The position numbers were made by a program, and so were the translations under genes. From Acidobacteriota bacterium (GTDB lineage: Bacteria > Acidobacteriota > Vicinamibacteria > Vicinamibacterales > 2-12-FULL-66-21): DNA of 64,000 nucleotides. The notes under the pieces are model-generated. The model was not told the DNA's origin. It was given only the letters and a program-made list of their open reading frames with translations, and searched no databases. Numbering within the stretch: the stretch's first letter is position 1; the number at the start of each line of letters is the position of its first letter. This document shows positions 1-64,000 of the stretch, piece after piece. The stretch is taken from positions 6,406 through 70,405 of the forward strand of contig JBKPTE010000004.1 of assembly GCA_046735335.1 (NCBI GenBank), read 5' to 3'.

Positions 1-545
1 TCCGAGCGCTCGACGTGGACGAGATAGCTCGGCGATCCGTCGGTGCCCTCAGAGCACTTTCTCTGGACGGCGGGGATCGCGGGCGTCGCCCGCGCGCCGC
101 CTCGCAGACGTTGGCGGTCGAACCGAAGTGGGCGCTGCCTTGAGAGGATCCACAAGTACGAATAAAGGAGCAACCGACGTACCGCGGCAAACGTGGACCA
201 TCTCCGCACGTCACGCGCAGTGCCCGCGCCGTACCTCTCGGTTTGCTGCCGTTTGCCGGCGGCTCGCTGCCGGAGATCCGGCAGTCCGGCTCACGCTCGC
301 AAAACGAGGCCGCGAGCTCATCCGTGAAAGTGCGCGCGACCCGGGGAAAACTCGCAATTCCTGCGGCTGTCTGCGTCCCCCACACAGCAGATCGCGATCA
401 GGCCGGGCACCTCTCTTGCGTGATCATCCAACGGTTTCCGCCTGCATATCGTGGTGCCAGTCCGCGCTCGACATAACGTCAAGAACAAGGGCGATGCGGC
501 GCTGCGTTGCCGGGACCGCGGGAGGCTGAGCACGTCAGGCGAGTG

Positions 546-1985
546 ATGAGCACGTCGCTACTAGAACCACGGCACGCCACGCGAAGCACGGGAGCGGCAG
601 TGCCCCGGCTCGCTGTTGTGGCGAAGTCACTCGGCGGCATTTTCTCCTGGTCGGCGCTGGCGTTGGGCACCGCCCGGTTCTATCGGGTCTCGAGCTCGAC
701 GCTCGGCCCGGGCGCGTTCATGCTGTCGATGCCCAAGATCGTCGGGGGCGCGTTGGCGCCGTTCTCGGCGCTGGCCGGAGCAGTGGGAGCCGCCTTCGGC
801 CTGTCGGCGCTCTGGCTGGAGCGCGGTAAGGTCCGTGGGACGACAACGACTCAACTGGGTGTGCTGGCAGGCTTGACCGCCGCCACCATGAACGCCGTCC
901 ACACGCGACAGCTCGCCGCGGCGAGCGGCAACTTCGCCGCAGCGTTCGGCGCCGACTGGCAGGACCAAATTCCGTCCCGGCTGAAGGACCGGATGCTGAC
1001 CCGCCGCTGGACGTGGCACCTCTCGGTTGCGCCGGGAACGCATGTCGCGCGCGACATCGTCTTCGCCACCGTGCCGGGAACCGATCGGAAGCTGCTGGCC
1101 GATGTCTGGTCCCCGCCCGACGGCATCGCGCCGTCCGGTCTGGGGTTCATCTATCTCCACGGCGGCGGCTACTCGGCGTTCGACAAAGGCGGGCCGACAG
1201 AAACCTGGTTCCGGCATCTGGCGACACAGGGGCACGTCGTGATGGACGTCTCCTACCGCCTAATCCCGGAGACTACCGTGCCGGGCATGCAAGGTGACGT
1301 CAAGCGGGCACTCGCGTGGCTCAAACGCAACGCCGACCGCTACGGTGTGAATCCGGACAAGATCGTCCTTGGAGGCGGCTCGGCTGGTTCGCACCTTGCG
1401 TTGCTCGCTGCTTATGCGCCCTATCATCCTCTCTTCACTCCCGAGGACGTGCGCGGCTCGGATCTCTCGGTGCGCGGGGTGATCGGCTACTACAATGCCG
1501 GCGACTATCGACTGGAAAGCAAGATCGCCGTCAAGTCGACTGCGTGGGAAGGGACGGTCGCCGGGCTGCTCACCAGCCTTCTCGGAACATGGTCCGGGTC
1601 GGAGATCGCCGTGGACGACACGGGCGCGTGGGACTCCAACGTGTTCCTCGGCGGCCGGCCGGACGAGTGGCCGGAGCTCTATCGGCAGATCTCACCGATC
1701 GTCCACGTCGGCCCCGATGCGCCGCCGACGCTGCAGTTCGTGGGCGAGGACGACGTTTATGTCTCGCGAATCGGATCTGTGCAGGCGCTGCACTGCAGGC
1801 TCCAGGAGGCGGGCGTTCCGTCCGTGTGTGTGGAGTTCCCGCGGACCGACCATGCCTTCGACCTTTTCCTGCCGAAAGTTTCGCCCGCCGCACAAGCCTC
1901 GATGTACGACGCCGACCGTTTCCTGGCGCTCATGGCGTCACCCGTCGACTGGAAGGCCGCGAGGCCCGTTGTCAGGGCGAAGTGA
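546..1985 (+). CDS. membrane-anchored alpha/beta hydrolase (esterase/lipase, fold-3/HSL-like)
   Basis: ORF 507..1985. The translation shows the oxyanion-hole motif HGGGY and the nucleophile elbow GGSAGSH (GxSxG), with hydrophobic N-terminal helices. The start is ambiguous (507 or ATG 546). Confidence 0.8.
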   Translation: MSTSLLEPRHATRSTGAAVPRLAVVAKSLGGIFSWSALALGTARFYRVSSSTLGPGAFMLSMPKIVGGALAPFSALAGAVGAAFGLSALWLERGKVRGTTTTQLGVLAGLTAATMNAVHTRQLAAASGNFAAAFGADWQDQIPSRLKDRMLTRRWTWHLSVAPGTHVARDIVFATVPGTDRKLLADVWSPPDGIAPSGLGFIYLHGGGYSAFDKGGPTETWFRHLATQGHVVMDVSYRLIPETTVPGMQGDVKRALAWLKRNADRYGVNPDKIVLGGGSAGSHLALLAAYAPYHPLFTPEDVRGSDLSVRGVIGYYNAGDYRLESKIAVKSTAWEGTVAGLLTSLLGTWSGSEIAVDDTGAWDSNVFLGGRPDEWPELYRQISPIVHVGPDAPPTLQFVGEDDVYVSRIGSVQALHCRLQEAGVPSVCVEFPRTDHAFDLFLPKVSPAAQASMYDADRFLALMASPVDWKAARPVVRAK

Positions 1986-2031
1986 ACATCGGCGGCAGTA
2001 TCGATAGCGACCTCAAGAAAGGAGTTGGAAG

Positions 2032-2577
2032 ATGCCGAACTCGTTGACGGCGGATGTCCACAGAGCGGCGATGTGGTCGATCGTGCTGAGCGTGCTGATG
2101 ATCGCGGCCGGCGTCTTGGCGATTGCCGCACCGGTGATGGCTGGAGTCGCCGTTACGGTCGTTGTCGGATGGCTGCTGATCTTCAGCGGCGTTCTTCATC
2201 TCGGCTTCGCGTGGCGGGCAGGCCGGGCAGGCGCTGTGATATGGGAGATTCTGCTCGGGGTTGTGTATGGAGGCATCGGGTTCTACCTGCTGGCGAGGCC
2301 GGTGGCCGGCCTGACGTCGCTAACGCTGGCAATCGCGATGTACCTGCTCATCGAAGGCGTGCTGGAATTGGTCCTGTCGTTTCAACTCCGCCCGGCGCCC
2401 GGGAGCGGCTGGTTGCTCGTCGACGGCATCATCACCCTTGTGCTCGCCGTGATGATCTGGAGCACCTGGCCGTCGAGCGCCGTGTGGGTGGTTGGCACGC
2501 TGGTCGGAATCAGCATGTTCTTCAGTGGCATGACGCGGTTGATGCTCTCGTTGACTGTGCGGCGGATTACGGCGTGA
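2032..2577 (+). CDS. HdeD/DUF308-family small membrane protein
   Basis: 181-aa ORF made of about six hydrophobic helices with the Gly-rich repeat pattern of HdeD-like proteins. An AGGAG-type RBS (aaaggagttggaag) lies just upstream of the ATG. Confidence 0.75.
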   Translation: MPNSLTADVHRAAMWSIVLSVLMIAAGVLAIAAPVMAGVAVTVVVGWLLIFSGVLHLGFAWRAGRAGAVIWEILLGVVYGGIGFYLLARPVAGLTSLTLAIAMYLLIEGVLELVLSFQLRPAPGSGWLLVDGIITLVLAVMIWSTWPSSAVWVVGTLVGISMFFSGMTRLMLSLTVRRITA

Positions 2578-2768
2578 TGCCGTGAGTTCCGCAAGAACGC
2601 TGCCGCGGCCCGGCCGGACAACCTGACAGCGCAGCCAACTGATTCGGGTCGGCGCAATTCGCCAGGTCATTCGGGATGACGTTGGCAGTCTGATCTGGGG
2701 GAGTTCTGATGCCAACGACGACGGGACCATCTGAATGACTGTGCCGACTTCCATTCGCGTACCTCAGG

Positions 2769-2948
2769 ATGCGAACGAACGGCCGCAGGGTCGCGGGCGT
2801 GAGTCCTGCATTCGTGTCCGTGGTCGGAGGACTGGCGGTATTCGGCGCGTCTGGCGTCATCCTCGGTCCACTCGCCGTCACGATTACCCTCGCACTGTTG
2901 GAGATCTCGCGAGTGAGAACGTCCAGACGTGCTCCTGGCGCGATATGA
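2769..2948 (+). pseudogene. C-terminal remnant of an AI-2E (PerM-like) family transporter
   Basis: 59-codon frame reading ...VSPAFVSVVGGLAVFGASGVILGPLAVTITLALLEISR..., which matches the conserved last transmembrane helix of AI-2E transporters. No upstream body of the gene is present. Confidence 0.4.
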
Positions 2949-3029
2949 ACCTCCAACGCGCTCGCGAATGGCAGGTGACGGACGCTCCAGTGCTCAGAAC
3001 TCCGATGAGTGCGTGCCCGGGAAGTACAA

Positions 3030-5546
3030 ATGCCGCCAATCGCTGAGGCGTCACGTCTCCTCCCGGAGCCGCTCCGGCGTCTGGAGGTCCTCGCGCTCGA
3101 CTTGCACTGGTCGTGGAACCACGCAGGCGATGCGATCTGGAAGCGACTCGACGAAGAATTGTGGGGGCGCACTCAGAATCCGTGGCTTCTGCTCCAACAT
3201 GTGCCGTTCGAGCGCCTTGAACGTCTGGCCAAGGACGCGAACTTCCTCAGCGATCTCGAGACCCTCGAGGAGTCTCGCGCCCGGTATCGCGCGACTCCGC
3301 CGTGGCGCCCGGCAGACGCTACGAACCTGCCGCGTGTCGCGTACTTCAGCATGGAGTTCGGCCTGCACGAGGCGCTTCCGCTGTACGCGGGCGGGCTCGG
3401 GGTTCTCGCGGGGGACTACTTGAAGACGGCGAGCGACCTCGACATCCCGGTCATTGGCGTCGGCATCTTGTGGCAGCAGGGGTACTTCCGCCAGGTGCTC
3501 GATGCAGCAGGATGGCAAACGGAGCTCTATCCGTTTAACGAACCCGCCAGTCTGCCCATACAACCCGTGGTGAGCGTGGGGGGAGAACGCCTTCGGATTC
3601 CCTTGACGTTCCCGGATCGAACGATTCTCCTCCGAGCGTGGCAGGTGACGGTTGGCCGCACGATGCTGTACCTGCTCGATAGCAACGATCCATTCAATGC
3701 TCCGGCCGACCGCGGCCTGACCAGCACGCTATACGGCGGGAGTTCCGAGGTCCGCTTGCTACAGGAAATCATCCTGGGGGTCGCCGGGTGGCGGCTCCTC
3801 GAGGCGCTCGACCTGAGGATTGAAGTCTGTCATCTCAACGAGGGCCACGCGGCGTTCGTGGTGATTGAGCGAACGCGAGGCTTCATGGAACAGCATCGCG
3901 TAACCTTTCGTGAAGGACTATGGGCCACGCGCGCGGGAAATGTGTTCACGACTCATACGGCGGTGCCGGCCGGCTTCGACCGCTTTCCGGCCGACGACAT
4001 CCACAAGTTTCGGCCCTACTTTGATGAATATGTCCGAGGGCTCGGACTCTCTTGGCCGGAGCTGTTGGCGCTCGGACGCCGCGATCCCCACAACGACAAT
4101 GAACCATTCAACATGGCCTGGCTGGCCATGCGCGGATGTTCATGGGTCAACGGCGTCAGCCAACTGCACGGTGCCGTGAGCCGCCGACTGTTCGCCGAGT
4201 TGTTTCCACGCTGGCCGGAACCGGAAGTTCCGGTCAGCTACGTGACGAACGGCGTGCACGTGCCGTCGTGGGATTCGCCCTGGACCGACGAATTGTGGAC
4301 GCGCGCGGCCGGCAAGGAGCGTTGGCGCGGTGACGTGTCGGCGCTGACCGCGAACATTCTCGAACTGTCGGACGAGGACTTCTGGATCCTGCTCACTCGC
4401 GAGCGCGAAGATCTCGTACGGTATGCGCGCGAGCGGCTATTCCGGAAGCTGGCGCGGCACGGAAGCATGGACGAGGCCGAGAGAATCGCACGAGGAGTGC
4501 TCGATCCCGATGCATTGACGTTGGGCTTTGCTCGACGGTTCGCCGCGTACAAACGACCCACCCTGCTACTCAGAGACTCGGCTCGCCTGCTGCGCCTACT
4601 CAATAGCCAACAGCGTCCCGTTCAGCTGGTCATTGCGGGCAAAGCGCATCCACGCGACGAAGAAGGCAAGCACCTGATCCAGCAATGGGCGCAGTTCGCC
4701 GCCCAGGCGGAGGCACGGGCTCGCGTCGTATTTCTCGACGACTATGACATGCGCCTGGCCACCGAGCTTGTCCAGGGCGTCGACGTCTGGATCAACACAC
4801 CGCGGCGACCGTGGGAGGCTAGCGGCACGAGCGGCATGAAGGTTCTCGTAAACGGCGGCCTCAACCTGTCGACCCTCGACGGCTGGTGGTCAGAAGCCTT
4901 CGCGGCAGACTACGGTTGGGCGCTCGGCGACAGGATCGAGAAGCCTGACGACGACGAGCAGGAGGCCGCGCAACTCTACTCACTGCTCGAAGAGGAGATC
5001 GTCCCCGCATTCTACGAGCGCGACGCCGAAGGCCTTCCGCGGCGATGGATCGCACGAATGCGCGCGAGCATGTCCGCGCTCGCGCCCCGGTTCAGTAGCG
5101 TGCGAATGCTGCAGGAATACGTCGAGACGGCGTACATGCCGAGCGCAACATCGTACAAACGGCGCACAGCCGAAGCGGCCGTCGTCGCTCAGACGATCGA
5201 GCGGTGGGCGCGACATCTCGAGCAGCACTGGACCGACATCCGTTTTGGAGAGATCACAGAGACCGAAGACAGCGGGCGCTTCATTCTGTCGGTGCCAGTG
5301 CTTCTCGGGAAGATCACGCCCGAAGACGTTCAAGTGGAACTGTATGCGGATCCGGAGAATGCGAACACTGCCTTCGTTCAGCAGATGCACCCCATCGCAT
5401 CGATCGCGGGTCACGTCAACGCGTTCATCTATAGCACGACGGTCGAGACCGTCCGGCCGGCTTGGAACTTCACGCCGAGGGTCGTCCCTTTTCATCCCGA
5501 TGCCCGGATCCCTATCGAATTGCCGCTCATCGCGTGGCAGCGCTGA
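3030..5546 (+). CDS. glgP: alpha-glucan phosphorylase (GT35, alpha-glucan family)
   Basis: ORF 3009..5546. The N-terminal block YFSMEFGLHEALPLYAGGLGVLAGDYLKTASDLDIPVIGVGILWQQGYF and the length (~840 aa) are typical of the family. The start is ATG 3030 or GTG 3009. Confidence 0.9.
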   Translation: MPPIAEASRLLPEPLRRLEVLALDLHWSWNHAGDAIWKRLDEELWGRTQNPWLLLQHVPFERLERLAKDANFLSDLETLEESRARYRATPPWRPADATNLPRVAYFSMEFGLHEALPLYAGGLGVLAGDYLKTASDLDIPVIGVGILWQQGYFRQVLDAAGWQTELYPFNEPASLPIQPVVSVGGERLRIPLTFPDRTILLRAWQVTVGRTMLYLLDSNDPFNAPADRGLTSTLYGGSSEVRLLQEIILGVAGWRLLEALDLRIEVCHLNEGHAAFVVIERTRGFMEQHRVTFREGLWATRAGNVFTTHTAVPAGFDRFPADDIHKFRPYFDEYVRGLGLSWPELLALGRRDPHNDNEPFNMAWLAMRGCSWVNGVSQLHGAVSRRLFAELFPRWPEPEVPVSYVTNGVHVPSWDSPWTDELWTRAAGKERWRGDVSALTANILELSDEDFWILLTREREDLVRYARERLFRKLARHGSMDEAERIARGVLDPDALTLGFARRFAAYKRPTLLLRDSARLLRLLNSQQRPVQLVIAGKAHPRDEEGKHLIQQWAQFAAQAEARARVVFLDDYDMRLATELVQGVDVWINTPRRPWEASGTSGMKVLVNGGLNLSTLDGWWSEAFAADYGWALGDRIEKPDDDEQEAAQLYSLLEEEIVPAFYERDAEGLPRRWIARMRASMSALAPRFSSVRMLQEYVETAYMPSATSYKRRTAEAAVVAQTIERWARHLEQHWTDIRFGEITETEDSGRFILSVPVLLGKITPEDVQVELYADPENANTAFVQQMHPIASIAGHVNAFIYSTTVETVRPAWNFTPRVVPFHPDARIPIELPLIAWQR

Positions 5547-5675
5547 CCGGTCACCAGCTCAGCGCATGCCGCGTCGCCGGGTCTCGGCGATCGCGTCGAG
5601 GACGGACGGATCGAAACGATCGTCGCGCGCGATGGTGCCGTCGTAGTCCAAGCCAGGACGGTGAGTGTCACCGTG

Positions 5676-6233
5676 TCACCGACCTTCGGCGAACTTCAGT
5701 TTCAGCCACTCGCCGACGAGGATGGCGGCCGGGTAGAGCACCTGTTCCTCCGTCTGAGCATGTGCGGTGAGGTCCTCGACGAAGCGGCGGACATCGGGGT
5801 GGTGTTCCGCAGCGGCGGCGCGTCCGAGTTCGTCGAGCGCCCGCACGATCGCCTTGTGCTCTTCCAACATGCGCGGCATCTCGGCCTTGAGTCGGTCGGT
5901 GAGCGCGACGACCGCCCGCATATCCGGCGTCACGCGGCCTTCGGCGATCGGTCCAAGCAGCGCCAGAGGCGGCATGGCGAATTCCTCCTCGCTCACGAAA
6001 TGTTCGTGCAGGGCCGCCGCCACACGTTTTGCCGCCTCCCCGGTCTTGCCGGCGAGTTTCGTGGCTGCGGACAGCTCCGCGTGCAGCTCTTCGTGTTCGG
6101 CCTTCAGCGCCGCCGGTATCTGCAGCATGGCTACGTGCTCCTTCGGGTCGGCGTCGTGTTGTGCCGCCGCAGACGCCGGCACGCCGACAATCGCCAGCAT
6201 CAAAGCGAGTGACCAGAATTTCCGATGTGTCAC
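5676..6233 (-). CDS. secreted hemerythrin-like (HHE cation-binding) helical protein
   Basis: 185-aa ORF with a signal peptide (LALMLAIVGVPASAAAQ) and repeated H..E / HxxxE helix motifs (AEHEELHAEL, ALHEHFVSEEE, LEEHKAIV, AHAQTEEQ). Confidence 0.55.
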   Translation of the reverse strand: MTHRKFWSLALMLAIVGVPASAAAQHDADPKEHVAMLQIPAALKAEHEELHAELSAATKLAGKTGEAAKRVAAALHEHFVSEEEFAMPPLALLGPIAEGRVTPDMRAVVALTDRLKAEMPRMLEEHKAIVRALDELGRAAAAEHHPDVRRFVEDLTAHAQTEEQVLYPAAILVGEWLKLKFAEGR

Positions 6234-6277
6234 GAATGGCCTCCTGTCAGTGACGCCGGCGTCGATGGGCGTCCCAA

Positions 6278-6718
6278 CTAGCCTGCGTTCTTGATCGTGA
6301 GAACGTCGACGACCTTCGCGGCCATCTCCTGGTCGACATTCAGAAGCACGCGCAATTCGTCGGCGAATCGCTGCTCGTTCGTCGTCAACCGCCCGTCCGA
6401 CAGCATCAGATCGACGGCAACCGCGAATGCTGTGGCTCGGAGCTCCGTCGGAACGGCGGTGGCGGCTGCGCTGACGACACCTTGGATGCCCTGCTGCTTG
6501 ATGCGCTCGGCGACGGTGGTGAAGATGCCGTGCCGCGCCTCGTAACTGGAGCCGCGGAAGAGCTTCATGGCGCCGACGACATGCTCGATCTGGTTTGCCT
6601 CATGTGGCGATACCGACCCGTCGGATCGGGCGCTGGCGAGGAGGAGGCACACGAACGCTTCAGGGGGCGAAAAAGCAATGGCGCCGGCCAGCTCGGCTGG
6701 TGCGGTCTGGTTGGTCAT
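6278..6718 (-). CDS. TerB-like (tellurite-resistance TerB fold) protein
   Basis: ORF 6278..6787. Start chosen at ATG 6718 behind GGAGG. The C-terminal pattern AFAVAVDLMLSDGRLTTNEQRFADEL is typical of TerB-type domains. Confidence 0.6.
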   Translation of the reverse strand: MTNQTAPAELAGAIAFSPPEAFVCLLLASARSDGSVSPHEANQIEHVVGAMKLFRGSSYEARHGIFTTVAERIKQQGIQGVVSAAATAVPTELRATAFAVAVDLMLSDGRLTTNEQRFADELRVLLNVDQEMAAKVVDVLTIKNAG

Positions 6719-7324
6719 GGCAACCTCCACTAGGAATGCGTTCAGCGACAGCGGTGACGCAGTGATCGTCGAAAATGCACGCGCCACGCCAGCGCCGCCT
6801 TAGCGAGTAACGCCGGAATGCGCGACCCTGTGTCCGCCGGCTGGGGCTCCGCCAGATTCACGACGAAAGACCATCTTTCAAACTGAAAGGCCTCGTGGCC
6901 TGGACGGCGCATCAATGCTGAACGGATCCAGCGGGCACCGGTCCTTCCCGGTGAAGGACTGCTGGGAACCCGTCAGGAGGCGGTGACTCGGCGGCGAAGT
7001 CCCGTGATTCCTGTCCCGGGAGTTCGGGTGCGGGAATTTTTCCCACACCGAACGGTGGGATACTGCGCGGAATCGGCGCAACCTATCGAGTGAGCTTCGA
7101 GCGTGTCCAGCGGAGCCGTTCGGGCCGCATCTTCGTAGACCCGACGGCGCAGCCGTGCCGCCACTTACGGCGTCTGGTTCGCTCGTTGCTTGACGACATT
7201 TCGAGCGCAGTCCCGCGTTTTGGGTTGCGAGCGACACGGCTTCGACGCTCACCCCGCACAGGTCCGCAGCGTTCCGCAGGCGCATCGCCAGCGGCGGTGT
7301 TGGACGGAAAGAGAGCGGAACATC

Positions 7325-8185
7325 ATGTCATTGCGAACGTATCAATGGCCCCGACTGGTCATCCTCAAACCCAGTGCCACCGTCTTCGAAGCGGCCCGGG
7401 CGCTCGACAACAACCAGGTCGGCGCCGTCGTGGTACAGCATCAAGGTCGAGCGATCGGGATCGTCACGGATCGCGATCTGACGGTGCGGGTCATCGGCCA
7501 GGGGCTCGATCCGCAGACCACGACGCTCGCCACGGTGATGTCCAACGAGGTAGTCACGTTACCGCTCGATGCGAGCCGGACCGAGGCGCTGCGCCTCATG
7601 CAGGATCGGCGCATCCGGCGGATTCCGCTCGTCGAAGACGGCGCGGTCGTCGGCGTCGTGACGCTGGACGACCTGCTGGCCGACGAAGCGGCGCCGCTGA
7701 CGGACTTCGCCGACGTCGTGCGAGCACAGATTGGCGAAGGCGGACCGATGGCGCCCACGAGACTCGAGATGCAAGCGGCGAAGCGGCGGGCCTCGCGGCT
7801 CGACGCCAGCTACCGGCGGTTGATGAACGAGTTCCGCACCGAGTCGGCGTTGTCATCGATTGAACAGGCCGACAGCGGGTTCCTCGTCATCCTCTCCGCC
7901 TTGGTGCGCCGCCTCACGGCAGACGAGGCGAAGGATTTGATCGCGCAGCTGCCGTTGCGAATCGGGGAACGGCTGCAATCGTTGCCTGCCGGTCCTGACA
8001 AGACGATCACCGAAGCGGCCATCGTGGCCGAGTTGGCCCGTCGTCTCGGCGTCACGCCTCCACGTGCGCGAGAGGTGCTCGACGCTGCGGTGCGGACGTT
8101 GGACGCGAACGTGAGCGCTGGGCAGATGCAGGACATCCGCCATCAGCTGCCGAAGGAGCTGAGAGCCGTATTCGCGCACGCGTAG
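7325..8185 (+). CDS. CBS-pair domain protein fused to a DUF2267-like C-terminal domain
   Basis: ORF 7190..8185, with the ATG at 7325. It has two CBS motifs (GIVTDRDL..., GVVTLDDLL) and then a helical domain ending in QLPKELRAVF, typical of DUF2267. Confidence 0.8.
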   Translation: MSLRTYQWPRLVILKPSATVFEAARALDNNQVGAVVVQHQGRAIGIVTDRDLTVRVIGQGLDPQTTTLATVMSNEVVTLPLDASRTEALRLMQDRRIRRIPLVEDGAVVGVVTLDDLLADEAAPLTDFADVVRAQIGEGGPMAPTRLEMQAAKRRASRLDASYRRLMNEFRTESALSSIEQADSGFLVILSALVRRLTADEAKDLIAQLPLRIGERLQSLPAGPDKTITEAAIVAELARRLGVTPPRAREVLDAAVRTLDANVSAGQMQDIRHQLPKELRAVFAHA

Positions 8186-8247
8186 GTCGCGAACACGCTG
8201 CATCTACTGACGCGTGCGATCGGGAAGCGTAGACCATCCCAAGGACG

Positions 8248-8664
8248 ATGACGATGGCAAGCAATGCGAAGCGCGTTCGTGCGAAACCTGGGAAGAAATT
8301 GGAGGTGGACGAGGCTCTGATTGCCCTGTTCATCGGGGCGATGAATGCGAACGGCCATGTCGCGCGCGAGGAACTTGCTCGCGCGCATCATCTGATCTGG
8401 TCCACGCGCCGGTTTCGCCGCGAGTCAGGCGAGACGGTGGGCCGTCTGATCGATCGCATGAAACGAGTGCTCGAAGGGCAGGACGCGCCGACAGTGATCG
8501 ACAGGGCCGCGAAGGCGGTGCCGGCGAGGTTGCGGCAGTCGGCCTTCGCCGTCGTCGCCGATCTGCTGAGGCCGCCGGTGCCCGTAAGTGATCGCGGCAC
8601 ATTAGGAGGTCTGACACAATTTCTGACACAATTCGGGTTTCCGGGCTCATCCACTCGCCCGTAA
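8248..8664 (+). CDS. TerB-like protein, apparently 3'-truncated and read through into foreign, AT-richer DNA
   Basis: It is similar to the 6278..6718 paralog up to ...SAFAVVADLL (about nt 8577). The tail RPPVPVSDRGTLGGLTQFLTQFGFPGSSTRP has no counterpart in the paralog. Confidence 0.5.
   Translation: MTMASNAKRVRAKPGKKLEVDEALIALFIGAMNANGHVAREELARAHHLIWSTRRFRRESGETVGRLIDRMKRVLEGQDAPTVIDRAAKAVPARLRQSAFAVVADLLRPPVPVSDRGTLGGLTQFLTQFGFPGSSTRP
8611..8634. repeat. tandem 12-bp duplication (ctgacacaattt / ctgacacaattc)
   Basis: Read directly from the sequence. It encodes LTQF-LTQF in the aberrant tail of the TerB-like ORF. Confidence 0.9.
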
Positions 8665-8684
8665 ACAATTGATTCGAAAGACAC

Positions 8685-8728
8685 GGAGAGATGTCCGAGT
8701 GGTTGAAGGAGCACGCTTGGAAAGCGCA
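8685..8728 (+). pseudogene. 5' half of a tRNA-Ser(GGA) gene (acceptor 5' strand, D-arm, anticodon stem-loop only)
   Basis: GGAGAGA-TG-TCC-GAGTGGTTGAA-GGA-G-CACGC-TTGGAAA-GCG matches the bacterial tRNA-Ser layout up to 3 nt past the anticodon loop. After that there is no variable arm, no T-arm (GGTTCGAATCC-like) and no TCTCTCC acceptor 3' strand. Confidence 0.6.
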
Positions 8729-8805
8729 GCTCTCGGAAGTCAGGCTGCTGCCCAGGCGAACTCCAAATCCAGATGGTTGTACGCCCCCGCAACCAAAATT
8801 TCGCG

Positions 8806-8838
8806 AAGGGCCACGGCTTTTGGTCGTGGCCCTTTTGC
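8806..8838 (+). terminator. rho-independent terminator hairpin
   Basis: GGGCCACG-gcttttggt-CGTGGCCC (8-bp GC stem) is followed by TTTTG. Confidence 0.6.
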
Positions 8839-8867
8839 CTTGTACGGCCGGCACGAGAAGGTGCGAC

Positions 8868-9317
8868 TTGGAAGACGAATCGCTCGTCGAGGCGTTCGAA
8901 CGGGCCGAGATCTCGGAGTATCAGTTCTCCCACGTCGAGCACGTGCGCGTCGCCTGGTGGTATCTGTCGCATCATCCCTTCGTCGAGGCCCGTGACCGCT
9001 TCAGCGAGGCGCTGCGGCGGTTCGCGGCGTCGAAGGGGAAGGCGGAGCGGTATCACGAGACAATCACGGTGGCGTACCTGCTGGTCATCGCGCACCGGAT
9101 CCAGCAGACACCCGCGTTGATCTGGTCCGTATTTGCGGACGCCCATGCGGACCTTCTCTCGCACACGCCGCCGATCCTCGCGCGCTACTATTCGGACGAA
9201 ACGCTGATATCGGAGCGGGCCACGAGGGAGTTCGTGCTGCCGGACCGCGCGGCGCTGCCGGTGTCCTCGGATGGTGGACCACCGGGGGCCTGCGGCACGG
9301 CTGTTGTGCCATGCTGA
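8868..9317 (+). CDS. hypothetical protein (about 149 aa)
   Basis: This is the in-frame part of ORF 8691..9317. The first plausible start is TTG 8868, behind GAGAAGG. The sequence is non-biased and protein-like (EISEYQFSHVEHVRVAWWYLSHHPF...YHETITVAYLLVIAH...), but I do not recognise a family. Confidence 0.5.
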   Translation: MEDESLVEAFERAEISEYQFSHVEHVRVAWWYLSHHPFVEARDRFSEALRRFAASKGKAERYHETITVAYLLVIAHRIQQTPALIWSVFADAHADLLSHTPPILARYYSDETLISERATREFVLPDRAALPVSSDGGPPGACGTAVVPC

Positions 9318-9349
9318 CTCGGTCTGGACCGAGTTGACGTGGGGCGTGC

Positions 9350-10478
9350 CTGCGACCGAAGGAGCGCACCGACACCGATGCCGCGAGTCGCAGCCGTCTC
9401 GAGTTCATGAGCGGTCTCGCCCGACGCGATGCGCGCCGCGGTTCCGACGGAGGCGTACTGCTGGCGAACGAGTTCGAGCGCCTTCGCCGACCAGGGCATC
9501 AATGCGCAATCGAGGCACACCCAATCGGCGTTGAAGTGCTCCCAGAATTCGGACCGATCCAGCGCGGTTCGAAAGGAAGCGACAGCTCGCGTCCGAGCGC
9601 TGCACTCTCAAAGAGACGTCCCCTTCGCGTGTAGCAGATGCCGTTTTCCGCCTCGAGGACTCCGAACCGCTGGCGAGGCGCCTCCTCGTTGCGGCAGACG
9701 ATGAGGATCGCGCGTGAGCCCATGTGCTTCTGCTCGACGACTACCTGGCTGACGCCGTTCGTGCGGCAGTACGAAAACGGCTCCGCCGGATGCTCCAGAA
9801 GCCCTTCGCGCTTGCTCGTCTCGCTCGGCGACATCGTCGGCGGCAGTTAGATCAGCCACTTTGGATTCACCGCAAAGCGGCTCATGACCTCGAGGGCCGC
9901 CGCGGCGTTCTCCTCTCGAATCGTGATGTTCCGGTGCAGTCGCGTTTCGACGAGACGCTTACCGCGCACGTCGTCGATGTCGAGCAGATCGTCCTTGGCC
10001 TGTTGCGCGCTCAGTGGCGCGACAGCAGGAGGTACAAGGAACAGGCGAGCCGGCTCCGCACACGTGGCCGGCGCCCGCATGGAGATCAGCTCCTTTTCGG
10101 GCCACCGCAAGGCCGTGAGGCGTCCGCCGAACACGCATCCGCTGTCGATGTTAATCGTGCGATTCAGCCACCCGGGTTCGGGGATTGGCGTGTGGCCATA
10201 CCCGACGGCGGCACCGCCACGATATTCGGATGCCCAGTTGTAGCGAACGGGCAGGCCGAATTCGTCCGTCTCGCGAGTCGTCTCGCCGAACAAGGCGAAG
10301 TCTCTGACCGTTGCGGAGCCCCCTGCATCTCCGCCTTCATGCCGGCATGCGCGACGACCAGCCGGCCGTCGTTGAAGACGTAGTGGCTGACGAGACGGTC
10401 GACGAAATCCCGGACGGCCGTGCGGAACTCCGGCGACTGGAGATCCAGTTCAACGAGCGTTCGAATCGCCCGAGTAAA
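9350..10478 (-). pseudogene. pnkp: internal fragment of polynucleotide kinase-phosphatase/ligase Pnkp (phosphatase C-half plus ligase N-half), truncated at both ends and disrupted
   Basis: Pieces in three frames carry Pnkp hallmarks: SPEFRTAVRDFVDRLVSHYVFNDGRLVVAHAGM; GYGHTPIPEPGWLNRTINIDSGCVFGG; VVVEQKHMGSRAILIV (ligase lysine motif); DWVCLDCALMPWSAKA. There is a frameshift at the C5 run 10319-10323, an in-frame TAA at 9847-9849 where WLI-Y-LPPTMSP is expected, and a second frameshift near 9575-9590. The kinase domain and the C-terminus are absent. Confidence 0.8.
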
Positions 10479-10831
10479 CTATGATCCGGCGTGCCCGAGA
10501 TCGAGCCTACGTGCGCTCCGCTGGACGTTGCGTCCTGAACGATTGACCTCACCCGATCCCGACCGGAGCCATCCAGTCGATGGCTATCGGCGGTCGCGTC
10601 CATCGGCCGCGGACGCGAGTTGCCCGGTATCCGTCAGGCGCGGCGAACGGTCGTCGGCGCATTGCGGCGAGGATCGAGATGCGGCGGTTCTCGCCATGAC
10701 GAACCGGACACACACGGAGACATCGCAGTACACATGACCGACAGAGCCCGCGTGCAATCCATCGACATCCCTGGCGAACTGCGGGCGGCCGTCGGCTCGT
10801 GCATCGACCCCGGGCAGCAGGTCGCCGACGC

Positions 10832-13800
10832 ATGAACCGGGCAGGGCTGACCGGCGCGCGGGCACTGGGAACAGGCGAAGGCCTGCTGAGCATCGAGTTG
10901 CTCGAGGAGCACGCCCGTCGGCTCGCCGCGCTGCTCTCGATCGCATCCGGCCGGCGCCGCAGCGGCAGCGGCCGCGCCCATTTGCGGCGCCTCAAGGGAC
11001 ACATGCGCGCACTGCGCGAGGTCTATGCGCAGCTGGCGGAGGACGGCCGCAACGAGAAGATGTCACCGGCGGCGGAATGGCTGGTCGACAACTTCCACAT
11101 CATCTCGGCCGCCGCGCGCGATATTCATCACGATCTGCCGTCGGCGTTCTTCCGGCGGCTCCCCCACGTCGCGACCGACGAGTTCGCCGGACTTCCTCGG
11201 ATCCATGCGCTGGCTCTCGAGCTCATCGGATCGAGCGCCGGTCGTCTCGACGCGCAGCGACTGCAGCGGTTCATCAGCGCCTTCCAGGCGGTGACCCCGC
11301 TCACCATCGGCGAGCTGTGGGCGTGGCCGAGCGCGTTGAAACTGGCGCTGCTCGATCATCTGCGCGCACGCGGCGACGTCCTCGCCGCCACTCGCGTCCA
11401 CCGTGTCGCGGCCGATCGCCTGGCGGCGGCCGTCGAAGTGACACCGGCGGGATCACGAGTGTGGCCGTCAGACATCCATCACGCGTTCGTCACCCGCCTG
11501 CTGCAGCGTACGCGCACGCTCGGGGTCCTCGCCTCGGGACTCCACCAGGAGCTCGAAGCGGCGCTGACCGCACGCGGACAGACCGTCGAAGACGCGATTC
11601 GTGCCGAAGGCCAGCACGAAGCCGTCGAACAGGCGGGAGTCGCCAATCTGATCGGCAGCCTCCGCCTGATCTCCACGTTCGACTGGAGCGAGTTCTTCGA
11701 GAGCGTGAGCCTCGTCGAACAGGTGCTGCAGCGCGATCCAGCGGGCGTGTACGGCCGCATGGACTTCCGCAGCCGCGATCGGTACCGCCACGCGGTCGAA
11801 GAGCTCGCGGTACCGACCGGTGAAGGCCAGTTGCTGCTCGCGCTGAAGAGCATCGAGCGCGCCCGACAGGCGCACACGCGCACTCCGGATGCGCGGGCAT
11901 CGCACGTCGGCTATCACCTGATCGGCGGCGGCCGGCGCGTGTTCGAGCGCAGCGTCGCCTGGCATCCGGATCTGCGACACCGCGTGCGCCGGTTGTTCTT
12001 CGCATGGGCCACGCCGGGGTACCTGGGTACGATTGCCGCGGGGACCGTGCTCCTCGCATCGCTCGCCGCTGCAGTCGCTTGGTGGCACGGCTGGCGTGGC
12101 GCGTCGCTCGTGTTCGTCGCCCTGCTGGCGGCGGTACCGGCCAGCGAACTGGTCATCCAACTCCTGCAGCGCGTGATCAGCGCGCTGATTCCGCCGCGGC
12201 GGTTGCCACGGTTCGACCTCACGACGGTGGGCCCGGCCGCGCGCACGATGGTCATCGTTCCGACGCTGCTCGACAGCGTCGCGCGGGTCGAGGATCTGCT
12301 CGCGCACCTCGAGGTGCAGGCGCTCGGCAATCTCGATCCGCACATCCATTTCGCGATTCTGAGCGACTTTCCGGACGCACCGACCGAGACGATGCCGAAC
12401 GACGCCGCGATCCTCGACGCTGTGCGCGCAGGGATCGCCGCGCTCAACGCACGGCACGCCGACGACTCCGCCGGAGGGTTCTTCCTTTTCCACCGGCTGC
12501 GACAGTGGAACGATCGCGAACGGTTGTGGATGGGGTGGGAACGCAAACGCGGAAAGATCGAGGAATTCAACCGGCTGCTGCGCGGCGCCACCGATACGAG
12601 CTTCGTCGTGTGGGAGGGGGACCTGAGCGTCCTGCCGCAGGTCAAGTACTGCATCACGCTCGACAGCGACACGCGCCTGCCGCGCGGTGTCGCGCGCGAG
12701 CTGATTGGCGTCATCTCGCACCCGCTCAACCGCCCCACGTTCGATCCACGGGTCGGTCGCGTCACCGAAGGCTACGGCGTCCTCCAGCCGCGCGTCAGCG
12801 TTACGTTCACGAGCGCTGCCAGCTCGCTCTTCGCGCGACTCTATTCGGGACACACCGGCGTCGATCCCTACACCACAGCGGTCTCCGACACGTATCAGGA
12901 CCTCTTCGCCGAAGGGATCTTCACCGGCAAAGGGCTGTACGACGTCGACGCGTTCATCACCGCGCTCCAGGGATCCGTTCCCGAGAATGCGCTGCTCTCG
13001 CATGACCTCTTCGAGGGGCTCTACGCGCGTGTGGCGCTCGTGTCCGACGTCGAGCTGGTCGACGAGTATCCGTCGAGCGTGCTGTCGCACGCGCGACGGC
13101 AGCACCGCTGGATCCGCGGGGACTGGCAGATCCTTTTCTGGCTGTTTCCGTTCGTCCCGTCACGGCACGGCATCGTCCGCAACCCGCTGCCGATCATCGG
13201 CCGCTGGAAGATTCTCGACAACCTGCGCCGCAGCCTGGTGGCGCCGATGCTCCTGCTGCTCCTGATTGCCGGATGGACGGTGCTGCCCGGTCCGCGCTGG
13301 ATCTGGACGCTGGCGGTGATCGGGGTGACCGCGTCCCAGCTCCTGCCCGTCGTCGCGCGCCTGCTGGTCGGCCCCGGTCGGGCGCAGTCGTTCCCGGTCT
13401 TCCTTCGCAACGTCCGTCGCGACGCGGCGACGGCGGTGGCGCAGATTCTCCTGAGCGTCACGTTCCTCGCCTTCAGTGCGTTCGAGACCGCGCATGCGGT
13501 TGGGGTCACCGTCGCACGGCTCGCGTTCACGCGCCGGCGGCTGTTGGAATGGGAGACGGCGGCCACGGTCGCCGCCCGTGCCGCGGGACTCGTCGGTCAG
13601 CGGCTGCGCCGGTTCGCGGCCGAAATGGTGGCCAGCCCGGTGATCGCCCTCGTTGTGGCCGCCGTCATCGTGGTGCACGATCGCGACGCGCTGGTGATCG
13701 CGGCGCCGTTCCTCGTCCTCTGGTCGATCGCGCCGGCGGTCGCCTACTGGCTCAGCGTCCCGGTCGGCGCTCGGGTGCGGCCGTTGAACGAACGCGAACG

Positions 13801-16800
13801 GAGAGTCCTGCGCACGACGGCGCGCAAGACCTGGCGCTATTTCGACACGTTCGTCACCGAGGCGGACGGATGGCTTGCGCCCGACAACTTCCAGGAATAC
13901 GGCGACGTCCCGCAGTTGGCGCGTCGCACATCGCCGACCAATATCGGCATGAGTCTGCTGGCGACACTCGCGGCGCACGATCTCGGCTATCTGACCACCA
14001 GTGAGTTGATCGAGCGATTGGGTGCAACGATCCGGACGCTCGAAGGTCTCGAGCGCTACGAGGGACACTTCCTGAACTGGTACGACACCGCGACCCGTGC
14101 CCCACTGAACCCCCGCTATGTCTCGACGGTGGACAGCGGCAATCTCGCCGGCGCGCTGATCGCCGTCGCCCAGGGCCTGCTCCAGATCGAGCACCAGCCG
14201 CAAACCATCGGGCAGCGGCTGGAGGGCCTCGCCGATACCGCGGACCTGCTCGCCGCGGTGTCGTCCACGACCGTCGATGCGGCGACTGGCCAGGCGCTCG
14301 GAGAGCTCAATCGTCTGGCTCGCTCGATCGCCGAGGCGGCGCGATCGAGTGAAGCACTCCACGCCGTTGCCGCGATCGAAGCGCTGGCGAAGCAGCTCGT
14401 TGCCGCCATCGCGGCGATCGAGCGGCGGGCGGCGCACCCGGAGCCCACCGTGGCGTATTGGTCGAGCGCGGTGCGGCACGCCGTGGAGCAATGGAGGAAC
14501 GAGCCGGCAGTGCCGATCGATTCGCTGCGGGCGCTGGCCAGCCGTGCCTCGGCACTTGCCGACGCGATGAAGTTCGAGTTCCTGTACGACCGGCGGCGCC
14601 GTATCTTCTCCATCGGGTATCGCCTTGCCGATCACAACGGCGCCGGTCGACTGGACGCATCGTTCTACGACCTGCTGGCGTCCGAGGCGCGCCTGGCGAG
14701 CTTCGTCGCCATCGCCAAGGGCGACGTCCCACAGCACCACTGGTTCCATCTCGGCCGGCTGGTCACCAACGTCGATGGGCGCGCCGCGCTGATGTCGTGG
14801 GGCGGCACGATGTTCGAGTACCTGATGCCGCAGCTACTGCTGCGGAACTTCCCCGGGACGCTGCTCGATCAGAGCTGCCGCGCCAGCGTCCGACGACAGA
14901 TCGAGTACGGGCGGCAGCGCCGCGTCCCGTGGGGGATTTCGGAGTGCGCTTACGCGTTTACCGATCGCGAGGGGCACTATCAGTACCGCGCATTCGGCGT
15001 GCCCGGCCTGGGACTGAAGCGCGGGCTGTCCACCGACCTGGTGATCGCGCCGTATGCGACCGCTCTGGCCAGCCTGGTCACGCCGCCGGCAGCCGTCAAG
15101 AATCTCGAACGGCTGGGCGAGCTCGGCCTCGACGGGCAGTTTGGTTTCCACGAGGCGATCGACTACACGCCGCGCAGCCGTGACGTCGACACGCCTGGCG
15201 ACGCCCCGGTGCGTCCCGTCATCGTCCGCGCCTATTTCGCGCATCACCAGGGCATGTCGATCGTGGCGTTGGCGAACGTGATCTGCCACGACATCTTCGT
15301 CGACCGCTTTCACGCAGACCCGCGGGTGCAGGCAACGGAACCGCTGCTCCAGGAGCGCGTACCGCGCGAGGCGATCCTCTCCGAGCCGAGGCCGGCGGAG
15401 AGCACGACGGCGCCGCCATCGCTCCCAGTCTTTGCCTCGCGACGTTTCCGCTCGCCACACACCACCAACGTGCACACGCACTTCCTGTCGAACGGACGCT
15501 ATACCACCGCGGTCACCAACACCGGTGGTGGGTTCACCAGCTGGCGGGATCTCGCGATCACGCGTCGGCGCGACGACCGCACGTCGGATGCCGATGGACT
15601 GCACATCTACTTGCGCGACCCGTGGTCGGGAACTGTCTGGTCAGCCACGTATCAACCGGTATGTCGCGAGCCGGATCGGTTCGAGGCCACCTTCGACCTC
15701 GACGCGATCAAGTTCCGGCGACGCGACAACGATATCGAGACGCAGCTCCAGATCTGTGTGTCGTCGGAAGACGACGTCGATGTGCGGCGCCTGACGATCA
15801 CCAACCACAGCGCCCACACCCGCGAGATCGAGGTGACCAGCTACGCCGAGATCGTGCTCGGGCGCCCCGAAGACGATCTCGCCCATCCCGCGTTTGGAAA
15901 GCTGTTCGTCGAAACGGAGTTCGATCGGCAGAGCGCCGGCCTGCTGTTCCGCCGGCGGCCGCGGTCGACCGGCGAATCGCCGCTCGTCGCGTTCCACGTG
16001 CTCGGCGTCGACGGGCCGCGCCTCGGTGGCGCCGTCGAATGGGAAACCGACCGCGCCCGTTTCATCGGCCGCGGGCGCACGGCCGCCGATCCGATCGTGC
16101 TCGATGGTCGCGCGCTGTCCGGTACCACCGGCGCCGTGCTCGATCCGATCGGCGCCCTTCGCGAGCGCATACGACTGGCACCCGGCGCCAGCGTCAGGGT
16201 GGCTTTTGCCACCGGCGTCGCCGAGGGTCGCGACGCCGCGCTCGCGCTGGCGCGGAAGTATCGCGACGGCAGCGCTGCCGCGCGCGCCTTCTCGATGGCC
16301 TTCACCCACGTGCACATCACGCTGCAGCAACTCGGCTTCAGCGACGAGCAGGCCATGCTCTATGATCGTCTGGCCTCGCGCGTGTTCGGATCCGACGCGT
16401 CGCGGAGCAGCCCGGTGGATCTCGCGCGCAACACGCTCGGGCAGCAGAACCTGTGGGGCCACGGCATCTCCGGCGATCTGCCGATCCTTCTGCTTCGTGT
16501 CGACGCCGTCGACGCGCTGCCGCTCGTGCGCCAGGTGCTGATGGCGCAGGAGTACTGGCGGGTCAAAGGGCTGCGCGGAGACGTGGTCATCGTCAACGAG
16601 CACGCGGCGGACTATCTGGACGAGATGCAGCAGTTGCTCGCGCGGCTGATCCAGGAGCCGCCGTGGGCCGGCTGGAGCGGCAAGCCTGGCGGCGTGTTCC
16701 TGTTGCGCACGGATGCGATGGCTGATGTCGACCGGCACCTGCTGTCGGCAGTCGCGCGTGTAGTGCTGCGCGGCGATTTCGGCGATCTCGTGTCGCAGCT

Positions 16801-19363
16801 CGAAGCGCCGGCGCCGTGGATCTACGATGCCACCGATGTTCCCCGGTCCGCCAACCTGCCTCGCCCCGCACCGTCGCAGACCGCACTCGACGTCCCCTCG
16901 CTGGTGATGGAGAACGGGCTGGGCGGTTTCAGCACGACCGGTCGCGAATACATCGTCGTGCTCGAGGGCGACCGTGACACGCCGCTGCCATGGTCGAACG
17001 TCCTCGCCAATCCGGAGTTCGGCACGATCGTCAGCAGTTCCGGCGCGTCGTTCACGTGGGCGATCAACAGCCGCGAGAATCGGCTGACACCCTTCGCGAA
17101 CGATCCGCTCAGCGACCCCACCGCCGAGGCGATCTACCTGCGCGACGACGACTCGGGTGCGGTCTGGAGCGCAACGCCCGGACCAGTCCCGCGACACGAC
17201 GGCGATGGTCGATGGATTGTGCGTTATGCCGCGGGTGTAACGCGGTTCGCGCGCGCGATCGACGGCCTCGAGCACGAGCTGGCGATCTATGTCGCTCCCG
17301 ACGATCCCGTCAAGATCGCGGTGCTCACGCTGACCAACACCGGAGCGACGAGCCGACTGATCAGCGTGTTCGGCTATGTCGAATGGTGTCTCGGTCCGCC
17401 GCGCGCCGGCGAGCAACGCTTTGTGGTCACCGAATTCGAGGAGCAGGCCGAGGCGCTGCTGGCGCACAATGCCTACAACACCGAGTTCGGGGCCCGGGTC
17501 GCCTTCTGGCGAGCAACCGCTCCCGTCCGATCGCAGACCGCCGATCGCACGGAATTCATCGGCCGCAACCGCACGCTGGCCGCGCCGGCCGCGCTGTTTC
17601 GAGACCGACTCGCCGGACGTACCGGTGCCGCGCTCGATCCGTGTGGCGCGCTGCACGTGGGCGGACCGCTCGCGCCGGGTGAATCGCGGCGCGTTGCCTT
17701 CGTGCTCGGCCAAGGCGAGGATCGCGCGGCAGCGCTCGAACTGGCAGCCCGCTACTCCACGCTGGCGAGTGTGGAAGCGACGCTCACGGCGGTCGAGCGC
17801 GCGTGGGACGACACCCTCGACGCGGTACAGGTGCACACCCCGGACGATTCGTTCGACCTGCTCGTCAACCGGTGGCTGCTGTACCAGACGCTGGCCTGCC
17901 GTATATGGGCACGTAGTGGTCCATATCAGCCTGGGGGCGCCTTCGGTTTCCGAGACCAGCTGCAGGATGTGCTCGCGCTGATGTACGCGCGACCGGATCT
18001 CTGTCGCGCGCATCTCCTGCACGCCGCATCACGGCAGTTCGTCGAGGGGGACGTACAGCACTGGTGGCATCCGCCGAGCGGACGAGGCACGAGAACGCGT
18101 TGTTCCGACGACCTGCTCTGGCTGCCGTACGTGATGGCGCGGTACGTGTCCGAGAGCGGCGACGACTCGGTGCTCGATGAAGTGGTGCCGTTTCTCGAAG
18201 CACCGCTCCTCGAACCTGATCAGGCCGAGACCTATCTGCTGCCACGCGTGTCGGCGACTTCCGCCACGCTGTTCGAGCACGCGATCCGCGCCATCCGCCA
18301 CGCCAGGAAGTACGGCGCGCACGGACTGCCGCTGATTGGGTCCGGCGATTGGAACGATGGAATGAACCGCGTCGGCGAGAGGGGCCGCGGCGAGAGCGTC
18401 TGGCTCGGCTGGTTCCTCGTGACGGTGCTCAACCAGTTCGCACCGCTCTGCGAGAGCCGCGGCGAACTCGCGCTGGCCCAGAGCTATCGCGACGACGCCG
18501 AGTGGCTCCGCGGAATGCTCGAACTGGCCTGGGACGGCGACTGGTATCGGCGCGCGTATTTCGATGACGGCACGCCGCTCGGGTCGGTCCAGAACGAGGA
18601 ATGCAAGCTCGATTCGCTCACGCAGTCATGGGCGGTGATCTCCGGGTCGGCGACGCCCCGCCGCGCTGAACGCGCCATGAACGCCGTCCGCGCACATCTC
18701 GTGCGGCGTGACGCGCAGATTGTGCTGCTGCTCACGCCGCCCTTCGATCTCATGGCGCACGACCCCGGCTACATCAAGGGATATATCCCGGGCGTCCGTG
18801 AAAACGGCGGACAGTACACGCACGCCGCCGGATGGGCGGTGGTCGCGCTGGCTCGCCTCGGGATGGGCGGCGAGGCGATGGAACTGTTCCACATGCTCAA
18901 CCCCGTCAACCATATGCGGCGCGTGGAGGACCCCGATCGGTATCGCGCCGAACCCTATGTCGTGGCCGCAGACGTCTATGCGCATCCGATGCACGTCGGG
19001 CGTGGCGGCTGGACGTGGTATACGGGGTCCGCCGGGTGGCTGTACCAAGCCGCCATTCAGTCGCTCCTCGGCATCCATCGACAGGGAACCACGTTCGCTG
19101 TGGATCCCTGCATTCCAGCCGTCTGGCCCGAGTATTCGCTGGAATGGACTGTCGGTCGCACGCGCTACCGCCTGACGGTCTCGAATCCGAATCATCGCTC
19201 GCACGGCGTCAGCTCGGCGGAACTCGATGGCGTTCCGGTTGATGCGCGCGCGATCCCGCTCCTGGACGATGGTCGGCAACACAACGTATCCATCGTGCTG
19301 GGAGACAATCCGCCGGTCAGCAAGCTCCCGACGGCGGTTGCACGGAACGACGATGACCGGTGA
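10832..19363 (+). CDS. ndvB: cyclic beta-1,2-glucan synthase-like giant glycosyltransferase/GH94 protein (NdvB/ChvB/Cgs type)
   Basis: Uninterrupted 2854-codon ORF 10799..19363. It has an N-terminal processive GT region with [10 protein letters not shown] and [12 protein letters not shown] (QxxRW-type), a multi-TM core, and a C-terminal glycoside-phosphorylase-like half. Size and layout match the Cgs family. The start is ATG 10832 or GTG 10799. Confidence 0.85.
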
Positions 19364-19710
19364 TCTGAAAGCGGAGAGATGGGGGAGCGGACTATCGGCA
19401 CTTTCTTCGAAGCGCAGCCTTCTCACTGAGGCTGCCGCTTAGCCGTGGTGATTACGGCGTAAGCTCGCGCAGACTGCGCAGGCCCGTACCACTAACCTTC
19501 TCGCATGTGGGACGCCCCCGCCCTTGACGTTCGGCACTCGATCCGCAGTTTGCGGCGGGCGCAAAGCCGCTGGCAGATCTCCCGACTCCGATTGACAAGT
19601 GAACGATGGTCGCCCGCATCGGGCGGCGCATCTCCCGTAGATTGCACCTCCGACGCCGACAACCAAAATTCTTCGTGTGTTACACTCCGGTTCGTCACCG
19701 CGGATGACGG

Positions 19711-20376
19711 CTATTCCCGCAAGACGACGGTCAATAGTGAGTTGTTGATCTTCAAACCTCCGTTGTACTCGATGAACCCGAGCTTCCTAAATTTATTCAT
19801 GAAGAAGTTGACGCGTGAACGCGTGGTGCCCACCATCTCAGCCAACGTTTCTTGAGAGACCTTGGGCAAGACGCGGTGCGCTGCGTCGGGCTCGCCGTAA
19901 CGCGCCAGCAGGAGCAGCGTGCGCGCGAGCCGCTTCTCGCTCGAGTTGAAGAGTTGATCGATGAGATCCTCCTCAATGCGGATGTTCCTGGTGAGCATGT
20001 GCTTCAGGAAACGGTCAGCGAAAGCGGGCTCCGCATGAAGGTGGCGCACCATATCGGTCTTCGCAATCGTTATGACCGTGCAGCGATTCATCGCGGCGGC
20101 CGTGGCCATCCGCTGCGCCTGGCCCGCAAGGCAACCCTCACCGAAAAAATGCCCGGACTCCAGCACCGCTATGACCGCTTCTTTGCCGGCGTGCGAGATA
20201 ACGGACAACCGCACCGCCCCCTTCTCGACGTACATGACGCTCGTCGCCGAATCGCCCTGCGCAAATATCGTCGTACCCGCGCCGTACTCGAGCCGCTGGG
20301 TCCCACCGCCGCCCCAGTCGATGGTGTCTCCCGGGTCGGCGGTGGGCACCGTCCGTGCCCTCTTCGATTTCGACAT
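19711..20376 (-). CDS. Crp/Fnr-family transcriptional regulator (cNMP-binding domain plus HTH)
   Basis: 221-aa ORF with a beta-roll (FFGEGCLAG) and a C-terminal HTH (SQETLAEMVGTTRSRVNFFMNKFRKLGFI). Confidence 0.85.
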   Translation of the reverse strand: MSKSKRARTVPTADPGDTIDWGGGGTQRLEYGAGTTIFAQGDSATSVMYVEKGAVRLSVISHAGKEAVIAVLESGHFFGEGCLAGQAQRMATAAAMNRCTVITIAKTDMVRHLHAEPAFADRFLKHMLTRNIRIEEDLIDQLFNSSEKRLARTLLLLARYGEPDAAHRVLPKVSQETLAEMVGTTRSRVNFFMNKFRKLGFIEYNGGLKINNSLLTVVLRE

Positions 20377-20941
20377 AGTTCATCGCCTTCATTCCGAGCG
20401 GTTCGTCTGCACGGGACAGGGCGACGGTGCAACCGTTCAGCAGAGACGAAGAGTGACCTTCACGATATTCGGTCGGGACGGAACCAGACCACCAATGGCG
20501 CCGGTCGGTTGAGCCTCCGCTAGCCGCCGCGCCGTCACGGCACGGACAGCACACATACGGGATAAGTGAACTCTCCAGCAGACCTGATTCGCGCCCCGTG
20601 ACCGACCCGACCCGTCGACCCCGGCGGCGTCCCAGGCGTGAACCAAGTCCTGTCATGAGCCAACGCGCCACTCCTTCAACTTGCGAGGGGACCCGCCACC
20701 GATCGCCGGAACGATCACTAATTCGAGATGCGTGACGGGCTGCGATCGCGGTCCGAATGGGGACTCGTCGCCCCGCGCCTTGTGCGTGCGTCCGTCGCGG
20801 TGTCCGGCTGCGCTACCGGTTCGAACCGCTGCGCGTCCCCCCTGTCATATGTGCAACGGTCAGAATTGCCAGCGTCCACGCTTCTAGATCGCTGCGGGAA
20901 CTGAGACGCACTCGGTCGAATGAGCCCCACGCGGCCGATTA

Positions 20942-22104
20942 TCAACGAGACGCGGGCGCTAGTGGCGCGATTGGGAGCCACGGCAAGAACGTTGACCCTT
21001 CGCCGGCTGTGCTCCGAACCGTGACGTCGCCCCCCATCAGCCGAGCCAGCCGCCTGCTGATGGGCAACCCGAGTCCCACACCTCGCTGGACCTCGGAAGG
21101 ATGGACCTGCTCGTACGAATCGAAGATCCGTTCGAGCCGGTCTCCGTCGATCCCGCGCCCCGTGTCCTCGATTCGTACGTAGACCCATGGTCCGGGATGG
21201 CTCAGCGCGCCGGCGGGATCACGATCCGCACGTCCCGCGCTAACGGTGACCCGGCCGCCGTTGCCCGTGAACTTCACAGCATTCGTGAGCAGGTTGACGA
21301 GAATCTGGCGCACTCGTGCCTCATCGCCCCAATAGGGAAGGTTGGCCTCAGAACTCGAGACGGCGCTCGTAAAGCCAATCCCATTCCGCGCCGCTGCATC
21401 CACGGTCTCGGCGACGGCAGCCTCGATCGCCGTGCCGATTCGAGCAGGCCCGAGTGCCACTCGCACGCGCCCGGCATCGAGTCGGGAGACGTCGAGTAGG
21501 TCGTTGAGAATTTCAAGCACATGCTGTCCGCTTCGTTGAATGCGAGCTATGTGCAACCGTTGCCGCTCGCGGCCGGCGCTCTCTCGCTCCAGCAGCTGCA
21601 GGTAGCCCATCATCGCATTCAACGGAGAACGCATCTCAGGACTGACGTGAGCAACGAACAAGTCCTTCAGGCGGTTCGATTCCTCCGCAGCGAGTTGAGC
21701 CTCGATAGCGGCGGCTGCCTTCGTCAGCGCGGCTTCAACTGATCGTCGCGGAGAGAGGTCGTGGATCACATTCGTGAACCCTTGGAGCTTCCCGCCGCTG
21801 TCGCGGGCGCAGTCAGCGTCACGTCCGCCGAGAAGGTCGATCCGTCGCTCCGCAGACGCTGACCTTCCCCCCGGGGTTCGCCCGCATCAGCCGCGATTTC
21901 AAGATGTGTTTCGGCCGTGCCGTCGTTGGAGCCGCCCTGTGGATAGAGGAGGCGCAGGTGCGCGCCGGTCGCCTGTTCCTTGGTCCACCCCTCCGTCAGC
22001 CGGGCGCCCTCGCCCCAGTACGGAGGACGCGATTGTTCTCCGCCAGATGGTCCGGTCTCGCTCTTGCGCATGGTGGTCCTCCGCCGATATTGCGCAGGAT
22101 GCAC
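20942..22104 (-). pseudogene. PAS-histidine kinase, frameshifted and lacking the canonical phospho-acceptor His
   Basis: The PAS part (ORF 21766..22104: ...RLRSDGSTFSADVTLTA) and the HisKA/HATPase part (ORF 20942..21769: (L)RDSGGKLQGFTNVIHDL...) lie in different frames, joined near the GGG run at 21805-21807. The H-box reads AHVSPEMRSPLN, with codon CCT at 21640-21638 where His of SHELRTPLN is expected. Confidence 0.7.
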
Positions 22105-22734
22105 CTATCTGGTGCGTGGACTGGATGCGGCATATACACTTTCGGCCGCGGGACTTGCGGGATCAGCCAGTGACGGGTGATTGGAAGCCTTGCGACCCGC
22201 TCGGCAGCTGCCCCAACCCCCTTCTCCGATGCGTCGAATCGATCGTTTCGGGATACGGTGTCAACATAACGAACTGGGCTGCCGCGGCCTCTGAGCGTCG
22301 GGTTCGCCACACCGAAGCATGAGCACCCGCTGAAGCCTCTTCATCAGCATGGATTACATGAATGACGTTCAGTCGACAACAATTCCTCGTTGAACTTCCA
22401 ACCGGATGCACTCGCGCAACGACCCGACGTTCCCGAAACGAGGCGAACGGCACGTGATGTCTCACGTTCGGCGGCGAGTTCCTCCATCAGCTCGATGAAG
22501 ATGCTCTGCACCGCCGCGCGCGTGCCTCCACTTCCTGACACGGGGGCGGAGACGAGCAGCCCACCCGACGGTCTCGTTCGCGGTGGCGATCCGTCGCATT
22601 GGTGTGACTGCATTTCGATTGCTGCGGGCGATGGGTTGTGGACGCGCACACGCGTCAGGGGTCGTGCGGTTATCGCACTGTGAGCGACGGTCCATTCATG
22701 GACGACTGCGAAGAGGTACGCGAGTTCGTGGCGT

Positions 22735-23202
22735 ATGTCCTCGCCACGGCTGGTTTCGTCGTGCGCACCCACCGGTCAGACGTTTGAGCAGGTGCCTAAC
22801 GGCCTCCTGCCGTCGATGAGCGTGCAGCGGTTTCTCAAGGAAACCGCGAAAGGGCCCTTCAGAGACATCATGGGCCGCTACGCTCAGGCCAATCTCCTGC
22901 AGATCATGCAGTGCACCGCGTGCAATGCGTTGCATGACGCCAAGGCACGCTGTTGCCGATGGTTGCTGCAGACACACGATCGCGTCGGACTGCAGGACTT
23001 CGTCTTGAAGCAAAAATTTCTGGCTATCATGCTCGGCGTCCAGCGGCCAACCGTCACCGTGGTGATGGGTGACCTTCAGCGTCGGGGCCTGATACGCAGC
23101 CGCTATGGACACATTCGTGTCTTGAAGCGGACCGGGCTCGAGCGCACGTCGTGCGAGTGCTACGCCGTGATCCGCGATCATTTCAAACGGCTCGGATTGT
23201 GA
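22735..23202 (+). CDS. Crp/Fnr-type regulator, C-terminal dimerisation helix plus HTH only (N-terminal cNMP domain missing)
   Basis: 155-aa ORF. RYAQANLLQIMQCTACNALHDAKARCCRWLLQTHDRV...FLAIMLGVQRPTVTVVMGDLQRRGLI...CECY matches the C-terminal two-thirds of rhizobial-type Crp/Fnr proteins. No beta-roll is encoded upstream. Confidence 0.55.
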   Translation: MSSPRLVSSCAPTGQTFEQVPNGLLPSMSVQRFLKETAKGPFRDIMGRYAQANLLQIMQCTACNALHDAKARCCRWLLQTHDRVGLQDFVLKQKFLAIMLGVQRPTVTVVMGDLQRRGLIRSRYGHIRVLKRTGLERTSCECYAVIRDHFKRLGL

Positions 23203-23640
23203 GATCTGGCGTCGGGCAGAGCAGCGGAACGCCGCAGTTGGTGCAAGTGCGTCCGCGGTGATTTGTAATCATTCGGGCATCTTCGATCGCATTCCGATGG
23301 AGCGACCGCAGCCGCATTGGTCGCTTCGAGGCTCGCCGATGCAATGATTCGCAATTGGAGCAGTCGGGATTTCCGCCGAATTGGCATGGAACGATGCGCC
23401 GCTCGAGATCGGCGGACACGCACTCCGTGGTTCGCGCGAAAGTACAGGGCGGCTTGGGCGGGATACTCTCGGCTGATATCAGGCGAACGGATCGGCATCC
23501 CCGCGCAGCGGGTTAGGGCCAAATTCAATGGCCCGGCCGCGATCGGTTATAATCAACGCTCCTGCTTTTCTGAGCCCTCGGCTGACTCCGGCCTTGCCCT
23601 CACCAAAGCTTTCTTGTGAGGGCTGCATGACCGCCGAAGT
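23183..23640 (-). pseudogene. decayed Cys-rich gene remnant (possibly a radical-SAM accessory C-terminal domain; tentative)
   Basis: Protein-like stretches are scattered over three frames (ALIITDRGRAIEFGPNPLRGDADPF; VPCQFGGNPDCSNC; IIASASLEATNAAAV). No single frame stays open. Confidence 0.25.
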
Positions 23641-23727
23641 GGATTCCCTTCCTGCGCGGGGCGTCGCCGCCTCCATGCCGAAAATCGAACGCGACATGCT
23701 CAGCCTCCATGAGCCCGGAGGACACTC

Positions 23728-23982
23728 GTGGCGGTAAGCGCATTCGACCTCACGCGTCAGCTCGAGGAACTCATTGCTGCTCTCGATCGCCGTGCGACTC
23801 GCGCCGAAGAAGCGAGTTCGGCTGCTATCGCCACGGACGCAGCGGCGCTGCGCGCCCGAGCCGTCGATCGGCTTACCGAGCTCGCGCAACACTCTCTGCG
23901 TCCACCACATCAACCATTAGCGCCGTGCGGCCAGAGCCGAGCGTCGCGTGACAAGAACTCCGTTTCCGGCTCGTCCCTCTGA
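23728..23982 (+). CDS. small hypothetical helical protein (84 aa)
   Basis: GTG start 5 nt after GGAGGA. The N-terminal part is coiled-coil-like (FDLTRQLEELIAALDRRATRAEE...). No family recognised. Confidence 0.4.
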   Translation: MAVSAFDLTRQLEELIAALDRRATRAEEASSAAIATDAAALRARAVDRLTELAQHSLRPPHQPLAPCGQSRASRDKNSVSGSSL

Positions 23983-24001
23983 CGTAGTGGGTTTGACCGT
24001 G

Positions 24002-24301
24002 ATGGAATTCACGCGCGAGCTCGAGTTACATGGACCGGTGTCGATCGACGCTGTGTGTCGGCGGTTTCTGGACGATACGAATCGAGCCCTTGTATGGTTC
24101 ATCCGATTCCGGGCATTGGCCTCGTGGTCCCAACGCAGCGACGTGATGGAGTGGCTGCGATCGGATGTCTCGCACACGCAACGGGCCTGCGAGCTTGCTG
24201 CGGCGTTCGCATTGAACGAGCATTGGGAATTCGATGCCGATCGTTTCCGTTCGGCCCTCGGCATGGGATGCGCGTCGCAGGCAGAGGGCGGCGGCGGGTG
24301 A
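24002..24301 (+). CDS. hypothetical protein (about 99 aa)
   Basis: This is the in-frame part of ORF 23948..24301 starting at ATG 24002. The sequence is non-biased. No family recognised. Confidence 0.35.
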   Translation: MEFTRELELHGPVSIDAVCRRFLDDTNRALVWFIRFRALASWSQRSDVMEWLRSDVSHTQRACELAAAFALNEHWEFDADRFRSALGMGCASQAEGGGG

Positions 24302-24478
24302 GAGGCAGCTCCGAACGTTCAGCGGGGACTGTCCCTTTCGGTTCACAGAGTACGCGTCGGTCATCAACGGCGGACTCCACGCCGCTGTCGACCACCACGA
24401 ATTGCCGGCCGCCGTGTATGCTGCTGCGAGACAGCCGATCGGCGGAATTACTACCCACTTAGCTATGAGGAGACACGT

Positions 24479-24664
24479 ATGGTTACTGTGAAGCAAACCG
24501 TCGATCAGGCCACACGGCTGTGCTCGTCATGTCATTTGCCACAGACGAAAATTCAACGTGTGCTCGGCGAGGGGAAGCTCGGGTCCATCAGTTACGTGTG
24601 CTCGCGTACCGCATGCTCGCTCGGTATCGATCTCTCGAAGCTGAAGACATGGGTGTCTGTATAG
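24479..24664 (+). CDS. small Cys4 zinc-ribbon-like protein (61 aa)
   Basis: ATG 6 nt after GAGGAG. Two Cys pairs are present (CSSC and CSRTAC). Third-position GC is lower than in neighbouring genes. Confidence 0.5.
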   Translation: MVTVKQTVDQATRLCSSCHLPQTKIQRVLGEGKLGSISYVCSRTACSLGIDLSKLKTWVSV

Positions 24665-24876
24665 GCGCACAACAGCAGCTCGGACGTCACGGCTGTGTCG
24701 GGGCGCGCCGCGGAGGGCTGTCGACCCCCGTCGCCACCCGTGGCTGGCTGACACTTCTGCGAGAAGCTCAAGACACCGTGTTGGCGAGCGGAAGGAGCGA
24801 TGGATGGCAGTGCAGTGGCAATGAACCCCAATGCGCGTTGTCCATAGCGCGAGCCACGCCACCTGGCGTGCTTTCT

Positions 24877-25068
24877 CTAGACTGCGTTCTCGCCGTCAGC
24901 GGTAGTGATGAGTCGATAGACGTAATCTGTCAATTCACGCAACCGCACCCCGGCCGCGTCCGGCACGCGCTCGCCGCGTGAGGGGATCACGGGAACCTCT
25001 ACCGCTCCACGAACGATCAAGGCCGCGGCGATGGTCGCCCGCGCCTGTGCTTCCGGTCCATTCATCAT
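24877..25068 (-). CDS. small hypothetical protein (about 63 aa)
   Basis: This is the C-terminal part of ORF 24877..25158 starting at ATG-ATG 25068. There is no family match and support is weak. Confidence 0.3.
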   Translation of the reverse strand: MMNGPEAQARATIAAALIVRGAVEVPVIPSRGERVPDAAGVRLRELTDYVYRLITTADGENAV

Positions 25069-25379
25069 GTGCTCCCATCGGCCCGCTGCTAGGCCCGATC
25101 TTTTGCTCTCCCGGATCTCAACCCGACGCGCCAGGCGTACCCGAATGTCGCATAGCATTCGCGCACGGCAAGGGCACGGCCCGGAGCCACAGGGGGGCGA
25201 CGGAGGACGCGCTCATAGTGAGCGCGGCCAACATGCGCCGCGAACCTGAACTTGAATTCGGCACGTACACCTTCTCGCGGATCAGCACCTGATATATGTG
25301 GACAAAACGGGCGCGAGCAGCCGGGTGCGCACTTTGGTGAGACTGGCGGCTGATGCTTGGGCCGGGAGACTCAGGAAAG

Positions 25380-25611
25380 GAACCGAGTCTATCATCCTCC
25401 GCGTCAGCTCCGACGTCAGGATTGCGGGTTGTTTCTCGCACGATGGAAAAGCACGCCGCGGCTGTTTGGTTGCAGTATTTCGTCTACAACTTGCTGAAGG
25501 ATTCGCCGTACGTTACGCGTGAGGGCGGCGATGTCAACCGGAGTGACCGCTCGTCTGTGGGAGGTTTCGGATCTCGTGGCGCTCGCTGCACGTGCGAGTG
25601 ATTCACTCTGA
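25380..25611 (+). mobile_element. degenerate C-terminal remnant of an IS transposase gene (family uncertain: IS1-like or IS1595-like tail)
   Basis: Two frames together read ...SRTMEKHAAAVWLQYFVYNLL / RTLRVRAAMSTGVTARLWEVSDLVAL-stop. This resembles the ...FSKKxENHxxAVALHFxYYNFxRxHxTLRVTPAMAAGVTDxLW(E/S)xxDLV tail I recall from transposases. No catalytic part and no inverted repeats were seen. Confidence 0.4.
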
Positions 25612-25780
25612 CGTCTTATCGCGATCCCTCGTGCTCATTGAGCGCAGCGAACACCTCGTAAACAGCGCGATCGATCGGAAACTCCAGTCGAGGAAACGCC
25701 TGCTGGACGCCGTTTGCGTTACTTTCGCGGCTCTCGTCTGACAGTGGATCGGTTCGTTCACGGCAAGGGGCGCGAGTACT

Positions 25781-26170
25781 TTACGCTTCTGGCGCCTGGT
25801 TACCCGGGGCCTGTTGAGCGTTGACCGACTGCTTCTGCGCGGCGAGTATCATCTCTGCGAGTCGGCTCTGCATCTTCTCGACGGTTGCCAGCATGTCCCG
25901 GCAGGTCGCACCCTGCACGCCCAACTGCTCAGTGAGCGTTCCAATTTCGTCCGTCAGGATGCTCAACGCATCGCCGCGTTGTCCGTTCGATAGCTCTGGC
26001 CCGACCCGATACTGCGCCCTGCGGAGTTTTTCAATTTGCCGCATCGTCTGACGCACGAGACGGAGCTGGGCTTCGATCTGCGCGATGAGATCGAGTTGTT
26101 CAGCGGCCAGCCATTCAGCGTCGGCCTCAAGGTCGTGGAGAATTTCTCGGCGGGAGAATTCGTCACCCAT
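25781..26170 (-). CDS. hypothetical coiled-coil protein (about 129 aa)
   Basis: ORF 25781..26206, with the start at ATG 26170. It has heptad-like helical sequence and a Q-rich tail. Confidence 0.5.
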   Translation of the reverse strand: MGDEFSRREILHDLEADAEWLAAEQLDLIAQIEAQLRLVRQTMRQIEKLRRAQYRVGPELSNGQRGDALSILTDEIGTLTEQLGVQGATCRDMLATVEKMQSRLAEMILAAQKQSVNAQQAPGNQAPEA

Positions 26171-26215
26171 GGTACCGTTGCGTAGCGCCTCCGTTGCAGA
26201 GCGCAAGCAGACGAA

Positions 26216-26443
26216 ATGCCAGCCGATACCGTCGAGAAGACCTTCACCGTCGTCAACATGAATCGCGTGACCGGCACGGCGCGCTTCGAGATCGGCGGGC
26301 GCATCCGGCGTCTCGCGGAGCGCGGGGACGTTCTCCGCACCTCACTCGTGGGGGTGCTCGCGGCGCGTGACGGCGTGCCGCCGCCGACGGGATTCTTCAG
26401 CGGCTCCGTGGTTGTCGCGGCGCCGGACCAAGCTCAACAATAG
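26216..26443 (+). CDS. small hypothetical protein (75 aa)
   Basis: Very high third-position GC across the whole ORF. It is divergent from the 25781..26170 gene with a 45-bp gap. Confidence 0.45.
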   Translation: MPADTVEKTFTVVNMNRVTGTARFEIGGRIRRLAERGDVLRTSLVGVLAARDGVPPPTGFFSGSVVVAAPDQAQQ

Positions 26444-26463
26444 CAACTCAGGGATAGCCACGG

Positions 26464-27126
26464 CTATGCCTGGCGCCGACGGCGTCGCACCGCAAACCCC
26501 GCGAGCCCCGAACCGAGCAGCAGCAGTGTGCCGGGTTCCGGTGTCTGAGCCGAGAACGTGTAGAAAAGCGTATCGGCGTCGGCGTTGCGCATGACAAAAC
26601 CCGGATGCGAGGTGACCTGTTCGTACCGCACGTGAAACTGTCCGTTGCCGATGAACTGGCGCGCGAACAGCTCCTCGCCTCCCTGGATGCCGCGAATGCT
26701 CGCCTCGAACGAGAAGGGAGCGGCGAATTCGAACTCCAGGGCGCCGTTGGAGGAGACACGCGTTGGGACGGCGTCGGCTCGCAGTGTCCCGACGAAGTCG
26801 ACGTTCGTGGCCGTCACGCCGCCGATCGTGGCGGTTCCTCTCCCCAGGAGCTGCTCACCCGCGCTGCGGAAGCTCCAGTCGGACAGAGAGCCCTCCGCTT
26901 CCTCGCAGAACGAGAACGGGGCGTTGCCGCACCGGGCGGGAAAGATATTGGTCGTGTAGATTCCGAACTCCGTGGTAGCGAGAGCGAAGCCGTTCCCGTT
27001 GAAGCTGAACGTGTCGCCTTCGATGTCGAAGAGAAACGCGCCGCTCGTAATCCGGAGCGGATCGGCAGAAGCCGGCTGGACGAACAAAGCGAACGGCAGC
27101 ACCAGAAACAGAATTCGTTTGCACAT
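26464..27126 (-). CDS. PEP-CTERM sorting-domain secreted protein
   Basis: ORF 26464..27261. The start at ATG 27126 gives a signal peptide (MCKRILFLVLPFALFVQPASA). The C-terminus TPEPGTLLLLGSGLAGFAVRRRRRQA is a textbook PEP-CTERM anchor. Confidence 0.8.
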   Translation of the reverse strand: MCKRILFLVLPFALFVQPASADPLRITSGAFLFDIEGDTFSFNGNGFALATTEFGIYTTNIFPARCGNAPFSFCEEAEGSLSDWSFRSAGEQLLGRGTATIGGVTATNVDFVGTLRADAVPTRVSSNGALEFEFAAPFSFEASIRGIQGGEELFARQFIGNGQFHVRYEQVTSHPGFVMRNADADTLFYTFSAQTPEPGTLLLLGSGLAGFAVRRRRRQA

Positions 27127-27238
27127 ACTGAGCAGACCTCGCCTTCCCGACGCCTCTCGTCGACTTGGGGCGCGCGAAAGATGCATACCGCATTCCCCGG
27201 CCTGAAATCGGCTCCGGGCACCAGCACGGCCGCGCCTA

Positions 27239-27718
27239 TCACAGCAGCAACGCGGCGACAAAGATCCCGACCATCACAAAGGCGAGCGCGGCCTTCACCG
27301 CGGTGCCAATCGCGAATCCTATCCACGCAGCGATCCCGGCGCGGCCGGCCTGTTTCCAGTCGCGGTGCACGGTCAACTCGCCGATGAGCGCGCCGACGAA
27401 CGGTCCGATGACGATCCCCGGCAGACCGAACACCAGGCCGGCGAGCGTCCCGAACGTGGCGCCGATCATGGCGCGCCGGCTCGCGCCCAGGCGCTTCACG
27501 CCGACAGCGGCCGCCATGAAATCAACGGCGTAGCTCGTCGCGCCGATGACGCCGATTACCGCGAGCGTCCACGGGCCTACACGCGTGAAGTGATCGGCCC
27601 AGGCCGCCAGCAGCAGGCCGGCGAAGATGAGGATGTGGCCGGGCAACGCCGGCATGACGATGCCGACGAAGCCGATGAGAACCAGAACGACGCCGAGCAT
27701 CCAGAGGAGAATCGTCAC
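27239..27718 (-). CDS. DUF456-family membrane protein
   Basis: 159-aa four-helix membrane protein with GLPGIVIGPFVGALIGE typical of DUF456. Confidence 0.75.
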   Translation of the reverse strand: MTILLWMLGVVLVLIGFVGIVMPALPGHILIFAGLLLAAWADHFTRVGPWTLAVIGVIGATSYAVDFMAAAVGVKRLGASRRAMIGATFGTLAGLVFGLPGIVIGPFVGALIGELTVHRDWKQAGRAGIAAWIGFAIGTAVKAALAFVMVGIFVAALLL

Positions 27719-27871
27719 ACTGTTGAAGCCTGCACAAGAGAACTACAGATCGCCGGCGATCGCGTTCCGCTGCCGATCGATGCGCCCGATCTGTGCGCGC
27801 GACTCCCAACAGTAACGCGGGAGCGCGCGTCGCAGGTATCGTCGTTCAGGGTCGTGATATACCTACGGGTC

Positions 27872-28567
27872 ATGACTCGGACAATTGCATGCCTGCTCGT
27901 TGCGCTCTTCTTTCAAACCGCTCCACCGAACGCCGGCACGTGGAAATCGCTCTTCGACGGCAAGGACATGAACGCGTGGCGCATCTTCAAGACCGATACG
28001 CCCCCGAAGATGTGCGACACGCCAGGCGCGAAGGACTGCTGGGAGATCGTCAATGGCGTGCTGCAGAAGGACGGCCACGCGAACGACATCGCCTCGAAGG
28101 AACAGTTCGGCGATTTCGAGCTCGAGCTCGAATGGAAGATCGGCAACGCCAGCAACAGCGGCGTGTTCTACCGCGGCACCGACGAATTCAACCAGATCTA
28201 CTGGAGCGCACCCGAATACCAGCTGCTCGACAACGTCAACGCCGCCGACAACAAGAAAGACAATCATCTGGCGGGATCGGCCTACGACCTCTTCGCCGCT
28301 CCAAAGGACGCGGCCAGGCCGGCCAACGAGTGGAACCAGACGCGCATCGTCGCCAAGGGGACGCACGTGGAGCACTGGCTGAACGGCAAGAAGGTCGTGT
28401 CGTACGACGTCGGCAGCGCTGAGTGGAATGCCGCCATCGCGGCCAGCAAGTTCACTCCGGACAAGTATCCGAACTTCGGAAAGGCGCCGAAAGGCTATCT
28501 CGGCATCCAGGGCGATCATCCCGGTACGCTGGCCCTGCGCAACATCAGAATTCGCGACCTCCGCTGA
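27872..28567 (+). CDS. DUF1080 (3-keto-disaccharide hydrolase-like) secreted protein
   Basis: This is the in-frame part of ORF 27365..28567 from ATG 27872. It has a signal peptide followed by WKSLFDGKDMNAWR...NSGVFYR...EYQLLDN...GYLGIQGDHPG...RNIRIRDL, all characteristic of DUF1080. Confidence 0.85.
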   Translation: MTRTIACLLVALFFQTAPPNAGTWKSLFDGKDMNAWRIFKTDTPPKMCDTPGAKDCWEIVNGVLQKDGHANDIASKEQFGDFELELEWKIGNASNSGVFYRGTDEFNQIYWSAPEYQLLDNVNAADNKKDNHLAGSAYDLFAAPKDAARPANEWNQTRIVAKGTHVEHWLNGKKVVSYDVGSAEWNAAIAASKFTPDKYPNFGKAPKGYLGIQGDHPGTLALRNIRIRDLR

Positions 28568-28574
28568 GACGAGC

Positions 28575-28603
28575 TTTACAATGCAAAGTCAATTGTGTAT
28601 GAT
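28575..28603 (+). promoter_or_regulatory. sigma-70-like promoter TTTACA-N17-TATGAT
   Basis: Read directly. The -10 element ends 15 nt before ATG 28619, with no Shine-Dalgarno sequence in between, so the leader would be very short. Confidence 0.45.
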
Positions 28604-28618
28604 GCCTGCGTCGTGGTC

Positions 28619-29212
28619 ATGCAACGTTTCATCCTTCTACTCGCGCTCGGCGGGGCGCTGCTCGCGGCCGGCGCCTGCGACGAGCAGCCCCCCGAGTCTC
28701 CTCTGATTCAGGCCGCCCGGGCTGGTTCACTCGACACGATCAAACTGCTCCTCGACGCGGGCGCCGACGTGAACCTGCCCGGACCCACGGGTGACGGCTG
28801 GGACGCCACGCCCCTGCAGCACGCAATCCTCGCCCGTCAGTCGGGCGCCGTCCGGCTTCTTCTGGATCGCGGCGCCGATCCGAATCGCGTCGCCGGCCCG
28901 AACGCCCCGGCGCCGCTGCTGCTGGCGGCGGGCGACACCGATCCTGTCTTCGTCAACCTGCTGCTCGCCCACGGAGCAGACCCCGCCATCGAAGGCGAAG
29001 GCGGCGTCACGCCGCTCTCTCGTGCGGTCTCCGCTGGCTCGATCAATGGACCGGACCGCCCGATGTTCGGCGGGTGCCGCGTCGAAACGGTGCGTGCGCT
29101 GCTCGCGCACGATCCCTCGCTTCGCCTGAAGCGCAATTCCGCCGGGAAGGACGCAATCCGGTGGGCGCGTTTCCAGAGGTGTCGCGACGTGCTCAGGTTG
29201 ATTGGCGAGTAG
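28619..29212 (+). CDS. ankyrin-repeat lipoprotein
   Basis: The lipobox-like sequence LLAAGAC is followed by repeated ankyrin motifs (TPLQHAILARQSGAVRLLLDRGADPN, LLLAHGADPA). Confidence 0.8.
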   Translation: MQRFILLLALGGALLAAGACDEQPPESPLIQAARAGSLDTIKLLLDAGADVNLPGPTGDGWDATPLQHAILARQSGAVRLLLDRGADPNRVAGPNAPAPLLLAAGDTDPVFVNLLLAHGADPAIEGEGGVTPLSRAVSAGSINGPDRPMFGGCRVETVRALLAHDPSLRLKRNSAGKDAIRWARFQRCRDVLRLIGE

Positions 29213-29295
29213 CCGACGACACCCCGCCTCCGTCCGCTCCAGACGGCGTTCGCACGCCTGAAGCGCCCCGGGCGAGCTCCGTGAAGTGGTCCGAC

Positions 29296-29739
29296 TCAAA
29301 GGGGTTCGTGACCGCCGCCGCCGCCGACGTGCTCGAGGGCACGACTCGCTTCGATCTGCACCTCCCGCACGTCGTCCTGCTCCTCGTACATCTGCCGGAT
29401 CTCGATCTCGCCCTCCCAGTTCGGCCAGTGAACGCGGTGCAGCTCCATGAACGTGCGGGCTTCCTCGAGCGCCTCTTCTCTGGAGGCGACGTTGAGGATC
29501 GAGAACCCGCCGATCACTTCCTTCGATTCGGTGAACGGGCCATCGATGGTGACGATCTTTCCGTTCGTGAGGCGCATCCGCGCGCCCGACGACGTGGGTT
29601 TGAGACCGCCGAACGACACCATCGTTCCCTTCCTGGCTGCTTCCGCGCCGAGCCTGTCGATCGCTTCCACCAGCGCGGCCGGCGGCGGTCCGGACGCGGC
29701 AAAGTTCTCTGAGCCTCTCACGATGATCATGTAGCGCAT
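29296..29739 (-). CDS. YciI-like (DGPF-domain) protein
   Basis: ORF 29296..29922. ATG 29739 lies behind GAGGAGAGG. The sequence reads MRYMIIV...TIDGPFTESKEVIGGFSIL. Confidence 0.8.
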   Translation of the reverse strand: MRYMIIVRGSENFAASGPPPAALVEAIDRLGAEAARKGTMVSFGGLKPTSSGARMRLTNGKIVTIDGPFTESKEVIGGFSILNVASREEALEEARTFMELHRVHWPNWEGEIEIRQMYEEQDDVREVQIEASRALEHVGGGGGHEPL

Positions 29740-29988
29740 TGTTGTCCTCTCCTCAGACGGTTGAAGATGTGAAGGTCGACGGTTTCGTATCGCCGTCGTT
29801 ACCCGTATGTCGAACGACGGCGACTGAAATCGACAGCCCGGAACCTCAGCATAGGGAACATGGGTCAGCGTGCCCGACCGGTGGCGGCAGGCTGCGATTA
29901 GAACCGAACACCGCAGTAACATTCAAACATCGTGTGTTCAACCACGATCTGTTCGGGCAGTATCCGGACGTTTGGGAGGAGGAGGCAG

Positions 29989-30933
29989 ATGCCGAAGTCC
30001 AAAGCCACACGAATCGAACGCCCCGACGTGAAGGCGATCGCAACCCGAGCCGAACGGGCGAGGCCTCGCGCGGCGGGCCTGGGCGCTCAGGAGAGGGCGG
30101 CCGAGACGAGGCGCCTGGCGGCCGACGAAAAACGACTTCGCACGTCGCTGGCGAACTCGATGGACGTAGCGGCGCTCGAGCGGTTCGCGCGCGAACGGGA
30201 GAAGTCCGATCTCCAGCGCGCAAAGGCGGCGCACCGCCGTGCGATAGCGGCATCCTCGGAGCGCGCGAAGTGGCTCGCGATGCAATCCGTCCCGGCGAAC
30301 GTGCTGGTGCCCGCCGATGGGGAGGACCAGTTCATCGTCGACACGGCGTTGTTCATGCGTGCATGGCCGAACACCGGAGCGTTGCGGGATTTCAGCACCG
30401 GTCCGGGCGACAACTGGGGGAAGTACCGGTTGGAGGTCGATGGCGACATCCTCGACACGCCGGACGAGGCCAAGCTGAGCTTCTACGCGCTCTGGCAGAA
30501 TCCACGCGATGTTCCCGTGACCGTGCGCACATCGACACGGATCAATGTCAACGCCCACGTGGCTGCACACGCAGACGCCCGCTATTTCATGGGATGGATG
30601 GTGGCTGGTGCCTCCGTCGATGCGACGCTGCGGACCCGGTTCACCGTGAGCCCGCTCTGGGAGGAGAATACGCAGCTCGTCGTCGCGGAAGCGGCGGTCG
30701 GCAGCGTCGCCGCCCGCGGAGGGTTCCTCGGCGGAGACGACGACACGACCATTTTCACCTCGGTGTCCCTTGACGGAACGATCACCTTCACCGTACCGGC
30801 GGGGAGATTCCTCATGTTCGAGACGTCATTCGTCACCGGATGGAAGATCGACTCGGGCAACCTCCGGGTCGACGCCGACAACGGCGCGCTCCGTGTCGAC
30901 GTCCCGTTCTGGATCGTGACCATGGTCTCCTGA
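29989..30933 (+). CDS. hypothetical protein: basic helical N-terminus plus beta-rich C-terminal domain (314 aa)
   Basis: ATG 29989 follows GGAGGAGG. The reading frame is clean with good third-position GC. No family recognised and no signal peptide. Confidence 0.6.
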   Translation: MPKSKATRIERPDVKAIATRAERARPRAAGLGAQERAAETRRLAADEKRLRTSLANSMDVAALERFAREREKSDLQRAKAAHRRAIAASSERAKWLAMQSVPANVLVPADGEDQFIVDTALFMRAWPNTGALRDFSTGPGDNWGKYRLEVDGDILDTPDEAKLSFYALWQNPRDVPVTVRTSTRINVNAHVAAHADARYFMGWMVAGASVDATLRTRFTVSPLWEENTQLVVAEAAVGSVAARGGFLGGDDDTTIFTSVSLDGTITFTVPAGRFLMFETSFVTGWKIDSGNLRVDADNGALRVDVPFWIVTMVS

Positions 30934-31139
30934 TCCGAAGGTTCGAGCCTGGCCTGGCTGCGTCGCCGCGCTGACGCGTCCGGTGTGAGCGCGTACTCCG
31001 CGGCATGCGGAGTACACCGCCAGCGGCAGCACGGATGACGCGCCAGCTTCGTCTCTCGGTAGACGGACGAATGACGCGAGTTTCATGCTGCCGCTTCGAT
31101 CACTGCAAGGTGTGACACCGATGTTGTGTACGCGTCACG

Positions 31140-31343
31140 CTAATTCGGAAGAGTAACGAATCCGGAGAGGAACGCCCGCGCCGACGCGGTATCGAGACGG
31201 TAGGCCTGGTACATTCCCTGGGTGGCCCTCACTCCGACGACTGCGACAAGCGTGTTCGATTGCCCAAAGAAGATGCCGCCGCCGGAGTCAGCGAAACTCG
31301 GCGTGCCGTAGCCCTTCGCTCTGTTCGTCGACAGGCGTAGCAA
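31140..31343 (-). pseudogene. C-terminal fragment of a trypsin-like serine protease
   Basis: 67-aa ORF containing ADSGGGIFF (GDSGGP-like catalytic-Ser motif). The upstream His/Asp part is absent. Confidence 0.4.
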
Positions 31344-31359
31344 GGCCGGTCCGAGCGCG

Positions 31360-32097
31360 TTGAGGCCGGACGTCGCGAATCGCCGGTTCAGATCGTCGAC
31401 CTCGTCGACCGATCCGTCTGGTTACACGATCTCATGGAAGCGCGCCGACGGTACAGGCGATGCTCAGGTGCTGGTTCACAGCCGGAGCCTGCTCAGACCC
31501 GGATCGTGGCATCCCACGAAGAAGCTGCTCGCGTATGTCGCGGCGAACCCGGCGACTGGAGAGGACGTGATGATCCTGCCGCTCGAGGGGGACGAGGCCC
31601 GCGGCTGGAAGGCAGGGCAGGCGACCGCGTTCGTGAGCAGCCCTGCCAGAGACCGATCGCCTGCTTTCTCTCCCGACGGCAGATGGCTCGCGTATTCCTC
31701 CAACGAGTCGGGCGCGGACCAGGTGTATGTGCGGCCATTTCCCGGACCTGGCGCTCGGGTGACGGTCTCGAGCGCCGGCGGGAACACCTCGTCCTGGTCG
31801 CGTACACGTCCCCAGATACTGTTCGTTGCACCCGCCGTCGATTACATGTTCCTGCCCATGGTCGCTCGATACCGGGTGGAGCATGGCTCGTTCCTGGTCG
31901 ACAAGCCGCGCCTCTGGGCAGAACGTGCGTCAATGGTCCGTGAACTTCTCGGTAGCCGCATGTACGCGCTGCATCCTGATGGACTGCGGCTCGCAATCGC
32001 ACCTCCTCCCGAAAGGGAGACTGGCCCGCGATCACACGTGGCGTTCGTACTGAATCTCTTCGACGAATTGCGGCGCATCGCACCGGCCACGCCATAA
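31360..32097 (+). pseudogene. C-terminal fragment of a PD40/TolB-like beta-propeller protein (tail typical of acidobacterial Ser/Thr kinase-propeller fusions)
   Basis: ...SPAFSPDGRWLAYSSNESGADQVYVRPFPGPGARVTVSS...VAFVLNLFDELRRI. Only the last ~230 aa are present. The apparent TTG start is an ORF-finder artefact. Confidence 0.6.
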
Positions 32098-32126
32098 TCG
32101 TCGAACGTCGGCGACGATTTTGAGAG

Positions 32127-32426
32127 ATGGTCCCCTTCGGACTCCCCGGCGATTTGACAGGTATACCGGGTCACGCGATGATCCGAAGCGATCCCAAGGG
32201 CGCACTCAACGACATCGCCCTGACGTGGGACGGCAAGCGCTTCGAGATCGACGAAATCGAAACCCACGACGGCAAGCGCACCGTCTGGCACGAGTACTGG
32301 ACGGACATCACACCTGCTTCATTCGTGCAGACCGGTGACGTCACACAGCCCGACGGGACTACCGTACGCTTCATGAACATCCGCGGAAGTCGCGTCAAGG
32401 CGCTGAAGAGTCTCGGCGGGATCTAG
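32127..32426 (+). CDS. small hypothetical protein or gene fragment (99 aa)
   Basis: Protein-like sequence (FEIDEIETHDGKRTVWHEYWTDITPASFVQTG). It may itself be a C-terminal fragment. Confidence 0.3.
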   Translation: MVPFGLPGDLTGIPGHAMIRSDPKGALNDIALTWDGKRFEIDEIETHDGKRTVWHEYWTDITPASFVQTGDVTQPDGTTVRFMNIRGSRVKALKSLGGI

Positions 32427-32462
32427 GGAATGTCCTGTGGGCACCCTGTCGTCAGCATCGAC

Positions 32463-33635
32463 TCAGCTGCATACGTCAGCGAAGAACGCGGCGACGTCGC
32501 GGGCGAGCAGCGCCGGTTCCTCGATCGGCGCGAAGTGACCGCCGCTGGGCATCAGCGTCCACCGGCGCACGTCGTATAGCCGTTCGGCCCACTCACGCGG
32601 AGGCGTCCCTTCATCCACAAAAGTGTTCGCGAAAACGGCAATGCCGGTTGGCACGTCGACGAAGTCCTGTGGTCCAAGCGTGACCCGGAAGCGCCTGTTG
32701 TCGTTGTCGAAGTAGTACCGCATCGAAGACGTGATCGTCTGCGTGACCCAATAGATCGTGACGGTCGTCAGGAGAAAATCGCGAGACAGGCGCCGCTCGA
32801 GATCTCCGCCGGAATCGGCCCACGAGCGCCACTTCTCCAGGATCCAGGCGGCGAGGCCGGCGGGCGAGTCGTTCAGACCGTATCCGAGCGTCTGTGGTTT
32901 GGTGGACTGGATCGCCTTGTAGCCGTATTCCTCCCTCCAGAACGCCTGATTGCGCTCGAGATACGCTCTCTCCGCCGCGGACAATGGCCGCGTGTCTGGT
33001 CCTGTATAGGGGCTAATCTCCAGATTACTGAGGTGGATGCCGATCATCGACGCGGGATCCGTCATCGCCATGAACGTGGCGATCCCTGCTCCGAAGTCTC
33101 CGCCCTGCGCTCCGTAGCGCGGGTAACCCAGCGCGCGCATGAGACGGTGCCAGAGTCCGGCGACGTATTGGTAGTTCACGCCCACCCGAGCGGGGCGCTC
33201 CGAGAATCCGTAGCCCGGCAAGGAAGGGATGACCACGTCAAACGCCGGGCCCTCGATGCCGTGCGCCTCCGGCTCGGTCAGGAACGGGACGAGCGGAAGC
33301 AGCTCGACGAACGTGCTCGGCCAGCCGTGGGTGAGGATCAGCGGGATGGCGTGTGCGTGCTTCGACCGTACATGAACGAAATGGATGCGGACGCCGTCGA
33401 GGTCCGCCTGGAACTGAGCGGTCGTGTTCAGCGCGCGCTCTTGCGCGCGCCAATCGAACTCGTCGCCCCAGTACGCAAGCAGGCGTCGCAGGTAATCGAG
33501 ATCCGTCCCCTGTTCCCACGCCGCGCCTGGCGCTGGGTCAGGCCAGCGCGTGTTGTGGATGCGCGTTCGAAGGTCCGAGAGTGTCCCTGCGTCGATATCG
33601 ATCGCAAACGGGGTGATCTCTGGGGGAATTTCCAT
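32463..33635 (-). CDS. epoxide hydrolase (N-terminal EHN domain plus alpha/beta hydrolase)
   Basis: 390-aa ORF. It shows ITPFAIDIDAGTLSDLRTRIHNTRWPD, RIHFVHVRS, and the HGWP oxyanion motif (LILTHGWPSTF). Confidence 0.85.
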   Translation of the reverse strand: MEIPPEITPFAIDIDAGTLSDLRTRIHNTRWPDPAPGAAWEQGTDLDYLRRLLAYWGDEFDWRAQERALNTTAQFQADLDGVRIHFVHVRSKHAHAIPLILTHGWPSTFVELLPLVPFLTEPEAHGIEGPAFDVVIPSLPGYGFSERPARVGVNYQYVAGLWHRLMRALGYPRYGAQGGDFGAGIATFMAMTDPASMIGIHLSNLEISPYTGPDTRPLSAAERAYLERNQAFWREEYGYKAIQSTKPQTLGYGLNDSPAGLAAWILEKWRSWADSGGDLERRLSRDFLLTTVTIYWVTQTITSSMRYYFDNDNRRFRVTLGPQDFVDVPTGIAVFANTFVDEGTPPREWAERLYDVRRWTLMPSGGHFAPIEEPALLARDVAAFFADVCS

Positions 33636-33706
33636 CGCGGATGTCGTGCTCCAATAGCGCCGCGGCTTAATGCCGGCCAGGCCACCGCCGATAATCAGGA
33701 CGAGCC

Positions 33707-34099
33707 ATGGCAGCCACTCTGACGATATACGACGAATCGGCGACAGGCGAGACGCTTTTCGGGCTGACGTTGAACGTCTCCGCCGAACGGATCACCGTTC
33801 GCGATCTGATCCGGCAACGCGTCTGCCAAGAGGTCGCGGTACAACCAGCGTAAGCCCGCCACGTTCCGAGGGCTCGTCCAACCAACCGATTCGGAGCGCA
33901 CGCCGAACGGCTACAGGCTGAAGGGTCGCGGACGATCGACGTCGATGCGCAACTCGCGAAAGCCTTGGGCGCGTTTGCGGGCAATCAGATCATCGTGCTG
34001 GTCGACGACCATCAGGTGGAATCGCTCGACGAGGAGATCGTCGTCCGGCCGGACACGCGCGTGAGCTTTCTGCGGCTCACACCGCTCGTCGGCGGATAG
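33707..34099 (+). pseudogene. Gly-Gly-tailed beta-grasp-like small protein, interrupted by two compensating frameshifts
   Basis: Segment 1 (33707-~33840) and segment 3 (~33925-34099) share one frame. The middle segment (YNQRKPATFRGLVQPTDSERTPNGYRLKG) reads in another frame, and a TAA at 33851-33853 stops the first frame. The reconstructed end is ...IIVLVDDHQVESLDEEIVVRPDTRVSFLRLTPLVGG-stop. Confidence 0.6.
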
Positions 34100-34106
34100 G
34101 CCGGCC

Positions 34107-35616
34107 GTGTCCGATCTCCTTCAAGCGTTCGTCGACGAAGTCTCGAAGGCGCGATCGCTGAAGGTCGACGCCGCAGCCTTCGAGAGCGGCCGGCGCATCC
34201 TCGCCCTCGCGCCTGAGCAGCAGATCCTGCTGCTCATAGAGCTCGTGAACCGGCAGGTGGCCGCCATCAATGCGGGAGGAACCGGCGAGTCGATTCAGCT
34301 GAAAGCGCTGGTGAGCACGCTTCTTCGAAGGAAGCTGCCTTTCGCCGGCGCGCAGCTCGAACAGCTGGTCGACTCGCTCTCGAATATCAGCCGCGCGGGA
34401 TGGTGGGAAGTCGTGGGAGCCGAATCGATTCTGCGCGGGATCGAAGGCATGGCGGCGGCCGGCGGCTTGCCGCCGTCGCTTCGCCAGGCGCTCGAACGCC
34501 TGGCGGCCGTCCTCGACCACCAGCAGCATGAAGCACGCGTCAGGAAGCTTTCGACGCGGGTCCGCACGCTGATCGAGAGCCACGCAGCCGCGGCGGAACA
34601 GCCGCGCCCACAGACGTTTGGGGCGGACGAAGCATGGACGCGTGCGATCGGCGCGGCGCTCGACGCGATGAGCGAATTGCCGCGGGCAGCGTGGGACGCG
34701 CTCCTCCTCCACTGCACGTTGGCCCGCGCCTCGAAGCCGTCCGCGAGATGGATCGCGGACGCGCGCACGATGCTCGAGGCAATCGGCGACGATCCCGCCG
34801 CGCACGTCCTCATCTCTGTCCTCGGGGAAATCGGGAAGCCCGGCAGACCGGCCCACGACCACGTCAACGCGCTCGGGTTCACGCCGGATCCGACGCAGAT
34901 CCACGAAGCGCACAGCGACATTCCGCGAGGACTTGGTGGTGCGGCGGGCTCGTCGAGCACGACCGCTGCCGTCGGCGCTCGGCAGCGCGGCCGATGCGTG
35001 CTTCAGCAAGCTTCCCGGCATCGGCCCTCGCGCGCCGAAGCGGCATTACGCACCGCGGCGTTTACGTATACCTCTCGACGGACCAGGTGCGCTTCCATCG
35101 CGCGGGCGATACCGTACCGGTGTCGCTCGCCGATGTTCCGCCGCTCGCGTTCTCCGAAGTGATGCGCGACGTCGATCTCTTCGTCGGTGTGGCCAGCGTG
35201 GGCAACGATCCGACCTGGACCGACAACGGCCTCTTCGGCCGCTATAGTGAGAGCTGGGACAGGTTCGCTTTCGGCGATCTCTTTCCGAGCGCCGTCACGC
35301 GCAGGGCCGTGCTCAAGCGGAACGTCCCGCGTCTCAAGATCGCCGGCCGTTGTTCGTTCGCCGGCCGCTTCCTGATCGTGAGAGGCGACATACACACGTA
35401 CAAGATTCACCTGGGCAGCAGCAACGTTCTCATGGAGCACGAAAATCAGTATCTGTGCATCGTTCCGGACCTGGGCGCCGGCTCGAAGCGCTCGGCGGCG
35501 TCTTCCTTCCGTTCGAAGGCGACACGACGCTCTCCATCATCGTCAGCAAGGCGCTGCTCCTCGCGGACGATCGCAGCATCGCCGATCCCGCCATCGTGTC
35601 GCAGATTCGGGCGTAG
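34107..35616 (+). pseudogene. DUF4132/MolR-like protein, with at least 3 frame disruptions
   Basis: The reading continues through ORFs 34107.., 34933.., 34634.. and 35350..35616. The conserved C-terminal module is legible: FSEVMRDVDLFVGVASVGNDPTW...RGDIHTYKIHLGSSNVLMEHENQYLCIVPD / ...GGVFLPFEGDTTLSIIVSKALLLADDRSIADPAIVSQIR. Confidence 0.65.
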
Positions 35617-35652
35617 CGATGCACCTGTCTCCGCCTGCCGTAGCATGGACCC

Positions 35653-37209
35653 GTGCGCCTTGCTGACGTTGTCGCCGCCTCGCGCGCCGTTGCCGGCACG
35701 TCCGGCCGTCTCGAGAAGATCGAACGGCTGGCGGACCTCCTGAAGCGCACGCCGCCCGACGAGATCGAAATCGTCGTCGCCTGCCTGACGGGGGAGCCGC
35801 GGCAGGGGAGGCTCGGGATGGGATGGGCGCAGCTGTCGGGCATGCGCGACGTCCCGCCGGCGCCGGCATCGTCGCTGGACCTCGGGACGGTGGATGCCAC
35901 CTTCGATCGGATGGCGGCTGCAGCCGGTGCGCGGTCGACGAGCGCGCGCGCGGGCGTGCTGCGCGAGCTGTTCGGGCACGCGACGCGCGACGAGCAGGAT
36001 TTCCTTCTGCGGCTGCTCCTCGGTGAACTGCGCCAGGGCGCACTCGAAGGGATTCTCCTCGAGGCGATTGCGAAAGCCTGCGGGATCTCCGCCGCGCGCG
36101 TGAGGCGCGCGACGATGCTCGCGGGCGACGTGGGCGTCGTGGCACGAACGGCGCTTACGGAGGGAGACGAGGCGCTCTCGCGCTTCATCCTGCAACCGTT
36201 CAAGCCCGTGCAGCCGATGCTCGCTGATTCGGCGGCGGACGTCGCCGATGCGCTCACCAGCCTCGGGGAAGCGTCGTTCGAGTACAAGCTCGATGGCGCA
36301 CGCATCCAGGTGCACAAGAGTGCGGACGAGGTTCGGGTCTTCTCGAGAAACCTGCGGGACGTGACGGTTGCAGTGCCTGAAGTCGTGAACGTCGTGCGTG
36401 CAATGCCGGCGGGGGAGCTGGTGATCGACGGAGAAGCGATCGTCCTGCGTCCGGACGGAACGCCGCAGCCGTTCCAGATCACGATGCGCCGGTTCGGCCG
36501 GAAACTGGACGTCGACCACCTGAAGGACGCGCTCCCGATTACGCCAGTCTTTTTCGATGCGTTGTACGTGGACGGCCAAGCGCTCGTCGACGAGCCGTTG
36601 ACCCGCCGGATCGAGACGCTGAATCGGATCGTCCTCACAGACAATCTGGTGCCGCGGATCGTGACATCGCGCCCGAGCGACGCGGAGGCGTTCGCGGCGG
36701 AAGCGCGAGCGTCAGGGCATGAAGGCGTCATGGCGAAAGCGCTCGGCGCGGGATATGCCGCGGGAAGACGAGGGTCGGCGTGGTTGAAAGTGAAGGAGGC
36801 GCGGACGCTGGACCTCGTGATCCTCGCCGTCGAGTGGGGAAGCGGCCGCCGCAAGGGGATGCTCAGCAATCTGCACCTCGGCGCGCGCGACACCCAGCGC
36901 GGCGGGTTCGTCATGCTGGGCAAGACCTTCAAAGGCTTGACGGACGCGATGCTCGCGTGGCAAACGAAGCGCTTTCTGGAAATCGAGATCGCCCGGGACG
37001 ACTACACGGTCTATCTCCGACCGGAAGTCGTTGCGGAGATTGCGTTCAACGACGTCCAGGCCAGCCCCCAATATCCCGGAGGCCTCGCGCTGCGCTTCGC
37101 GCGTGTGAAGCGATATCGGAGCGACAAGACCGCCGCCGAGGCGGACACGTTCGCGACCATCCAGACGATCTATCAGCAAACGACCGGCGAGCCTCCGCCG
37201 CCGCGCTGA
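35653..37209 (+). CDS. lig: ATP-dependent DNA ligase (Lig1/LigB type)
   Basis: 518-aa ORF. Adenylation motif I is EYKLDGARIQVH (KxDG), followed by an OB-fold C-terminus. Confidence 0.9.
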   Translation: MRLADVVAASRAVAGTSGRLEKIERLADLLKRTPPDEIEIVVACLTGEPRQGRLGMGWAQLSGMRDVPPAPASSLDLGTVDATFDRMAAAAGARSTSARAGVLRELFGHATRDEQDFLLRLLLGELRQGALEGILLEAIAKACGISAARVRRATMLAGDVGVVARTALTEGDEALSRFILQPFKPVQPMLADSAADVADALTSLGEASFEYKLDGARIQVHKSADEVRVFSRNLRDVTVAVPEVVNVVRAMPAGELVIDGEAIVLRPDGTPQPFQITMRRFGRKLDVDHLKDALPITPVFFDALYVDGQALVDEPLTRRIETLNRIVLTDNLVPRIVTSRPSDAEAFAAEARASGHEGVMAKALGAGYAAGRRGSAWLKVKEARTLDLVILAVEWGSGRRKGMLSNLHLGARDTQRGGFVMLGKTFKGLTDAMLAWQTKRFLEIEIARDDYTVYLRPEVVAEIAFNDVQASPQYPGGLALRFARVKRYRSDKTAAEADTFATIQTIYQQTTGEPPPPR

Positions 37210-37323
37210 TCTGCCGAACGTCTTCGCCCGTCCGTGACGTTTGCCGCCGCCGGGCGCTGCGGTGTGAAGTACACTACGGCGCCTCGTTCACGGGATAGCG
37301 GCCCGCTTGCTGAAAGGACTCGC

Positions 37324-38151
37324 ATGAGGACTCGATTGACATGGCTCACGCTCGCCCTGGCGCTGGTCACGACGACCACTCTGTGGGCTGCCGATCTTCC
37401 GTACTATCTGGCGCTCGGCGACTCCCTTGCCGTTGGCGTTCAACCCGACGTCAATGGTGATCTTCGTCCGACCTCTCAGGGGTACGCTGACGACCTTCAT
37501 TCCCTCTACCGGCGATTTCTACCGGATCTGCAGCTGGCCAAGCTCGGCTGCTCGGGCGAAACCACGACCTCGATGATCACGGGGCAGCAGTCCCCGTGTG
37601 CGTACCCGGCCGGCAGCCAGTTGCGACAGGCGATCGCGTTCCTGCAGGCCCACGCGAATCGGGTGCTGCTCATCACGATAGACATCGGCGGCGACAACCT
37701 GCTCGGGTGTCTGCGGCTCGACCGTCCCATCGATCCGGCCTGCGTGGTGAACGCCACGCAAACGGCCGCCACCGACCTGACGACGATCCTTGCCACGCTG
37801 CGCGCGTATGCGCCAGGGGTCCTGATCGTCGGGATGAACTACAACGATCCGCTCGTGGCAGCCGCCGTATTCGGTCAAGCGGGAAGGACGCTCGCAGCGG
37901 TGTCCCTCCAGGCGACCGCGGCGTTCAATCAGGCGCTGGAAGGCGTGTACGACGCGCTCCTCGTGCCCGTCGCGGATGTCGCCGCAGCGTTCCGCACGAA
38001 CACGACCACGGTGAACGTGGTGAACGTCGCGATCGCGCTGACGTGGACATGGATGGGCGCGCCGCCTCCCCGGGGGCCGGACGTCCATCCGAATGCCATC
38101 GGGTATCTCGCGATCACGTCGGCCTTCGTCAAAGCAATCGCGCATCCGTAA
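37324..38151 (+). CDS. secreted SGNH/GDSL hydrolase
   Basis: ORF 37234..38151 from ATG 37324. A signal peptide is followed by the block-I motif YLALGDSLAVG. Confidence 0.8.
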   Translation: MRTRLTWLTLALALVTTTTLWAADLPYYLALGDSLAVGVQPDVNGDLRPTSQGYADDLHSLYRRFLPDLQLAKLGCSGETTTSMITGQQSPCAYPAGSQLRQAIAFLQAHANRVLLITIDIGGDNLLGCLRLDRPIDPACVVNATQTAATDLTTILATLRAYAPGVLIVGMNYNDPLVAAAVFGQAGRTLAAVSLQATAAFNQALEGVYDALLVPVADVAAAFRTNTTTVNVVNVAIALTWTWMGAPPPRGPDVHPNAIGYLAITSAFVKAIAHP

Positions 38152-38284
38152 ACGTGATTTCCGGACGCCAGCAGGCACTCGCCGCCTGTTGGCGTCACTC
38201 GCATCATCGACGCGTCGTGACGAGTCTGCTGGCGCCGCACCGAAGCGCCAGATCGCCGCGACCGGCGTTACTATCTACCCGCCA

Positions 38285-39976
38285 ATGAGACTCCGATCCG
38301 CCGTTCTGTTCTCGGTCCTCCTCCTCTCCGGCTGCGCACGGCCGGCCGCGCAACAGCAATACGACATTCTGATCACCGGGGGCTCCGTACTGAACGGAGA
38401 GGGTACTCCCGCCGTCCGCGCGGACGTGGGGATTCGCGGAGGACGCATCGCGACGATCGGGGATCTCGGCCCCGCGGCGGCAACGCGCCGGATCGATGCG
38501 TCGGGCCTGACGGTCGCGCCCGGCTTCATCGACATCCACAACCACTCGGATTACACGATCCTCGTCGAGCCCAAGTCCGAGAGCATGATCCGGCAGGGCG
38601 TGACGACGATGGTGCTGGGCGAGTCGCGGTCCGCCGGGCCGATGAAACCCGGGGCTGAGGAAGCGCGCGCTCGAGCCGACGGCGTGACCGTCGACTGGGC
38701 GACCCTCGGCGAGTACTTCGCGAAGCTCGAACGGCAGCACATGTCCACGAACATCGCGTCGTACGTCGGCGAGGAACAGGTCTGGACGTATGTGAAAGGC
38801 TACGGCCAGTCCGCGGCAACACCGCAGGAGCTCGCGGAGATGAAGCGGCTCGTCGAGGAGGCGATGGAAGAGGGCGCGATGGGACTCTCGACCGCGCTGC
38901 TCGAGCCTCCTTCGAGCTTCGCCACGACGGCCAATCTGATCGATCTCGCGAGGACGGCGAAGCAGTACGGCGGGATCTACTCATCGCACATCCGCGATGA
39001 AGGCGAAGGGGTCTTCCGCGCGGTCGACGAAGCCATCCAGGTGGGCAAGGGCGCCGGGATTCCCGTCGACATCATCCACATGAAGATCGCGCACAAGAAG
39101 CTGTGGGGCCGCGCGAACGAGATCGTCGCGATGGTGCAGAAAGCGCGGGACGAGGGCTACGACATTCGCGCCAACGTGTATCCGTACACCGCGGGTCAAA
39201 ACAATCTGTCCTCTATCGTTCCGCCATGGGCGCACGACGGGGGCCGCGAGAAGATGCTGGAGCGGCTCAGGGATCCCGCGGCGCGGAAGCGGATGCGCGA
39301 GGAGGTCATGAACGGTCTGCCGGGCTGGTACAACCACTACCTCGCGACCGGCGACGGGTGGGCCGGGATGATCCTCGTGTCGCTCAGGAGCGAGCGCAAC
39401 AAACCGTTCCAGGGGAAGCGCATGAGCGATGTGATTGCCGCGCGCGGCGGCCATCCCGCCGACGTGCTGTTCGACCTGCTCCTCGAGGAAGGCGGCAGCG
39501 TGCCGACCGTGTTCTTCCATCATTCCGAGCCGGACATGCAGCTGATCCTGAAGCAGCCGTGGACGTCGATCGGCTCTGACGGGAGCGCCGTGAGCCCCGA
39601 CGGGCCAACGGGCCGCAGTCATCCGCACCCGCGGTATTACGGAACGTTTCCACGCGTGCTCGGACGCTACGCGCGCGAGTTGAAGGTGATCACGCTGCCC
39701 GAGGCGGTGAAGAAGATGACCAGCATGAACGCCGACAAGCTGGGCATCATGGATCGAGGGCGCTTGAAGGAGGGTTTCGCCGCCGACGTCACGATCTTCG
39801 ACCAGGATCGGGTGATCGATCGCGCCACGTTCGAGCAGCCGCACCAGTTCCCGGTCGGCATCAAGTACGTCATCGTCAACGGCGTCGTCACCGTCGACAA
39901 CGAGCGCCATACCGGCGCGCTGGCCGGGCAGGTCATCTACGGGCCAGGCAAGCGACGCGCCGGGGCTCACCGATGA
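38285..39976 (+). CDS. D-aminoacylase (N-acyl-D-amino-acid deacylase family amidohydrolase), lipoprotein-like leader
   Basis: ORF 38093..39976 from ATG 38285. It has the leader LLLSGCA, the metal motif FIDIHNHSD, and a family-typical length. Confidence 0.85.
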   Translation: MRLRSAVLFSVLLLSGCARPAAQQQYDILITGGSVLNGEGTPAVRADVGIRGGRIATIGDLGPAAATRRIDASGLTVAPGFIDIHNHSDYTILVEPKSESMIRQGVTTMVLGESRSAGPMKPGAEEARARADGVTVDWATLGEYFAKLERQHMSTNIASYVGEEQVWTYVKGYGQSAATPQELAEMKRLVEEAMEEGAMGLSTALLEPPSSFATTANLIDLARTAKQYGGIYSSHIRDEGEGVFRAVDEAIQVGKGAGIPVDIIHMKIAHKKLWGRANEIVAMVQKARDEGYDIRANVYPYTAGQNNLSSIVPPWAHDGGREKMLERLRDPAARKRMREEVMNGLPGWYNHYLATGDGWAGMILVSLRSERNKPFQGKRMSDVIAARGGHPADVLFDLLLEEGGSVPTVFFHHSEPDMQLILKQPWTSIGSDGSAVSPDGPTGRSHPHPRYYGTFPRVLGRYARELKVITLPEAVKKMTSMNADKLGIMDRGRLKEGFAADVTIFDQDRVIDRATFEQPHQFPVGIKYVIVNGVVTVDNERHTGALAGQVIYGPGKRRAGAHR

Positions 39977-39995
39977 GCGATCACCAGGAGATCGC

Positions 39996-42900
39996 ATGAG
40001 ACTCAACCGGCTCTGGCTGCAACGGGCGAGCAGTGTCTCGGTTATCAGATGCGTTCTGGCGGCGTCTGCAGCGACCATCATCGCGTGGACCGTCGTCTCG
40101 TCTGGTACCGAAACGTCCGCGGCTGCGGATCCCGTTCTCACGGTGCCGCCTGGTTTCGAGATTGAGAAGGTGGCCGGTCCGCCGCTCGTCAATCGGCCGA
40201 TCGTCGCGGATTTCGATGACGAGGGCCGGCTCTACGTCGCGGATTCGTCCGGGTCGAATGACAAGGTCGAGAAGCAGCTCGCCGAGAAGCCGCATCGCAT
40301 CGTGAGGCTCGAAGACAAGGACGGCGACGGCCGCTTCGATTCGAGCGTCGTCTTTGCCGACAGGATGATGTTCCCGGAAGGGACGATGTGGTTCGACAGC
40401 TCACTCTACGTCGCGGCGCCGCCGAGCATCTGGAAGCTGACGGACACGGACGGCGACGGTGTCGCCGATCGTCGCGAGGAGTGGTTCCAGGGCAAGACGC
40501 TCACCAGCTGCGCCAACGATCTCCACGGACCGTACCTTGGCCCTGACGGCTGGATCTACTGGACGAAAGGCGCATTCGCGGAGCAGACCTACGAACGGCC
40601 CGGGAAGGCGCCGCTCGTCACGCGCGCGTCGCACATCTTTCGCCGGAATCCAGTGGACGGCTCGATCGAGCCAGTGATGACCGGCGGGATGGACAACCCC
40701 GTCGACGTCGCATTCACGCCAACCGGCGAGCGGATACTCACCGCGACGTTCTTCGAGCATCCACAGCTCGGGCGGCGCGACGCGCTGATTCACGCGCTGT
40801 ACGGCGGCGTGTATGGGAAGCCGCACGCCGTCATCGACGGACACAAGCGGACCGGCGACTTGTTGCCCGCGTTGACGCAGTTTGGCCCCGCGGTGCCGTC
40901 CGGTCTCACGCGCTACGCGTCGCGCGTGTTCGGCGACGGGTATCGCGACAACTTCTTTGCCGCCCTCTTCAACATGCAGAAGGTCACCCGCCACGTGCTG
41001 GAGCCGAGCGGAGCGACCTTCACGAGCCATGATTCCGACTTCGTCGTGTCGACGAGCCGCGATTTCCATCCGACGGATGTACTCGAAGATGCGGATGGCA
41101 GCCTGCTCGTCGTGGACACGGGCGGCTGGTACAAGCTGTGTTGTCCCTCCTCGCAGCTGGCCGCGCCAGACGTGCTGGGGGCGATCTATCGCGTGAGGCG
41201 CAAGGGCGCGCCTCGGATTGCGGACGCGCGCGGCCGCACCCTCGCGTGGACGACGATGACTGCGGCGGATGCCGCGAAGCTGCTCGACGAGGAGCGGCCG
41301 GCCGTTCAGAGTCGTGCGATCGCGCAACTCGCGAAGGCCGGGGAGGGTGCGACACCCGTACTCAACGACGTCCTGAAGACCTCGCCGTCCGCCGATGCCA
41401 GGCGCAATGCCGTGTGGGCGCTCACGCGGATTCGGACGACCGGGGCGCGCGATGGCCTGCGATTCGCCTTGGACGACGCTGACCAGAGCGTCCGGCTCGC
41501 GGCCCTTCATTCGATCGGGCTGCTGCGCGATGCGGACGCACTGCCGCCGCTGCTGAACGCACTGAAGTCGGGCGTCCCCGCCGTGCAGCGAGCCGCCGCG
41601 GAGGCGCTGGGACGGTTGGGGGATGCGAAAGCAGTTCCCGATCTTCTCGCGACGGCCGCCTTGCCGCTCGATCGCACGCTGGAGCATTCGGTCAACTATG
41701 CGCTGATTGAGATTGACAATCCCGCCGCAACACGAGCCGCCGCGCAGGCGCCCTCGTCACGGACGCGGCGCGCGGCGTTGATCGCCCTCGATCAGATGGA
41801 CGGCGGCGACTTGACCCCGTCCGCCGTCGTGCCCTTGCTCGATTCGGCCGATCCGCTGCTGCGCGAGACGGCGTGGTGGATCGTTGGCCATCGTTCGGAG
41901 TGGGGCAATGCGCTCGCCGATTTCTTCCAGACGCATCTGGCGGCGAACGATCTCAGCTCCGCCGCCCGCGACGATTTGCAGCACAAGCTCGTCGAATTCG
42001 CGGACAACGCGGCGATTCAGGACCTGCTGGCCAGGATGGCGGAACGGCCGGCGACGAGGGCCGATCGCGAGGTCGCGCTCCGCGCGATGGCCAGGACGCG
42101 TGCGAAGGAGCTGCCGTCCTCGTGGATTCCGTCGTTGATAGAGGCGCTTTCCAGCCGCGATTTCGACGTGGCGCGCCTTGCGCTCTCGGTCGCTCGCGCC
42201 GCTCCTCCGTCGAAGGACGCGGTTCTCGCGGTGGAGACGACACTGCTGCGCGTGGCACGGAATGCCGCGTTGCCGCTCGACGTTCGCATCGACGCGCTCG
42301 GCACGGTGCACGGCGGCCTGGCGAGTGTCGATCCCGATGTCTTCGATCTGCTGCGGACCGGCCTCGAGCCCTCGCAGCCGGTCACCGTTCGCGCAGCCGC
42401 TGTCGCCGTTCTCGAGAAGGCACGCCTGGCGCCCGAGCAGCTGCTCGCCTTGACGCCCTCCCTCGAGCGCGCCGGTCCGCTGGAGCTGCCGCGCATTCTG
42501 CCCGCGTTCGATCGCGGGAGCGGCGAGGCGCTCGGGTTCGAGATGCTGGCCGCGCTCGAGCGATCGAAGGGACGATCGAGCCTTCGTGCCGACGTCCTTC
42601 GTCCTCGGCTGGCGAAGTACCCCGAGTCGGTGCGGAAGAGAGGGGAGATCCTCCTCGCCTCGCTGAATGTCGATTCCGAGAAGCAGGCGAAGCGGCTCGA
42701 TGACATTCTCGCGGCGAGCGGGGGAGGCGACATTCGCAGAGGGCAGGCGGTGTTCAACAGCCCGAAGGTGGCCTGCATCTCCTGCCACAGCATCGGGTAT
42801 CTGGGAGGGAAGATCGGACCAGACCTCACGCGAATCGGGCAGGTGCGCAGCGAGCGGGATCTCCTCGAGGCGATCCTCTTCCCGAGCGCCAGCTTCGCCC

Positions 42901-43169
42901 GCGGCTACGAGCCGGTCGTCGTCACGAAGCAATCGGGCGAGACGCTCACCGGCCTGCTGCGCAGCGAGCTGTCGGACACGATCGTGCTGGTCTCCGGCGC
43001 AGGCGCGGAGACTCGCATCCCGCGCGGCGACATCACCGACATGCAACCCGGCACGGTGTCGATCATGCCGGCGGGGCTTGCGGATCAATTGTCGCGGCAA
43101 GAGCTCGCGGATCTGCTCGCATTCCTGAAGGCGACGCAGCCGGGCGCGCTCCCGCCGCGACTGCCCTGA
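39996..43169 (+). CDS. PVC-type haem-binding protein: membrane-bound dehydrogenase-like beta-propeller, HEAT repeats and C-terminal cytochrome c
   Basis: 1057-aa ORF. It has an N-terminal FEIEKVAGPPLVNRPIVADFDDEGRLYVADS propeller, central HEAT-like repeats, and a C-terminal CISCH haem c motif. Confidence 0.85.
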   Translation: MRLNRLWLQRASSVSVIRCVLAASAATIIAWTVVSSGTETSAAADPVLTVPPGFEIEKVAGPPLVNRPIVADFDDEGRLYVADSSGSNDKVEKQLAEKPHRIVRLEDKDGDGRFDSSVVFADRMMFPEGTMWFDSSLYVAAPPSIWKLTDTDGDGVADRREEWFQGKTLTSCANDLHGPYLGPDGWIYWTKGAFAEQTYERPGKAPLVTRASHIFRRNPVDGSIEPVMTGGMDNPVDVAFTPTGERILTATFFEHPQLGRRDALIHALYGGVYGKPHAVIDGHKRTGDLLPALTQFGPAVPSGLTRYASRVFGDGYRDNFFAALFNMQKVTRHVLEPSGATFTSHDSDFVVSTSRDFHPTDVLEDADGSLLVVDTGGWYKLCCPSSQLAAPDVLGAIYRVRRKGAPRIADARGRTLAWTTMTAADAAKLLDEERPAVQSRAIAQLAKAGEGATPVLNDVLKTSPSADARRNAVWALTRIRTTGARDGLRFALDDADQSVRLAALHSIGLLRDADALPPLLNALKSGVPAVQRAAAEALGRLGDAKAVPDLLATAALPLDRTLEHSVNYALIEIDNPAATRAAAQAPSSRTRRAALIALDQMDGGDLTPSAVVPLLDSADPLLRETAWWIVGHRSEWGNALADFFQTHLAANDLSSAARDDLQHKLVEFADNAAIQDLLARMAERPATRADREVALRAMARTRAKELPSSWIPSLIEALSSRDFDVARLALSVARAAPPSKDAVLAVETTLLRVARNAALPLDVRIDALGTVHGGLASVDPDVFDLLRTGLEPSQPVTVRAAAVAVLEKARLAPEQLLALTPSLERAGPLELPRILPAFDRGSGEALGFEMLAALERSKGRSSLRADVLRPRLAKYPESVRKRGEILLASLNVDSEKQAKRLDDILAASGGGDIRRGQAVFNSPKVACISCHSIGYLGGKIGPDLTRIGQVRSERDLLEAILFPSASFARGYEPVVVTKQSGETLTGLLRSELSDTIVLVSGAGAETRIPRGDITDMQPGTVSIMPAGLADQLSRQELADLLAFLKATQPGALPPRLP

Positions 43170-43212
43170 GGATTTCCGCTCAATTCGGCTAGGATGGCTC
43201 GCGGAGGAATCG

Positions 43213-43764
43213 ATGCGTAGACGATCGAGAAGATACCTGGCAATCGTTCTCGCCTGCACCTTTGGCGTCCCGCTCGCCGCGCAGAAGGTCACCAATACCG
43301 GGAGCGGCGGTGGCGGCAGTCCGCATGTGAAAGCCGAATGGACGATCGACGGCGCCGCGATCGCGATCGAGTACGGCCGGCCATCTCTCAAGGGCCGTCC
43401 GGAGGCGCAGATGATGCCCGCCGGACAGCCGTGGCGCACCGGCGCCGATCAGGCGACGACCATCACGAGCAGCAAGCCGCTGACGTTCGGATCGATGAAG
43501 CTCGAGGCGAATACGCCGTACACCATCAACACGGTGCCCGGAGACACGCAGTGGCAGATCGTCTTCGGCAAGCTCGCGAAGCCCGGTCAATGGGGCATTC
43601 CATACCAGCCGGCGCTCGAGCTCGGTAAGGCGCCCATGACGGTCCGCACGACCGCCAAGCCGGCGGAGCAGTTGACGATTTCGATCGACGACACCGTTCC
43701 GGGCGCGACGTTGCGCATCGAGTGGGGCACCGTGAGCGCGAGCGCGCCGTTCACGGTTGGCTGA
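43213..43764 (+). CDS. DUF2911-family secreted protein
   Basis: A signal peptide is followed by SPHVKAEWTIDGAAIAIEYGRPSLKGR...WRTGADQATTIT, typical of DUF2911. Confidence 0.75.
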   Translation: MRRRSRRYLAIVLACTFGVPLAAQKVTNTGSGGGGSPHVKAEWTIDGAAIAIEYGRPSLKGRPEAQMMPAGQPWRTGADQATTITSSKPLTFGSMKLEANTPYTINTVPGDTQWQIVFGKLAKPGQWGIPYQPALELGKAPMTVRTTAKPAEQLTISIDDTVPGATLRIEWGTVSASAPFTVG

Positions 43765-43864
43765 ACGGATCGGGAATATTTTCGCGCGCTCCTTTGTTTA
43801 CCAATGCACGGCGGCGTGGCCGTAGAGCTGTGCCTCACCAGGGTGCACCAACACAGAGGAGCGC

Positions 43865-44263
43865 ATGCGGAGCTTTCGGTTGGCGATCGCGGCAACGGCA
43901 ACGCTGCTGATCGGAGCGTGTGGAGGAGATTCGCGGCCGACGTCGCCGACACCGGCACCCGCTCCAGGCAATGTCACGACCGCGAACGTGTACATCCTGC
44001 CGGGAGCCGTTGACCTCGGACCGAACGCATTCGGAGACGAAGCGATCGTGATTTACCAAGGTGAGCGCATGCGCTGGCGGAATGCGGACTCCCTCGCGCA
44101 CAACCTGGTCGCCGACACGGCCTCGCTGCCGGAATTCGCGACAACCGGGATACTCGACCCTGGAAGTGAGCGAACGTTCGCCATGCGGACGCGGGGAACG
44201 ACCACCATCCACTGCACGATCCATCCGCAGATGACAGGGACGCTGATCGTCCGGGGAAGATAA
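43865..44263 (+). CDS. cupredoxin (type-1 copper, plastocyanin/azurin-like) lipoprotein
   Basis: The lipobox LLIGAC is present. The ligand set is His in SLAHNLV plus C-x2-H-x2-M in HCTIHPQMTG. Confidence 0.75.
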   Translation: MRSFRLAIAATATLLIGACGGDSRPTSPTPAPAPGNVTTANVYILPGAVDLGPNAFGDEAIVIYQGERMRWRNADSLAHNLVADTASLPEFATTGILDPGSERTFAMRTRGTTTIHCTIHPQMTGTLIVRGR

Positions 44264-44268
44264 CGCAG

Positions 44269-47064
44269 TCAGCGGCTCGCAGCGGCGCGGCTCGAGGACA
44301 TCGATCGGAACGGAGCGCGTTCCCATGCTCGTCCTATTGGGCGCCGGCAGGGCGACTTTACCCTAATCCGCGCGTCAATGACGCGGCAGCCTCCGCCAGG
44401 CGTCAACGCAATCACCGGATTCAGATCGAGCTCCACGATCTCCGGCACACGTGTGGCGAGGCACGACATCCGCAGCAGAGCGTCGCGGAGTGCATCGACG
44501 TCGGCGGGCGGCCGTCCGCGATGGCCCGTGAGCAGCGGGTAGCCTCGAATCTCGCGGAGAAGATCGTCGGCGTCCCGGTCGGTCAGCGGGGCGACACGAA
44601 AACGTACGTCGCCGAGCAGTTCGACGTTGATCCCGCCGATGCCGAACGCGACCAGCGGACCGAACAGCGGATCGTGCGCGATGCCGAGCAGCGTTTCGAC
44701 ACCTCCGCAGATCATCGGTTGGATCAGCACGCCTTCGACCGCGTCCTCGCCGGCCGCCTCCGCCGCGCGGGCGACGATCTGAGTGAAGGCCGTTCGGACC
44801 TCGTCGGCGGACGCGAGATTCAGGCGAACGACACCCAACTCGGTCTTGTGCGCCACCTTTGCGGACGCGAGCTTCGCGGCGACGGGGAACCCAATCACCG
44901 ATGCGAAGGCGACCGCCTCGTCGGCCGTTCGCGCCAGCTTGTGAATGGCCACCGGGAAGCCGAATGCGCTCAGCACACCCCAGATGTCGTGATCGTTGAG
45001 CCACGTCTCGCCCCGCGCCAGCGCGCGTCGACAGATCGTGCGCGCATCGCCGGCGTGCTGACCGTCGAACGCCCACGACAGGCCGGCCGGCTGCGATTTC
45101 CACGCAGCGTAGGCCGCGACCTTCCCGAGCGTCCGCGCCGCGTTCTCGGGAAAGGCGTATGTCGGGATGGTTTCGCCCCAGACGCGCAGCGGCTGCGGGT
45201 CTGTCGAATCGGACATGAGGCATGCGAGCACCGGCTTGTCCAGCACGCCGCGGCTGCGCGCAGACGCGATGCCCGCGCGAATGCCGGCGACGATGTTTTC
45301 CGATGTCGACGCATCGATCGGCGTGAAGACGACGATCAGGGCGTCCACGCCCGGCGCCCTCAGCACGGTTTCGATCGCCTGGCGGTATTCCTCCGGTCCG
45401 GCCGACGCCACGAGATCGACGGGGTTCCCGACGCTCGCGGTTGCGGGCAACGCCGCCTGCAGCTCTGTCCTCACGTCGGGACCGAGGTCGGCAATCTGAA
45501 GCCCGGCGGCGTCGCAGGCGTCGACGGCGAGAATGCCGGGGCCGCCCGCGTTCGTCACGATGGCGACCCGCCGTCCGGCGGGCAACGGTTGCGCGTCGAG
45601 GCACACGGCGACATCGAACAGCTCGTCCATCGTGTCGGCGCGAATGACGCCGGTCTGCTGGAACAGCGCGTCGACTGCGGCGTCCCTCGCCGCCAGCGCG
45701 GCGGTGTGGCTTCCTGCTGCGCGCGATCCGGCCTGCGTGCGGCCGGCCTTCAACGCGACGATCGGCTTCTCCCGTCCGATGCGCCGCGCCAGCCGGGCGA
45801 AGCGCCGCGGATTTCCAAACGATTCGAGGTAGAGCAGGATCACGCGGGTCCGTGGATCCGATTCCCAGTATTCAAGGAGATCGTTGCTGGAGACGTCCGC
45901 CTTGTTGCCGACGCTGACGAACCCCGACAGCCCGATCTGACGATGGGCCGCGAGCCGGAGAATCGCGATCCCGAGTGCGCCGCTCTGCGATGACAACGCT
46001 ATCGATCCGGCGGGAGGAGAGAGCGGCGAGAACGACGCATTCATCCGGACGGCCGGGTCCATGTTGACGATCCCCATGCAGTTCGGACCGACCATGCGCA
46101 TGCCGTAGCCGCGCACGCGGTCGGTGAGCGCGGCCTGGAGCGCGACGCCGTCGGCGCCCGTCTCGGCAAATCCCGCGGTGATGACGACGAGCGATCGAAC
46201 GCCGGCCGCGGCGCAATCGTCCACGACCGTGAGTACCGACGCCGCGGGTACCGCGACGATAGCAAGGTCGACGGCGGACGGCAGATCGCGGGCTGAATGG
46301 ACCGCCGGCAGACCTGACAGCTCGCGGGCGTTCGGATGAACCGGGACGATCTGTCCGTTGTATCCGCCCGCCTGCAGCGCCCGCAGGACGCGCGAGCCGA
46401 TCTTCGACGGATTGCGCGAAGCGCCGATCACCGCGATGGACCGCGGTTCGAGCAGCGGCCGGATGGATTCGGCGGACGCGCGCCCGCAGCGCCGCTCGGC
46501 GGCGGGGATGCCTTCAGTGGAAGGCAACAGCGTGAGCTGAAGCTCGAGGACGCCCGCTCCGGTCGCAGAGCGGATCTCGAATCCCGCTTCGCGGAAGACC
46601 TCGCGAGCCCGGGAGTCACCGGAAGCCATCGACGCGTGCAGCGTGAGGAAGCCCGCCTGTGCCGCGAGGTTGGCAACGCGCTCGAGCAGCAGCGTTGCGA
46701 TCCCCGTACGCTCGAGACGCTCGTCAACCGCGACGACGACCTGCGCGGCCGCGCCGGTCAGCGCCAGGTACGACGCGACCCCGGCGATCTCATCCCCGCT
46801 GGCGAGAGAGCGGATCGCAACGAGCGTCTGAGTGTCGCGCGCGTTCACGGGCCGCGCCTCGCGATCGATCTGCGAGGGGCCTGAACCGTCCCCCGCAAGA
46901 AAGCGCCGGCATCGCGATTCGAGCGAGCGATCGCGGATGAAACGCGCAACGCCTGGCCCGTCCTTCGTCGTCGATGGTCTGATGGTGACGCGGCCGCCGT
47001 CGGGCAGAATCAGAGGCGACGAGTCCCGGGAGGTCACCGCCGGGGATTGGGGTACGGTGTGCAT
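44269..47064 (-). CDS. GNAT acetyltransferase fused to ADP-forming acyl-CoA synthetase (CoA-binding, ligase-CoA and ATP-grasp domains)
   Basis: ORF 44269..47568. The start at ATG 47064 is chosen because upstream codons overlap the divergent activator gene. It has an N-terminal GNAT fold, then IAVIGASRNPSKIG, MVGPNCMG, the catalytic-His loop AAGSHTAALA, and a C-terminal ATP-grasp. Confidence 0.85.
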   Translation of the reverse strand: MHTVPQSPAVTSRDSSPLILPDGGRVTIRPSTTKDGPGVARFIRDRSLESRCRRFLAGDGSGPSQIDREARPVNARDTQTLVAIRSLASGDEIAGVASYLALTGAAAQVVVAVDERLERTGIATLLLERVANLAAQAGFLTLHASMASGDSRAREVFREAGFEIRSATGAGVLELQLTLLPSTEGIPAAERRCGRASAESIRPLLEPRSIAVIGASRNPSKIGSRVLRALQAGGYNGQIVPVHPNARELSGLPAVHSARDLPSAVDLAIVAVPAASVLTVVDDCAAAGVRSLVVITAGFAETGADGVALQAALTDRVRGYGMRMVGPNCMGIVNMDPAVRMNASFSPLSPPAGSIALSSQSGALGIAILRLAAHRQIGLSGFVSVGNKADVSSNDLLEYWESDPRTRVILLYLESFGNPRRFARLARRIGREKPIVALKAGRTQAGSRAAGSHTAALAARDAAVDALFQQTGVIRADTMDELFDVAVCLDAQPLPAGRRVAIVTNAGGPGILAVDACDAAGLQIADLGPDVRTELQAALPATASVGNPVDLVASAGPEEYRQAIETVLRAPGVDALIVVFTPIDASTSENIVAGIRAGIASARSRGVLDKPVLACLMSDSTDPQPLRVWGETIPTYAFPENAARTLGKVAAYAAWKSQPAGLSWAFDGQHAGDARTICRRALARGETWLNDHDIWGVLSAFGFPVAIHKLARTADEAVAFASVIGFPVAAKLASAKVAHKTELGVVRLNLASADEVRTAFTQIVARAAEAAGEDAVEGVLIQPMICGGVETLLGIAHDPLFGPLVAFGIGGINVELLGDVRFRVAPLTDRDADDLLREIRGYPLLTGHRGRPPADVDALRDALLRMSCLATRVPEIVELDLNPVIALTPGGGCRVIDARIRVKSPCRRPIGRAWERAPFRSMSSSRAAASR

Positions 47065-47077
47065 GTATGGCGCGGTC

Positions 47078-47093
47078 AGCAGAAGACGTGCCA
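47078..47093 (-). promoter_or_regulatory. sigma-54 promoter match TGGCAC-gtctt-CTGCt
   Basis: Read on the minus strand. GG-N10-GC spacing is exact. The -12 GC lies 14 nt before ATG 47064. Confidence 0.55.
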
Positions 47094-47113
47094 CACCCCG
47101 CACGTACGGGTAT

Positions 47114-47153
47114 GCGGAAATCTTCGCGTCGCTGGGAACATTTCCGCGTCGCT
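47114..47153. promoter_or_regulatory. repeat-rich candidate enhancer (UAS) between divergent sigma-54 promoters
   Basis: Inverted repeat GCGGAAAT (47114-47121) / ATTTCCGC (47140-47147). Direct repeats TTCGCGTCGCT (47123-47133) and TCCGCGTCGCT (47143-47153) lie 20 bp apart. Confidence 0.35.
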
Positions 47154-47219
47154 CCGGACCTCCTGGCGGATCGACCGTCGAGATTCCGTGTGTTATGGCG
47201 GGAAACCGTCGGTCCCTCG

Positions 47220-47235
47220 TGGCACGCGGGTTGCC
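47220..47235 (+). promoter_or_regulatory. sigma-54 promoter match TGGCAC-gcggg-TTGCc
   Basis: Near-perfect consensus, 80 nt upstream of ATG 47314 of the sigma-54 activator gene. Confidence 0.65.
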
Positions 47236-47313
47236 CCTTCCCTGATAGCGATCCGTTCGGGATTCGGGGCGAGGCCGCTGACGCCATGCGGCGACACGTA
47301 ACCTGAGGACACC

Positions 47314-48365
<1,052 letters not shown>

Positions 48366-48369
<4 letters not shown>

Positions 48370-49292
48370 TCGTCGACCCGCGGGCGATCGCGGTCCCAGG
48401 ACTGCAGGACCGAGATATAAGCGTTGCGATCGAATCGAGTCCGGTCCCCGCCCAGAGCTGCACAGCCTTTGATGCCGGCAAGCGACTGGCAGCCGTGCGC
48501 CTCGCACCAGTGTTCGAGCTGCGTCCGCAGGTACGTCAGCCGCGACGGACCGTGGCGGAGCAGCGTCGAGGCGACCTGGACGGCGTCCGCGCCAGCCATC
48601 ACGGCCTTGACGACATCAATCGGTTCGTGCACGCCGCCGCTCAGCGCCAGCCACATGCGGACGCGGCCGGAGAGGATGGCGATTGCATGAAGGCGGAGCA
48701 GGAGATCGGACGAATTCGACAACTGCACCCGGACGGTCGTGCCGCGGATCTCGGGATCGATGTCCGCCTGATAGAAGCGATTGAAGACGACGAGGCCGTT
48801 GACGCCCATGCGCTCGAGCCGCATCGCCAGGTTCGGCACCGACGAATAGAACGGCGAGAGCTTGACCGCGACCGGAATCGAGACCGATTCCTTCACGACC
48901 GCCACGATGTCGATCAGGCGCTGTTCGATGGCCTGTCCGCTCTCCGTCGGGCTGGTGGCGACGTGGTAGAAGTTCAGCTCGAGCGCGTTCGCGCCGGCGC
49001 GCTCGAGCGCGCGTGCGTACTGCAGCCAGCCTTCAGGCGTCGTCCCGTTGAGAGACGCGATAATCGGCACTCCGACGTGTCGCTTGACCCGAAGGAGATG
49101 CTCGACGTACTGGCCCGGAGACGGGGCCGCGCTCCGGAGAATCTGCTCTTCGAACAACGAGTGCATCACGATCGCGGCGGCGCCGGCATCCTCGAGCCTC
49201 TGGACCATGTCCAGGTCGGCGCTCATGGGCGACGCGCCGCAGACGATCGGATGCGCCAACTCGAGACCGAGATACGTTGTCTGGAGGTCCAT
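48366..49292 (-). CDS. dihydroorotate dehydrogenase-like FMN TIM-barrel protein
   Basis: ORF 48366..50036 from ATG 49292 (308 aa). It shows [15 protein letters not shown] and [26 protein letters not shown], typical of the class-1 DHOD/DPD fold. Confidence 0.8.
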
Positions 49293-49294
49293 GT

Positions 49295-49915
49295 TCACCT
49301 GACGGTCGGCGTCACCGGACGATCTTCGAAGAGATAACCCAGCCGCACTCCGACACTCGTGATGGAATCGGTGGACCCGTTGCGGTGCACGAGCACGACG
49401 GAGGCTTCGGGGCGGATGCTGATGTTCCGATGCCTGATCAGATCGACGCCCGCGCTGAACCGCCACGCCGGATCGGTGAACGTCCGCATGCTGGTGGCTC
49501 CTCCTGCCGGTTCGAGCATGCGCATGCGGTAGAAGTCGGATACGTGCGCCGTCCGCGTGTCGATGCTCGCGCGATACAGGCCGAACGCCGCGCCGACGTA
49601 GGGCGTCGTCCGACGCCTGGCGATTACGTTGACGAGCGCGCCGACGTCGGCGCCGACGCCGTTCGTGTTGCTGCCGCGCGCGAACCAGCCGCCGCGGGCT
49701 TCGAGCGTCACCCATCGGGTAATGCTCCATCCCGCCATGCCGGCGACCACCGGAGCGGTTTCCGACGATGCGAAGGCGGTACCGATTGAGCCGCCCAGTT
49801 CCGTTCCGCGTGCCGCGAAATTCGATTGGTCTGGCGTCTGCGCGACGAGCGGCGCGGCCGTCAGGCCCGTCATCAGCGCGACGGATGCGATGCGACGACC
49901 GAGACCATTGTTCAT
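49295..49915 (-). CDS. small outer-membrane beta-barrel protein
   Basis: A signal peptide is followed by alternating-hydrophobicity strands and a C-terminal ...VGVRLGYLF barrel-like motif. It sits 2 nt upstream of the DHOD-like gene, so the two are a likely operon. Confidence 0.7.
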   Translation of the reverse strand: MNNGLGRRIASVALMTGLTAAPLVAQTPDQSNFAARGTELGGSIGTAFASSETAPVVAGMAGWSITRWVTLEARGGWFARGSNTNGVGADVGALVNVIARRRTTPYVGAAFGLYRASIDTRTAHVSDFYRMRMLEPAGGATSMRTFTDPAWRFSAGVDLIRHRNISIRPEASVVLVHRNGSTDSITSVGVRLGYLFEDRPVTPTVR

Positions 49916-49936
49916 AGGGCCCTCCGCCGTTCACGC

Positions 49937-49952
49937 AGCAGACCCCGTACCA
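49937..49952 (-). promoter_or_regulatory. sigma-54 promoter match TGGTAC-ggggt-CTGCt
   Basis: Read on the minus strand. GG-N10-GC spacing is exact. It lies 22 nt before ATG 49915, with GGAGGG in between. Confidence 0.5.
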
Positions 49953-50003
49953 ACGGCGCAGGGCAGATCCGTCTCGGGTCGCGCGACGTATCAGCGGCGA
50001 TCG

Positions 50004-50015
50004 CCGGATTTCCGG
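50004..50015. promoter_or_regulatory. palindrome CCGGA-TT-TCCGG between divergent sigma-54 promoters (candidate UAS)
   Basis: Read directly. It is flanked by the palindrome GGCGATCGCC (49996-50005). Confidence 0.3.
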
Positions 50016-50044
50016 CAGCGGCGCCTCGCAAAGCAAGGCACGCG

Positions 50045-50060
50045 TGGCACGCTCCGTGCT
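50045..50060 (+). promoter_or_regulatory. sigma-54 promoter match TGGCAC-gctcc-GTGCt
   Basis: GG-N10-GC spacing is exact. It lies about 110 nt upstream of ATG 50172. Confidence 0.5.
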
Positions 50061-50171
50061 CGGCTACATCACGAAGACTCCCAAGACAAGGCTGTGCGCC
50101 GGCTCGACTCGCGTGGAGGGCGTTGCGGAGCGCGTTCTGGCCGTCCACGTCGGGCAAGATAGTGAGAGGGA

Positions 50172-51044
50172 ATGCCCATGCTTCAGCCGCCGGCCGCGCT
50201 CGCGCCTGAACAGGACGCGGGACCCCGCAGCATTGCGCCCGCAGTCGTCTTCGACAAGGTGTCGTTCGCCTTCGACGATCACGTCGTCCTGTCGGATGTC
50301 AGCTTTGCGATTCCTGATGGCAGCATGAAGGTCCTCCTCGGCGCCAGCGGCGCAGGGAAGTCGATCGTTCTCAAGCTGATTCTCGGGCTGCTGCGGCCGG
50401 ACAACGGAGCGATTTGGGTGAAAGGGCAGAGAATCGACACGCTGCCCGAGCGCGATCTCATTCGGGCGAGAGCCGACATCGGAATGCTGTTCCAGGGGAG
50501 CGCGTTGTTCGACTCGCTCACGGTCGCGGAGAACGTCGGCTACAGACTGTACGAGGAAACGAGGATGCCGGCGGACCAGGTGCGCCGACGCGTCGAAGAG
50601 GTGCTGGCGTTCGTCGGGCTGAGCGAGCACATCGACCGAATGCCCGCTGAGCTGTCCGGAGGCCAACGGCGGCGGGTCGCGATTGCGCGCGCGATGATCG
50701 GCAGACCCAGCCTGCTGCTGTTCGACGACCCGACCACCGGACTCGATCCGATTATCGCGACCACCGTGAACAACGAAATCGTCAAGCTGCGCGACCTGGA
50801 ACACGCCACGTCGATCGTCGTCACTCACCAGATCCGCGACGCCTACTACGTGGCCACGCACGAGGCCGTGCGGCACAACGGCACCGTGATCATTCGTCCG
50901 ATTGGCGAGGAACGCGCACGGCAGGTGGGCTTCATGGTCCTGCACGACGCGCGCATCTACTTCGAAGGAACAGCGGGAGAACTTCTTGCGTCCAGCGACA
51001 GCTACTTGCGCCGTTTCCTCTTCAGGACGCTGCCGCCCTGGTAG
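50172..51044 (+). CDS. ABC transporter ATP-binding protein (MlaF-like), with no permease gene adjacent
   Basis: Walker A GASGAGKS, signature LSGGQRRR and Walker B LLLFDDPTTGLD are present. The 3' end overlaps the convergent PFOR gene by 23 nt. Confidence 0.85.
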   Translation: MPMLQPPAALAPEQDAGPRSIAPAVVFDKVSFAFDDHVVLSDVSFAIPDGSMKVLLGASGAGKSIVLKLILGLLRPDNGAIWVKGQRIDTLPERDLIRARADIGMLFQGSALFDSLTVAENVGYRLYEETRMPADQVRRRVEEVLAFVGLSEHIDRMPAELSGGQRRRVAIARAMIGRPSLLLFDDPTTGLDPIIATTVNNEIVKLRDLEHATSIVVTHQIRDAYYVATHEAVRHNGTVIIRPIGEERARQVGFMVLHDARIYFEGTAGELLASSDSYLRRFLFRTLPPW

Positions 51045-54000
51045 GGGCCAGGAGATTCTCTCCCTGACGCGTAACGGGCGAGCCGCTCGCACAGCCCCCG
51101 GTCCGACCTTCGCCGCGCGAAGGTCCCGGCCAACGTTCACTCATGTTCTTGTAGAGGGACCATCGCTGATGAATGTCCTGCTGCGCGAGCGCGAGCAGCC
51201 GCCGCGCGTCTTCGGGCCTGGTCTGCGCGAGCATCCTGTAACGGGTCTCGTTGTAGGCGTAAGCCTCCAGCGGAATGCTCGGCGCCTGCGAATCCAGGAC
51301 GAACTCGGGAAGCTGCCGACCCGCTGCGGCGGGTCTGTACCGGTAGAGCGGCCAGTGCCCGCAATCGGCCGCGAGCTTCTGCTGGCGCATGCCCAGACGC
51401 ATGTCGATCCCGTGGGCGATGCAATGGCCGTAGGCGATGATCAGTGAAGGTCCGTCGTACGCCTCGGCCTCGACGAACGCATCCAGTGTCTGCTGGGCCG
51501 ACGCGCCCATCGCGATCTGGGCCACGTATACGTTCCCGTACGCGATGGCCATCAAACCCAGATCCTTCTTGCGGCTCTGCTTGCCGGCAGCCGCAAACTT
51601 CGCGACGCCCGCGCGCGGCGTGGCTTTCGACGCCTGGCCCCCGGTGTTCGAGTAGACCTCGGTGTCGAGCACCAGGATGTTGACGTTCCGTCCGGAGGCG
51701 ATCACGTGGTCGAGGCCGCCGTACCCGATGTCGTACGCCCAGCCGTCGCCGCCAACAATCCAGACGCTCTTGCGTACGAAGTGCGACGCAAGCGTGCGGA
51801 GCCGGCGGGCGCGGGGATCGTCGATTCCGTCGAGGGCGCGTTCGAGTGCCGTCACCCGCGTGCGTTGCGCATCCACCTCGTCGCTCGTCGCCTGCGATGC
51901 GTCAATGATCTCCGCGGCGAGGCCTGGCTCGAGATCGGGCGCAAGATCGCGAAGGAGCCGGTCGGCCTCTTCGCGATGGGCGTCCAGCGAGAGTCGGTAA
52001 CCCAGACCGAACTCTGCATTGTCCTCGAACAGAGAATTGGCCCATGCGGGTCCGCGCCCCTCCGCATTGATCGACCACGGCGTCGTCGGCAGGTTGCCGC
52101 CATAGATCGAGGAACAGCCGGTCGCATTCGCGACCAGCAGGCGGTCGCCGAAGAGTTGCGTGAGGAGGCGCAGGTACGGCGTCTCGCCGCAGCCGGCACA
52201 CGCTCCCGAGTACTCGAACAGCGGCGTGAGGTATTGAACTCCCCGCACGAGCGTTGCGTCGACGCGACCCGGCGCGCTGGCCGGCAGCGTCTCGAAAAAG
52301 GCAAGATTGCGGCGCTCGCGCTCCAGCAATGGCGACTTCGCTTCCATCTCGATTGCGCGGGCGGCTTCCGGTTCGCCGCTCCGGACCGGGCATACCTCCA
52401 CACAGAGCTCGCAGCCGGTGCAGTCTTCGACGGCGACCTGCAACGTGAACCGGCGATTGGGAAATCCTCGACCAACCAACGGCGCCGATGCGAACCCGTG
52501 GGGTGAGCGGGCCAGGAACGAGTCCTCGTACTGGCGAGCACGAATCGCCGCGTGCGGACACACCATCACGCAGTTGCCACACTGGATGCAGATCTCGGGT
52601 CTCCACACCGGCACCGTATCCGAGATGTTCCGCTTCTCCCAGCGCGAAGTGCCGGATGGGTACGTTCCGTCTGCCGGCAGGGCACTGACGGGAAGATCGT
52701 CGCCGCGCCCGGCGGCCATCACCGCAGTGACCTCCTTGACGAACGCGGGTGCGTCTTCGGAGACCAGGGCGGCGGCTTCGCGCGTGCTGCTCACCGCTGC
52801 GCCGAGTTGAACGGCGTGCAGGTTCTCGAGCGCACGATCGATGGCGGCAAAGTTCTTGTCGACGAGGTCGCCGCCCTTCCGGCCGTACGTCGCGACGACC
52901 GCTTCCTTGATTCGCGTGATCGCGTCGGCCCGAGGCAGCACGCCCGAAATGGCAAAGAAGCAGGTCTGCATGACCGTGTTGATCCGCCCCGGCATGCCGG
53001 CCTCGAGCGCCACACGGTCGGCATCGATGGCATACAGGCGTATGTGCTTGCGGATCAGCGTGTCCTGAACGGAAGCGGGCAGCTCGTCCCAGATCTCGTC
53101 GGGCCCGAACACGGTGTTGAGCAGGAACACCGCGCCATCGACAGCCTCCCGCAGCATGTCGATCCGATCGACGAATTGAAACTGATGGCACGCGATGAAT
53201 TGCGCGCGCTGGACCAGGTATGTGGACCGAATCGGGCGCGGCCCGAAGCGCAAGTGCGACGTCGTTCGCGACCCGGATTTCTTGGAGTCGTAGACGAAGA
53301 AGCCCTGGGCGTACGCGGCCGTGTCCTCGCCGATGATCTTGATTGAGTTCTTGTTGGCTCCTACCGTCCCGTCCGACCCGAGGCCGTAGAAAATGCAGCC
53401 CACGACGTCCGGGCTCTCGATCACGAACTCCGGGTCGTACTCGAGGCTGGTGTGCGACAGATCATCACGGATGCCGACGGTGAAGTGGTTGGCCGGCGCT
53501 GGCGACGCCAGGTTGTCGAAGACGGCCTTGACCATGGCGGGCGTGAATTCCTTCGACCCGAGGCCGTATCGGCCGCCGACGATGCGGGGCAGCGCCGGGC
53601 GGCGGTTCGCGGCGACGGCCTCGGCGAAGGCTGCCACGACATCCAGGTACAGCGGCTCGCCGGACGCGCCCGGCTCCTTCGTTCGATCGAGCACCGCGAT
53701 CGTATTCGCCGTCGGCGGAATGGCGTCGACCAAATCAGCGGCCGAGAAAGGCCTGAACAGGTGCACCTGCACGAGACCGACCTTCTCGCCGCGCTCGTTC
53801 AGGTACGCGACGGTTTCGCGGGCGGTTTCGACGCCCGAGCCCATGAGCACGACCACGCGCTCCGCGTCAGGCGCGCCCGCGTAATCGAACAATTTGTACT
53901 GACGGCCGGTCAGCCCCGCGAAGCGGTCCATCGTCCGCTGCAGCTCCGCCGGCACCGCCGCATAGAACGTGTTCACCGTCTCGCGCGCCTGGAAGTACAC

Positions 54001-54672
54001 GTCCGGGTTCTGCGCCACGCCGCGGACGAACGGATGCTCCGGGTCCAGCGCGCGCCGGCGGTGCGCGAACACCAGCTCGTCATCGATCATCGCCTTCACC
54101 GCGTCGTCGGCGAGGATCTCTATCTTGCTGACTTCGTGAGACGTCCTGAACCCGTCGAAGAAGTGAACGAATGGAATGCGGGACGCGAGTGTCGCGCTGT
54201 GGGCGACGAGGGCCAGGTCGTGCGCCTCCTGCACCGAGCTCGAACAGAGCATGCCCCATCCGGTCATCCGCGCGGCCATCACGTCCGAGTGATCTCCGAA
54301 GATCGAAAGCGCCTGCGTAGCAAGGGCGCGCGCGGCCACATGGAAGACCGTCGGCGTGAGCTCCCCGGCGATCTTGAACATGTTCGGGATCATGAGGAGC
54401 AGGCCCTGCGATGCTGTGAACGTCGTCGTCAGCGCGCCGGTCTGCAGCGCGCCATGGATCGCGCCAGCGGCCCCTCCTTCGCTCTGCATCTCGACGACGT
54501 GCGGCACGCTGCCCCAGATGTTCTTGCGTCCTTCGGCCGCCCATTGGTCCGCCAGCTCGCCCATCGTGGAGGAGGGGGTGATCGGGTAGATCGCGCAGAT
54601 CTCATTCACGCGGTATGCGATCGAGGCTGCCGCCTCATTGCCGTCGAGCGTCTTGACGTGCGCGGGTGCCAT
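51022..54672 (-). CDS. nifJ: pyruvate:ferredoxin (flavodoxin) oxidoreductase, single-polypeptide type
   Basis: ORF 51022..55056 from ATG 54672 (1216 aa). It starts MAPAHVKTLDGNEAAASIAYRVNEICAIYPITPSS, carries ferredoxin motifs CIQCGNCVMVCP and CTGCELCVEVCP, and has the TPP motif GGDGWAYDIG. Confidence 0.9.
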   Translation of the reverse strand: MAPAHVKTLDGNEAAASIAYRVNEICAIYPITPSSTMGELADQWAAEGRKNIWGSVPHVVEMQSEGGAAGAIHGALQTGALTTTFTASQGLLLMIPNMFKIAGELTPTVFHVAARALATQALSIFGDHSDVMAARMTGWGMLCSSSVQEAHDLALVAHSATLASRIPFVHFFDGFRTSHEVSKIEILADDAVKAMIDDELVFAHRRRALDPEHPFVRGVAQNPDVYFQARETVNTFYAAVPAELQRTMDRFAGLTGRQYKLFDYAGAPDAERVVVLMGSGVETARETVAYLNERGEKVGLVQVHLFRPFSAADLVDAIPPTANTIAVLDRTKEPGASGEPLYLDVVAAFAEAVAANRRPALPRIVGGRYGLGSKEFTPAMVKAVFDNLASPAPANHFTVGIRDDLSHTSLEYDPEFVIESPDVVGCIFYGLGSDGTVGANKNSIKIIGEDTAAYAQGFFVYDSKKSGSRTTSHLRFGPRPIRSTYLVQRAQFIACHQFQFVDRIDMLREAVDGAVFLLNTVFGPDEIWDELPASVQDTLIRKHIRLYAIDADRVALEAGMPGRINTVMQTCFFAISGVLPRADAITRIKEAVVATYGRKGGDLVDKNFAAIDRALENLHAVQLGAAVSSTREAAALVSEDAPAFVKEVTAVMAAGRGDDLPVSALPADGTYPSGTSRWEKRNISDTVPVWRPEICIQCGNCVMVCPHAAIRARQYEDSFLARSPHGFASAPLVGRGFPNRRFTLQVAVEDCTGCELCVEVCPVRSGEPEAARAIEMEAKSPLLERERRNLAFFETLPASAPGRVDATLVRGVQYLTPLFEYSGACAGCGETPYLRLLTQLFGDRLLVANATGCSSIYGGNLPTTPWSINAEGRGPAWANSLFEDNAEFGLGYRLSLDAHREEADRLLRDLAPDLEPGLAAEIIDASQATSDEVDAQRTRVTALERALDGIDDPRARRLRTLASHFVRKSVWIVGGDGWAYDIGYGGLDHVIASGRNVNILVLDTEVYSNTGGQASKATPRAGVAKFAAAGKQSRKKDLGLMAIAYGNVYVAQIAMGASAQQTLDAFVEAEAYDGPSLIIAYGHCIAHGIDMRLGMRQQKLAADCGHWPLYRYRPAAAGRQLPEFVLDSQAPSIPLEAYAYNETRYRMLAQTRPEDARRLLALAQQDIHQRWSLYKNMSERWPGPSRGEGRTGGCASGSPVTRQGENLLAPTRAAAS

Positions 54673-54683
54673 GTGAGTGCCTG

Positions 54684-56270
54684 CTATGTCGCTGCGACGT
54701 CGACCGGTTCGGGCATCATCGCGATCGCACCGCACGGGCACTGGTCGAAGCAGATCGCGCAGCCCGTACACCTCGTCAAGTCGTACTCGTAGCGGAGACC
54801 GGGCCCGAGCTTCAGCACCGCGTGCTCGGGACACGCCGAGTAACAGCCGTCGCATTCGAAACAGTTTCCGCACGAGAGACAGCGCTGTGCTTCGAACCGC
54901 GCCGCCTCGGGATCGAGCCCATCGACCACTTCGTCGAACGTCCGCCGCCGTCGCGGCAGGTCGATGGTCCCTTGTGCGCGCCTCTTGGCGTCCGCCTGAT
55001 ACCAGAGGCGAAGCGTCTCGAAGGATGCGATCTCGTGCTTGCCGGCCCGTACCCATGCCCGATCGCGGAGGAACGCGTCGATGAATCGGGCGGCCTTCTT
55101 CCCGTGTCCGATCGCCGTCGTAACCGTGCGCTCGTACGGCACCATGTCGCCGCCCGCGAAGACCCCACGGCAGCCCGTCTGCATGTCGGGCCCCACGACC
55201 ACCGTCCCGTCCTTCTTGAATTGCAGTCCGGGGACCTGTCTCAGAAATGCGGTGTCCGTATCCTGCCCCAACGCGAGGATGAGAGAGTCGACCTCGAGCT
55301 CTTCGAATTCGCCGGTCGGCTGCGGATACCGGTTCTCGTCGAGCCGCATGATCTCGACGCGCACGCGCGAGCCGGTGATGTTCTTGATCGTGCGGAGCCA
55401 GTGAATCTTCACGCCTTCGTCGAGCGCGTCATCCGCTTCGAAGGCATGCGCCGGCATCTCGGCGCGGGTGCGCCGGTAGATGATGACGGGTTCGGCCCCG
55501 AGGCGTCGTGCCGTCCGCGCAGCATCCATCGCCGTGTTGCCGCCGCCATAGATGGCGACGCGCCGGCCGATTCGCGGCGATTCGGTTCCGCGCTCCACTT
55601 GTTCCAGGAACTGAAGTGCGTCGAAGATCTTCCCCGCATCCTGTGCGGGAATCTCCTGGCGCCTGCTGAGATGCGCGCCGACCGCCAGAAACACCGCGTC
55701 GAATCGGCCATCGGCCTTCTCTCGAGCGAGATCGGTCACCTTGTGATTCAGCTCGAACCGCACCCCCGTCGCCTTGATGCGGTCGATTTCGCGATCGAGC
55801 ACCTCTCGCGGAAGTCGATATTTCGGAATCCCGAAATGCATCATGCCGCCGGCTACGGGCCCGGCGTCGCGAACGACGACCTCGTGGCCGCGCAACGTGA
55901 GATGCCAGGCGGCCGAAAGACCGCTCGGGCCCGCGCCGACGACGAGAACCCGCCTGCCTGACGGAGGCGCGCTGCACTCAATCGTCCAGCCGTGCGCCAG
56001 GGCCAAATCGCCGAGGAAGCGTTCGACCGCATGGATTCCGACGGCATCGTCGACTTTGGTGCGATTGCAGGCGTCTTCGCACGGGTGATAACAGACGCGG
56101 CCGTGCACGGCTGGCAGAGGGTTGTCACGAACGATGACTTCCCACGCCTGGCGGTATCGTCCGCCCTGCGCTTCCGCCAGCCATGCCTGCACGTTTTCGC
56201 CCGCAGGGCAGGCGTCGTTGCACGGAGGCAGGCGATCGATGTACAGCGGGCGCAGCGTGCGGACTGGCAT
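54684..56270 (-). CDS. GltD-like NAD(P)H:FAD oxidoreductase with C-terminal 2x[4Fe-4S] ferredoxin domain
   Basis: It has an N-terminal Cys cluster (CNDACPAGE...CYHPCEDACNR), Rossmann motifs VVGAGPSGLSAA and IYGGGNTAMDAA, and the C-terminal motifs CLSCGNCFECDGCYSACP and CTGCAICFDQCPCGAI. It sits 11 nt upstream of PFOR. Confidence 0.85.
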   Translation of the reverse strand: MPVRTLRPLYIDRLPPCNDACPAGENVQAWLAEAQGGRYRQAWEVIVRDNPLPAVHGRVCYHPCEDACNRTKVDDAVGIHAVERFLGDLALAHGWTIECSAPPSGRRVLVVGAGPSGLSAAWHLTLRGHEVVVRDAGPVAGGMMHFGIPKYRLPREVLDREIDRIKATGVRFELNHKVTDLAREKADGRFDAVFLAVGAHLSRRQEIPAQDAGKIFDALQFLEQVERGTESPRIGRRVAIYGGGNTAMDAARTARRLGAEPVIIYRRTRAEMPAHAFEADDALDEGVKIHWLRTIKNITGSRVRVEIMRLDENRYPQPTGEFEELEVDSLILALGQDTDTAFLRQVPGLQFKKDGTVVVGPDMQTGCRGVFAGGDMVPYERTVTTAIGHGKKAARFIDAFLRDRAWVRAGKHEIASFETLRLWYQADAKRRAQGTIDLPRRRRTFDEVVDGLDPEAARFEAQRCLSCGNCFECDGCYSACPEHAVLKLGPGLRYEYDLTRCTGCAICFDQCPCGAIAMMPEPVDVAAT

Positions 56271-56299
56271 GCGAATGCTCGTTCGACCGGAGAAGGTGG

Positions 56300-56315
56300 A
56301 GCAACGAGCACGCCA
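56300..56315 (-). promoter_or_regulatory. sigma-54 promoter match TGGCGT-gctcg-TTGCt
   Basis: Read on the minus strand. GG-N10-GC spacing is exact. It lies 30 nt before ATG 56270. Confidence 0.55.
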
Positions 56316-56398
56316 GCACGGCAGCTTTCAAAGCGCGCCAGAAACACTCTGAACGTCAGGCGCGGCGCCGCCGTCAGCGGGTTATTTTGCGCGGTGAT

Positions 56399-56412
56399 GC
56401 GGAAAAATCCGC
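56399..56412. promoter_or_regulatory. palindrome GCGGA-AAAA-TCCGC about 90 bp upstream of the 56315 sigma-54 promoter (candidate UAS)
   Basis: Read directly. It shares the GCGGAAA half-site with 47114-47120. Confidence 0.35.
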
Positions 56413-56541
56413 TGCCCTCCACTACCGAGCGCAGACGGCCGACCGGCACTGCCGGGAATTCGCCGCTCGTCGACTGCGTGCGCCGCTCTCGAGTTGGTAT
56501 CGCCATTGCGCGCGCGTCCGTGTTCCTCGAAGGAGGCTGTG

Positions 56542-56758
56542 ATGTCCCGCATCCTCACGCTCCACGACTTCCTGCGCGACGCTCACGTTCCGTACGCAGT
56601 CGTGCCCCGCCGTCCGGCGTTCACAGCGCAGCAGGAAGCCGCCGCGACCCACATTCCGGCCCGCGGTGCCCGAACCCCCATCCCTTCTCCTCCTGGGCTC
56701 CGCGATCAGTTCCCTCGCGCTGGCGCGGCTTCGGCGCACGGGCGGCCGTGCGTCATGA
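56542..56758 (+). pseudogene. chimeric remnant: YbaK/aminoacyl-tRNA-editing-like N-terminus joined out of frame to a PEP-CTERM tail
   Basis: ATG 56542 follows AGGAGG and encodes MSRILTLHDFLRDAHVPYAVVPRRPAFTAQQEAAATHIPARG. From 56666 the +1 frame reads VPEPPSLLLLGSAISSLALARLRRTGGRAS-stop, a PEP-CTERM anchor. Confidence 0.5.
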
Positions 56759-57973
56759 GGCCTTCCTCTCGGTCGATGCACGACGGCGCGACTGGAGAGA
56801 GGAGTACAACGCGTTCCTCAGCGCGACATCCCGCGGATCGCCTGTGAGGCTCGTGCCCATCTGGCTCGTCACGTACGCGTAACCGAGTCTGGCGCTCGGA
56901 TCGGCGAAGCCGAGCGATCCGCCGGCTCCTGGCGATCCGAACGAGCTGGGGCTGCCGAACGGCCACGCTGTGCTCGGTTTCATGAACCCGAGCGAGAACT
57001 GCACGTCCCCGTGCAGGCATTCGTCGTAGAACCCGCGCGTCGGTGCGATGGCCGGCGCGGACAGCAGATCGAGCGTCTCCCGACGCAGCCTCAGCTCGCG
57101 GCCGCCGGTCGCAAACACGCTGTAGGCGTGCGCGATGGCTTCGGCCGTGCCGACGGCGCCGCCTGACGGCACTTCGAAGTTGCGCGCGTAGACACGCTCT
57201 GCGTCGTGCGGCAGCTCCGACCCGCGGAGCGAGCGGGCGATATTGGAGCGCTTGTTCATGATTTCCAAGGTGAAACGAAGGGGGAAGCCGAACAACATGT
57301 CGATCGGGCGCGGCCGGGCGATTGTCGCGAGGCGTGCGTCGGGGACGGTCTCCGGCAGTCTGATGTAGAGGTCGAGTCCGAGCGGCGTTGCGATCTCGTT
57401 CTGGAAGAATTGGCCGAGACTGCGATGCTGCGGATCGATGCGGCGCAGCAGCTCGCTCTCGTAATAGCCGAGCGTGATGCCGTGATACGCCTGCCGTGTT
57501 CCCGGTTCCCATGCCGGCTTCTGACGGGCCAGCACGACGGCCAGCCGATCCAGATCCGCGACGACACTCCGATCGACGGGCACGTCGAGCGCGAAGAGGC
57601 CAGCCTGATGCGCGAGCAGTTGCCGGACGGTGATGCGTTCTTTCCCCTGCTGCGCGAACTCCGGCCAATACGTGCAGACGGGCTCCTCGTAGTCGAGCCA
57701 CCCGCGAGAATGCGCGAGCGCGAGCGTCATCGCCGCGAGGCCCTTCGTCGCCGAGTGGACGATCACCATGGTGTCCTGTTCCCACGGATCGCCGGTCGCC
57801 TTGTTGCGCACACCGCCCCAGAGGTCGACGATCTTCTCGCCTTCGTGATAGGCACAGCAGGCGCCACCCAGCTCGGCGCGGCGGCGGAAGTTGTCGGCAA
57901 ACTCTTCACGAACGCGCTCGAATCCGGGACCGACGTGTCCCTCGAAGATGCAGCCCGATTTCAGCGTGCCCAT
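56753..57973 (-). CDS. serine hydrolase of the beta-lactamase/class-C esterase family
   Basis: ORF 56753..58480 from ATG 57973 behind GGAGG (406 aa). The SxxK motif (HSATKG) is present. Confidence 0.85.
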   Translation of the reverse strand: MGTLKSGCIFEGHVGPGFERVREEFADNFRRRAELGGACCAYHEGEKIVDLWGGVRNKATGDPWEQDTMVIVHSATKGLAAMTLALAHSRGWLDYEEPVCTYWPEFAQQGKERITVRQLLAHQAGLFALDVPVDRSVVADLDRLAVVLARQKPAWEPGTRQAYHGITLGYYESELLRRIDPQHRSLGQFFQNEIATPLGLDLYIRLPETVPDARLATIARPRPIDMLFGFPLRFTLEIMNKRSNIARSLRGSELPHDAERVYARNFEVPSGGAVGTAEAIAHAYSVFATGGRELRLRRETLDLLSAPAIAPTRGFYDECLHGDVQFSLGFMKPSTAWPFGSPSSFGSPGAGGSLGFADPSARLGYAYVTSQMGTSLTGDPRDVALRNALYSSLQSRRRASTERKAS

Positions 57974-58157
57974 GATGCCTCCTCGCGCACGCTCGTGCGA
58001 TGCGTTTTGTGTTGCCGTTCTCGTTGACGAAGCAGCAAACGCTGTTGCACGATACGGGCCGGTCACACCGCCATCGGATTTGTGCGATGCCGTTCGAAGT
58101 GATCTGGCGCTGCCGGGATTCCGCCGCGGCGCCGCCGTCTTCAGATTGCAGCGAACC

Positions 58158-59750
58158 ATGGCGCCATCCCTCGTGCTTCTCAACGGCCGGATCTGGACCG
58201 GCGACCCCGCCCGGCCCGAGGCGGAGGCACTCGCGATCGAAGGCAGCCGCATCGCCGCGGTCGGCTCGACGGCGAACCTCAAGGCGGGTGCGGGGAACGC
58301 CGCCGTCGTCGACCTCCGCGGCCAGTTCGTGACGCCAGGGTTCGTCGACGCGCACGTGCACTTCATCGACGGAGGTTTCCGGCTCACGTCAGTCCAGCTG
58401 CGCGACGCGAGGACGCCGGAGGAGTTCACGCGCCGCATCGAGGCGTTCGCGGCGACGGTGCCTCGCGGCACCTGGATCATCGGTGGAGATTGGGATCACA
58501 CCCTGTGGGGAGGCGAGTTGCCGCGGCGCGGCTGGATCGACGCGGCCACGCCCGATCATCCGGTGTGGGTCAGTCGGCTCGACGGCCACATGGCGCTCGC
58601 GAATGGCGCCGCGTTGAACGCCGCGGGGATCCGACAGGACGTCGAGGACGTTGCCGGCGGCGAGATCGTGCGCGACGCCAGCGGCGCGCTCACGGGCCTC
58701 CTGAAGGACAACGCGATGCCGCTCGTCGAGGGCAAGGCGCCTCCGCCGACCGACGAGATGAAGGATCGCGCGCTCGATGCGGCCATGCGTTACGTCAACG
58801 CGCAGGGGGTCACCACGGTCCACAACATGGGGACATGGGACGACCTCGCCGTCTTCGCGCGTGCCTGGCGCGCACATCGTCTGACGACGCGCGTATACGC
58901 CGTCGTGCCGCTGAATACGTGGGAGCAACTGTGGCGGACGGTCGAGGCACGAACGTACGGACCGGAGGGCCGCGGCGACGAATGGCTCCGGATTGGTGGA
59001 CTGAAAGGGTTCGTCGACGGTTCGCTCGGGTCACACACGGCGGCGTTCCACGATCCGTTCGCGGATGCCCCGAACGATCGCGGCCTGTTCGTGAACACAC
59101 CCGAGGATCTCTACGAGTGGATCTCGAACGCGGACGAGCATCATCTTCAGGTGATGGTGCACGCCATCGGAGATCGGGCGATCGGAACGCTGCTCGACAT
59201 CTACGAGCGCGTGGGTGCGGAAGAGGGGGCACGCGATCGCCGGTTCCGAGTCGAGCACGCGCAGCATCTCGCCCCCGCCGACATCCCGCGATTTCACAGG
59301 CTTGGCGTGATCGCCAGCATGCAGCCGTATCACGCCATCGACGACGGCCGGTGGGCGGAGCGGGCGATCGGCCCCGAGCGCATCAAGACGACGTACGCGT
59401 TTCGCGCGCTGCTCGACGCGGACGCGGCGCTCGCATTCGGGAGCGACTGGTTCGTGGCGCCGCCGACCCCCATCGAAGGAATCCATGCGGCGGTAACGCG
59501 CCGGACGCTCGACGGCAGGAACCCCGGAGGGTGGGTTCCGGCACAGAAGATCACGATCGACCAGGCTCTGCGCGCCTACACGCGCGGGGGCGCCTACGCT
59601 TCCTTCGACGAACACCAGAAGGGCACCATCACCCCAGGCATGATCGCAGACCTCGTCGTGATCGATCGCGACCTGCGCACGATCCCGCCGGAAGAAATTC
59701 GAGACGCAAAGGTCGTGCGGACGATCGTGGGCGGAAAGGTCGTCTACTGA
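58158..59750 (+). CDS. metal-dependent amidohydrolase (amidohydrolase-3 family)
   Basis: ORF 57891..59750 from ATG 58158. It shows LLNGRIWTGD...GFVDAHVHFIDGG (HxH metal motif). Confidence 0.85.
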   Translation: MAPSLVLLNGRIWTGDPARPEAEALAIEGSRIAAVGSTANLKAGAGNAAVVDLRGQFVTPGFVDAHVHFIDGGFRLTSVQLRDARTPEEFTRRIEAFAATVPRGTWIIGGDWDHTLWGGELPRRGWIDAATPDHPVWVSRLDGHMALANGAALNAAGIRQDVEDVAGGEIVRDASGALTGLLKDNAMPLVEGKAPPPTDEMKDRALDAAMRYVNAQGVTTVHNMGTWDDLAVFARAWRAHRLTTRVYAVVPLNTWEQLWRTVEARTYGPEGRGDEWLRIGGLKGFVDGSLGSHTAAFHDPFADAPNDRGLFVNTPEDLYEWISNADEHHLQVMVHAIGDRAIGTLLDIYERVGAEEGARDRRFRVEHAQHLAPADIPRFHRLGVIASMQPYHAIDDGRWAERAIGPERIKTTYAFRALLDADAALAFGSDWFVAPPTPIEGIHAAVTRRTLDGRNPGGWVPAQKITIDQALRAYTRGGAYASFDEHQKGTITPGMIADLVVIDRDLRTIPPEEIRDAKVVRTIVGGKVVY

Positions 59751-60406
59751 GCCGGCGAGGCGACAGTCTTGCCCTGGAGCGAGACCGTCAAGAGCGTGAG
59801 CGCCGCGAGGATCGGCGCTGCGATGGGACGGACGATGAACAATGCCGCGCCGCACAATCCGCCGGCAAGAAAGCCGATCACACGCGCTGCGAACCGCGCC
59901 GCCTGCCCCGGCCTGAACTCCCGCCGCCTCGATGGCATGACGGACCGGATCATTTCCGTTGCGAGGTCGGTCATGGGTCCCGTGAGATGCGTCGTGTGTG
60001 TGCCCCGCATGCCCGGGTGAGTGAGGGCGGCGTTCTGGAGTCCCATGGAGCCGGAAAGAAGGAGCAGCACGAAAAAGCGCCCATGGGCCGATGGGCTCCC
60101 GGCGACGATGGTCAGGAGCGCGAACGCCGCCAGCAGTGCGGATTCGATCCGCAAGGCCCGCGAGACCTGATCCACATCGTGCGCCGAATCGACGAGCGCC
60201 GCGCCGCAGAGCGCCCCTGCGAAGAACACGAGAATGACCAGGGCGCGGTCGAGAACCTGGTCGTACCGGTGCTGCAGAACGGCAATCGCGAGAAGTCCGG
60301 TGTTGCCCGTCATGTGCGTGATGAACACCTGCCCGAGCGTCAGGTAGCCAAACGTGTCGATTTCGCCGGCGACCCACGCGAGCGCGCCAATTCGCCAGGT
60401 ACTCAT
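59744..60406 (-). CDS. YoaK/DUF1275-family membrane protein
   Basis: ORF 59744..60472 from ATG 60406. It shows GEIDTFGYLTLGQVFITHMTGN and THLTG, typical of DUF1275. Confidence 0.8.
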   Translation of the reverse strand: MSTWRIGALAWVAGEIDTFGYLTLGQVFITHMTGNTGLLAIAVLQHRYDQVLDRALVILVFFAGALCGAALVDSAHDVDQVSRALRIESALLAAFALLTIVAGSPSAHGRFFVLLLLSGSMGLQNAALTHPGMRGTHTTHLTGPMTDLATEMIRSVMPSRRREFRPGQAARFAARVIGFLAGGLCGAALFIVRPIAAPILAALTLLTVSLQGKTVASPAQ

Positions 60407-60634
60407 CGGTAGCGCCGACAGGCGCGGCGGGAAGATCGAGCGGATGTGCAGCTCACACCTTCGGAACTGCAATCAGTGATCCCGCCCGCCGGAGCGCCGG
60501 GAGCACGAGCGGCGGGACTGCCGGAATTCCGACGCGCGAACGCACCGTCCGCGTGATCGGCTGGGAAAGTGCGCGATTTCGGGTCCGCGCTTCGTGGCCG
60601 GTTGCTTGCTGTTGGGTTATGCGGCAGGTGCATC

Positions 60635-61819
60635 ATGCATGCGAGGGTCTTCGTCTGTGCAGCGCTCGCCGCGCTCGTGTCCGTCACGCTCATGAGCTGC
60701 AACGGGCGCTCGCCCACGGAACCCACGAACTGCTCCTACACGATTTCTCCCGCCACGCTCACGATCGACAGCGAGGGTGGAACCGGTACGGTCAACGTGA
60801 CCGCGCCCGCCGGCTGTTCCTGGACGGCCGCGGCGAGCGCGTCCTGGATCAGCATCACCGCCGGCGGGACGGGCAGCGGGCCGGGCACGGTCACGTATTC
60901 CGTCGGGCCGAACGCGGACCCATCGTCGCGGACTGCAACGGTCACCGTCGCCGGGCAAGGGCACGCGGTGACGCAGCACGGTCGATCGCCTGCGGTATGC
61001 ACGTACGACCTCTCGCCCGGAAGCGCAGAGTTCAACAAGGACGGCGGCTCGGGAAGCTTCACCGTCACCGCGCCCGCCGAGTGTGTATGGACGGCGCGCA
61101 GCGACGCGTCATGGATCGTGGTCGGCGGCGACGGCCAGGGCACCGGGACGAGCACGGTGTCCTATGGCGTATCGCGCCACGCCGACATTCCCGAACGGAC
61201 CGCCACCATTGCGGTTGGCGAGCGACGCTTCACGGTCCGGCAGTCCGGGGATGTGGGCTTGTGCCAGTATTCGGTCTCTCCGGTCTTCCTGAGCCCGTGC
61301 ATGGCAGGAACGACCGTCACCGCGTCAATCACGACGCCGGTGGCGACTTGCCCCTGGACCGCGACGGCTGGCGCGGCGTGGCTCAGCGTCGGCAGATCAT
61401 CCGGAGCGGGCTCGGCAACGCTCTCGATCAGCATGCCGGACAACTATGATGCGCCGCGCGAGGGGATCGTCATGATCCGATGGCCGACGGCGACGGCGGG
61501 GCAGAACATTCGGGTCGCGCAGGCGGGATGCCGATATGCCGTGAGCCGCACCGCCATCAGCCTCGCCGCGGGCGGCGGCACGGCGACGTTCGACGTCATT
61601 CAGCAAAGCGACCCGACGCAGTGCGGCGGAGCGACGCAGGACAGGTGCCTGTGGACGGCGCGATCGGACGTGCCGTGGATAACGATCACCAGCAGCATGC
61701 CCCGCGCTGGCGACCAGCCGGTCGCATTCAACGTCGCGGCGAACGACAGCACAGCGGCGCGAACGGGGAGGATCACCGTGCGCGACAAGGTCGTGACGGT
61801 CACCCAGTCGGGGAAGTGA
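60635..61819 (+). CDS. lipoprotein with four tandem BACON-like all-beta repeats
   Basis: The lipobox LMSC is followed by four ~95-aa repeats of the pattern C-x-Y-x-(I/L/V)-SP...C-x-WTA-x-S...W(I/L)...G-x-G...R-x-(A/G)-x-I-x-V...V-x-Q-x-G. Confidence 0.75.
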   Translation: MHARVFVCAALAALVSVTLMSCNGRSPTEPTNCSYTISPATLTIDSEGGTGTVNVTAPAGCSWTAAASASWISITAGGTGSGPGTVTYSVGPNADPSSRTATVTVAGQGHAVTQHGRSPAVCTYDLSPGSAEFNKDGGSGSFTVTAPAECVWTARSDASWIVVGGDGQGTGTSTVSYGVSRHADIPERTATIAVGERRFTVRQSGDVGLCQYSVSPVFLSPCMAGTTVTASITTPVATCPWTATAGAAWLSVGRSSGAGSATLSISMPDNYDAPREGIVMIRWPTATAGQNIRVAQAGCRYAVSRTAISLAAGGGTATFDVIQQSDPTQCGGATQDRCLWTARSDVPWITITSSMPRAGDQPVAFNVAANDSTAARTGRITVRDKVVTVTQSGK

Positions 61820-61853
61820 AGACGTACGGGACCCGTCGCGTTAGAGTAGCGGG

Positions 61854-62438
61854 ATGGACGCGGCGCTCCCAGACGACCTTCAACAGCTGCAGGACGGCTT
61901 GGACGCGGCGGAGCGCGACGCGCGCGCGCTCATGGACGGTTTGACGGAGCGGCTCGGAGCCTGGCGGGCGCATTCTGGAGCGTGGAGCGTCGCGGAGTGT
62001 CTCGACCACATCGCGACGGCAAATCGCGTCTACCTCGCGCCAATGGAACCGTCCGCGGTCCGGGCGCGCGCCAGCGGCAGTCGCAGGCGCGGCGTTGCGC
62101 GTCCGGGCCTCGTCGGCGGCTGGTTCGTGCGCTATCTCGAGCCGCCGGTGAAGCTGAAGGGCAAGGCCCCGCGGAAGATCAGGCCGCGATCCGCGCCCGC
62201 GCTCGACGACGCGTACACCAGCTTTCTGGCGATGCAGGACGAGGTGCGCGCGTTCATCCGGAACTACGCGGAGATCGATCTCGCACGCGTCGCCTTTCCA
62301 AATCCATTCATCCGCGGCGTTCGCTTCAGCCTCGCGACGGGCCTGCACGTCATTGCAGCGCACGAACGGCGGCATCTCTGGCAGGCGTGGAGAGTCCGTC
62401 GAGCGGCGGAGCAATCGGCTGGAACGCAGCCGCTCTGA
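61854..62438 (+). CDS. DinB-family (DinB_2) protein
   Basis: Four-helix pattern WSVAECLDHIATANRVY ... HVIAAHERRHLWQA with His-containing metal-site motifs. Confidence 0.8.
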   Translation: MDAALPDDLQQLQDGLDAAERDARALMDGLTERLGAWRAHSGAWSVAECLDHIATANRVYLAPMEPSAVRARASGSRRRGVARPGLVGGWFVRYLEPPVKLKGKAPRKIRPRSAPALDDAYTSFLAMQDEVRAFIRNYAEIDLARVAFPNPFIRGVRFSLATGLHVIAAHERRHLWQAWRVRRAAEQSAGTQPL

Positions 62439-62526
62439 CGAGCAGCCACGGTCCGAGCGGAACCTCGAACGCGAGGATGGGCATCCAGACCGCCTGAGCG
62501 GCGCGTTGACGGCGGGCGTCATCGTA

Positions 62527-62815
62527 CTACTCCGATCGAAGCGCCTGCAGCACGTCGACGCGCGAGGCGCGAGCCGCCGGCAGCAACGAGGCAACAGCCG
62601 CGGCGGCCATGAGGATCGCGGTCCGCGAGCAGGTTCCTGGGCGCAGATCCGACCGCCAGGAGAATCCCGAACTCACGCGTCCGGGCGCTCACGGAGAACG
62701 CGAGCACGCCCGCAACGCCAACGACGGCGATGAGCAGCGCGATCCCGGCCAACCCGGAGAACACGAAAGCGTTCAGTCGCTCCGGCGACAGCACCTCGTC
62801 GCGGATCGAAGAACC
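62527..62815 (-). pseudogene. C-terminal fragment of an FtsX/MacB-like (ADOP-type) ABC permease, frameshifted
   Basis: ERLNAFVFSGLAGIALLIAVVGVAGVLAFSVSARTREFGILLAVGSAPRNLL then shifts frame to ...RTAILMAAAAVASLLPAARASRVDVLQALRSE-stop (stop at 62527-62529). Everything upstream of the last transmembrane bundle is missing. Confidence 0.65.
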
Positions 62816-62824
62816 AACCGCCGA

Positions 62825-62981
62825 CCGTAGAACGTCTACGGCTTTGTTCCGAATGGGGGAACGCCGGGTCTGAGAGACCCGGCCTACAGCAGCTGTAGGG
62901 CGGGCCTCTCAGGCCCGCCACAGAGGCCGGGTCTAAGAGACCCGGCCTACGGAGAGACCCGGCCTACGGAGAGACCCGGCC
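62825..62981. repeat. cluster of GC-rich palindromic (REP-like) units plus a 17-bp tandem repeat
   Basis: Hairpins are CCGTAGA-acg-TCTACGG (62825-41), GCCGGGTCT-gag-AGACCCGGC (62863-83), CTACAGC-a-GCTGTAG (62884-98), GGCGGGCC-tctca-GGCCCGCC (62899-919) and GGCCGGGTCT-aag-AGACCCGGCC (62925-47). These are followed by tacggagagacccggcc x2 (62948-62981). Confidence 0.85.
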
Positions 62982-63002
62982 TGCACATACAATGAACAGT
63001 TC

Positions 63003-64000
63003 ATGGACACGCGTGACGCGCCGCTGGCGATCGATCCGGCGGCTTTCCGTACTGTCGGCCACCGGCTCGTCGACAGGCTGGCGGACTTTCTCGACTCCCT
63101 TCCCCGGCGTCCGGTCACCCGCAACGAATCGCCGTCGGAGGTGAGGGCGGCGCTCGGCCTCGGCGGCGGGTTGCCCGACGCCGGAACGGACCCCGCTGTG
63201 CTGCTGGAAGAGACGGCGTCGCTGCTGTTCGATCATTCGCTCTTCAACGGACATCCGCGATTTTTCGGATACATCACCTCGTCGCCGGCGCCGATTGGCA
63301 TCCTCGCCGAGTTCCTCGCCGCTGCCGTGAACCCGAACGTCGGCGCCTGGATGCTCTCGCCCGCAGCGACGGAAATCGAGTCACAGACGGTGCGCTGGAT
63401 CGCATCGTTCATCGGGTATCCCGAAGACTGCGGTGGTCTGCTCGTGAGCGGCGGCAACATGGCCAACATGGTCTGCTTCATGGCCGCGAGGGCCGCCAAA
63501 GCGGGCTGGAACGTGCGCGAGCAGGGGATGGGAGGCACGGGACGAGCGCTTCGCGTCTACGGATCCGCCGAAACGCACACCTGGATCCAGAAGGCGGCAG
63601 ACCTGAGCGGGCTCGGATCCGCGTCGATTCGCTGGATTCGAACGGCGGAAGATCTGCGCATGGACGTCGACGCGCTGCGGCGCGCGATCGAAGCGGACAT
63701 CGCGGCCGGCGAGACGCCCTGCATGGTCGTCGGTACCGCCGGGTCCGTCGGGACCGCCGCGATCGATCCCTTGCCGGCGATCGCGGCGATGTGCAAGGAG
63801 TACGGCCTATGGTTTCACGTCGACGGCGCGTACGGCGGGTTCGCCGCCGCCGTGCCGGACGCGCCGGACGACCTGCGCGCGCTGCGCGAAGCGGATTCGA
63901 TTGCGGTCGATCCGCACAAGTGGCTGTACGCGCCGCTCGAGGCAGGATGCGCGCTCGTGCGCGATCCCGACGCGCTCCGGAACGCGTTCGCCTATCACCC
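63003..64000 (+). CDS. pyridoxal-phosphate-dependent group II decarboxylase (aromatic-L-amino-acid/glutamate decarboxylase family), 3'-partial
   Basis: Open frame from ATG 63003 to the window end (not in the ORF track because it has no stop). It shows HPRFFGYITSSPAP, GGNMANM, HVDGAYGG and the PLP-lysine motif DPHKW. Confidence 0.85.
   Translation, partial: MDTRDAPLAIDPAAFRTVGHRLVDRLADFLDSLPRRPVTRNESPSEVRAALGLGGGLPDAGTDPAVLLEETASLLFDHSLFNGHPRFFGYITSSPAPIGILAEFLAAAVNPNVGAWMLSPAATEIESQTVRWIASFIGYPEDCGGLLVSGGNMANMVCFMAARAAKAGWNVREQGMGGTGRALRVYGSAETHTWIQKAADLSGLGSASIRWIRTAEDLRMDVDALRRAIEADIAAGETPCMVVGTAGSVGTAAIDPLPAIAAMCKEYGLWFHVDGAYGGFAAAVPDAPDDLRALREADSIAVDPHKWLYAPLEAGCALVRDPDALRNAFAYH

Follow-up and report, generated by a model that had tools for sequence, protein, structure and literature searches.

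A 64-kb stretch of DNA (the window, by which we mean the whole stretch that was analysed) from an acidobacterium that probably belongs to the Vicinamibacterales carries approximately 11 broken or truncated genes (about 10 protein-gene remnants and one tRNA remnant) among some 38 intact coding sequences (CDS). Within the accessory genome of this free-living soil bacterium it is very probably a gene-turnover zone, where dispensable genes have been inactivated and are eroding. The decay is ongoing and deletional, a known phenomenon whose local density here is unusually high. Every confirmed remnant corresponds to part of a gene whose intact family members are longer, and the lesions are of three kinds, namely segmental deletions that removed gene ends or interiors, indels of 1–5 nt, and point substitutions, which include nonsense codons and the loss of a catalytic His. 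The initial annotation of this DNA had listed about 13 damaged loci; ten of these items, which comprise the 11 remnants, were found where they had been placed, one further item, a YbaK/PEP-CTERM chimera, gave weak matches, and the other two matched nothing.

Within the 64-kb window the ratio of remnants to intact CDS is ∼0.26, or about ten times the published chromosomal median of 0.024 pseudogenes per CDS (PMC11229322), a local figure that is to be read with the facts that pseudogenes cluster and that published counts normally omit tiny remnants. Remnant or unassignable DNA makes up ∼19% of the window. When one crude gene caller was applied to the window and to 52 other loci, the uncovered fraction was 0.22 in the window against a median of ∼0.12, and gaps of at least 400 nt were more frequent in the window (2.34 per 10 kb) than at any other locus, with several of the 52 close to it. 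By this coding-density control the window is in the upper tail of ordinary loci and not off scale. The density that had been called exceptional is so at the scale of the window. The five long open reading frames (ORFs) that had been reported as uninterrupted (8.5, 3.7, 3.2, 2.8, and 2.5 kb) are indeed intact, as the main domain profiles are covered fully or nearly so in the giant 8.5-kb gene (10832–19363) and in those at 51022–54672, 40143–43169, 44269–46848, and 3030–5546. The giant gene is 77% identical to its counterpart in the closest species-representative genome, and central metabolism is represented in the window by PFOR and a glycogen-phosphorylase-like gene.

The first remnant (2769–2945, forward strand) preserves the C-terminal end (∼59 codons) of a gene for an AI-2E/PerM-family transporter and has lost the 5′ ∼85%. 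It is 75–76% identical to the C-termini of PF01594 proteins, with a weak Pfam match to profile positions 294–324 of 327, and it sits in a 430-nt gap between a DUF308 gene and the glycogen-phosphorylase-like gene. A 3′-truncated TerB-like gene (8248–8664, forward) was recognized by comparison with an intact paralogue at 6278–6787; their similarity ends at residue 107 (nt 8568), the paralogue continues for 41 more residues, and the final 31 codons of the truncated copy are unrelated read-through, yielding a 138-aa ORF that recurs unchanged on seven contigs from six samples. It is followed by the 5′ half of a tRNA-Ser(GGA) gene (8685–8726, forward), in which the acceptor arm, the D arm, and the anticodon stem-loop are legible before the sequence diverges. 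No tRNA was called at this site by ARAGORN, relaxed settings included, and neither the 3′ half nor a direct repeat of the piece occurs elsewhere in the window. A terminator-like hairpin lies downstream at ∼8800–8835. The next remnant (9350–10442, reverse) is of pnkp, which encodes a polynucleotide kinase-phosphatase/ligase, and it matches PNKP_ligase in two stretches (226 bits). The ligase domain is largely retained and the phosphatase domain partly so; both ends are gone, and what remains is interrupted by two frameshifts and one in-frame stop (9847–9849).

A PAS-HisKA-HATPase histidine kinase (20942–22104, reverse) is a pseudogene with a 1-nt deletion at 21807, which is linked with nearby SNPs as a haplotype, and with the phospho-acceptor His of its H-box replaced by Pro (nt 21639). 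The following remnant is the C-terminal half of a Crp/Fnr-type regulator (22735–23202, forward), which has a dimerization helix and a helix-turn-helix (HTH), matches only HTH_Crp_2, and lacks the N-terminal effector domain of ∼110 residues. Homologues of ∼240 aa align only from their own residue 113–120 onward, and no match to the missing part was found upstream in any frame. This half gene is nevertheless an uninterrupted 155-aa ORF, identical on 12 contigs and with one SNP in contig L155. It is followed by 2.6 kb (23203–25780, GC 59–64%) where no gene was detected in any frame. A Cys-rich wreck (23183–23640) and a transposase tail (25380–25611) had been proposed there; neither had a match in Pfam (six frames), PHROGs, NCBIfam, or tblastn and blastn searches against plasmids.

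The C-terminal ∼85 residues of a trypsin-family peptidase (31143–31421, reverse), with the serine motif ADSGG, remain from a family of 260–275 aa, the 5′ two thirds having been lost. This piece overlaps head to head, at the truncated starts of both, with the C-terminal blades of a PD40/TolB-like beta-propeller (31360–32097, forward), and since the two starts overlap in this way a single deletion probably took both 5′ ends of the divergent genes. The PD40 piece is a 5′-truncated but uninterrupted 245-aa ORF of a longer propeller family, in which additional upstream blades and a Ser/Thr kinase are usually part of the same protein. The piece recurs in L081, L159, and L161, the last of which also has the head-to-head junction.

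In a broken ubiquitin-like GG gene (33707–34099, forward), whose intact family members have 131 aa and the C-terminus LVGG, deletions of 2 nt at 33840 and 1 nt at 33928 give a stop at 33854. In intact relatives the gene 3′ of it encodes an 823-aa protein with DUF4132 and DUF7737. Its remnant in the window (34107–35613, forward) retains residues 1–312 and 628–821 of this reference, a deletion of ∼945 nt having taken residues 313–627, and there are frameshifts at ∼34975 and ∼35485. The lost residues carry the DUF4132 match in the sister-strain contig L160, and no such match is left in the window.

The remaining two items lie toward the end of the window. At 56542–56755 (forward) there is a possible junction, in different frames, of a YbaK/ProX-like N-terminus (56542–56667; weak match to residues 6–46 of 3op6_A, E = 0.18) and a PEP-CTERM tail (56651–56755; weak match, E = 0.019). 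The last ∼130 residues of an FtsX/MacB-type permease (62530–62791, reverse) match residues 289–350 and 389–419 of the 419-aa permease 5xu1_M, and this 5′-truncated piece has one frameshift near 62625. Its truncated end adjoins a cluster of REP-like palindromes (62855–62985; GCCGGGTCTnAGAGACCCGGCCTAC and a 17-nt tandem unit), which is the sole repeated element found near any breakpoint in the window. An association of breakpoints with IS or REP elements is thus seen for the FtsX remnant only, and no IS, transposase, integrase, phage gene, conjugation gene, or long repeat was found in the window.

The lesions represent real evolutionary decay because soil metagenomes that were assembled independently contain identical breaks. 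Most breakpoints are spanned, at 99.4–99.97% identity to the window, by contigs of at least ten other JGI samples; L148–L157 cover 6298–24434 within this range of identity, and L081 covers 31624–34167 at 99.65% with no gaps, the broken GG gene included. The junctions reproduced in other samples are those at ∼8570, 8727, 9350, 10450, 21807, 22800, 31400, and 33840–33928; a part of the samples that support them are numbered consecutively at JGI and may stem from shared projects, so that these are independent assemblies and not necessarily independent sites. Many soil metagenomes contain the population, among them the records soilH2 and soilL2.

Sister strains moreover hold differing inactivating lesions, or different stages of decay, of identical genes. 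The kinase is found in three states, as an intact allele of 376 aa in sample 3300045391, with both the frameshift and the His-to-Pro change in the window, L153, and L155, and with a nonsense codon at nt 21175 in L154. In L152 pnkp has Tyr at the position of the stop codon, no internal frameshift, and a different upstream junction, while in L150 it has a further 5-nt deletion. L151 differs exactly at the tRNA-Ser junction (8724 G>A and an additional A at 8729). The GG gene is intact in L160, where the adjacent gene has lost residues 32–364 and 608–795 of the 823-aa reference; as these deletions and that of the window are non-nested, the DUF4132 gene was eroded independently in the two lineages. 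Polymorphism rises from 3.3 variable sites per kb in intact CDS through 5.1 in remnants to 7.9 in DNA without genes, such as 23203–25780, although remnants taken by themselves do not differ significantly from intact CDS (P = 0.11). All nine indel polymorphisms fall outside intact CDS, with none in 13.2 kb of such sequence, and the indel sites do not lie in homopolymers. The intact neighbouring genes align with their main domain profiles over the whole or nearly the whole length. Locus-specific decay, as opposed to uniform error or a chimeric assembly, had been argued from the contrast between fragments and intact long ORFs, and the recurrent breaks, the strain-specific lesions, and the placement of indels are better evidence for the same conclusion.

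Most families of the decayed genes are large and redundant in Acidobacteria. Selection on the remnant genes would have been relaxed, leaving mutation to proceed without purifying selection while neighbouring genes are still constrained, and the remnants would persist because deletion is slower than inactivation in a large-genome lineage. No mobile element would be required for any of the decay, for which we infer the mechanisms of deletion.

A tentative reading that overlaps with decay and is compatible with it is that some of the fragments are working short genes: the Crp half might be a Crp-like repressor made up of the HTH part alone, the PD40 piece a short propeller protein, and the kinase remnant a stand-alone core. 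Several remnants may be expressed and serve a purpose even now, as judged from the clean ORFs of the Crp half, which keeps its dimerization helix and HTH and is identical across 12 contigs, and of the PD40 piece, of which forms of similar length (e.g., P0011 and P0031) occur on long contigs. In L162, however, separate Pkinase and linker pieces precede P0011 on its strand, so that it is a fragment there too. The PD40 dN/dS of 0.23 (window against L161) is due to a 300-nt tract of 19% divergence that starts abruptly at 31813; this is a recombined or paralogous segment, and the value is therefore no measure of selection on the truncated gene. The codon-usage scores of the kinase and PD40 remnants are also about half those of intact genes, with that of the Crp half somewhat higher, and the kinase lacks its phospho-acceptor His.

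An origin of the remnants in the decay of one or more mobile elements or genomic islands, after integration at the tRNA-Ser gene, is unlikely. The tRNA fragment at 8685 does adjoin the RNA-repair gene pnkp, which is often horizontally transferred, the GC content is 2–5 points lower at 19.4–33 kb, and no relative shows synteny at the flanks of the giant gene or of the epoxide hydrolase gene. However, when an integrase inserts DNA the 3′ part of the tRNA is normally left duplicated, whereas the piece here is a 5′ half with no direct repeat elsewhere in the window, where genes for integrase, transposase, phage, or conjugation functions were likewise not found, and the remnants are scattered across 60 kb, with ordinary metabolic genes in between.

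A genome-wide phase of reductive evolution that followed a bottleneck or a change of lifestyle, and of which the window would be typical, is very improbable. The local ratio of ∼0.26 is within the range reported for decaying replicons, and the related contig L162 also has fragmented kinase and FtsX genes, but the window shows no IS expansion, its long genes, the largest of 8.5 kb, are unbroken, as are most of those for metabolism, the population is found in many soil metagenomes, and the coding-density control places the window inside the range of ordinary loci. An artefact, whether from indel errors in the consensus or from the chimeric joining of a metagenome contig at the breakpoints, is extremely improbable and already largely refuted, for while the window resembles metagenome-derived sequence (77% identity in the giant gene to the closest representative), several lesions are single-base indels, and divergent tracts with sharp edges, present in L152, L160, and L161, could be assembly mosaics, the same indels and junctions occur in independent assemblies, the indels avoid homopolymers and intact CDS, the lesions also include nonsense codons, the His-to-Pro change, and deletions that run to hundreds of bases, and the 21807 deletion travels as part of a haplotype.

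The decay in this gene-turnover zone can be compared with several known systems. Its remnant ratio is comparable to that of large non-conjugative plasmids, which have a median of 0.15–0.27 pseudogenes per CDS and in which segmental deletion is likewise a major route to loss of function (PMC11229322); nothing marks the window as a plasmid, however, because it has no replication, partition, or transfer genes and contains the central-metabolism genes. Like tRNA-linked islands, it has a tRNA fragment at a breakpoint, lower GC nearby, and no synteny with relatives, but it lacks an integrase and flanking direct repeats, and the 5′ rather than the 3′ half of the tRNA is kept. Loss-of-function alleles of sensor kinases and regulators are polymorphic in natural or evolving bacterial populations, and the three states of the kinase resemble these; this is not classical phase variation because there is no hypermutable repeat at the site. 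Deletional bias in bacteria was reportedly described by Mira, Ochman and Moran, and pseudogene extinction by Kuo and Ochman. A close parallel is the formation and erosion of bacterial pseudogenes, known from both free-living and host-restricted bacteria (Pseudofinder, PMC9336565), from which the window differs in its local density of about ten times the chromosomal median (PMC11229322) and, in the case of host-restricted decay, in its host, a free-living, high-GC soil organism, and with which it shares frameshifts, nonsense codons, truncations, and internal deletions in dispensable genes, as well as pseudogenes that are strain-specific and short-lived, with lesions that differ from strain to strain.

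The high GC content of the 64-kb window (~65%) gives rise to many spurious ORFs, and for this reason gene calling relied on a codon-usage model for which the longest ORFs served as training set, and annotation on Pfam and the gene tables of matching public contigs. About 38 genes appear intact; the window contains no tRNA genes and no Rfam matches at gathering thresholds. The initial annotation had reported uninterrupted long ORFs beside gene fragments, and this is borne out by five long genes whose main domain profiles are matched end to end or nearly so. These are a glycogen-phosphorylase-like gene (3030-5546), a glucan-synthase/phosphorylase-like giant gene encoding 2843 aa (10832-19363), and genes for a DUF7133/HEAT/cytochrome c protein (40143-43169), an ADP-forming acyl-CoA synthetase with a GNAT domain (44269-46848) and pyruvate:ferredoxin oxidoreductase (51022-54672). 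One listed ORF of 400 aa (27365-28567) is not a single gene: over its first ~175 codons it reads antisense to a DUF456 gene on the minus strand (27239-27718), and the real gene, which starts at 27890, encodes a 225-aa 3-keto-disaccharide hydrolase.

The nearest relatives of the giant gene are found in MAGs labelled Vicinamibacterales (69-72%) and in one MAG at 77%, and several homologues of the PD40 protein discussed below also carry Vicinamibacterales names, which makes a Vicinamibacterales acidobacterium the probable source. Exact-protein look-ups of the DNA ligase, the epoxide hydrolase and the ORF at 61854-62438 (tentatively DinB-like) gave no match, and short ORFs did match. In 80 species-representative genomes the surroundings of the giant gene have nothing in common with the window, and among 67 metagenome loci around the epoxide hydrolase gene only the near-identical strain contig L081 is syntenic with the window, hence breakpoints could not be defined by synteny.

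Remnants were recognized by criteria of the PGAP/Pseudofinder type, namely family homology over less than ~65-75% of the intact length, or a frameshift or premature stop, with suspicious stretches translated in six frames and compared to Pfam and the single pieces then compared to homologues (local tblastn of the fragments against the collected loci was uninformative). Intact family members are substantially longer in the case of the Crp, protease, FtsX, TerB, AI-2E and DUF4132 loci, and frameshifts or premature stops are present in the pnkp, kinase, GG, DUF4132 and FtsX loci. Most of the 13 truncated, chimeric or frameshifted loci initially listed are therefore real remnants, the exceptions being a "Cys-rich wreck" and a "transposase tail", which are dealt with below, and a YbaK/PEP-CTERM chimera, where the matches are weak (E = 0.18 and 0.019, respectively).

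The pnkp remnant (9350-10442, minus strand) gives a PNKP_ligase match of 226 bits that is divided over frames, and direct reading reveals two frameshifts and the loss of both ends, with an in-frame stop interrupting the conserved motif WLIYLPPT. In the histidine kinase (20942-22104, minus strand), HisKA and HATPase_c are intact in one frame and the PAS part lies in another, separated by one frameshift, and the phospho-acceptor His is replaced by Pro in the window haplotype. The Crp half (22735-23202) consists of the HTH domain alone; nine homologues of ~240 aa align to it just from residue 113-120, and the sequence upstream has no N-terminal match in any frame. The TerB-like ORF aligns with an intact paralogue (6278-6787) up to residue 107, where the paralogue continues for 41 more residues, and it spans profile positions 2-55 of 118. 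By direct reading, a tRNA-Ser(GGA) half (8685-8726) retains the acceptor arm, D arm and anticodon stem-loop and then runs into unrelated sequence; at this site ARAGORN, allowing introns and relaxed thresholds, found nothing real and no tRNA was detected with Rfam in E-value mode. A 149-aa ORF (8868-9317) with good codon usage and no Pfam match separates the tRNA half from the pnkp remnant and is a gene call on all matching contigs; the hen1 partner of pnkp might be expected there, on the other strand.

The protease piece (31143-31421, minus strand; Pfam Trypsin) corresponds to the C-terminal ~85 residues of 260-275-aa proteins and has ADSGG as its serine motif; it had no match among PDB sequences, and an exhaustive HMMER search was required to place the family. 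The PD40 ORF (31360-32097) represents the C-terminus of a propeller family, the consensus of which reaches further upstream. The FtsX piece (62530-62791, minus strand) has one frameshift, its two frames aligning with residues 289-350 and 389-419 in the structure of a 419-aa permease, and the AI-2E tail (2769-2945) covers profile positions 294-324 of 327 with 75-76% identity to PerM-family C-termini. Two of the pieces, the Crp half and the PD40 ORF, are uninterrupted reading frames and may still be in use; a dN/dS of 0.23 for the PD40 piece was discarded as uninformative because all of the differences lie within one abruptly bounded, 19%-divergent tract. In many distant genomes (loci L007, L016, L021, L030, L035, L043, L056, L058 and L060, from Pseudomonas, Ramlibacter, Usitatibacter and others), Crp/Fnr-type regulators of the subfamily of the truncated copy are encoded at most a few kb from the giant glucan-synthase-like gene. 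The giant gene of the window may once have had its cognate regulator in the gene that is now the Crp remnant.

The GG gene (33707-34099) was reconstructed by joining three reading-frame segments, and the product matches 1759 proteins at full coverage with 76-95% identity. Almost all of the best 120 of these are 131 aa in length. The family is very conserved with an invariant C-terminal LVGG, and has no Pfam domain. The gene is intact in a 92% identical contig (L160), compared with which 2 nt at 33840 and 1 nt at 33928 are missing from the window, leading to a stop at 33854. In two intact relatives (L163 and L164) an 823-aa DUF4132+DUF7737 gene begins 4 nt downstream of the GG gene. Measured against this reference, the DUF4132 gene of the window (34107-35613) keeps residues 1-312 and 628-821 (506 of 823) with two frameshifts, while that of L160 keeps 1-31, 365-607 (with a stop) and 796-821. 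These deletions are not nested, so the gene was eroded independently in two lineages. An AlphaFold model of the GG protein (pLDDT 79.6) resembles the beta-grasp folds of ubiquitin, SUMO and MoaD only weakly in Foldseek (E ~0.006-0.03, probability ≤0.99, TM 0.3-0.6), and the protein may be a ubiquitin-like protein paired with a DUF4132 protein.

Exact-sequence look-ups recovered seven JGI metagenome contigs for the TerB fragment and 12 for the Crp half, and the matching contigs are 99.4-99.97% identical to the window across 6298-24434. The breaks in the TerB-like ORF, the tRNA and the Crp gene and both ends of pnkp are all bridged by these contigs, which also cover the kinase and some of a gene-less stretch. 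L081 matches 31624-34167 at 99.65% without gaps and carries both GG deletions, and the head-to-head junction of protease and PD40 is also present in contig L161. Lesions are thus reproduced in contigs from other samples at the TerB, tRNA, pnkp, kinase, Crp, protease, PD40 and GG loci, and the AI-2E tail appears in other data as one 49-aa ORF record (P0391). Alternative alleles were also found. In L154 and L156 the kinase frame is restored by an additional base at 21807 that is in linkage with neighbouring SNPs, and in one sample the kinase is a gene call of 376 aa, which is the intact length, while L154 has a nonsense codon at 21175 in the ATPase domain. The natural population (L153-L156) therefore contains at least three kinase alleles (intact at 376 aa, 1-nt deletion with His loss, and nonsense), which suggests repeated independent inactivation. 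At pnkp, L152 has Tyr at the position of the window stop, is free of internal frameshifts and has a different upstream junction, and L150 has an additional 5-nt deletion. L151 is variable exactly at the tRNA junction.

The distribution of these differences is also uneven. None of the nine indel polymorphisms among all near-identical contigs falls in the 13.2 kb of intact CDS, and no indel site lies in a homopolymer when its sequence context is inspected. Approximately ten point lesions occur in ~4.4 kb of remnants, compared with none in the five long ORFs (~20 kb in total). Variable sites amount to 3.3 per kb in intact CDS, 5.1 in remnants and 7.9 in gene-less DNA; the difference from intact CDS is not significant for remnants alone (P = 0.11) and is so for remnants and gene-less DNA together (P = 0.0009). 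Sequencing error and chimeric assembly, which would make the lesions artefacts, are excluded at the loci covered by other contigs, given that the indels are not in homopolymers, avoid intact CDS and are shared across independent assemblies and that alternative alleles exist, and the decay first proposed is therefore real. Near-identical strains also jump sharply to tracts of 10-19% divergence or to different content inside or beside remnants, as in L152 (window 9284-9903), L161 (31813 onward) and L160 (34200-35532), which indicates recombination or gene conversion, or mosaic contigs. In a related 151-kb contig (L162; ENA ERZ25039588 contig_31890) a Ser/Thr kinase-PD40 gene is in three ORFs and an FtsX permease is in pieces, which hints that fragmentation is common in these lineages, or that the L162 assembly contains indel errors.

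Mobile elements do not account for the breakpoints. The window contains no IS, transposase, integrase or long repeat, and of the association with IS or REP elements raised in the initial annotation what remains is a single case, the FtsX remnant, which adjoins a REP-like cluster. This cluster (62855-62985), located between the FtsX remnant and a decarboxylase gene and found only there within the window, comprises GCCGGGTCTnAGAGACCCGGCCTAC palindromes of the REP type together with a related hairpin, GGGCGGGCCTCTCAGGCCCGCC, and a 17-nt unit repeated in tandem 2.8 times. The window thus shows no trace of the IS proliferation that goes with pseudogene loads of tens of percent in recently host-restricted bacteria. 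A tRNA-linked genomic island lacks support: it is the 5' half of the tRNA that is retained, no integrase or recombinase lies beside it (six-frame Pfam of 8200-10850 and Pfam on nearly all called genes), and no attL/attR-type repeat, that is, no T-arm-like sequence in tRNA context and no second copy, was found within the window. GC is modestly different over 19.4-33 kb (59-64% vs 65-69% elsewhere). Neither the C-terminus of TerB nor the 3' half of the tRNA occurs anywhere in the window, so a simple insertion fails to explain these breaks.

The proposed "Cys-rich wreck" and "transposase tail" fall within a 2.6-kb stretch (23203-25780; GC 59-64%) that has no codon-usage signal. Both were rejected as unsupported, as this stretch gave zero matches in any library searched, including six-frame Pfam, PHROGs, NCBIfam, Rfam (E-value mode), plasmid blastn and tblastn and two viral-contig scans, and a promoter/terminator scan was also negative. 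The stretch is ~99.5% conserved among strains and is the largest of the no-gene stretches, the most polymorphic class.

The lesions themselves are segmental deletions, 1-5-nt indels and point substitutions, all of them ordinary. The protease and PD40 remnants are divergent and both 5'-truncated, with overlapping truncated starts, and a single deletion across the shared upstream region of the two genes would give exactly this head-to-head arrangement. Most of the affected families (PAS kinases, Crp regulators, FtsX permeases, PD40 and PEP-CTERM proteins) are highly redundant in Acidobacteria, and this would fit a relaxation of selection on single gene copies. In free-living bacteria with large populations broken genes are usually assumed to be purged quickly. 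Here a soil population is caught mid-purge, with intact, once-hit and heavily eroded versions of genes co-existing across metagenomes.

It is conceivable, though we consider it unlikely, that the high remnant load is the property of a widespread soil Vicinamibacterales lineage in which inactivation of accessory genes is frequent and deletion unusually slow, with a genome pseudogene fraction several times that assumed for free-living bacteria. Sensing, regulatory and transport genes would be affected, and their inactivation may even be favoured because three kinase allelic states co-exist and one operon was eroded independently in sister lineages. If true genome-wide, such a load would bear on the maintenance of large acidobacterial genomes, on the strength of deletion bias in slow-growing soil bacteria and on the reliability of gene counts and metabolic predictions from soil MAGs, since several remnants pass as ordinary proteins in gene callers. 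As it stands, the decay in the window is a well-documented case of a known process and of modest interest, with a locally high density and unusually good population evidence.

The density had been called exceptional, and this holds only locally. When the same crude gene caller was applied to 52 other loci, each of at least 18 kb, the uncovered fraction was 0.22 in the window vs a median of ~0.12, and the rate of gaps of ≥400 nt was highest in the window with several control loci near to it. Remnant density in the window is high, yet inside the range of ordinary loci. Tails of 50 codons go uncounted by annotation pipelines and pseudogenes tend to cluster. With ~10 protein-gene remnants to ~38 intact CDS, the window has ~0.26 remnants per CDS compared with a median of 0.024 pseudogenes per CDS in chromosomes (n = 10,832), a comparison that flatters the finding for both of these reasons and because it takes one window only, and this value lies within the range of 0.15-0.27 pseudogenes per CDS of large non-conjugative plasmids (PMC11229322).

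Follow-up and report, generated by a model that had tools for sequence, protein, structure and literature searches.

A lone tRNA-Ser(GGA) 5' half as a probable attachment-site relic of a tyrosine-integrase element family

Within the 64-kb window, which is the whole stretch of DNA analysed here, positions 8579-8781 are most probably (a probability of roughly 0.7) the stranded attachment-site relic of a family of integrative elements that use a tyrosine integrase. The lone tRNA-Ser(GGA) half that this region contains is a real and fairly ordinary genomic scar left by known processes, and the element type, as judged from metagenome contigs, is common in soil bacteria and would bring its own promoter and tRNA 5' half. 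An earlier note on this DNA had described a scar with multiple breakpoints, and all the features that it named are present, with small corrections to their coordinates. GC content drops from 0.73 to 0.49-0.59 across 8550-8850. The same junctions, at 99.7-100% identity, occur in contigs L003-L008 and L051, which come from separate samples, and identical junctions are present in eight independent assemblies; thus, they are not an assembly artefact. The 64-kb window contains no integrase, integrase fragment or intact tRNA, which counts against the relic, and no 400-aa element protein was found in it.

The tRNA-Ser(GGA) half and its upstream arm

The first 42 nt of tRNA-Ser(GGA), termed segment C (8685..8726, + strand), comprise the acceptor 5' strand, the D arm, the anticodon stem 5' strand, the anticodon loop and 3 nt beyond it. 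All 42 of the 42 nt are identical to the intact tRNA-Ser(GGA) genes of 41 contigs, in line with the earlier description of a 5' half that starts at 8685 and breaks off 3 nt past the anticodon loop. The acceptor 3' strand, variable arm and T arm of a complete cloverleaf are missing from the window tRNA-Ser. No complete tRNA spans the region: ARAGORN reports 0 tRNA genes in the 64 kb, and Rfam yields no tRNA or other family, whether the threshold is the gathering score or E<=10 and also when the stretch is truncated at the break. A matching tRNA-Ser 3' half is absent from the window. The claim that no T arm or acceptor 3' strand follows within 150 nt therefore stands for tRNA-Ser, but a tRNA-fMet 3' acceptor end is located at 8782-8795. 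When 8579-8800 was compared with phage and plasmid sequences by BLAST, only the tRNA half was matched, in annotated tRNA-Ser genes, and the matches ended at the same point.

Segment B (8579..8684, + strand) is an element-type P arm; among the 59 contigs described below, most of those with available upstream DNA preserve it ahead of tRNA-Ser(GGA). Segment B and the tRNA half form one conserved module (8579-8726). The arm displays a conserved left motif, GTAAGTGATCG (8584-8594, + strand), two 12-nt direct repeats, TCTGACACAATT (8610-8621 and 8622-8633, + strand), and a degenerate tRNA promoter (+ strand) predicted from the family consensus TTGCCG-N17-TAAACT, with the putative -35 hexamer at 8639-8644 and the putative -10 hexamer at 8662-8667. 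In the last 50 nt of segment B the window copy presents 8 mismatches to the family consensus, from which both hexamers have mutated away. The 12-bp tandem duplication previously placed at 8611-8634 does exist, at 8610-8633, but it is a conserved repeat pair that belongs to the module rather than damage, identical in the window to the repeats of L031, L047, L062 and L070. Tandem repeats of 11-12 nt with the core CAC(A/G)(A/G)T, together with a CCGTAA(A/G)T motif, are found both in segment B and ~120-190 nt past the loop in most contigs that carry a half junction. The 12-nt repeats, which recur in the opposite arm, are probably integrase arm sites. The window carries such arm-type repeats in its P arm, and related contigs carry them in their P' arms; the presumed P' arm of the window ends before the corresponding position. 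The left junction lies within ~10-25 nt of the edge of detectable arm conservation, an odd coincidence for a random deletion, which counts against the relic. A candidate upstream gene ending '..RK*' at GTAAGTGA was rejected, since its frame yields only short arginine-rich ORFs.

Recurrence of the junction and the element of L036

The sequence of the B/C junction was recovered in 59 metagenome contigs (soil); contig names suggest mostly soil or rhizosphere metagenomes. The module runs on into an intact 90-nt tRNA-Ser(GGA) in 41 of these 59 contigs, while in 18 of the 59 tRNA identity is lost at position 39-42, where the anticodon loop ends on its 3' side. The 18 half contigs include the window's own population (L051) and 17 others. 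An uninterrupted tRNA run of 39-42 nt is observed in 14 of the 18, and four carry an earlier point change or indel. In 18/18, identity ends at the canonical crossover sublocation, the recurrent endpoint that characterizes a displaced 5' tDNA fragment. Identical upstream DNA leads to an intact tRNA in L052 and to two different post-loop sequences in L040 and L068, and thus the variable side begins at the loop.

L036 is the sole fully bounded element with an integrase that was recovered. In this contig a lone 5' half, preceded by a different upstream sequence that lacks segment B, is followed by a P'-type arm, an 8.2-kb stretch and, finally, segment B with an intact tRNA-Ser. The 8.2-kb stretch encodes a tyrosine integrase (PF00589, E=1.6e-26). 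This arrangement reveals that the module corresponds to the P arm and core of an element that replaces the tRNA 5' half. In L061 and L054 a second 5' half is located upstream in the same orientation. This single recovery, and the lack of an integrase in most half-junction contigs within the DNA available, count against the relic. L036, unlike the window, has an intact tRNA-Ser downstream of the half in the same orientation and an integrase in the interval. Scans of viral contigs gave 0 matches to either junction (C/D or B/C) and to the pair of 12-nt repeats, and a limited literature search found no description of an element family targeting tRNA-Ser(GGA). Integration into a tRNA gene followed by deletion, as the earlier note had suggested, gains support from the same break in 17 other contigs and from the element seen in L036.

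The flanks of the relic and competing explanations

Segment D (8727..8781, + strand), the non-tRNA DNA past the crossover point, starts at a break position common to 17 other contigs. It presents no significant similarity to the sampled P' arms, which counts against the relic, a box at the same offset being the sole common feature. Based on the break position and this one short box, segment D may be interpreted as a proximal P' arm, cut at the position of the family's CAACGACTTCC box. An assignment of segment D as a degenerate tRNA-Met body was discarded, as the similarity was not above that of shuffles. Immediately after it come the final 14 nt of a tRNA-fMet gene, CGCCCCCGCAACCA (8782..8795, + strand), which mark the start, at 8782, of 82.6% nucleotide homology to L015/L016, where tRNA-Met(CAT) is intact at the same position. 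The 14 nt, the hairpin and the gene downstream are syntenic with L015/L016, as expected of a displaced 3' tDNA fragment, and the window shares no synteny with the genes that flank the 149-aa gene in L014-L016. The remnant and its synteny with L015/L016 thus identify the lost tRNA gene as tRNA-fMet. It had been proposed, from the Ser half, that a tRNA gene was lost at this locus. The loss of a native tRNA-Ser is not supported, as the ~105 nt upstream of the tRNA-Ser half are the element arm of the 59 contigs, and no tRNA is found downstream of the intact TerB-like gene in five relatives (L009-L013); a native tRNA-Ser is therefore not established at this site.

The junction between segment D and the tRNA-fMet remnant could also represent the right-end att of a second, conventional island inserted at the tRNA-fMet 3' end, with segments B, C and D lying at the right end of that island. 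The usual signature of a displaced fragment is indeed a 3' tDNA piece, here 14 nt long, that runs into native downstream DNA (PMC4383910). However, the part of the window to the left contains neither an intact partner tRNA-fMet nor an integrase, relatives share the left 8.5 kb as chromosomal synteny, and a simpler route through microhomology would be provided by the shared ACGCC..CCCGCAAC, whose offset is that of the P' arm box. A second island is unlikely.

Upstream of the relic, a truncated TerB-like gene (8248..8664, + strand) retains homology from 8248 to ~8568-8578, and the last 29-32 codons of its ORF read through foreign DNA to a chance stop. Similarity to the paralog at 6278-6787 (- strand) ends at aa 107 (~nt 8568), while nucleotide homology to intact orthologs ends at 8578 (L009, L010) or 8567-8568 (L011-L013), which agrees with the stop in similarity first placed at ~8577. 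The intact orthologs comprise 146-152 aa, with ~40 more conserved C-terminal residues than the window ORF, and the match of the latter to Pfam TerB (16.8 bits against a cutoff of 24.4, profile positions 2-55 only) falls short of a full domain. The neighbouring CBS-DUF2267 protein was of no use as a synteny marker, as the scan of genome contigs gave only a 53%-identical, non-syntenic Bryobacteraceae MAG.

On the other strand, a pnkp pseudogene fragment (9359..10463, - strand) spans the C-terminal part of the phosphatase domain and the N-terminal part of the ligase domain. Its description as doubly truncated is accurate: only the middle, ~aa 277-647 of ~870, is left, with positions 1-186 of the 377 of Pfam PNKP_ligase matched, and the frame is interrupted by a stop at 9847-9849 and by frameshifts near 10320 and 9582-9610. 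The fragment matches solved Pnkp phosphatase and ligase domains and resembles the Pnkp/Hen1 RNA repair operon in its ~72-84% protein identity, piecewise, to the L021 pnkp that adjoins hen1. It differs from this operon, and from an open-frame Pnkp of three domains, in that the kinase domain and hen1 are absent and the stop and frameshifts are present. A functional tie between the tRNA half and pnkp through tRNA repair was rejected, since pnkp is decaying and the neighbours vary between contigs; the proximity of the two appears to be a coincidence.

Non-specific decay is clear in the TerB truncation, the pnkp frameshifts and the differing truncation points in L007, and both outer junctions look microhomology-mediated. 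These observations would fit plain illegitimate recombination, in which a random deletion removed the 3' half of a native tRNA-Ser(GGA) and no integrase took part. This explanation is disfavoured and very unlikely, as the break falls within a 3-4-nt interval that 17 other contigs share although their downstream DNA is unrelated, the upstream 105 nt are an element-type arm and not a locus-specific flank, and the relatives with an intact TerB gene have no tRNA here.

Downstream of the tRNA-fMet remnant, the MFE fold reveals a hairpin, GGGCCACG-N9-CGTGGCCC, followed by a T-run (8808..8839, + strand). The hairpin proper (8808-8832) has the 8-bp GC stem and TTTT that define a terminator by sequence, with the T-run extending to 8839; it is missing from the + strand output of a simple terminator scan. 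It accompanies the downstream gene in every context examined, and is a predicted terminator of the lost tRNA-fMet and a putative conserved leader element of that gene. The canonical terminator earlier located at 8806-8838 is thus present but is not an orphan, as the hairpin follows tRNA-fMet in L015/L016. Nor is the small gene beyond it an orphan, as had been thought, as 8868..9317 (+ strand) is an intact conserved hypothetical gene encoding 149 aa, with no Pfam family and 96 homologs. It retains the whole of the conserved core (aa 1-127), and its tail is a part that varies within the family.

It is conceivable, although highly improbable, that the arm, promoter and tRNA-Ser 5' half constitute a portable module, spread among soil bacteria by 5'-replacing elements, which has been co-opted here to drive transcription of the 149-aa gene through the hairpin. 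If so, serial accretion would litter genomes with promoter-equipped, still transcribed tRNA 5' halves, and the window module would be a regulatory unit and not junk. Very improbable, too, is a functional chimeric small RNA gene, made up of promoter, tRNA-Ser 5' half, spacer and hairpin and yielding a tRNA-half-like RNA or a read-through leader of the 149-aa gene. In its favour, the fold of 8685-8845 is more stable than that of shuffled sequences (z = -3.4), a promoter-like arm on one side and an intact hairpin plus T-run on the other enclose the unit, its sequence is invariant in all contigs of the population, and the ~30 nt between hairpin and gene suggest that the gene may depend on upstream transcription. 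Against it, there is no cloverleaf or Rfam family, the -35 and -10 hexamers are mutated from the family consensus, and L009, the nearest of the sampled relatives whose TerB gene is intact, lacks the arrangement. The invariance reflects near-clonality (0 differences over 1.3 kb on both sides), and halves of this kind are by-products in 17 other contigs.

Proposed origin of the relic and relation to known systems

To give rise to the attachment-site relic, elements of this family would recombine within the anticodon loop of tRNA-Ser(GGA), with an attP that, unlike that of most tRNA-targeting elements, would consist of a promoter and a tRNA 5' half. After integration, the old 5' half would stay at the left junction as a dead fragment, while at the right junction the element 5' half and the host 3' half would together rebuild a working tRNA gene; successive integrations would accumulate in a stack. 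The window would preserve one junction, made up of a P arm that bears both 12-nt repeats and a now degenerate promoter, the 42-nt 5' half and ~55 nt of P' arm, in this order. The module has both P and P' arms and therefore resembles an attP or an inter-element junction, not a primary host/element junction. We infer that the relic was isolated by two later deletions at short sequence similarities, one of which would have joined the junction to codon ~108 of the TerB-like gene and the other the P' arm to the last 14 nt of the tRNA-fMet gene; both the order of these events and the mediation by microhomology are part of this proposal. The fMet terminator hairpin and the downstream conserved 149-aa gene would have survived, with the adjoining pnkp fragment decaying independently. 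The net outcome is one truncated TerB paralog and one lost tRNA-fMet copy, and no RNA-level role as a tRNA is expected for anything at the site.

In Islander, 159 of 3919 islands (~4%; PMC4383910), a documented minority, leave behind a tDNA fragment of the 5' type, and the earlier remark that a lone 5' half has an unusual polarity relative to the common 3' remnant is consistent with these figures. Such islands display a tyrosine integrase, an anticodon-loop crossover, a displaced fragment at one end, a regenerated tRNA at the other and tandem accretion, a full signature that is found in L036, whereas the window is a junction relic with no integrase or partner tRNA. Conventional prophages and islands share the target gene and the recombinase superfamily, an integrase being located immediately 3' of tRNA-Ser in L055/L074, but they replace the 3' part of the tRNA, can do without an attP promoter and leave fragments of the 3' type. 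The window Ser remnant is thus of opposite polarity to conventional islands, while the 14-nt fMet remnant is of conventional polarity. Actinobacteriophages with tRNA-dependent lysogeny (PMC10865867) likewise integrate into a tRNA gene and leave a broken host copy; however, the tRNA is not rebuilt at the junction, and a whole phage-encoded tRNA compensates. This contrasts with the L036 element, which rebuilds the tRNA gene by giving a promoter and a 5' half.

For this genome the region matters little: it holds a dead tRNA fragment, a TerB paralog cut short, an RNA-repair gene that is dead and the trace of one tRNA-fMet copy that was lost. Annotation pipelines should not take such a fragment as evidence for the loss of a tRNA-Ser gene at the site. 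Where conserved DNA precedes a lone tRNA 5' half, the combination can be taken as the signature of elements that donate a promoter and a 5' half, and for the organisms of the sampled metagenomes tRNA-Ser(GGA) seems to be a busy hot spot of integration.

Truncated TerB-like gene and the tRNA-Ser half

The TerB-like ORF at 8248-8664 is cut short, as the earlier note had stated: its paralog (6278-6787, minus strand) matches it only up to residue 107, and about 40 extra residues conserved in intact orthologs (146-152 aa) are absent from the window copy. Nucleotide homology to the intact orthologs stops at 8578 in two contigs fetched for comparison (L009 and L010) and at 8567-8568 in three others (L011-L013). 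The left junction falls in the interval 8569-8578, in which short similarities exist between TerB (GGCCGACGG...AAGATCGACGG) and the adjoining arm (8579-8684). A hemerythrin/TerB/(CBS-DUF2267)/TerB cluster is common to the window, L009 (86-93% at the nucleotide level), L010 and L011-L013. In all of L009-L013 the second TerB gene is intact, no tRNA is present after it, and varying genes follow; L009, the closest sampled relative with an intact TerB gene, thus lacks both the truncation and all that lies to its right. The CBS-DUF2267 gene separating both TerB paralogs in the window (7453-8242) and L010 is mostly missing in L009 (L009 1374-2114 versus window 6718-8242).

GC content falls to 0.49-0.59 over 8550-8850, and TCTGACACAATT occurs in two tandem copies (8610-8621 and 8622-8633). 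Positions 8685-8726 constitute the first 42 nt of tRNA-Ser(GGA), with identity ending 3 nt past the anticodon loop. No Ser 3' half lies within the window, ARAGORN detected no tRNA gene in the whole window, and Rfam returned no match at gathering score, at E<=10, or with the stretch cut at the break. Direct reading of the region recovered all features listed in the earlier note. The arrangement is genuine and no assembly artefact, because the same junctions are present at 99.7-100% identity in seven further metagenome contigs, six retrieved via the truncated TerB protein and one by a DNA scan.

Elements at the 5' half of tRNA-Ser(GGA)

A metagenome scan with a query spanning the 12 nt before the tRNA and its first 18 nt matched 59 contigs. 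The module leads into an intact 90-nt tRNA-Ser(GGA) in 41 of them, while in 18, including a contig of the window's own population (L051), tRNA identity is lost at position 39-42 and the DNA beyond is diverse. Approximately 105 nt upstream are conserved in most contigs with enough upstream DNA available, comprising the left motif GTAAGTGATCG, one or two window-type 12-nt repeats and a promoter-like TTGCCG-N17-TAAACT; farther upstream, the DNA is unrelated between contigs. Identical upstream DNA precedes an intact tRNA in L052 and two different post-loop sequences in L040 and L068, and the variable side thus begins at the anticodon loop. A recurring layout is observed 3' of the half junctions: a CAACGACTTCC box ~55 nt beyond the loop is followed by a CCGTAA(A/G)T motif and then by tandem 11-12-nt repeats, which share their CAC(A/G)(A/G)T core with the upstream repeats. 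Judged from these motifs, the layout is that of an attP site, with putative arm-type repeats on both sides of the core.

L036 was the sole contig to yield a bounded element with an integrase. It displays, in order, a lone tRNA 5' half with different, promoter-like upstream DNA that lacks the conserved arm, a P'-type arm, 8.2 kb of cargo including a tyrosine integrase (PF00589, E=1.6e-26), and the conserved arm, which leads directly into an intact tRNA-Ser(GGA). This order of parts indicates that the conserved arm and 5' half are carried by the element, and that integration displaces the host's 5' half, not the usual 3' part. A second 5' half is found upstream in L061 and L054, which fits tandem accretion. 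Islands leaving a 5' tDNA fragment are an already known but uncommon class, since 159 of 3919 islands in the Islander survey have this polarity (PMC4383910).

One element subfamily encodes, directly upstream of the arm, a conserved protein of ~400 aa that belongs to no Pfam family and whose C-terminal part is charged and coiled-coil-like (L064, -1366 to -167 relative to the tRNA; also L029, L036, L045, L053, L065, L076 and L033). Two other recombinases also target tRNA-Ser(GGA). A conventional tyrosine integrase, in various stages of decay, lies directly 3' of the intact tRNA in L055, L074, L048, L038 and L069 (+105 to +1403 from the tRNA start), and a large serine recombinase gene overlaps the tRNA 3' end in L061 and L035 (+61 onward). 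In the L059 half junction, the DNA past the loop apparently encodes a DDE (rve/IS481-like) transposase on the opposite strand, at about +45 to +1156 relative to the tRNA start, according to visual inspection of its translation.

tRNA-fMet, hairpin and pnkp remnants

Homology to L015 and L016 (82.6% nucleotide identity) starts at 8782; in those contigs this point falls within the 3' end of an intact tRNA-Met(CAT) whose acceptor end is of the initiator type. Positions 8782-8795 (CGCCCCCGCAACCA) are therefore the final 14 nt of a tRNA-fMet gene. The hairpin at 8808-8832, present with its T-run in the minimum-energy fold, had been described as an orphan terminator. It comes after tRNA-fMet in L015/L016 and precedes homologs of the 149-aa gene elsewhere, also after a Crp-like regulator (L018-20) or a catalase (L017), with an invariant stem and a variable loop, and thus travels with the gene. 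Copies of GGGCCACG-loop-CGTGGCCC plus TTTTG(C/T)TTTGTAC lie ~30-60 nt 5' of the homologs in four unrelated upstream contexts (window 8808-8839; L015 about 495-530; L017 5941-5985; L018 4264-4305). From its distribution, the hairpin resembles a leader or operator element belonging to the 149-aa gene family, and not just a neighbour's terminator. The gene itself (8868-9317), previously termed an orphan, belongs to no Pfam family and has 96 homologs, whose whole conserved core is present in the window copy.

The pnkp pieces occupy the minus strand of 9359-10463 and do represent a gutted fragment. They are equivalent only to 9917-11027 of the nearest hen1-pnkp locus (L021 7995-11633, on a 5.35-Mb contig), approximately residues 277-647 of ~870, and are distributed over three frames, interrupted by a stop at 9847-9849; neither the kinase domain nor hen1 remains. 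L007, a contig with the same junctions, shows no difference from the window up to 9282 (L007 1-2153 versus window 7999-9903), is ~12% diverged over 9502-9901, where its frame is open (a 185-aa ORF, without stop or frameshift), and is unrelated past 9903. The remnant therefore varies within the population and has a mosaic structure. The L021 locus also comprises several ORFs, flanked by transposase/recombinase genes; its split pnkp may reflect either common decay or mobility in the group, or assembly frameshift errors.

Formation of the window relic

Positions 8579-8781 probably represent one element junction, in which a P arm and core are followed by the initial ~55 nt of a P' arm. The window holds neither an integrase nor a partner tRNA for this junction, and the putative P' arm (8727-8781) does not significantly resemble either the sampled P' arms or the tRNA-Met body. 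The putative promoter hexamers are mutated in relation to the family consensus, to which the final 50 nt of the P arm show 8 mismatches. The right junction coincides in position with the P' arm box. Equally far from the tRNA, the L054-type arm has ACGCCTTCCCGCAAC and the window ACGCC-CCCGCAAC, suggesting a deletion via short homology with the tRNA-fMet 3' end. The mechanisms and order of both deletions are those that we infer from these comparisons.

The fMet remnant could also be a conventional right-end fragment of a second island, although neither its partner tRNA nor its integrase is in the window. A functional chimeric RNA from the locus finds little support: a cloverleaf is missing, the promoter has decayed, the arrangement does not occur in the closest relative, and near-clonality explains why it is invariant. 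A native tRNA-Ser gene cut by a purely random deletion would account neither for the shared break point nor for the element-type arm.

The recombination scar proposed earlier is confirmed as an observation and partly right as an interpretation; the locus is a patch of relics from known processes. As a by-product, the analysis brought to light a widespread element family that replaces the 5' half of tRNA-Ser(GGA), and this is its most useful outcome.

Follow-up and report, generated by a model that had tools for sequence, protein, structure and literature searches.

Predicted sigma-54 promoters and a probable activator-plus-paralog control of a putative low-oxygen fermentative switch in a Vicinamibacterales (Acidobacteriota) genome

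The window, that is, the whole 64-kb stretch of DNA analyzed here, contains a block of genes for pyruvate and acyl-CoA metabolism which an earlier note had read as a single sigma-54 regulon confined to 9 kb (table 1). The gene identities given there agree with our Pfam and NCBIfam profile searches. The acyl-CoA synthetase is a fusion with an N-terminal GNAT domain and has a SHTAALA phosphohistidine-type motif; its start codon (ATG 47064) is backed by an N-terminal alignment and by one outside gene caller (931 aa), and a second gene caller gives 909 aa. The gene of the outer-membrane protein (OMP), for which an outside gene caller gave identical coordinates, is the first of an operon with a dihydroorotate-dehydrogenase-like (DHOD-like) gene. 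The GltD-like gene is likewise the first of the operon containing pyruvate:ferredoxin oxidoreductase (PFOR), and no permease gene adjoins the ABC-type ATPase. GltD-like, PFOR, and DHOD-like genes form a conserved operon across many taxa, in which the DHOD-like gene comes after PFOR, and this synteny indicates a functional link between the two operons of the block. In several relatives, genes of the PFOR, synthetase, DHOD-like, and USP families again adjoin the activator ortholog, each with sigma-54 promoters.

The block encodes a sigma-54 activator, as the earlier note had recognized. Its GAFTGA loop is intact, and since its gene lies behind one of the five promoters described below, it is probably self-activating. 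The protein has no sensory domain, because the AAA+ domain begins at residue 13. Just past the AAA+ lid lies the Cys motif ENAC-X8-C-X6-C (i.e., C-X8-C-X6-C). The motif is conserved in the activator orthologs (26 full-length sequences aligned), with the spacing C-X6-C-X-C-X6-C in the relatives, the second Cys of which the window activator lacks. The usual upstream neighbor of the activator in relatives is a NifU-like gene (23 gene calls in 27 loci), which is located directly 5′ of it and appears to be co-transcribed; this neighbor is missing beside the window's activator. More distant activators have neither the Cys motif nor the NifU-like neighbor. As both the second Cys and the NifU neighbor are missing, Fe-S-based sensing may be altered or lost here. 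Several activators are encoded at these loci in the relatives, among them an NtrC-type response regulator accompanied by a PAS kinase, and one relative (L010) has both activator paralogs in tandem.

Table 1. Genes, predicted promoters, and candidate binding sites in the window
Feature	Sequence	Position	Strand	Evidence
GNAT + NDP-forming acyl-CoA synthetase fusion, 931 aa		44269..47064	-	CoA-binding, ligase-CoA, ATP-grasp domains
Sigma-54 enhancer-binding protein, 351 aa		47314..48369	+	AAA+, GAFTGA, Fis-type HTH (HTH_8)
Dihydroorotate-dehydrogenase-like flavoprotein		48366..49298	-	NF005741, 355 bits, cut-off 303
Outer-membrane beta-barrel protein, 206 aa		49295..49915	-	PF13505, 29.8 bits
ABC-type ATPase		50172..51044	+	Pfam/NCBIfam
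Pyruvate:ferredoxin (flavodoxin) oxidoreductase, 1216 aa		51022..54672	-	TIGR02176, 1759 bits, cut-off 911
GltD-like NAD(P)-binding Fe-S flavoprotein		54684..56270	-	NF009410, 729 bits, cut-off 516
Short ORF 3′ of 56495 match		56542..56847	+	
Intergenic regions holding the promoters		47065-47313, 49916-50171, 56271-56541		total 776 bp
Predicted sigma-54 promoter, synthetase gene	TGGCACgtcttCTGCT	47093-47078	-	16.1 bits
Predicted sigma-54 promoter, activator gene	TGGCACgcgggTTGCC	47220..47235	+	15.6 bits
Predicted sigma-54 promoter, OMP/DHOD-like operon	TGGTACggggtCTGCT	49952-49937	-	15.0 bits
Predicted sigma-54 promoter, orphan ABC ATPase gene	TGGCACgctccGTGCT	50045-50060	+	14.5 bits
Predicted sigma-54 promoter, GltD-like/PFOR operon	TGGCGTgctcgTTGCT	56315-56300	-	14.5 bits
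Possible sixth sigma-54 promoter	TGGTATcgccaTTGCG	56495..56510	+	11.8 bits, weaker
Two class I boxes, candidate activator sites	GCGGAAATCTTCGC, GGGAACATTTCCGC	47114..47147	.	alignment A1; 12.4 + 8.8
Class II-like promoter-proximal box	GGCGGGAAACCGTC	47197..47210	.	10.2 bits
Class II box	GCCGGATTTCCGGC	50003..50016	.	18.8 bits, top match in window
Class I box	GCGGAAAAATCCGC	56399..56412	.	14.5 bits, second-best match in window
Class I box (7031-7044) + sigma-54 match (7175-7190)	TGGTTCgctcgTTGCT (match)	7031..7190	+	
Class II box (60520-60533) + sigma-54-like match (60595-60610)	TGGCCGgttgcTTGCT (match)	60520..60610	+	

The sigma-54 holoenzyme forms a closed complex on -24/-12 elements, and transcription starts only after ATP-driven remodelling by an AAA+ enhancer-binding protein at upstream sites. 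Read directly from the sequence, the five motif strings proposed in the earlier note are exact in wording and position. They all keep the GG-N10-GC spacing, and each is intergenic and oriented toward the adjacent gene, at distances that had been quoted correctly within 1 nt. PFOR and the acyl-CoA synthetase each lie behind predicted sigma-54 promoters, as had been claimed. Judged on sequence, the five motifs are very probably real RpoN (sigma-54) promoters. The predicted leaders are ~68 nt for the activator gene (start at ~47246), ~100 nt for the ABC ATPase gene, and ~19 nt for the GltD-like/PFOR operon.

The leaders of the synthetase gene (~3 nt, given ATG 47064 as start) and of the OMP/DHOD-like operon (~11 nt, the first bases being the GGAGGG ribosome-binding site) are unusually tight, which counts against reading these two as promoters. 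The number of promoters, put at five by the earlier note, is probably six. The weaker match at 56495 faces away from the GltD/PFOR promoter, ~30 nt 5′ of a short ORF with a GAAGGAGG ribosome-binding site. This ORF is probably a truncated remnant, since it looks protein-like only over its first ~42 residues. Together with this match, the five promoters make up three back-to-back divergent pairs, one per intergenic region of the block. No sigma-70-consensus promoter was found in the block, and no rpoN was seen within the 64-kb window.

Both strands of the window were scanned with a pre-defined generic RpoN weight matrix, which is our own approximation of the published consensus. The five quoted promoters occupy ranks 1-5 among the matches. 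Six matches reach at least 14 bits (0.8-1.0 expected), all of them intergenic and none coding, and the coding DNA of the window has no match of at least 12 bits. In the 776 intergenic bases of the block, five matches of at least 14 bits stand against 0.014 expected (P for at least five, ~5e-12). In 421 kb of relatives, the match density is 0.57 per kb in intergenic and 0.019 per kb in coding DNA. Matches are enriched in intergenic DNA both in the window and in these relatives. Unweighted consensus counts are 3 matches with at most one mismatch (1.1 expected) and 29 with at most two (20.8 expected; not significant). Since these counts are weak, the significance rests on the GG/GC weighting, clustering, intergenic position, and conservation, and not on the raw count.

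Within the order Vicinamibacterales, relatives keep equivalent promoters 5′ of the activator, USP/acyl-CoA-synthetase, DHOD-like, and GltD-like/PFOR genes, and the intergenic DNA around the conserved sites shows merely ~40% conservation. For instance, 11 orthologous regions share a TGGCAC-N5-TTGCC element 5′ of the activator operon. An equivalent sigma-54 promoter precedes the USP-synthetase operon in L001, L004, and L005, and weaker matches are found upstream of the DHOD-like genes of L001 and L005. The GltD-like/PFOR operon of the closest relatives (L081-L083) carries TGGCTC/TGGTCC-N5-TTGCT upstream, and in L017 TGGCATagcggTTGCC is located 48 nt upstream of PFOR. The promoter of the ABC ATPase gene is predicted from its matrix score and its position in the window.

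Two classes of 14-bp palindrome, the candidate activator-binding sites, are found 40-145 bp upstream of the sigma-54 promoters. Class I boxes (GGGGAATATTCCCC-like) are located in the activator/synthetase and PFOR regions and class II boxes (GCCGGAATTCCGGC-like) in the OMP-DHOD/ABC region, and the half-site spacing of the two classes differs by 2 bp. Matrices built exclusively from the relatives' sites and then scanned across the window gave top matches at 7031, 56399, and 47133 (class I) and at 50003 (class II), all intergenic. In detail, the pair of class I boxes at 47114 to 47147 sits between the activator promoter and the divergent synthetase promoter. The box at 56399 is nearly equidistant from the GltD/PFOR promoter (84 bp, on its upstream side) and the 56495 match (83 bp), and equivalent class I boxes lie 80-110 bp 5′ of the GltD/PFOR promoter in L081, L083, and L084/85. 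The class II box at 50003, between the OMP-DHOD and ABC promoters, starts upstream of the two TGG elements, at distances of 42 nt and 64 nt; no class I box is present in this region (best score 0.2 bits). The class II-like box adjoining the activator promoter has a conserved position in alignment A1. In relatives, class II boxes go with sigma-54 promoters, and the pairing of box and promoter also occurs at ~13 promoters outside the matrix-building set and recurs at PFOR operons.

The confinement to 9 kb did not hold, as further pairs of box and promoter are located beyond the block, at 7175, 60595, and 169. The first of these includes the best class I box of the window (7031-7044) and precedes a CBS+DUF2267 gene (7220-8185), whereas the pair at 60520 to 60610 precedes a BACON-domain lipoprotein gene with its true start at ATG 60636. 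A good class I box at 43771 has no sigma-54 promoter alongside. The sigma-54 match at 26206 is boxless, is found beside a PEP-CTERM gene, and probably belongs to another regulon.

The proposal of one regulon stood in part: class I boxes are common to the activator/synthetase and GltD/PFOR regions, but in the OMP-DHOD/ABC region a strong class II box stands alone. We find it doubtful that a single strict regulon exists here, with the block's own activator binding 5′ of all five promoters and needing no other activator. The activator gene lies mid-block behind one of the promoters, GGAA/TTCC-type palindromes occur in 3/3 intergenic regions, and PFOR goes with class I in the clade of the window and with class II in L017, so one protein might read both. 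On the contrary, the difference in half-site spacing and the lack of class I in the OMP-DHOD/ABC region speak against it, as do the confinement of class I boxes to loci of the activator's own subgroup and the presence of class II boxes at promoters adjoining a paralogous subgroup as well. In addition, the tandem paralogs of L010 make a second activator in this genome plausible. The two box classes indicate that the block is most likely run by the encoded activator together with a paralog, and it most likely constitutes a single functional stimulon instead of one strict regulon. To judge from these sequences, the promoters of the block are on balance probably controlled by activators of the window activator's family.

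The boxes could instead be sites of a regulator other than an enhancer-binding protein, for example an oxygen or redox sensor of the Crp/Fnr family, which would modulate real sigma-54 promoters or overlapping sigma-70 promoters, the true enhancer sites being elsewhere. FNR-type sites have a 5-4-5 palindrome geometry, and so does the 14-bp class I box. Two Crp/Fnr-family genes are present in the window (19711-20349 and 22792-23202), the class I box at 43771 and a class II box at 58112 have no nearby sigma-54 match, and the class II box by the activator promoter is 13-27 nt upstream of the TGG, too near for a normal enhancer. This explanation is nevertheless improbable, as most boxes keep an enhancer-like 60-145 bp from sigma-54 matches, class I boxes follow the activator subgroup and are absent from the loci of its paralog, and the block is devoid of sigma-70-type consensus promoters. 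It is quite improbable that real promoters respond to several unrelated activators and cluster by gene order without co-regulation. The variety of activators at the relatives' loci, with the NtrC-type regulator and its PAS kinase, and the good boxless match by the PEP-CTERM gene would fit, but common box classes tie the promoters together and to the activator's own promoter, PFOR, synthetase, DHOD-like, and USP genes recur by the activator ortholog with their sigma-54 promoters, and the DHOD-like, GltD-like, and PFOR genes are a conserved functional unit. A further reading is that the matches have no function and that a GC-rich pattern arose by chance in a genome of 66% G+C, with which the unweighted count at two mismatches and the post hoc choice of a degenerate pattern fitting all five would agree. 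This reading is extremely improbable given the clustering of five strong matches, their lack in coding DNA, and the retention of equivalent sites 5′ of orthologous genes despite poorly conserved surroundings; chance origin of the five matches is excluded.

Among known systems, PspF and HrpR/HrpS are enhancer-binding proteins without a regulatory domain. Like the window activator, they consist of AAA+ plus HTH only and their gene adjoins a divergent sigma-54 promoter. With this composition, control must come via the expression level or a trans-acting partner protein; pspA-like and hrpV-like partner genes are absent. The window activator scores 255 bits against the PspF equivalog (TIGR02974, cut-off 443), its Cys motif and its relatives' NifU neighbor have no PspF counterpart, and the targets in the block are metabolic genes. 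In the oxygen-sensitive NifA of rhizobia, a Cys motif occupies the end of the central domain and the linker. Similarly, the window activator has a conserved Cys cluster between AAA+ core and HTH and is linked with Fe-S and low-oxygen metabolism, and NifA (TIGR01817) is its second-best NCBIfam match (343 bits, cut-off 528). However, it has no GAF domain, its Cys spacing differs, and neither nif genes nor a TGT-N10-ACA site are present. OrpR of Desulfovibrio is an Fe-S-containing sigma-54 activator, for which redox sensing through cysteine-ligated Fe-S was proposed, and this enhancer-binding protein also controls two divergent sigma-54 operons (PMC8359166). The OrpR cluster is in an N-terminal PAS domain, which the window activator lacks; cluster binding by the latter is inferred only.

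The earlier note had called such control not a textbook regulon, but a precedent exists: in Desulfovibrio vulgaris Hildenborough the por-pta-ack lactate-utilisation operon is under LurR/sigma-54 control (PMC6456213). There too, a PFOR-first operon with acetyl-CoA-to-acetate steps has a sigma-54 promoter, and an adjacently encoded activator binds repeated 16-bp upstream sites (PMC6456213). LurR belongs to the two-component response regulators and has a cognate kinase; the window activator lacks both a receiver and a sensory domain. Acetate is formed in D. vulgaris by Pta and AckA instead of an NDP-forming synthetase, and phylum, binding motif, and divergent-pair architecture all differ. In Propionibacterium, PFOR is flanked by GltD-like and DHOD-like genes, for which an Nfn-like nature was proposed (PMC7650540). 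This trio represents the same three protein families as the widespread operon. In the window, unlike Propionibacterium, the ABC ATPase and OMP genes split the DHOD-like gene from PFOR, and the former has its own predicted sigma-54 promoter.

Overall, it is fairly likely that these sigma-54 promoters are run by the activator and a paralog, and the block may constitute a low-oxygen fermentative switch. PFOR would oxidize pyruvate to acetyl-CoA, with its electrons disposed of by the GltD-like and DHOD-like Fe-S flavoproteins, and the GNAT-fused NDP-forming synthetase would turn acetyl-CoA into acetate and ATP, or tune the pathway through acetylation, the switch being the summed output of these steps. 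The activator may respond in its activity to oxygen, to redox or Fe-S status, or to a trans-acting partner protein; low oxygen or redox as the activating signal is a tentative suggestion. In Acidobacterium capsulatum, USPs and acetate formation are induced under nanoxia (PMC11636273). Regulation of this kind would be ordinary, but it would be found in a soil acidobacterium from a little-studied phylum, and its unusual part is the sensor-less, cysteine-rich activator.

The five sigma-54 (-24/-12) matches which, according to the earlier note, tie the pyruvate/acyl-CoA block into one putative regulon are exact in the sequence with respect to letters, strands and coordinates. In all of them the GG and GC elements are intact with exactly 10 nt between them, and there are 1-2 mismatches to the consensus TGGCAC-N5-TTGCW. 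The promoters are arranged back to back, that is, each of the three intergenic regions carries a minus-strand promoter by the left gene and a plus-strand promoter by the right gene (table). A weaker match (TGGTATcgccaTTGCG), absent from the earlier note, makes up the third pair; ~30 nt downstream of it begins a short ORF whose ribosome-binding site is strong. This ORF is protein-like only over its first ~42 residues and is probably a truncated gene remnant. It enters the 3′ end of the convergent beta-lactamase-family gene and, when tried as a YbaK-like remnant, its only PDB match was an uncharacterised protein (E = 0.09).

Scoring was based on an RpoN weight matrix, our own approximation of TGGCACG-N4-TTGCW, which was fixed prior to viewing the result. 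The five sites are the five best matrix matches in the whole window on both strands (14.5-16.1 bits). Matches of at least 14 bits number six, against 0.8-1.0 expected from order-1 and order-3 Markov sequences; all six are intergenic and oriented to the downstream gene, and the coding DNA of the window has no match of at least 12 bits. Within the 776 intergenic bp of the block, five matches are found where 0.014 are predicted by a model trained on these same three regions (P ~5e-12). The comparison of intergenic with coding density, which the earlier note had proposed, is favorable to the promoters within the available sequence: for matches of at least 14 bits in the relatives (421 kb), the density is 0.57 per kb between genes vs. 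0.019 per kb in coding DNA, a ~30-fold difference, and the equal density at random positions that would have spoken against the matches was not seen. Unweighted counting of mismatches in the window is much weaker (three matches with at most one mismatch vs. 1.1 expected, and 29 with at most two vs. 20.8), and thus the case depends on the GG/GC being invariant and on how the sites cluster, where they lie and how well they are conserved.

Features of the window: genes, intergenic regions, sigma-54 matches and candidate enhancer boxes
Feature	Position	Strand	Evidence or remark
Sigma-54-like match CGGTACgtcggTTGCT	169-184	-	13.2 bits; points off left window edge, target gene outside window
Class II box GCCGGAGATCCGGC	269-282		~85 bp upstream of match 169-184
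Hemerythrin-domain gene	5676-6203	-	
Class I box CGGGAATTTTTCCC	7031		best class I match in window; 144 bp upstream of match 7175
Sigma-54 match TGGTTCgctcgTTGCT	7175		13.9 bits; 30 nt before CBS+DUF2267 gene
CBS+DUF2267 gene	7220-8185	+	
GH94 protein gene	10832-19363	+	2843 aa; resembles cyclic beta-1,2-glucan synthase
Crp/Fnr-family regulator gene	19711-20349	-	
Crp/Fnr-family regulator gene	22792-23202	+	
129-aa ORF	25781-26170	-	no Pfam match
Sigma-54 match TGGCATttcgtCTGCT	26206-26221	-	14.5 bits; 36 nt before 129-aa ORF
PEP-CTERM protein gene	26464-27126		adjoins match 26206
Class I box	43771-43784		13.7 bits; 95 bp before cupredoxin-like lipoprotein gene
Cupredoxin-like lipoprotein gene	43865-44263	+	
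GNAT domain fused to NDP-forming acyl-CoA synthetase	44269-47064	-	Pfam/NCBIfam
Intergenic region	47065-47313		
Sigma-54 match	47093-47078	-	
Class I box	47133		among top class I matches
Sigma-54 match	47220-47235	+	
Sigma-54 activator	47314-48369	+	Pfam/NCBIfam
DHOD-like protein	48366-49298	-	NF005741, 355.5 bits vs. cut-off 303
Outer-membrane beta-barrel protein (OMP)	49295-49915	-	Pfam/NCBIfam
Intergenic region	49916-50171		
Sigma-54 match	49952-49937	-	
Class II box	50003		18.8 bits; between OMP-DHOD and ABC promoters
Sigma-54 match	50045-50060	+	
Lone ABC ATPase	50172-51044	+	Pfam/NCBIfam
PFOR (pyruvate:ferredoxin (flavodoxin) oxidoreductase)	51022-54672	-	TIGR02176, 1759.5 bits vs. cut-off 911.35, model positions 2-1167
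GltD-like NAD(P)-binding protein	54684-56270	-	NF009410, 729.2 bits vs. cut-off 516
Intergenic region	56271-56541		
Sigma-54 match	56315-56300	-	
Class I box	56399		between GltD/PFOR promoter and match 56495
Sigma-54 match TGGTATcgccaTTGCG	56495-56510	+	11.8 bits
Short ORF	56542-56847	+	
Class II box GCCGGGATTCCGCC	58112-58125		13.1 bits
Class II box GCCGGAATTCCGAC	60520		17.1 bits; 62 bp upstream of sigma-54-like match
Sigma-54-like match TGGCCGgttgcTTGCT	within 60520-60610		11.2 bits; precedes BACON-domain lipoprotein gene
BACON-domain lipoprotein gene	60636-61819	+	true start ATG 60636; signal peptide and lipobox

In the relatives, TGGCAC/T-N5-TTGCC precedes the activator operon in 11 loci, down to the unusual C that follows the GC, and the surrounding intergenic DNA is only ~40% conserved. 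The synthetase of three relatives (L001, L004, and L005) comes after a universal-stress-protein (USP) gene, with sigma-54 matches of 15.0-16.1 bits upstream of the pair; in L001 the DHOD-like gene has a match upstream as well. A PFOR gene located 4.5 kb from an activator orthologue (L017) shows a match 48 nt upstream. Among the 80 metagenome GltD-like loci, the three closest (74-77% identity) have TGGCTC/TGGTCC-N5-TTGCT upstream and the remoter ones generally have no match, and therefore sigma-54 control of the GltD-like/PFOR operon is lineage-specific. For the ABC ATPase promoter, no orthologue was found for comparison. No sigma-70-consensus promoter was found in the block. The window has no rpoN, and an RpoN-box search of all 160 loci returned solely a gammaproteobacterial (Nevskia) copy; from the GAFTGA-bearing activators we infer that the genome has the gene.

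Leaders are predicted to be short, with ~3 nt ahead of the synthetase, ~11 nt ahead of the OMP and ~19 nt ahead of the GltD-like gene. In the case of the synthetase, the promoter (47093-47078, -) ends 13 nt ahead of the ATG at 47064, a start backed by N-terminal alignment and one outside gene call (931 aa; a second caller gives 909 aa), so the transcript would be nearly leaderless, which is a mild oddity. In the relatives the USP gene is placed between the promoter and the synthetase gene, and thus it seems to have been deleted in the window. The idea that leaderless mRNAs are common at sigma-54 promoters of this lineage arose from crude gene calls, several with starts 10-13 nt past the promoter, and was rejected, as the conserved N-termini start 45-57 nt downstream; the ~3-nt leader is kept only by the window's synthetase gene.

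The gene assignments of the earlier note are all upheld by Pfam and NCBIfam. In many of the 80 GltD-like loci (L081-L160), on contigs of 35-73% G+C, the GltD-like, PFOR and DHOD-like genes are kept together as a three-gene operon, in most cases without a sigma-54 promoter. The trio has also been noted in Propionibacterium, where an Nfn-like function was proposed (PMC7650540). The DHOD-like gene of the window is set apart from PFOR by the ABC and OMP genes and has its own sigma-54 promoter, which fits a need for co-expression with PFOR. The window's DHOD-like protein shows only ~41-48% identity to all others and may be a paralogue.

The synthetase scores below the cut-off of the ADP-forming acetyl-CoA synthetase (ACD) equivalog TIGR02717 (494.6 vs. 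567.15 bits), with all domains present (alpha and beta/ATP-grasp). It retains the phosphohistidine-type motif SHTAALA, which makes formation of acetate and ATP by the GNAT-synthetase fusion plausible. The GNAT domain is N-terminal (Pfam), and a role of the fusion as a Pat-like lysine acetyltransferase would also be conceivable; the catalytic His, being retained, speaks for an active synthetase.

The activator (351 aa) has the features of a bacterial enhancer-binding protein: an AAA+ domain from residue 13, Walker A (GESGTGKE), GAFTGA and a C-terminal HTH_8 (PF00158 with 228 bits, PF25601, and PF02954). No sensory domain was found in any full-length orthologue. The protein is under every NCBIfam equivalog cut-off, with PrdR (346 bits), NifA (343) and PspF (255) as scores. 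Its likeness to PspF is in architecture only (255.5 bits vs. a cut-off of 443.55 for TIGR02974, and 219 vs. 529 for NF008622). Against NifA (TIGR01817, 343 vs. 528.85 bits) it aligns to model positions 193-530 only and has no GAF domain. The closest relatives (61-76% identity, L001-L027) come without exception from Vicinamibacterales or Acidobacteriota MAGs, and the identical protein is found on seven metagenome contigs with 99.9% identical DNA.

The orthologues share an invariant motif directly past the AAA+ lid, which ends in -x-C-x6-C (the 11 preceding protein letters are omitted here). In nearly all of them a NifU-domain gene of 65-75 aa is located immediately upstream of the activator (23 gene calls in 27 loci), and in the closest group it comes after the sigma-54 promoter. 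The more distant activators (L028-L080) have neither the Cys motif nor the NifU neighbor. The window's activator is without the second Cys of the motif, as is that of L017, and no NifU-like gene was found in the window; due to this loss, the promoter is 79 nt from the activator ATG. The Cys cluster together with a dedicated Fe-S carrier suggests, as an inference only, sensing of oxygen, redox or Fe-S status. NifA has linker cysteines, a parallel to the activator's motif. Another parallel for sensing is the PAS-bound cluster of OrpR (PMC8359166).

In the relatives' loci L002-L009 and L021, genes for a PAS histidine kinase, a single-domain response regulator and an NtrC-type response-regulator activator are found directly upstream of the NifU-activator operon, and some of these kinase/response-regulator operons are preceded by class I boxes. 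The arrangement, which is absent from the window, is suggestive of an activator cascade in the relatives.

Alignment of the activator-upstream regions revealed conserved boxes of two classes. Class I comprises two 14-bp palindromes at about -105 and -130, with the consensus GGGGAATATTCCCC. A CCGGAAAACCGG-type box adjoins the activator promoter and represents class II (consensus GCCGGAATTCCGGC), in which the half-sites are those of class I placed 2 bp closer. Both classes sit 40-145 bp upstream of promoters and are candidate activator sites, for which the range sought was 70-150 bp. They are clear only through orthologous alignment: strict enumeration of palindromes (half-sites of 4-5 nt, spacer of 0-8 nt) in 21 promoter-upstream regions gave weak enrichment, of CCGG-N4-CCGG only. 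The top enriched 8-mer, TCGAGAAG, stems from the NtrC-type gene upstream, whose coding tail is conserved, and is no regulatory site, and a search for the 10-mer CGGAWWTCCG allowing one mismatch lacked specificity, many of its matches being coding.

The box matrices were trained on the relatives' sites only and the window was then scanned. Four distinct class I matches of at least 12 bits were found, against ~1 expected, the top ones being those at 7031, 56399, 43771 and 47133, and the top class II matches (50003, 60520, 269, and 58112) are all intergenic. In L081, L083 and L084/85, the best class I match of each locus is found ahead of the GltD-like gene; in L081 and L083 it precedes the sigma-54 match by 80-110 bp. 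Class II boxes of at least 13.4 bits (the 95th percentile of the control being 13.6 bits) are located 42-137 bp upstream of ~13 promoters of relatives outside the training set, including those of the L017 PFOR and the L001 USP-synthetase.

Class I boxes are confined to loci of the subgroup to which the window's activator belongs, and one locus (L010) has both activator subgroups in tandem. In our reading, class I boxes would belong to the window's activator and class II boxes to a paralogue, with overlap on the same functional gene set. It is a possible alternative that a Crp/Fnr-type regulator binds the boxes instead.

Outside the block, the paired box and match at 7031-7190, 40 kb away, are probably an outlying member of the regulon to which the sigma-54 activator and its class I boxes would belong. 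Upstream of the match at 26206 there is neither a class I nor a class II box, and therefore it is probably part of a different activator's regulon. The start of the BACON-domain lipoprotein gene is later than that of its ORF. For the class I box at 43771, no GG-N10-GC promoter was found before the cupredoxin gene; the long ORF at 43835-44326 (-), on the strand opposite the gene, is spurious. The class II box at 58112 is placed between the beta-lactamase-family gene (start ~57973, -) and an amidohydrolase gene (58146, +), with no canonical sigma-54 match nearby, only TGCAACagcgtTTGCT, which is without GG. No Rfam family matches anywhere in the window.

In the relatives, the genes behind sigma-54 promoters by the activator include those for USPs, multihaem cytochromes and a radical-SAM protein, and PAS-kinase and response-regulator genes are found beside the activator in several of these loci. 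Together with the CBS+DUF2267 gene and the nearby hemerythrin gene of the window, these genes point to a putative low-oxygen programme. In the group B loci (L013-L027), one to three sigma-54 promoters of 15-17 bits are located directly downstream of the paralogous activator gene, often with class II-like boxes 71-97 bp upstream, and precede small unknown proteins and multihaem c-type cytochromes.

A wider reading, which as a whole we consider rather unlikely, would be that the activator belongs to an undescribed subfamily, here seen only in Vicinamibacterales and without a sensory domain, that senses oxygen, redox or Fe-S status directly through C-X6-C-X-C-X6-C at the AAA+/linker junction, loaded by the apparently co-transcribed upstream NifU-type carrier. 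Once oxygen is exhausted, the activator and a paralogue reading the same half-sites at another spacing would turn abundant "aerobic" soil Acidobacteria over to pyruvate fermentation through PFOR, to respiration with multihaem cytochromes and to stress proteins.

Vicinamibacterales, which rank with the most abundant bacteria of soils, are usually regarded as aerobes, and to our knowledge almost nothing is known of transcription regulation in Acidobacteriota. The sigma-54 promoter class and its requirement for an activator are textbook matter. Searches of the literature gave no specific account of sigma-54 regulons in Acidobacteriota, and a recent cross-phylum sigma-54 survey does not mention the phylum. 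Under nanoxia, Acidobacterium capsulatum induces USPs and forms acetate, in a study which does not mention sigma-54 (PMC11636273). Such a module, in the earlier note not a textbook regulon, has a precedent in Desulfovibrio, where LurR is documented to control a por-pta-ack operon through sigma-54 (PMC6456213). What is gained is a wider scope and a variant activator rather than a new principle, and novelty is greatest in this activator, with its cysteine motif, its NifU partner and its lack of a sensor.

If confirmed, the block would be a compact and testable model of how pyruvate fermentation is switched on in Acidobacteriota, with defined promoters, defined candidate enhancer boxes, one small activator and, as output, PFOR, the flavoproteins that partner it and an acyl-CoA synthetase that yields ATP. 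The GltD-like/PFOR/DHOD-like trio, so far poorly understood, would also be tied to a defined physiological signal, and the cysteine cluster with its NifU partner may be a new sensing mode for a sigma-54 activator.

Follow-up and report, generated by a model that had tools for sequence, protein, structure and literature searches.

In Euglena and Cryptosporidium, pyruvate:NADP+ oxidoreductase (PNO) converts pyruvate, CoA and NADP+ to acetyl-CoA, CO2 and NADPH and consists of one fused chain, in which pyruvate:ferredoxin/flavodoxin oxidoreductase (PFOR) is joined to an NADPH flavoprotein. The reductase portion belongs to the cytochrome-P450-reductase type, with flavodoxin-like FMN and FNR-like FAD domains, and its family is unrelated to both GltD/NfnB and DHOD.

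In propionibacteria, the genes for a GltD-like protein, PFOR (nifJ1) and a DHOD-like protein form a trio that in Propionibacterium is co-transcribed and co-regulated, and a complex of the three proteins has been postulated (McCubbin et al. 2020, Genes 11:1115, PMC7650540). The idea of such a trio is thus already published and not new. In Synechocystis PCC 6803, nifJ, sll0743 and sll0744 are one transcription unit, which is induced in dark microoxic conditions (PMC11368403); no reported function of sll0744 was found in the literature.

Here, we describe a bacterial locus with all three types of genes, within a 64-kb stretch of DNA (the window). The frequent company of the two flavoprotein genes with PFOR points to a putative system that would pass electrons of pyruvate to NADP and to another acceptor.

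Gene organisation of the locus

All three genes are on the minus strand, at the positions that the preliminary description had given (Table 1). The stop codon of the GltD-like gene (TAG, 54686-54684) is followed after exactly 11 nt by the ATG of PFOR at 54672. That PFOR is flanked by two halves of a module resembling dihydropyrimidine dehydrogenase (DPD), as previously described, is true for the presence of the genes but only loosely for their arrangement: the DHOD-like gene is separated from the PFOR stop codon by 1.7 kb, in which two other genes lie. One of these two encodes an orphan ABC-transporter ATPase; it is convergent with PFOR, shares 23 nt with its 3' end and occupies the position that the DHOD-like gene has in relatives. 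L005, a close relative, has the same ABC ATPase gene after PFOR. The other one encodes an outer membrane protein (OMP) and ends 2 nt upstream of the DHOD-like gene, of which the start was set at ATG 49292 and the stop is at 48366. The OMP and DHOD-like genes probably share an operon, and the OMP is probably an intervening gene product outside the redox system; L003 likewise has an OMP homologue ahead of its DHOD-like gene, and L012 has one ahead of a second DHOD-like copy. The order PFOR, DHOD-like, ADP-forming acyl-CoA synthetase (ACS) is found again in five loci (L006, L011, L012, L016, L017). Within its 64 kb, the window has just one PFOR and one DHOD-like gene.

The DHOD-like gene had also been assigned to a putative sigma-54 operon. 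A weak sigma-54-like site does precede the OMP and DHOD-like genes, with two mismatches and with no conservation seen in the comparison of relatives, but the activator gene is convergent with the DHOD-like gene and therefore separate from its operon. The activator has a PspF-like architecture without sensory domain, and its open reading frame is not extendable upstream. A -24/-12-like site that is conserved in relatives stands before the GltD-like/PFOR pair itself: the closest relatives (L001, L002, L083, L084, L085) have equivalent sites ahead of their GltD-like genes. Part of the cluster may be under sigma-54 control.

Table 1. Features of the locus (positions within the window)
Feature	Position	Strand	Basis or remark
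GltD/NfnB-like Fe-S flavoprotein, PRK12771 family, 528 aa	54684..56270	-	Pfam, NCBIfam
PFOR, single-chain, 1216 aa	51022..54672	-	TIGR02176, Pfam
ABC-transporter ATPase, orphan	50172..51044	+	PF00005 match
OMP beta-barrel, signal peptide, 206 aa	49295..49915	-	PF13505 match
DHOD-like FMN TIM-barrel, PRK07565 family, 308 aa	48366..49292	-	PF01180, NF005741
Sigma-54 enhancer-binding protein, 351 aa	47314..48369	+	Sigma54_activat, AAA_lid_14, HTH_8 (Pfam)
GNAT + ADP-forming ACS fusion	44269..47064	-	GNAT, CoA_binding_2, Succ_CoA_lig, ATP-grasp_5 (Pfam)
Sigma-54 -24/-12-like site TGGCGTGCTCGTTGCT	56300..56315	-	ends 29 nt before GltD-like ATG
Weak sigma-54-like site, 2 mismatches	49937..49952	-	ends 21 nt before OMP ATG

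PFOR and the GltD-like flavoprotein

PFOR matches TIGR02176 with 1759 bits over residues 7-1179, leaving the last ~35 residues outside the family model, and has the Pfam domains POR_N, PFOR_II, POR, EKR, Fer4 and TPP_enzyme_C. The GltD-like protein consists of Fer4_20 (residues 15-94), Pyr_redox_2 (107-390) and Fer4_7 (469-515) and scores 729 bits with the NCBIfam model NF009410/PRK12771 (cut-off 516). Its two Rossmann motifs, VVGAGPSGLSAA and IYGGGNTAMDAA, belong to the FAD and NAD(P)H folds, and two CxxCxxCxxxCP motifs at its C-terminus (C470-C480 and C501-C511) make up a 2x[4Fe-4S] ferredoxin domain. Domain models, motifs and coordinates thus bear out the architecture and the spacing to PFOR that had been proposed for this protein.

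The closest solved structures are 9bov_A, 9n5u_A, StnC (8oh5_C), NfnI-L (5jca_L) and NfnB (4ylf_B), with E-values of 1e-92 to 1e-70 for StnC/NfnB; the match to DPD is far weaker (1e-28). The topology is StnC-like, with the RCLxC segment placed after the flavin domains (residues 440-468). The NADPH motif YRRT(R) is kept, the NfnB marker Arg333 is replaced by His275 and no gene for an NfnA partner was found. Stand-alone NfnB homologues with such features are plain Fd:NADP+ reductases (PMC12221290), and by the same features the GltD-like protein fits the FNOR class as defined there. Of the electron transfer to NAD(P) that had been suggested, a link to NADP is plausible, given the YRRT motif and the homology to NfnB and the CA_C0764-type Fd:NADP+ reductase. 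Homologues are automatically annotated as 'formate dehydrogenase (NADP+) beta subunit', indicating that a subunit of the GltD type can serve other metalloenzymes too.

The DHOD-like protein

The DHOD-like protein passes its family model NF005741/PRK07565 (355 bits, cut-off 303) and fails those of PyrD (about 88 bits; cut-offs near 270, the lowest 269) and PreA (61 bits, cut-off 335). By these scores, it is not a genuine PyrD. The FMN motifs VKLSP, FNR and GGV are kept, and the catalytic loop of DHOD and DPD (N-x-S-C-P-N) is changed to N-F-Y-H-V-A; across the family, the position aligned to the catalytic Cys varies between H, Y and F. Foldseek searches with the AF2 model (pLDDT 87.8) matched it to class 1 DHODs and to the FMN domain of DPD, with that of pig DPD as top matches. 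Homologues carry the automatic annotation 'dihydroorotate dehydrogenase (fumarate)'.

Linkage to PFOR across genomes

Two flavoprotein gene families stand alongside PFOR in hundreds of bacterial genomes. Genes of the GltD-like family (PRK12771-type, 60-77% identity) are directly upstream of a single-chain PFOR gene in 69 of 74 informative metagenome loci, and 68 of 76 informative genome loci have a gene of the DHOD-like family immediately downstream of PFOR; the latter loci represent Acidobacteriota, Nitrospira, Binatia, Myxococcales, Planctomycetota, Betaproteobacteria and others. Adjacency to this extent and across phyla excludes coincidence. The full trio forms one cluster in 30/44 loci, and the co-occurrence test that the preliminary description had proposed is thus strongly positive; no further conserved neighbours were found at these loci. 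The DHOD-like gene is absent from the remaining 14/44 GltD-like/PFOR loci and most PFOR/DHOD-like loci have no GltD-like gene: the partners therefore need not act together, and the DHOD-like protein has a role independent of the GltD-like protein. In Geothrix rubra, an NfnA-NfnB fusion is encoded upstream of the PFOR/DHOD-like pair.

PFORs and DHOD-like proteins each divide into clades with and without a GltD-like partner, and the two splits match, indicating co-diversification. The window is a chimera in this respect: its PFOR is of the type with GltD (next to that of L083 in a neighbour-joining tree), and its DHOD-like protein is of the PFOR-only type without GltD (mean identity 57% versus 44%). 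The near relatives L001, L002 and L083 have their own DHOD-like gene of the GltD-associated clade right after PFOR, and the window has no such gene. In the closest relatives (L003, L004, L007, L008, L015), the DHOD-like gene is detached as well, with no PFOR match within <=10 kb upstream. It is doubtful that the three proteins form a complex in this organism, as its DHOD-like protein is both encoded apart and of the PFOR-only clade.

Possible functions

We consider it moderately probable that the locus encodes a redox module centred on PFOR with co-inherited accessory proteins, providing a hard-wired pyruvate:NADP+ route and an FMN acceptor module. By homology, PFOR oxidises pyruvate with CoA to acetyl-CoA and CO2, and the electrons leave via three [4Fe-4S] clusters. 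The C-terminal ferredoxin domain of the GltD-like protein may dock on PFOR in place of free ferredoxin, and the electrons would then run via the Fer4_20-type clusters and FAD to NADP+, making the pair a non-fused, non-bifurcating pyruvate:NADP+ oxidoreductase that would correspond in function to eukaryotic PNO but draw on other flavoprotein families. The GltD-like protein could also serve free ferredoxin instead of docking. The DHOD-like protein, which has neither an Fe-S cluster nor the catalytic loop, may, like PyrD in DHOD-B or the FMN domain in DPD, accept electrons from a partner's [4Fe-4S] cluster and pass them on to some substrate; most of its family would act with PFOR alone, and the copy of the window is a detached member of the PFOR-only clade. 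The acetyl-CoA may be converted to acetate and ATP by the nearby ADP-forming ACS, and the GNAT-ACS fusion would be the likely sink for acetyl-CoA from PFOR. Complex formation, the direction of electron flow and the specificity for NADP are inferred.

A rather unlikely alternative is that only the GltD-like protein and PFOR are a unit here, while the DHOD-like protein is uncoupled, remains from a former cluster of PFOR, DHOD-like and ACS genes and, co-operonic with the OMP, now serves a different partner or a further PFOR whose gene is elsewhere in the genome. Such an uncoupling agrees with the different clades of the two proteins, with the detached DHOD-like genes of the five relatives and with the lack of the DHOD-like gene that L001, L002 and L083 have after PFOR; however, the gene is just 1.7 kb away from PFOR and precedes the same GNAT-ACS gene that trails PFOR/DHOD-like pairs elsewhere, the 64-kb window offers neither a second PFOR nor a second DHOD-like gene, and the family is tied to PFOR nearly everywhere else.

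We regard as improbable that the trio is one flavin-based electron-bifurcating/confurcating complex, according to the model of McCubbin et al. (2020). Low-potential electrons from pyruvate (via PFOR) and high-potential ones at the FMN of the DHOD-like protein (e.g. from quinol) would meet at the NfnB-like FAD, where NAD(P)+ is reduced, and the reverse reaction would drive pyruvate synthesis. NfnB, which carries the bifurcating FAD of Nfn, is indeed a homologue of the GltD-like protein, and the model is in line with the 30/44 complete clusters, the co-diversification of PFOR and DHOD-like proteins in that clade, the co-transcription in Propionibacterium and the gene fusion of Geothrix rubra. 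Yet the analogy to Nfn is incomplete, because the FMN barrel of the DHOD-like protein is of the PyrD type and NfnA is of the PyrK type (FAD/[2Fe-2S]); the NfnB markers are missing (no upstream nfnA, Arg333 changed to His); electron transfer from pyruvate to NADP+ is, from established redox potentials, strongly exergonic and needs no coupling; and DHOD-like genes mostly accompany PFOR alone, with the one of the window being detached and of the PFOR-only clade. Very improbable, and largely refuted, is a function in pyrimidine metabolism, as genuine split DPD (PreT/PreA-like) or as the cell's DHOD, with the proximity to PFOR being coincidental. The building blocks of DPD named in the preliminary description (Fer4_20, FAD/NAD(P)H domains, 2x[4Fe-4S] domain, FMN barrel) are all present and equal its domain content, and both the pig DPD matches and the annotations of homologues fit, but the proteins are not a split DPD: the FMN protein lacks the ferredoxin domain that PreA has and the GltD-like protein carries it instead, the Cys loop is replaced, the scores with PyrD and PreA models are 61-88 bits (cut-offs 269-335), the GltD-like protein has only the 1e-28 match to DPD, and both families are adjacent to PFOR across phyla.

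Comparison with known systems

The trio of Propionibacterium, compared by its published description, has the same three types of protein: a single-chain PFOR, encoded in the middle, an NfnB-like flavoprotein that has an additional ferredoxin site, and a DHOD-like protein. The window differs in being from Acidobacteriota (Vicinamibacterales-like) and in its DHOD-like gene, which is detached by two genes and of the PFOR-only clade. PFOR/DHOD-like loci resemble Synechocystis, where nifJ is co-transcribed with sll0744, likened here by its annotation as 'dihydroorotate dehydrogenase (fumarate)'; unlike the window, this unit has no GltD-like gene.

With NfnB/NfnI-L (4ylf, 5jca) and the CA_C0764-type FNOR, the GltD-like protein shares Fer4_20, the FAD and NADPH Rossmann folds and YRRT (E 1e-75 to 1e-70), and with the FNOR class (PMC12221290) the absence of both an nfnA partner and Arg333. 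It differs from these by its additional C-terminal 2x[4Fe-4S] ferredoxin domain, by the position of RCLxC, which is at the beginning of NfnB, and by being almost always encoded right before PFOR. Among solved structures, the best matches are to StnC (Stn transhydrogenase) and the related Mo-less 'molybdopterin oxidoreductase' chains (8oh5_C and 9bov_A; E 1e-92 and 3e-80), with an alignment that is colinear over residues 12-474 and includes the Fe-S segment after the flavin domains. However, StnC-type chains have ~1170 aa, are extended at the N-terminus and resemble formate dehydrogenase in their C-terminal half, and their partners are HydBC-like rather than PFOR.

DPD (of mammals, or PreT/PreA of E. 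coli) has the same set of cofactor domains and the same logic of electron transfer from [4Fe-4S] to FMN, and Foldseek shows domain IV of DPD to be similar in fold to the DHOD-like barrel (E 9e-15, TM about 0.7). In contrast to DPD, it is the GltD-like protein that carries the ferredoxin domain, the DHOD-like protein lacks the catalytic Cys and one pyrimidine-binding Asn, sequence identity is 15-20% and a PFOR of 1216 aa is encoded between the two 'halves'. With PNO, the GltD-like/PFOR pair would share the identical net reaction.

Gene arrangement

The genes of the GltD-like protein (an NfnB-like Fe-S flavoprotein), the single-chain pyruvate-oxidising enzyme PFOR and the DHOD-like protein (an FMN barrel) lie on the minus strand of the window where the preliminary description had placed them, and all three identities were confirmed. 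PFOR has all Pfam domains of this enzyme on its single chain (POR_N, PFOR_II, POR, EKR, 2x[4Fe-4S] and TPP-binding). The description of PFOR as flanked by the two other genes holds for the GltD-like gene, which is separated from PFOR by an 11-nt spacer, but not for the DHOD-like gene, which is cut off from PFOR by an ABC ATPase gene on the opposite strand and by the OMP gene, encoding an outer-membrane beta-barrel protein. As the OMP gene ends directly before the start of the DHOD-like gene, the latter probably shares an operon with it, at a distance of 1.7 kb from PFOR. It does not share an operon with the gene of the sigma-54 activator (an enhancer-binding protein), as had been proposed, because this gene is convergent, on the plus strand. 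The window lacks the arrangement in which the three genes adjoin each other in one orientation around a central PFOR, an arrangement that the related loci L001, L002 and L083 have; there is no second copy of the GltD-like, PFOR or DHOD-like gene in the 64-kb window.

The ABC ATPase gene has no adjoining permease gene and occupies the slot that the DHOD-like gene has in near relatives; the close relative L005 has the same gene right after PFOR.

Features of the window and of two related loci
Feature	Position	Strand	Characteristics
DUF7133 protein, 1057 aa	39996-43169	+	DUF7133, HEAT repeats, C-terminal cytochrome c domain; no relation to the PFOR finding
GNAT-ACS (GNAT domain fused to ADP-forming acyl-CoA synthetase)	44269-47064	-	N-terminal GNAT domain; just past the DHOD-like gene
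Sigma-54-like site, 1 mismatch	47078-47093	-	intergenic
Sigma-54-like site, 1 mismatch	47220-47235	+	intergenic
Sigma-54 activator, 351 aa	47314-48369	+	convergent with DHOD-like gene; no sensory domain
DHOD-like protein, 308 aa	48366-49292	-	PF01180, NF005741/PRK07565; start ATG at 49292 set by alignment with relatives, stop ends at 48366
OMP, 206 aa	49915-49295	-	beta-barrel; ends 2 nt ahead of DHOD-like start
Sigma-54-like site, 1 mismatch	50045-50060	+	intergenic
ABC-transporter ATPase, orphan	50172-51044	+	convergent with PFOR; 23-nt overlap with PFOR 3' end
PFOR, 1216 aa	54672..51022	-	TIGR02176 (NifJ/YdbK type), 1759 bits (cut-off 911), residues 7-1179 of 1216
GltD-like protein, 528 aa	56270..54684	-	Pfam: Fer4_20 (15-94), Pyr_redox_2 (107-390), Fer4_7 (469-515)
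Sigma-54-like site, 2 mismatches	56300-56315	-	ends 29 nt upstream of GltD-like ATG
L012 (betaproteobacterial locus), second DHOD-like copy and preceding OMP homologue	15349-16875	+	47% identity; OMP homologue ahead (53% identity)
L075 (Geothrix rubra locus), NfnA-NfnB fusion gene	3476-6337	+	ORF of up to 953 aa

Co-occurrence with PFOR

The check proposed in the preliminary description, co-occurrence of the three genes in other genomes, was positive. A search with the GltD-like protein identified two close relatives (L001 and L002, 79-81% identity) with adjacent and co-oriented GltD-like, PFOR and DHO_dh genes. A genome scan seeded with the DHOD-like alignment returned 80 loci, from Acidobacteriota, Nitrospira, Binatia, Myxococcales, Planctomycetota (Fontivita pretiosa), Betaproteobacteria, Gemmatimonadaceae and others. 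Of the 76 informative loci (76 rather than 80, because four of the 12 loci without such a PFOR end at a contig edge), 68 have a single-chain PFOR gene directly upstream of the DHOD-like gene, in the same orientation. None of the PFORs of the genome scan has a PRK12771-type GltD-like gene upstream; L049 and L075 have a 35%-identical GltD match at this position. A metagenome scan that started from the GltD-like alignment returned 80 loci at 60-77% identity, 74 of them informative, and PFOR is directly downstream of the GltD-like gene in 69 of these (93%). Where sequence past the complete PFOR is available (44 loci), the next gene is DHOD-like in 30 cases (68%), and nothing conserved follows in the other 14. 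Both accessory families are almost obligatorily tied to PFOR across many phyla, including mostly aerobic soil lineages, and the DHOD-like partner has mainly PFOR alone as its companion.

Clustering of every ORF found up to 4 kb from PFOR/DHOD-like pairs gave no cluster present in more than eight loci, and a third conserved neighbour (ferredoxin, flavodoxin or another reductase) was rejected. Most frequent among the flanking ORFs were those for GNAT-ACS, Usp and a protein resembling alcohol dehydrogenases. Five loci from several phyla (L006, L011, L012, L016 and L017) have their genes in the order PFOR, DHOD-like, GNAT-ACS, which suggests a fermentative module that converts pyruvate via acetyl-CoA to acetate and ATP in mostly aerobic soil bacteria. 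The DHOD-like family has 719 representatives (50% clustering, E <=1e-30), and no Rosetta-stone fusion with PFOR or the GltD-like protein was found among the best 150 of these (170-500 aa).

In Geothrix rubra, the GltD match is an NfnA-NfnB fusion gene: its ORF combines PyrK/NfnA-like and GltD/NfnB-like modules with an extra N-terminal region and lies directly upstream of a PFOR/DHOD-like pair, and the fusion is another route for attaching an NADP-linked flavoprotein to PFOR. Four loci (L145, L151, L152 and L161) have a PRK12771-type GltD-like gene that is not followed by single-chain PFOR and have a weak PFOR-like match (28-33% identity) upstream instead; if this match is another 2-oxoacid oxidoreductase, the GltD-like flavoprotein may serve more members of that enzyme family.

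The core idea of the trio was already published in 2020. NfnA is PyrK-like in the Nfn structure, and likening the DHOD-like protein, a PyrD-like barrel, to NfnA is for this reason weak. Such a likening was made by McCubbin et al. (2020) for propionibacteria, where PFOR (nifJ1) is flanked by GltD-like and DHOD-like genes: the three genes are co-transcribed and co-regulated, and an Nfn-like confurcating complex was postulated without biochemistry (PMC7650540). In Synechocystis, a single transcription unit, induced under dark microoxic conditions, comprises nifJ, sll0743 and sll0744 ('dihydroorotate dehydrogenase (fumarate)') (PMC11368403), and this model cyanobacterium is possibly also among the lineages with a PFOR-tied DHOD-like protein (sll0744). 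The Propionibacterium paper was the only description of the trio that we found, and the co-transcription of nifJ and sll0744 appears in one table; literature searches for the function of PRK07565 or sll0744, or for an assay of a bacterial GltD-linked PFOR, returned nothing.

The DHOD-like protein

The DHOD-like protein scores 355.5 bits against NF005741/PRK07565 (cut-off 303). The match is split in two, as this protein does not have a variable insert of about 25 residues. The insert, which follows the conserved MHSLFEEQ strand and measures about 25-30 residues (columns 61-93 of alignment A1), is present in most close relatives and missing from the window protein and a subgroup of 306-310-aa members. 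All PyrD models are below cut-off (the best is NF005574 with 88 versus 269 bits; TIGR01037 has 82 versus 270), and so is the PreA model NF006183 (61 versus 335 bits). In comparison with L. lactis PyrD-B (1ep1_A), the catalytic loop ELNISCPN is changed to ELNFYHVA, and the position of the catalytic Cys is variable (H/Y/F/E) across about 100 family members; the FMN elements are retained (Lys of VKLSP, Asn of FNR, GGV/AGA). There is neither an Fe-S domain nor a conserved Cys in the protein, thus it has no Fe-S cluster of its own. The AF2 model (pLDDT 87.8) is a DHOD/DPD-type barrel, with pig DPD (dihydropyrimidine dehydrogenase) domain IV (E 9e-15, TM ~0.7) and class 1A/1B DHODs (TM 0.73-0.76) as best Foldseek matches, the top matches having 15-20% identity.

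Being a genuine PyrD would have spoken against the preliminary description, but the DHOD-like protein is neither PyrD nor PreA: both a true PyrD and a split DPD were rejected on model scores (61-88 bits against cut-offs of 269-335) and on the absence of the catalytic loop. Annotations routinely mislabel members of the family as 'dihydroorotate dehydrogenase (fumarate)'.

The GltD-like protein

The GltD-like protein matches NF009410/PRK12771 with 729 bits (cut-off 516) over model positions 36-565 of 566, and its relatives from loci L083 and L107 reach 736-742 bits. Homologues are wrongly labelled 'formate dehydrogenase beta' or 'glutamate synthase beta'. Its best solved relatives are the StnC-like chains 9bov_A (E 1e-92) and 8oh5_C (E 3e-80), 9n5u_A, deposited as 'NfnA' (E 2e-91), Pyrococcus NfnI-L (5jca_L, E 3e-75), Thermotoga NfnB (4ylf_B, E 4e-70) and GltD (E 1e-46); compared with StnC and NfnB, DPD is a distant relative (E 8e-28). 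Residues 440-468 (RRRRTFDEV...EAQRCLSCG) match the N-terminal segment of NfnB/NfnI-L and residues 15-402 match the remainder, and with StnC the protein aligns colinearly as far as residue 474; its topology is thus StnC-like and circularly permuted. From its cysteines (C17, C21, C60, C64, C68, C464, C467 and the ferredoxin motifs C470-C480 and C501-C511), we infer that the protein would bind up to four [4Fe-4S] clusters in addition to FAD.

Several features bear on its electron acceptor. The segment YRRT(R) of the NADP(H) site of NfnB is retained (Y265-R269). Arg333 of PfNfnI-B is replaced by His275, which is invariant in 13 relatives. The alignment with 5jca_L begins at residue 15 of the GltD-like protein and residue 50 of the 5jca_L chain, and the extended N-terminus of NfnB is lacking. 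There is no nfnA gene (PyrK-like, FAD and [2Fe-2S]) upstream, where a beta-lactamase-fold gene is found about 480 nt off, and no PyrK-like gene in the region. NfnB homologues without upstream nfnA, long N-terminus and Arg333 are non-bifurcating ferredoxin:NADP+ oxidoreductases (2025 JBC study, PMC12221290). A predicted link of the GltD-like protein to NADP is plausible. Canonical Nfn was rejected on the missing NfnA, the change of Arg333 to His and the DHOD-like protein being of the PyrD type rather than the PyrK type.

Two clades and a chimeric locus

DHOD-like proteins fall into two clades, one from PFOR/DHOD-like pairs and one from GltD-like/PFOR/DHOD-like triples, with mean identities of 65% among pair-type proteins, 56% among triple-type proteins and 47% across the two clades; both are above the NF005741 cut-off (434-464 bits). 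In a neighbour-joining tree of 96 PFORs, GltD-associated and pair-type PFORs are likewise cleanly separated, indicating that PFOR and its partners co-diversify, and this speaks for a connection between them that is functional and probably also physical.

The window PFOR belongs to the GltD-associated clade, adjoining that of L083, but the window DHOD-like protein is of the pair type (mean identity 57% to the pair clade versus 44% to the triple clade). Its nearest relatives are also detached from PFOR (L003-L005, L007, L008 and L015), and some share further window genes: the OMP gene (L003), the activator gene and GNAT-ACS (both in L003, L005 and L008) and the ABC ATPase gene (L003-L005). The window arrangement is a disrupted, chimeric form of the conserved cluster: the lineage appears to have lost the DHOD-like gene proper to the GltD-like/PFOR operon, where the convergent ABC gene is now found, and to have retained a pair-type DHOD-like/ACS remnant nearby.

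The betaproteobacterial locus L012 contains a regular cluster of PFOR, DHOD-like and ACS genes and, 5 kb downstream of this cluster, another DHOD-like copy that has an OMP homologue ahead of it; the OMP/DHOD-like pairing is thus not peculiar to the window.

Putative sigma-54 sites

The window was scanned for the sigma-54 -24/-12 consensus TGGCAC-N5-TTGCW. All three sites with one mismatch in the 64 kb fall within 47.08-50.06 kb, around the activator gene, and point into the GNAT-ACS, activator and ABC ATPase genes. Sites with up to two mismatches are not above chance window-wide (29 versus 20.8 expected), and the candidate site ahead of the OMP/DHOD-like pair is weak. A site with two mismatches lies ahead of the GltD-like gene; equivalent sites are present in the five closest relatives (L001, L002, L083, L084 and L085) and not in distant ones (8 of 77 loci). 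This conservation makes predicted sigma-54 control of GltD-like/PFOR plausible in this sub-lineage, and there may be a small local sigma-54 regulon. The weight of the sigma-54 sites comes only from the local clustering of those with one mismatch and from the conservation upstream of the GltD-like gene. The activator opens straight at its AAA+ domain and has, like PspF, neither a sensory nor a receiver domain, so its activity must be controlled in trans or through its expression level.

Possible function and comparison with known systems

The preliminary description had the GltD-like and DHOD-like proteins, as the two halves of a DPD-like module, possibly moving electrons between PFOR and NAD(P). 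Of this, the trio itself stands, being truly linked across bacteria, and the connection to NADP is plausible, but the split DPD does not stand. PFOR is commonly regarded as reducing free ferredoxin or flavodoxin. In the simplest mechanism, the ferredoxin domain of the GltD-like protein would take the place of free ferredoxin, and the GltD-like/PFOR pair would thus act as a two-subunit pyruvate:NADP+ oxidoreductase. The FMN of the DHOD-like protein could, by analogy to DPD and DHOD-B, exchange electrons with an Fe-S cluster of PFOR and then act on some substrate.

Alternatively, PFOR, the NfnB/StnC-like flavoprotein and the DHOD-like protein could form one three-component enzyme, in which the FAD of the flavoprotein bifurcates or confurcates electrons between the pyruvate/acetyl-CoA couple, of very low potential, and a high-potential acceptor at the FMN barrel, for example a quinone. 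We consider this unlikely. If true, the trio would represent a new class of 2-oxoacid oxidoreductase with flavin-based electron bifurcation, and this class would be widespread among soil Acidobacteriota, Actinobacteria and other groups; the PFOR/DHOD-like pair, which is more common, would be a pyruvate:X oxidoreductase of simpler make-up. If the GltD-like protein connects PFOR straight to NADP, the GltD-like/PFOR pair would be a bacterial version of pyruvate:NADP+ oxidoreductase, with consequences for survival under hypoxia, the supply of NADPH and metabolic models. The trio is of moderate interest, mainly because it offers a well-defined target for experiments; the DHOD-like partner in particular is a clean one, as an FMN protein with a recognisable fold and a likely electron donor that is known.

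The GltD-like half of DPD, with Fer4_20, FAD and NAD(P)H domains, is present in the window GltD-like protein; in DPD and PreA, the FMN barrel carries a C-terminal 2x[4Fe-4S] domain on the same chain, whereas the DHOD-like protein has no Fe-S domain, and the split DPD label fails on this as well as on the PreA score and the catalytic loop. With the ferredoxin:NADP+ oxidoreductases of the CA_C0764 type, the GltD-like protein shares Fer4_20 and Pyr_redox_2 and the lack of both nfnA and Arg333, but it has an additional C-terminal ferredoxin domain. The eukaryotic pyruvate:NADP+ oxidoreductase (PNO) has a C-terminal NADPH-cytochrome-P450-reductase-like domain fused to PFOR, while the window PFOR stops after the TPP domain, with no flavodoxin or FNR-type domain detected by Pfam.
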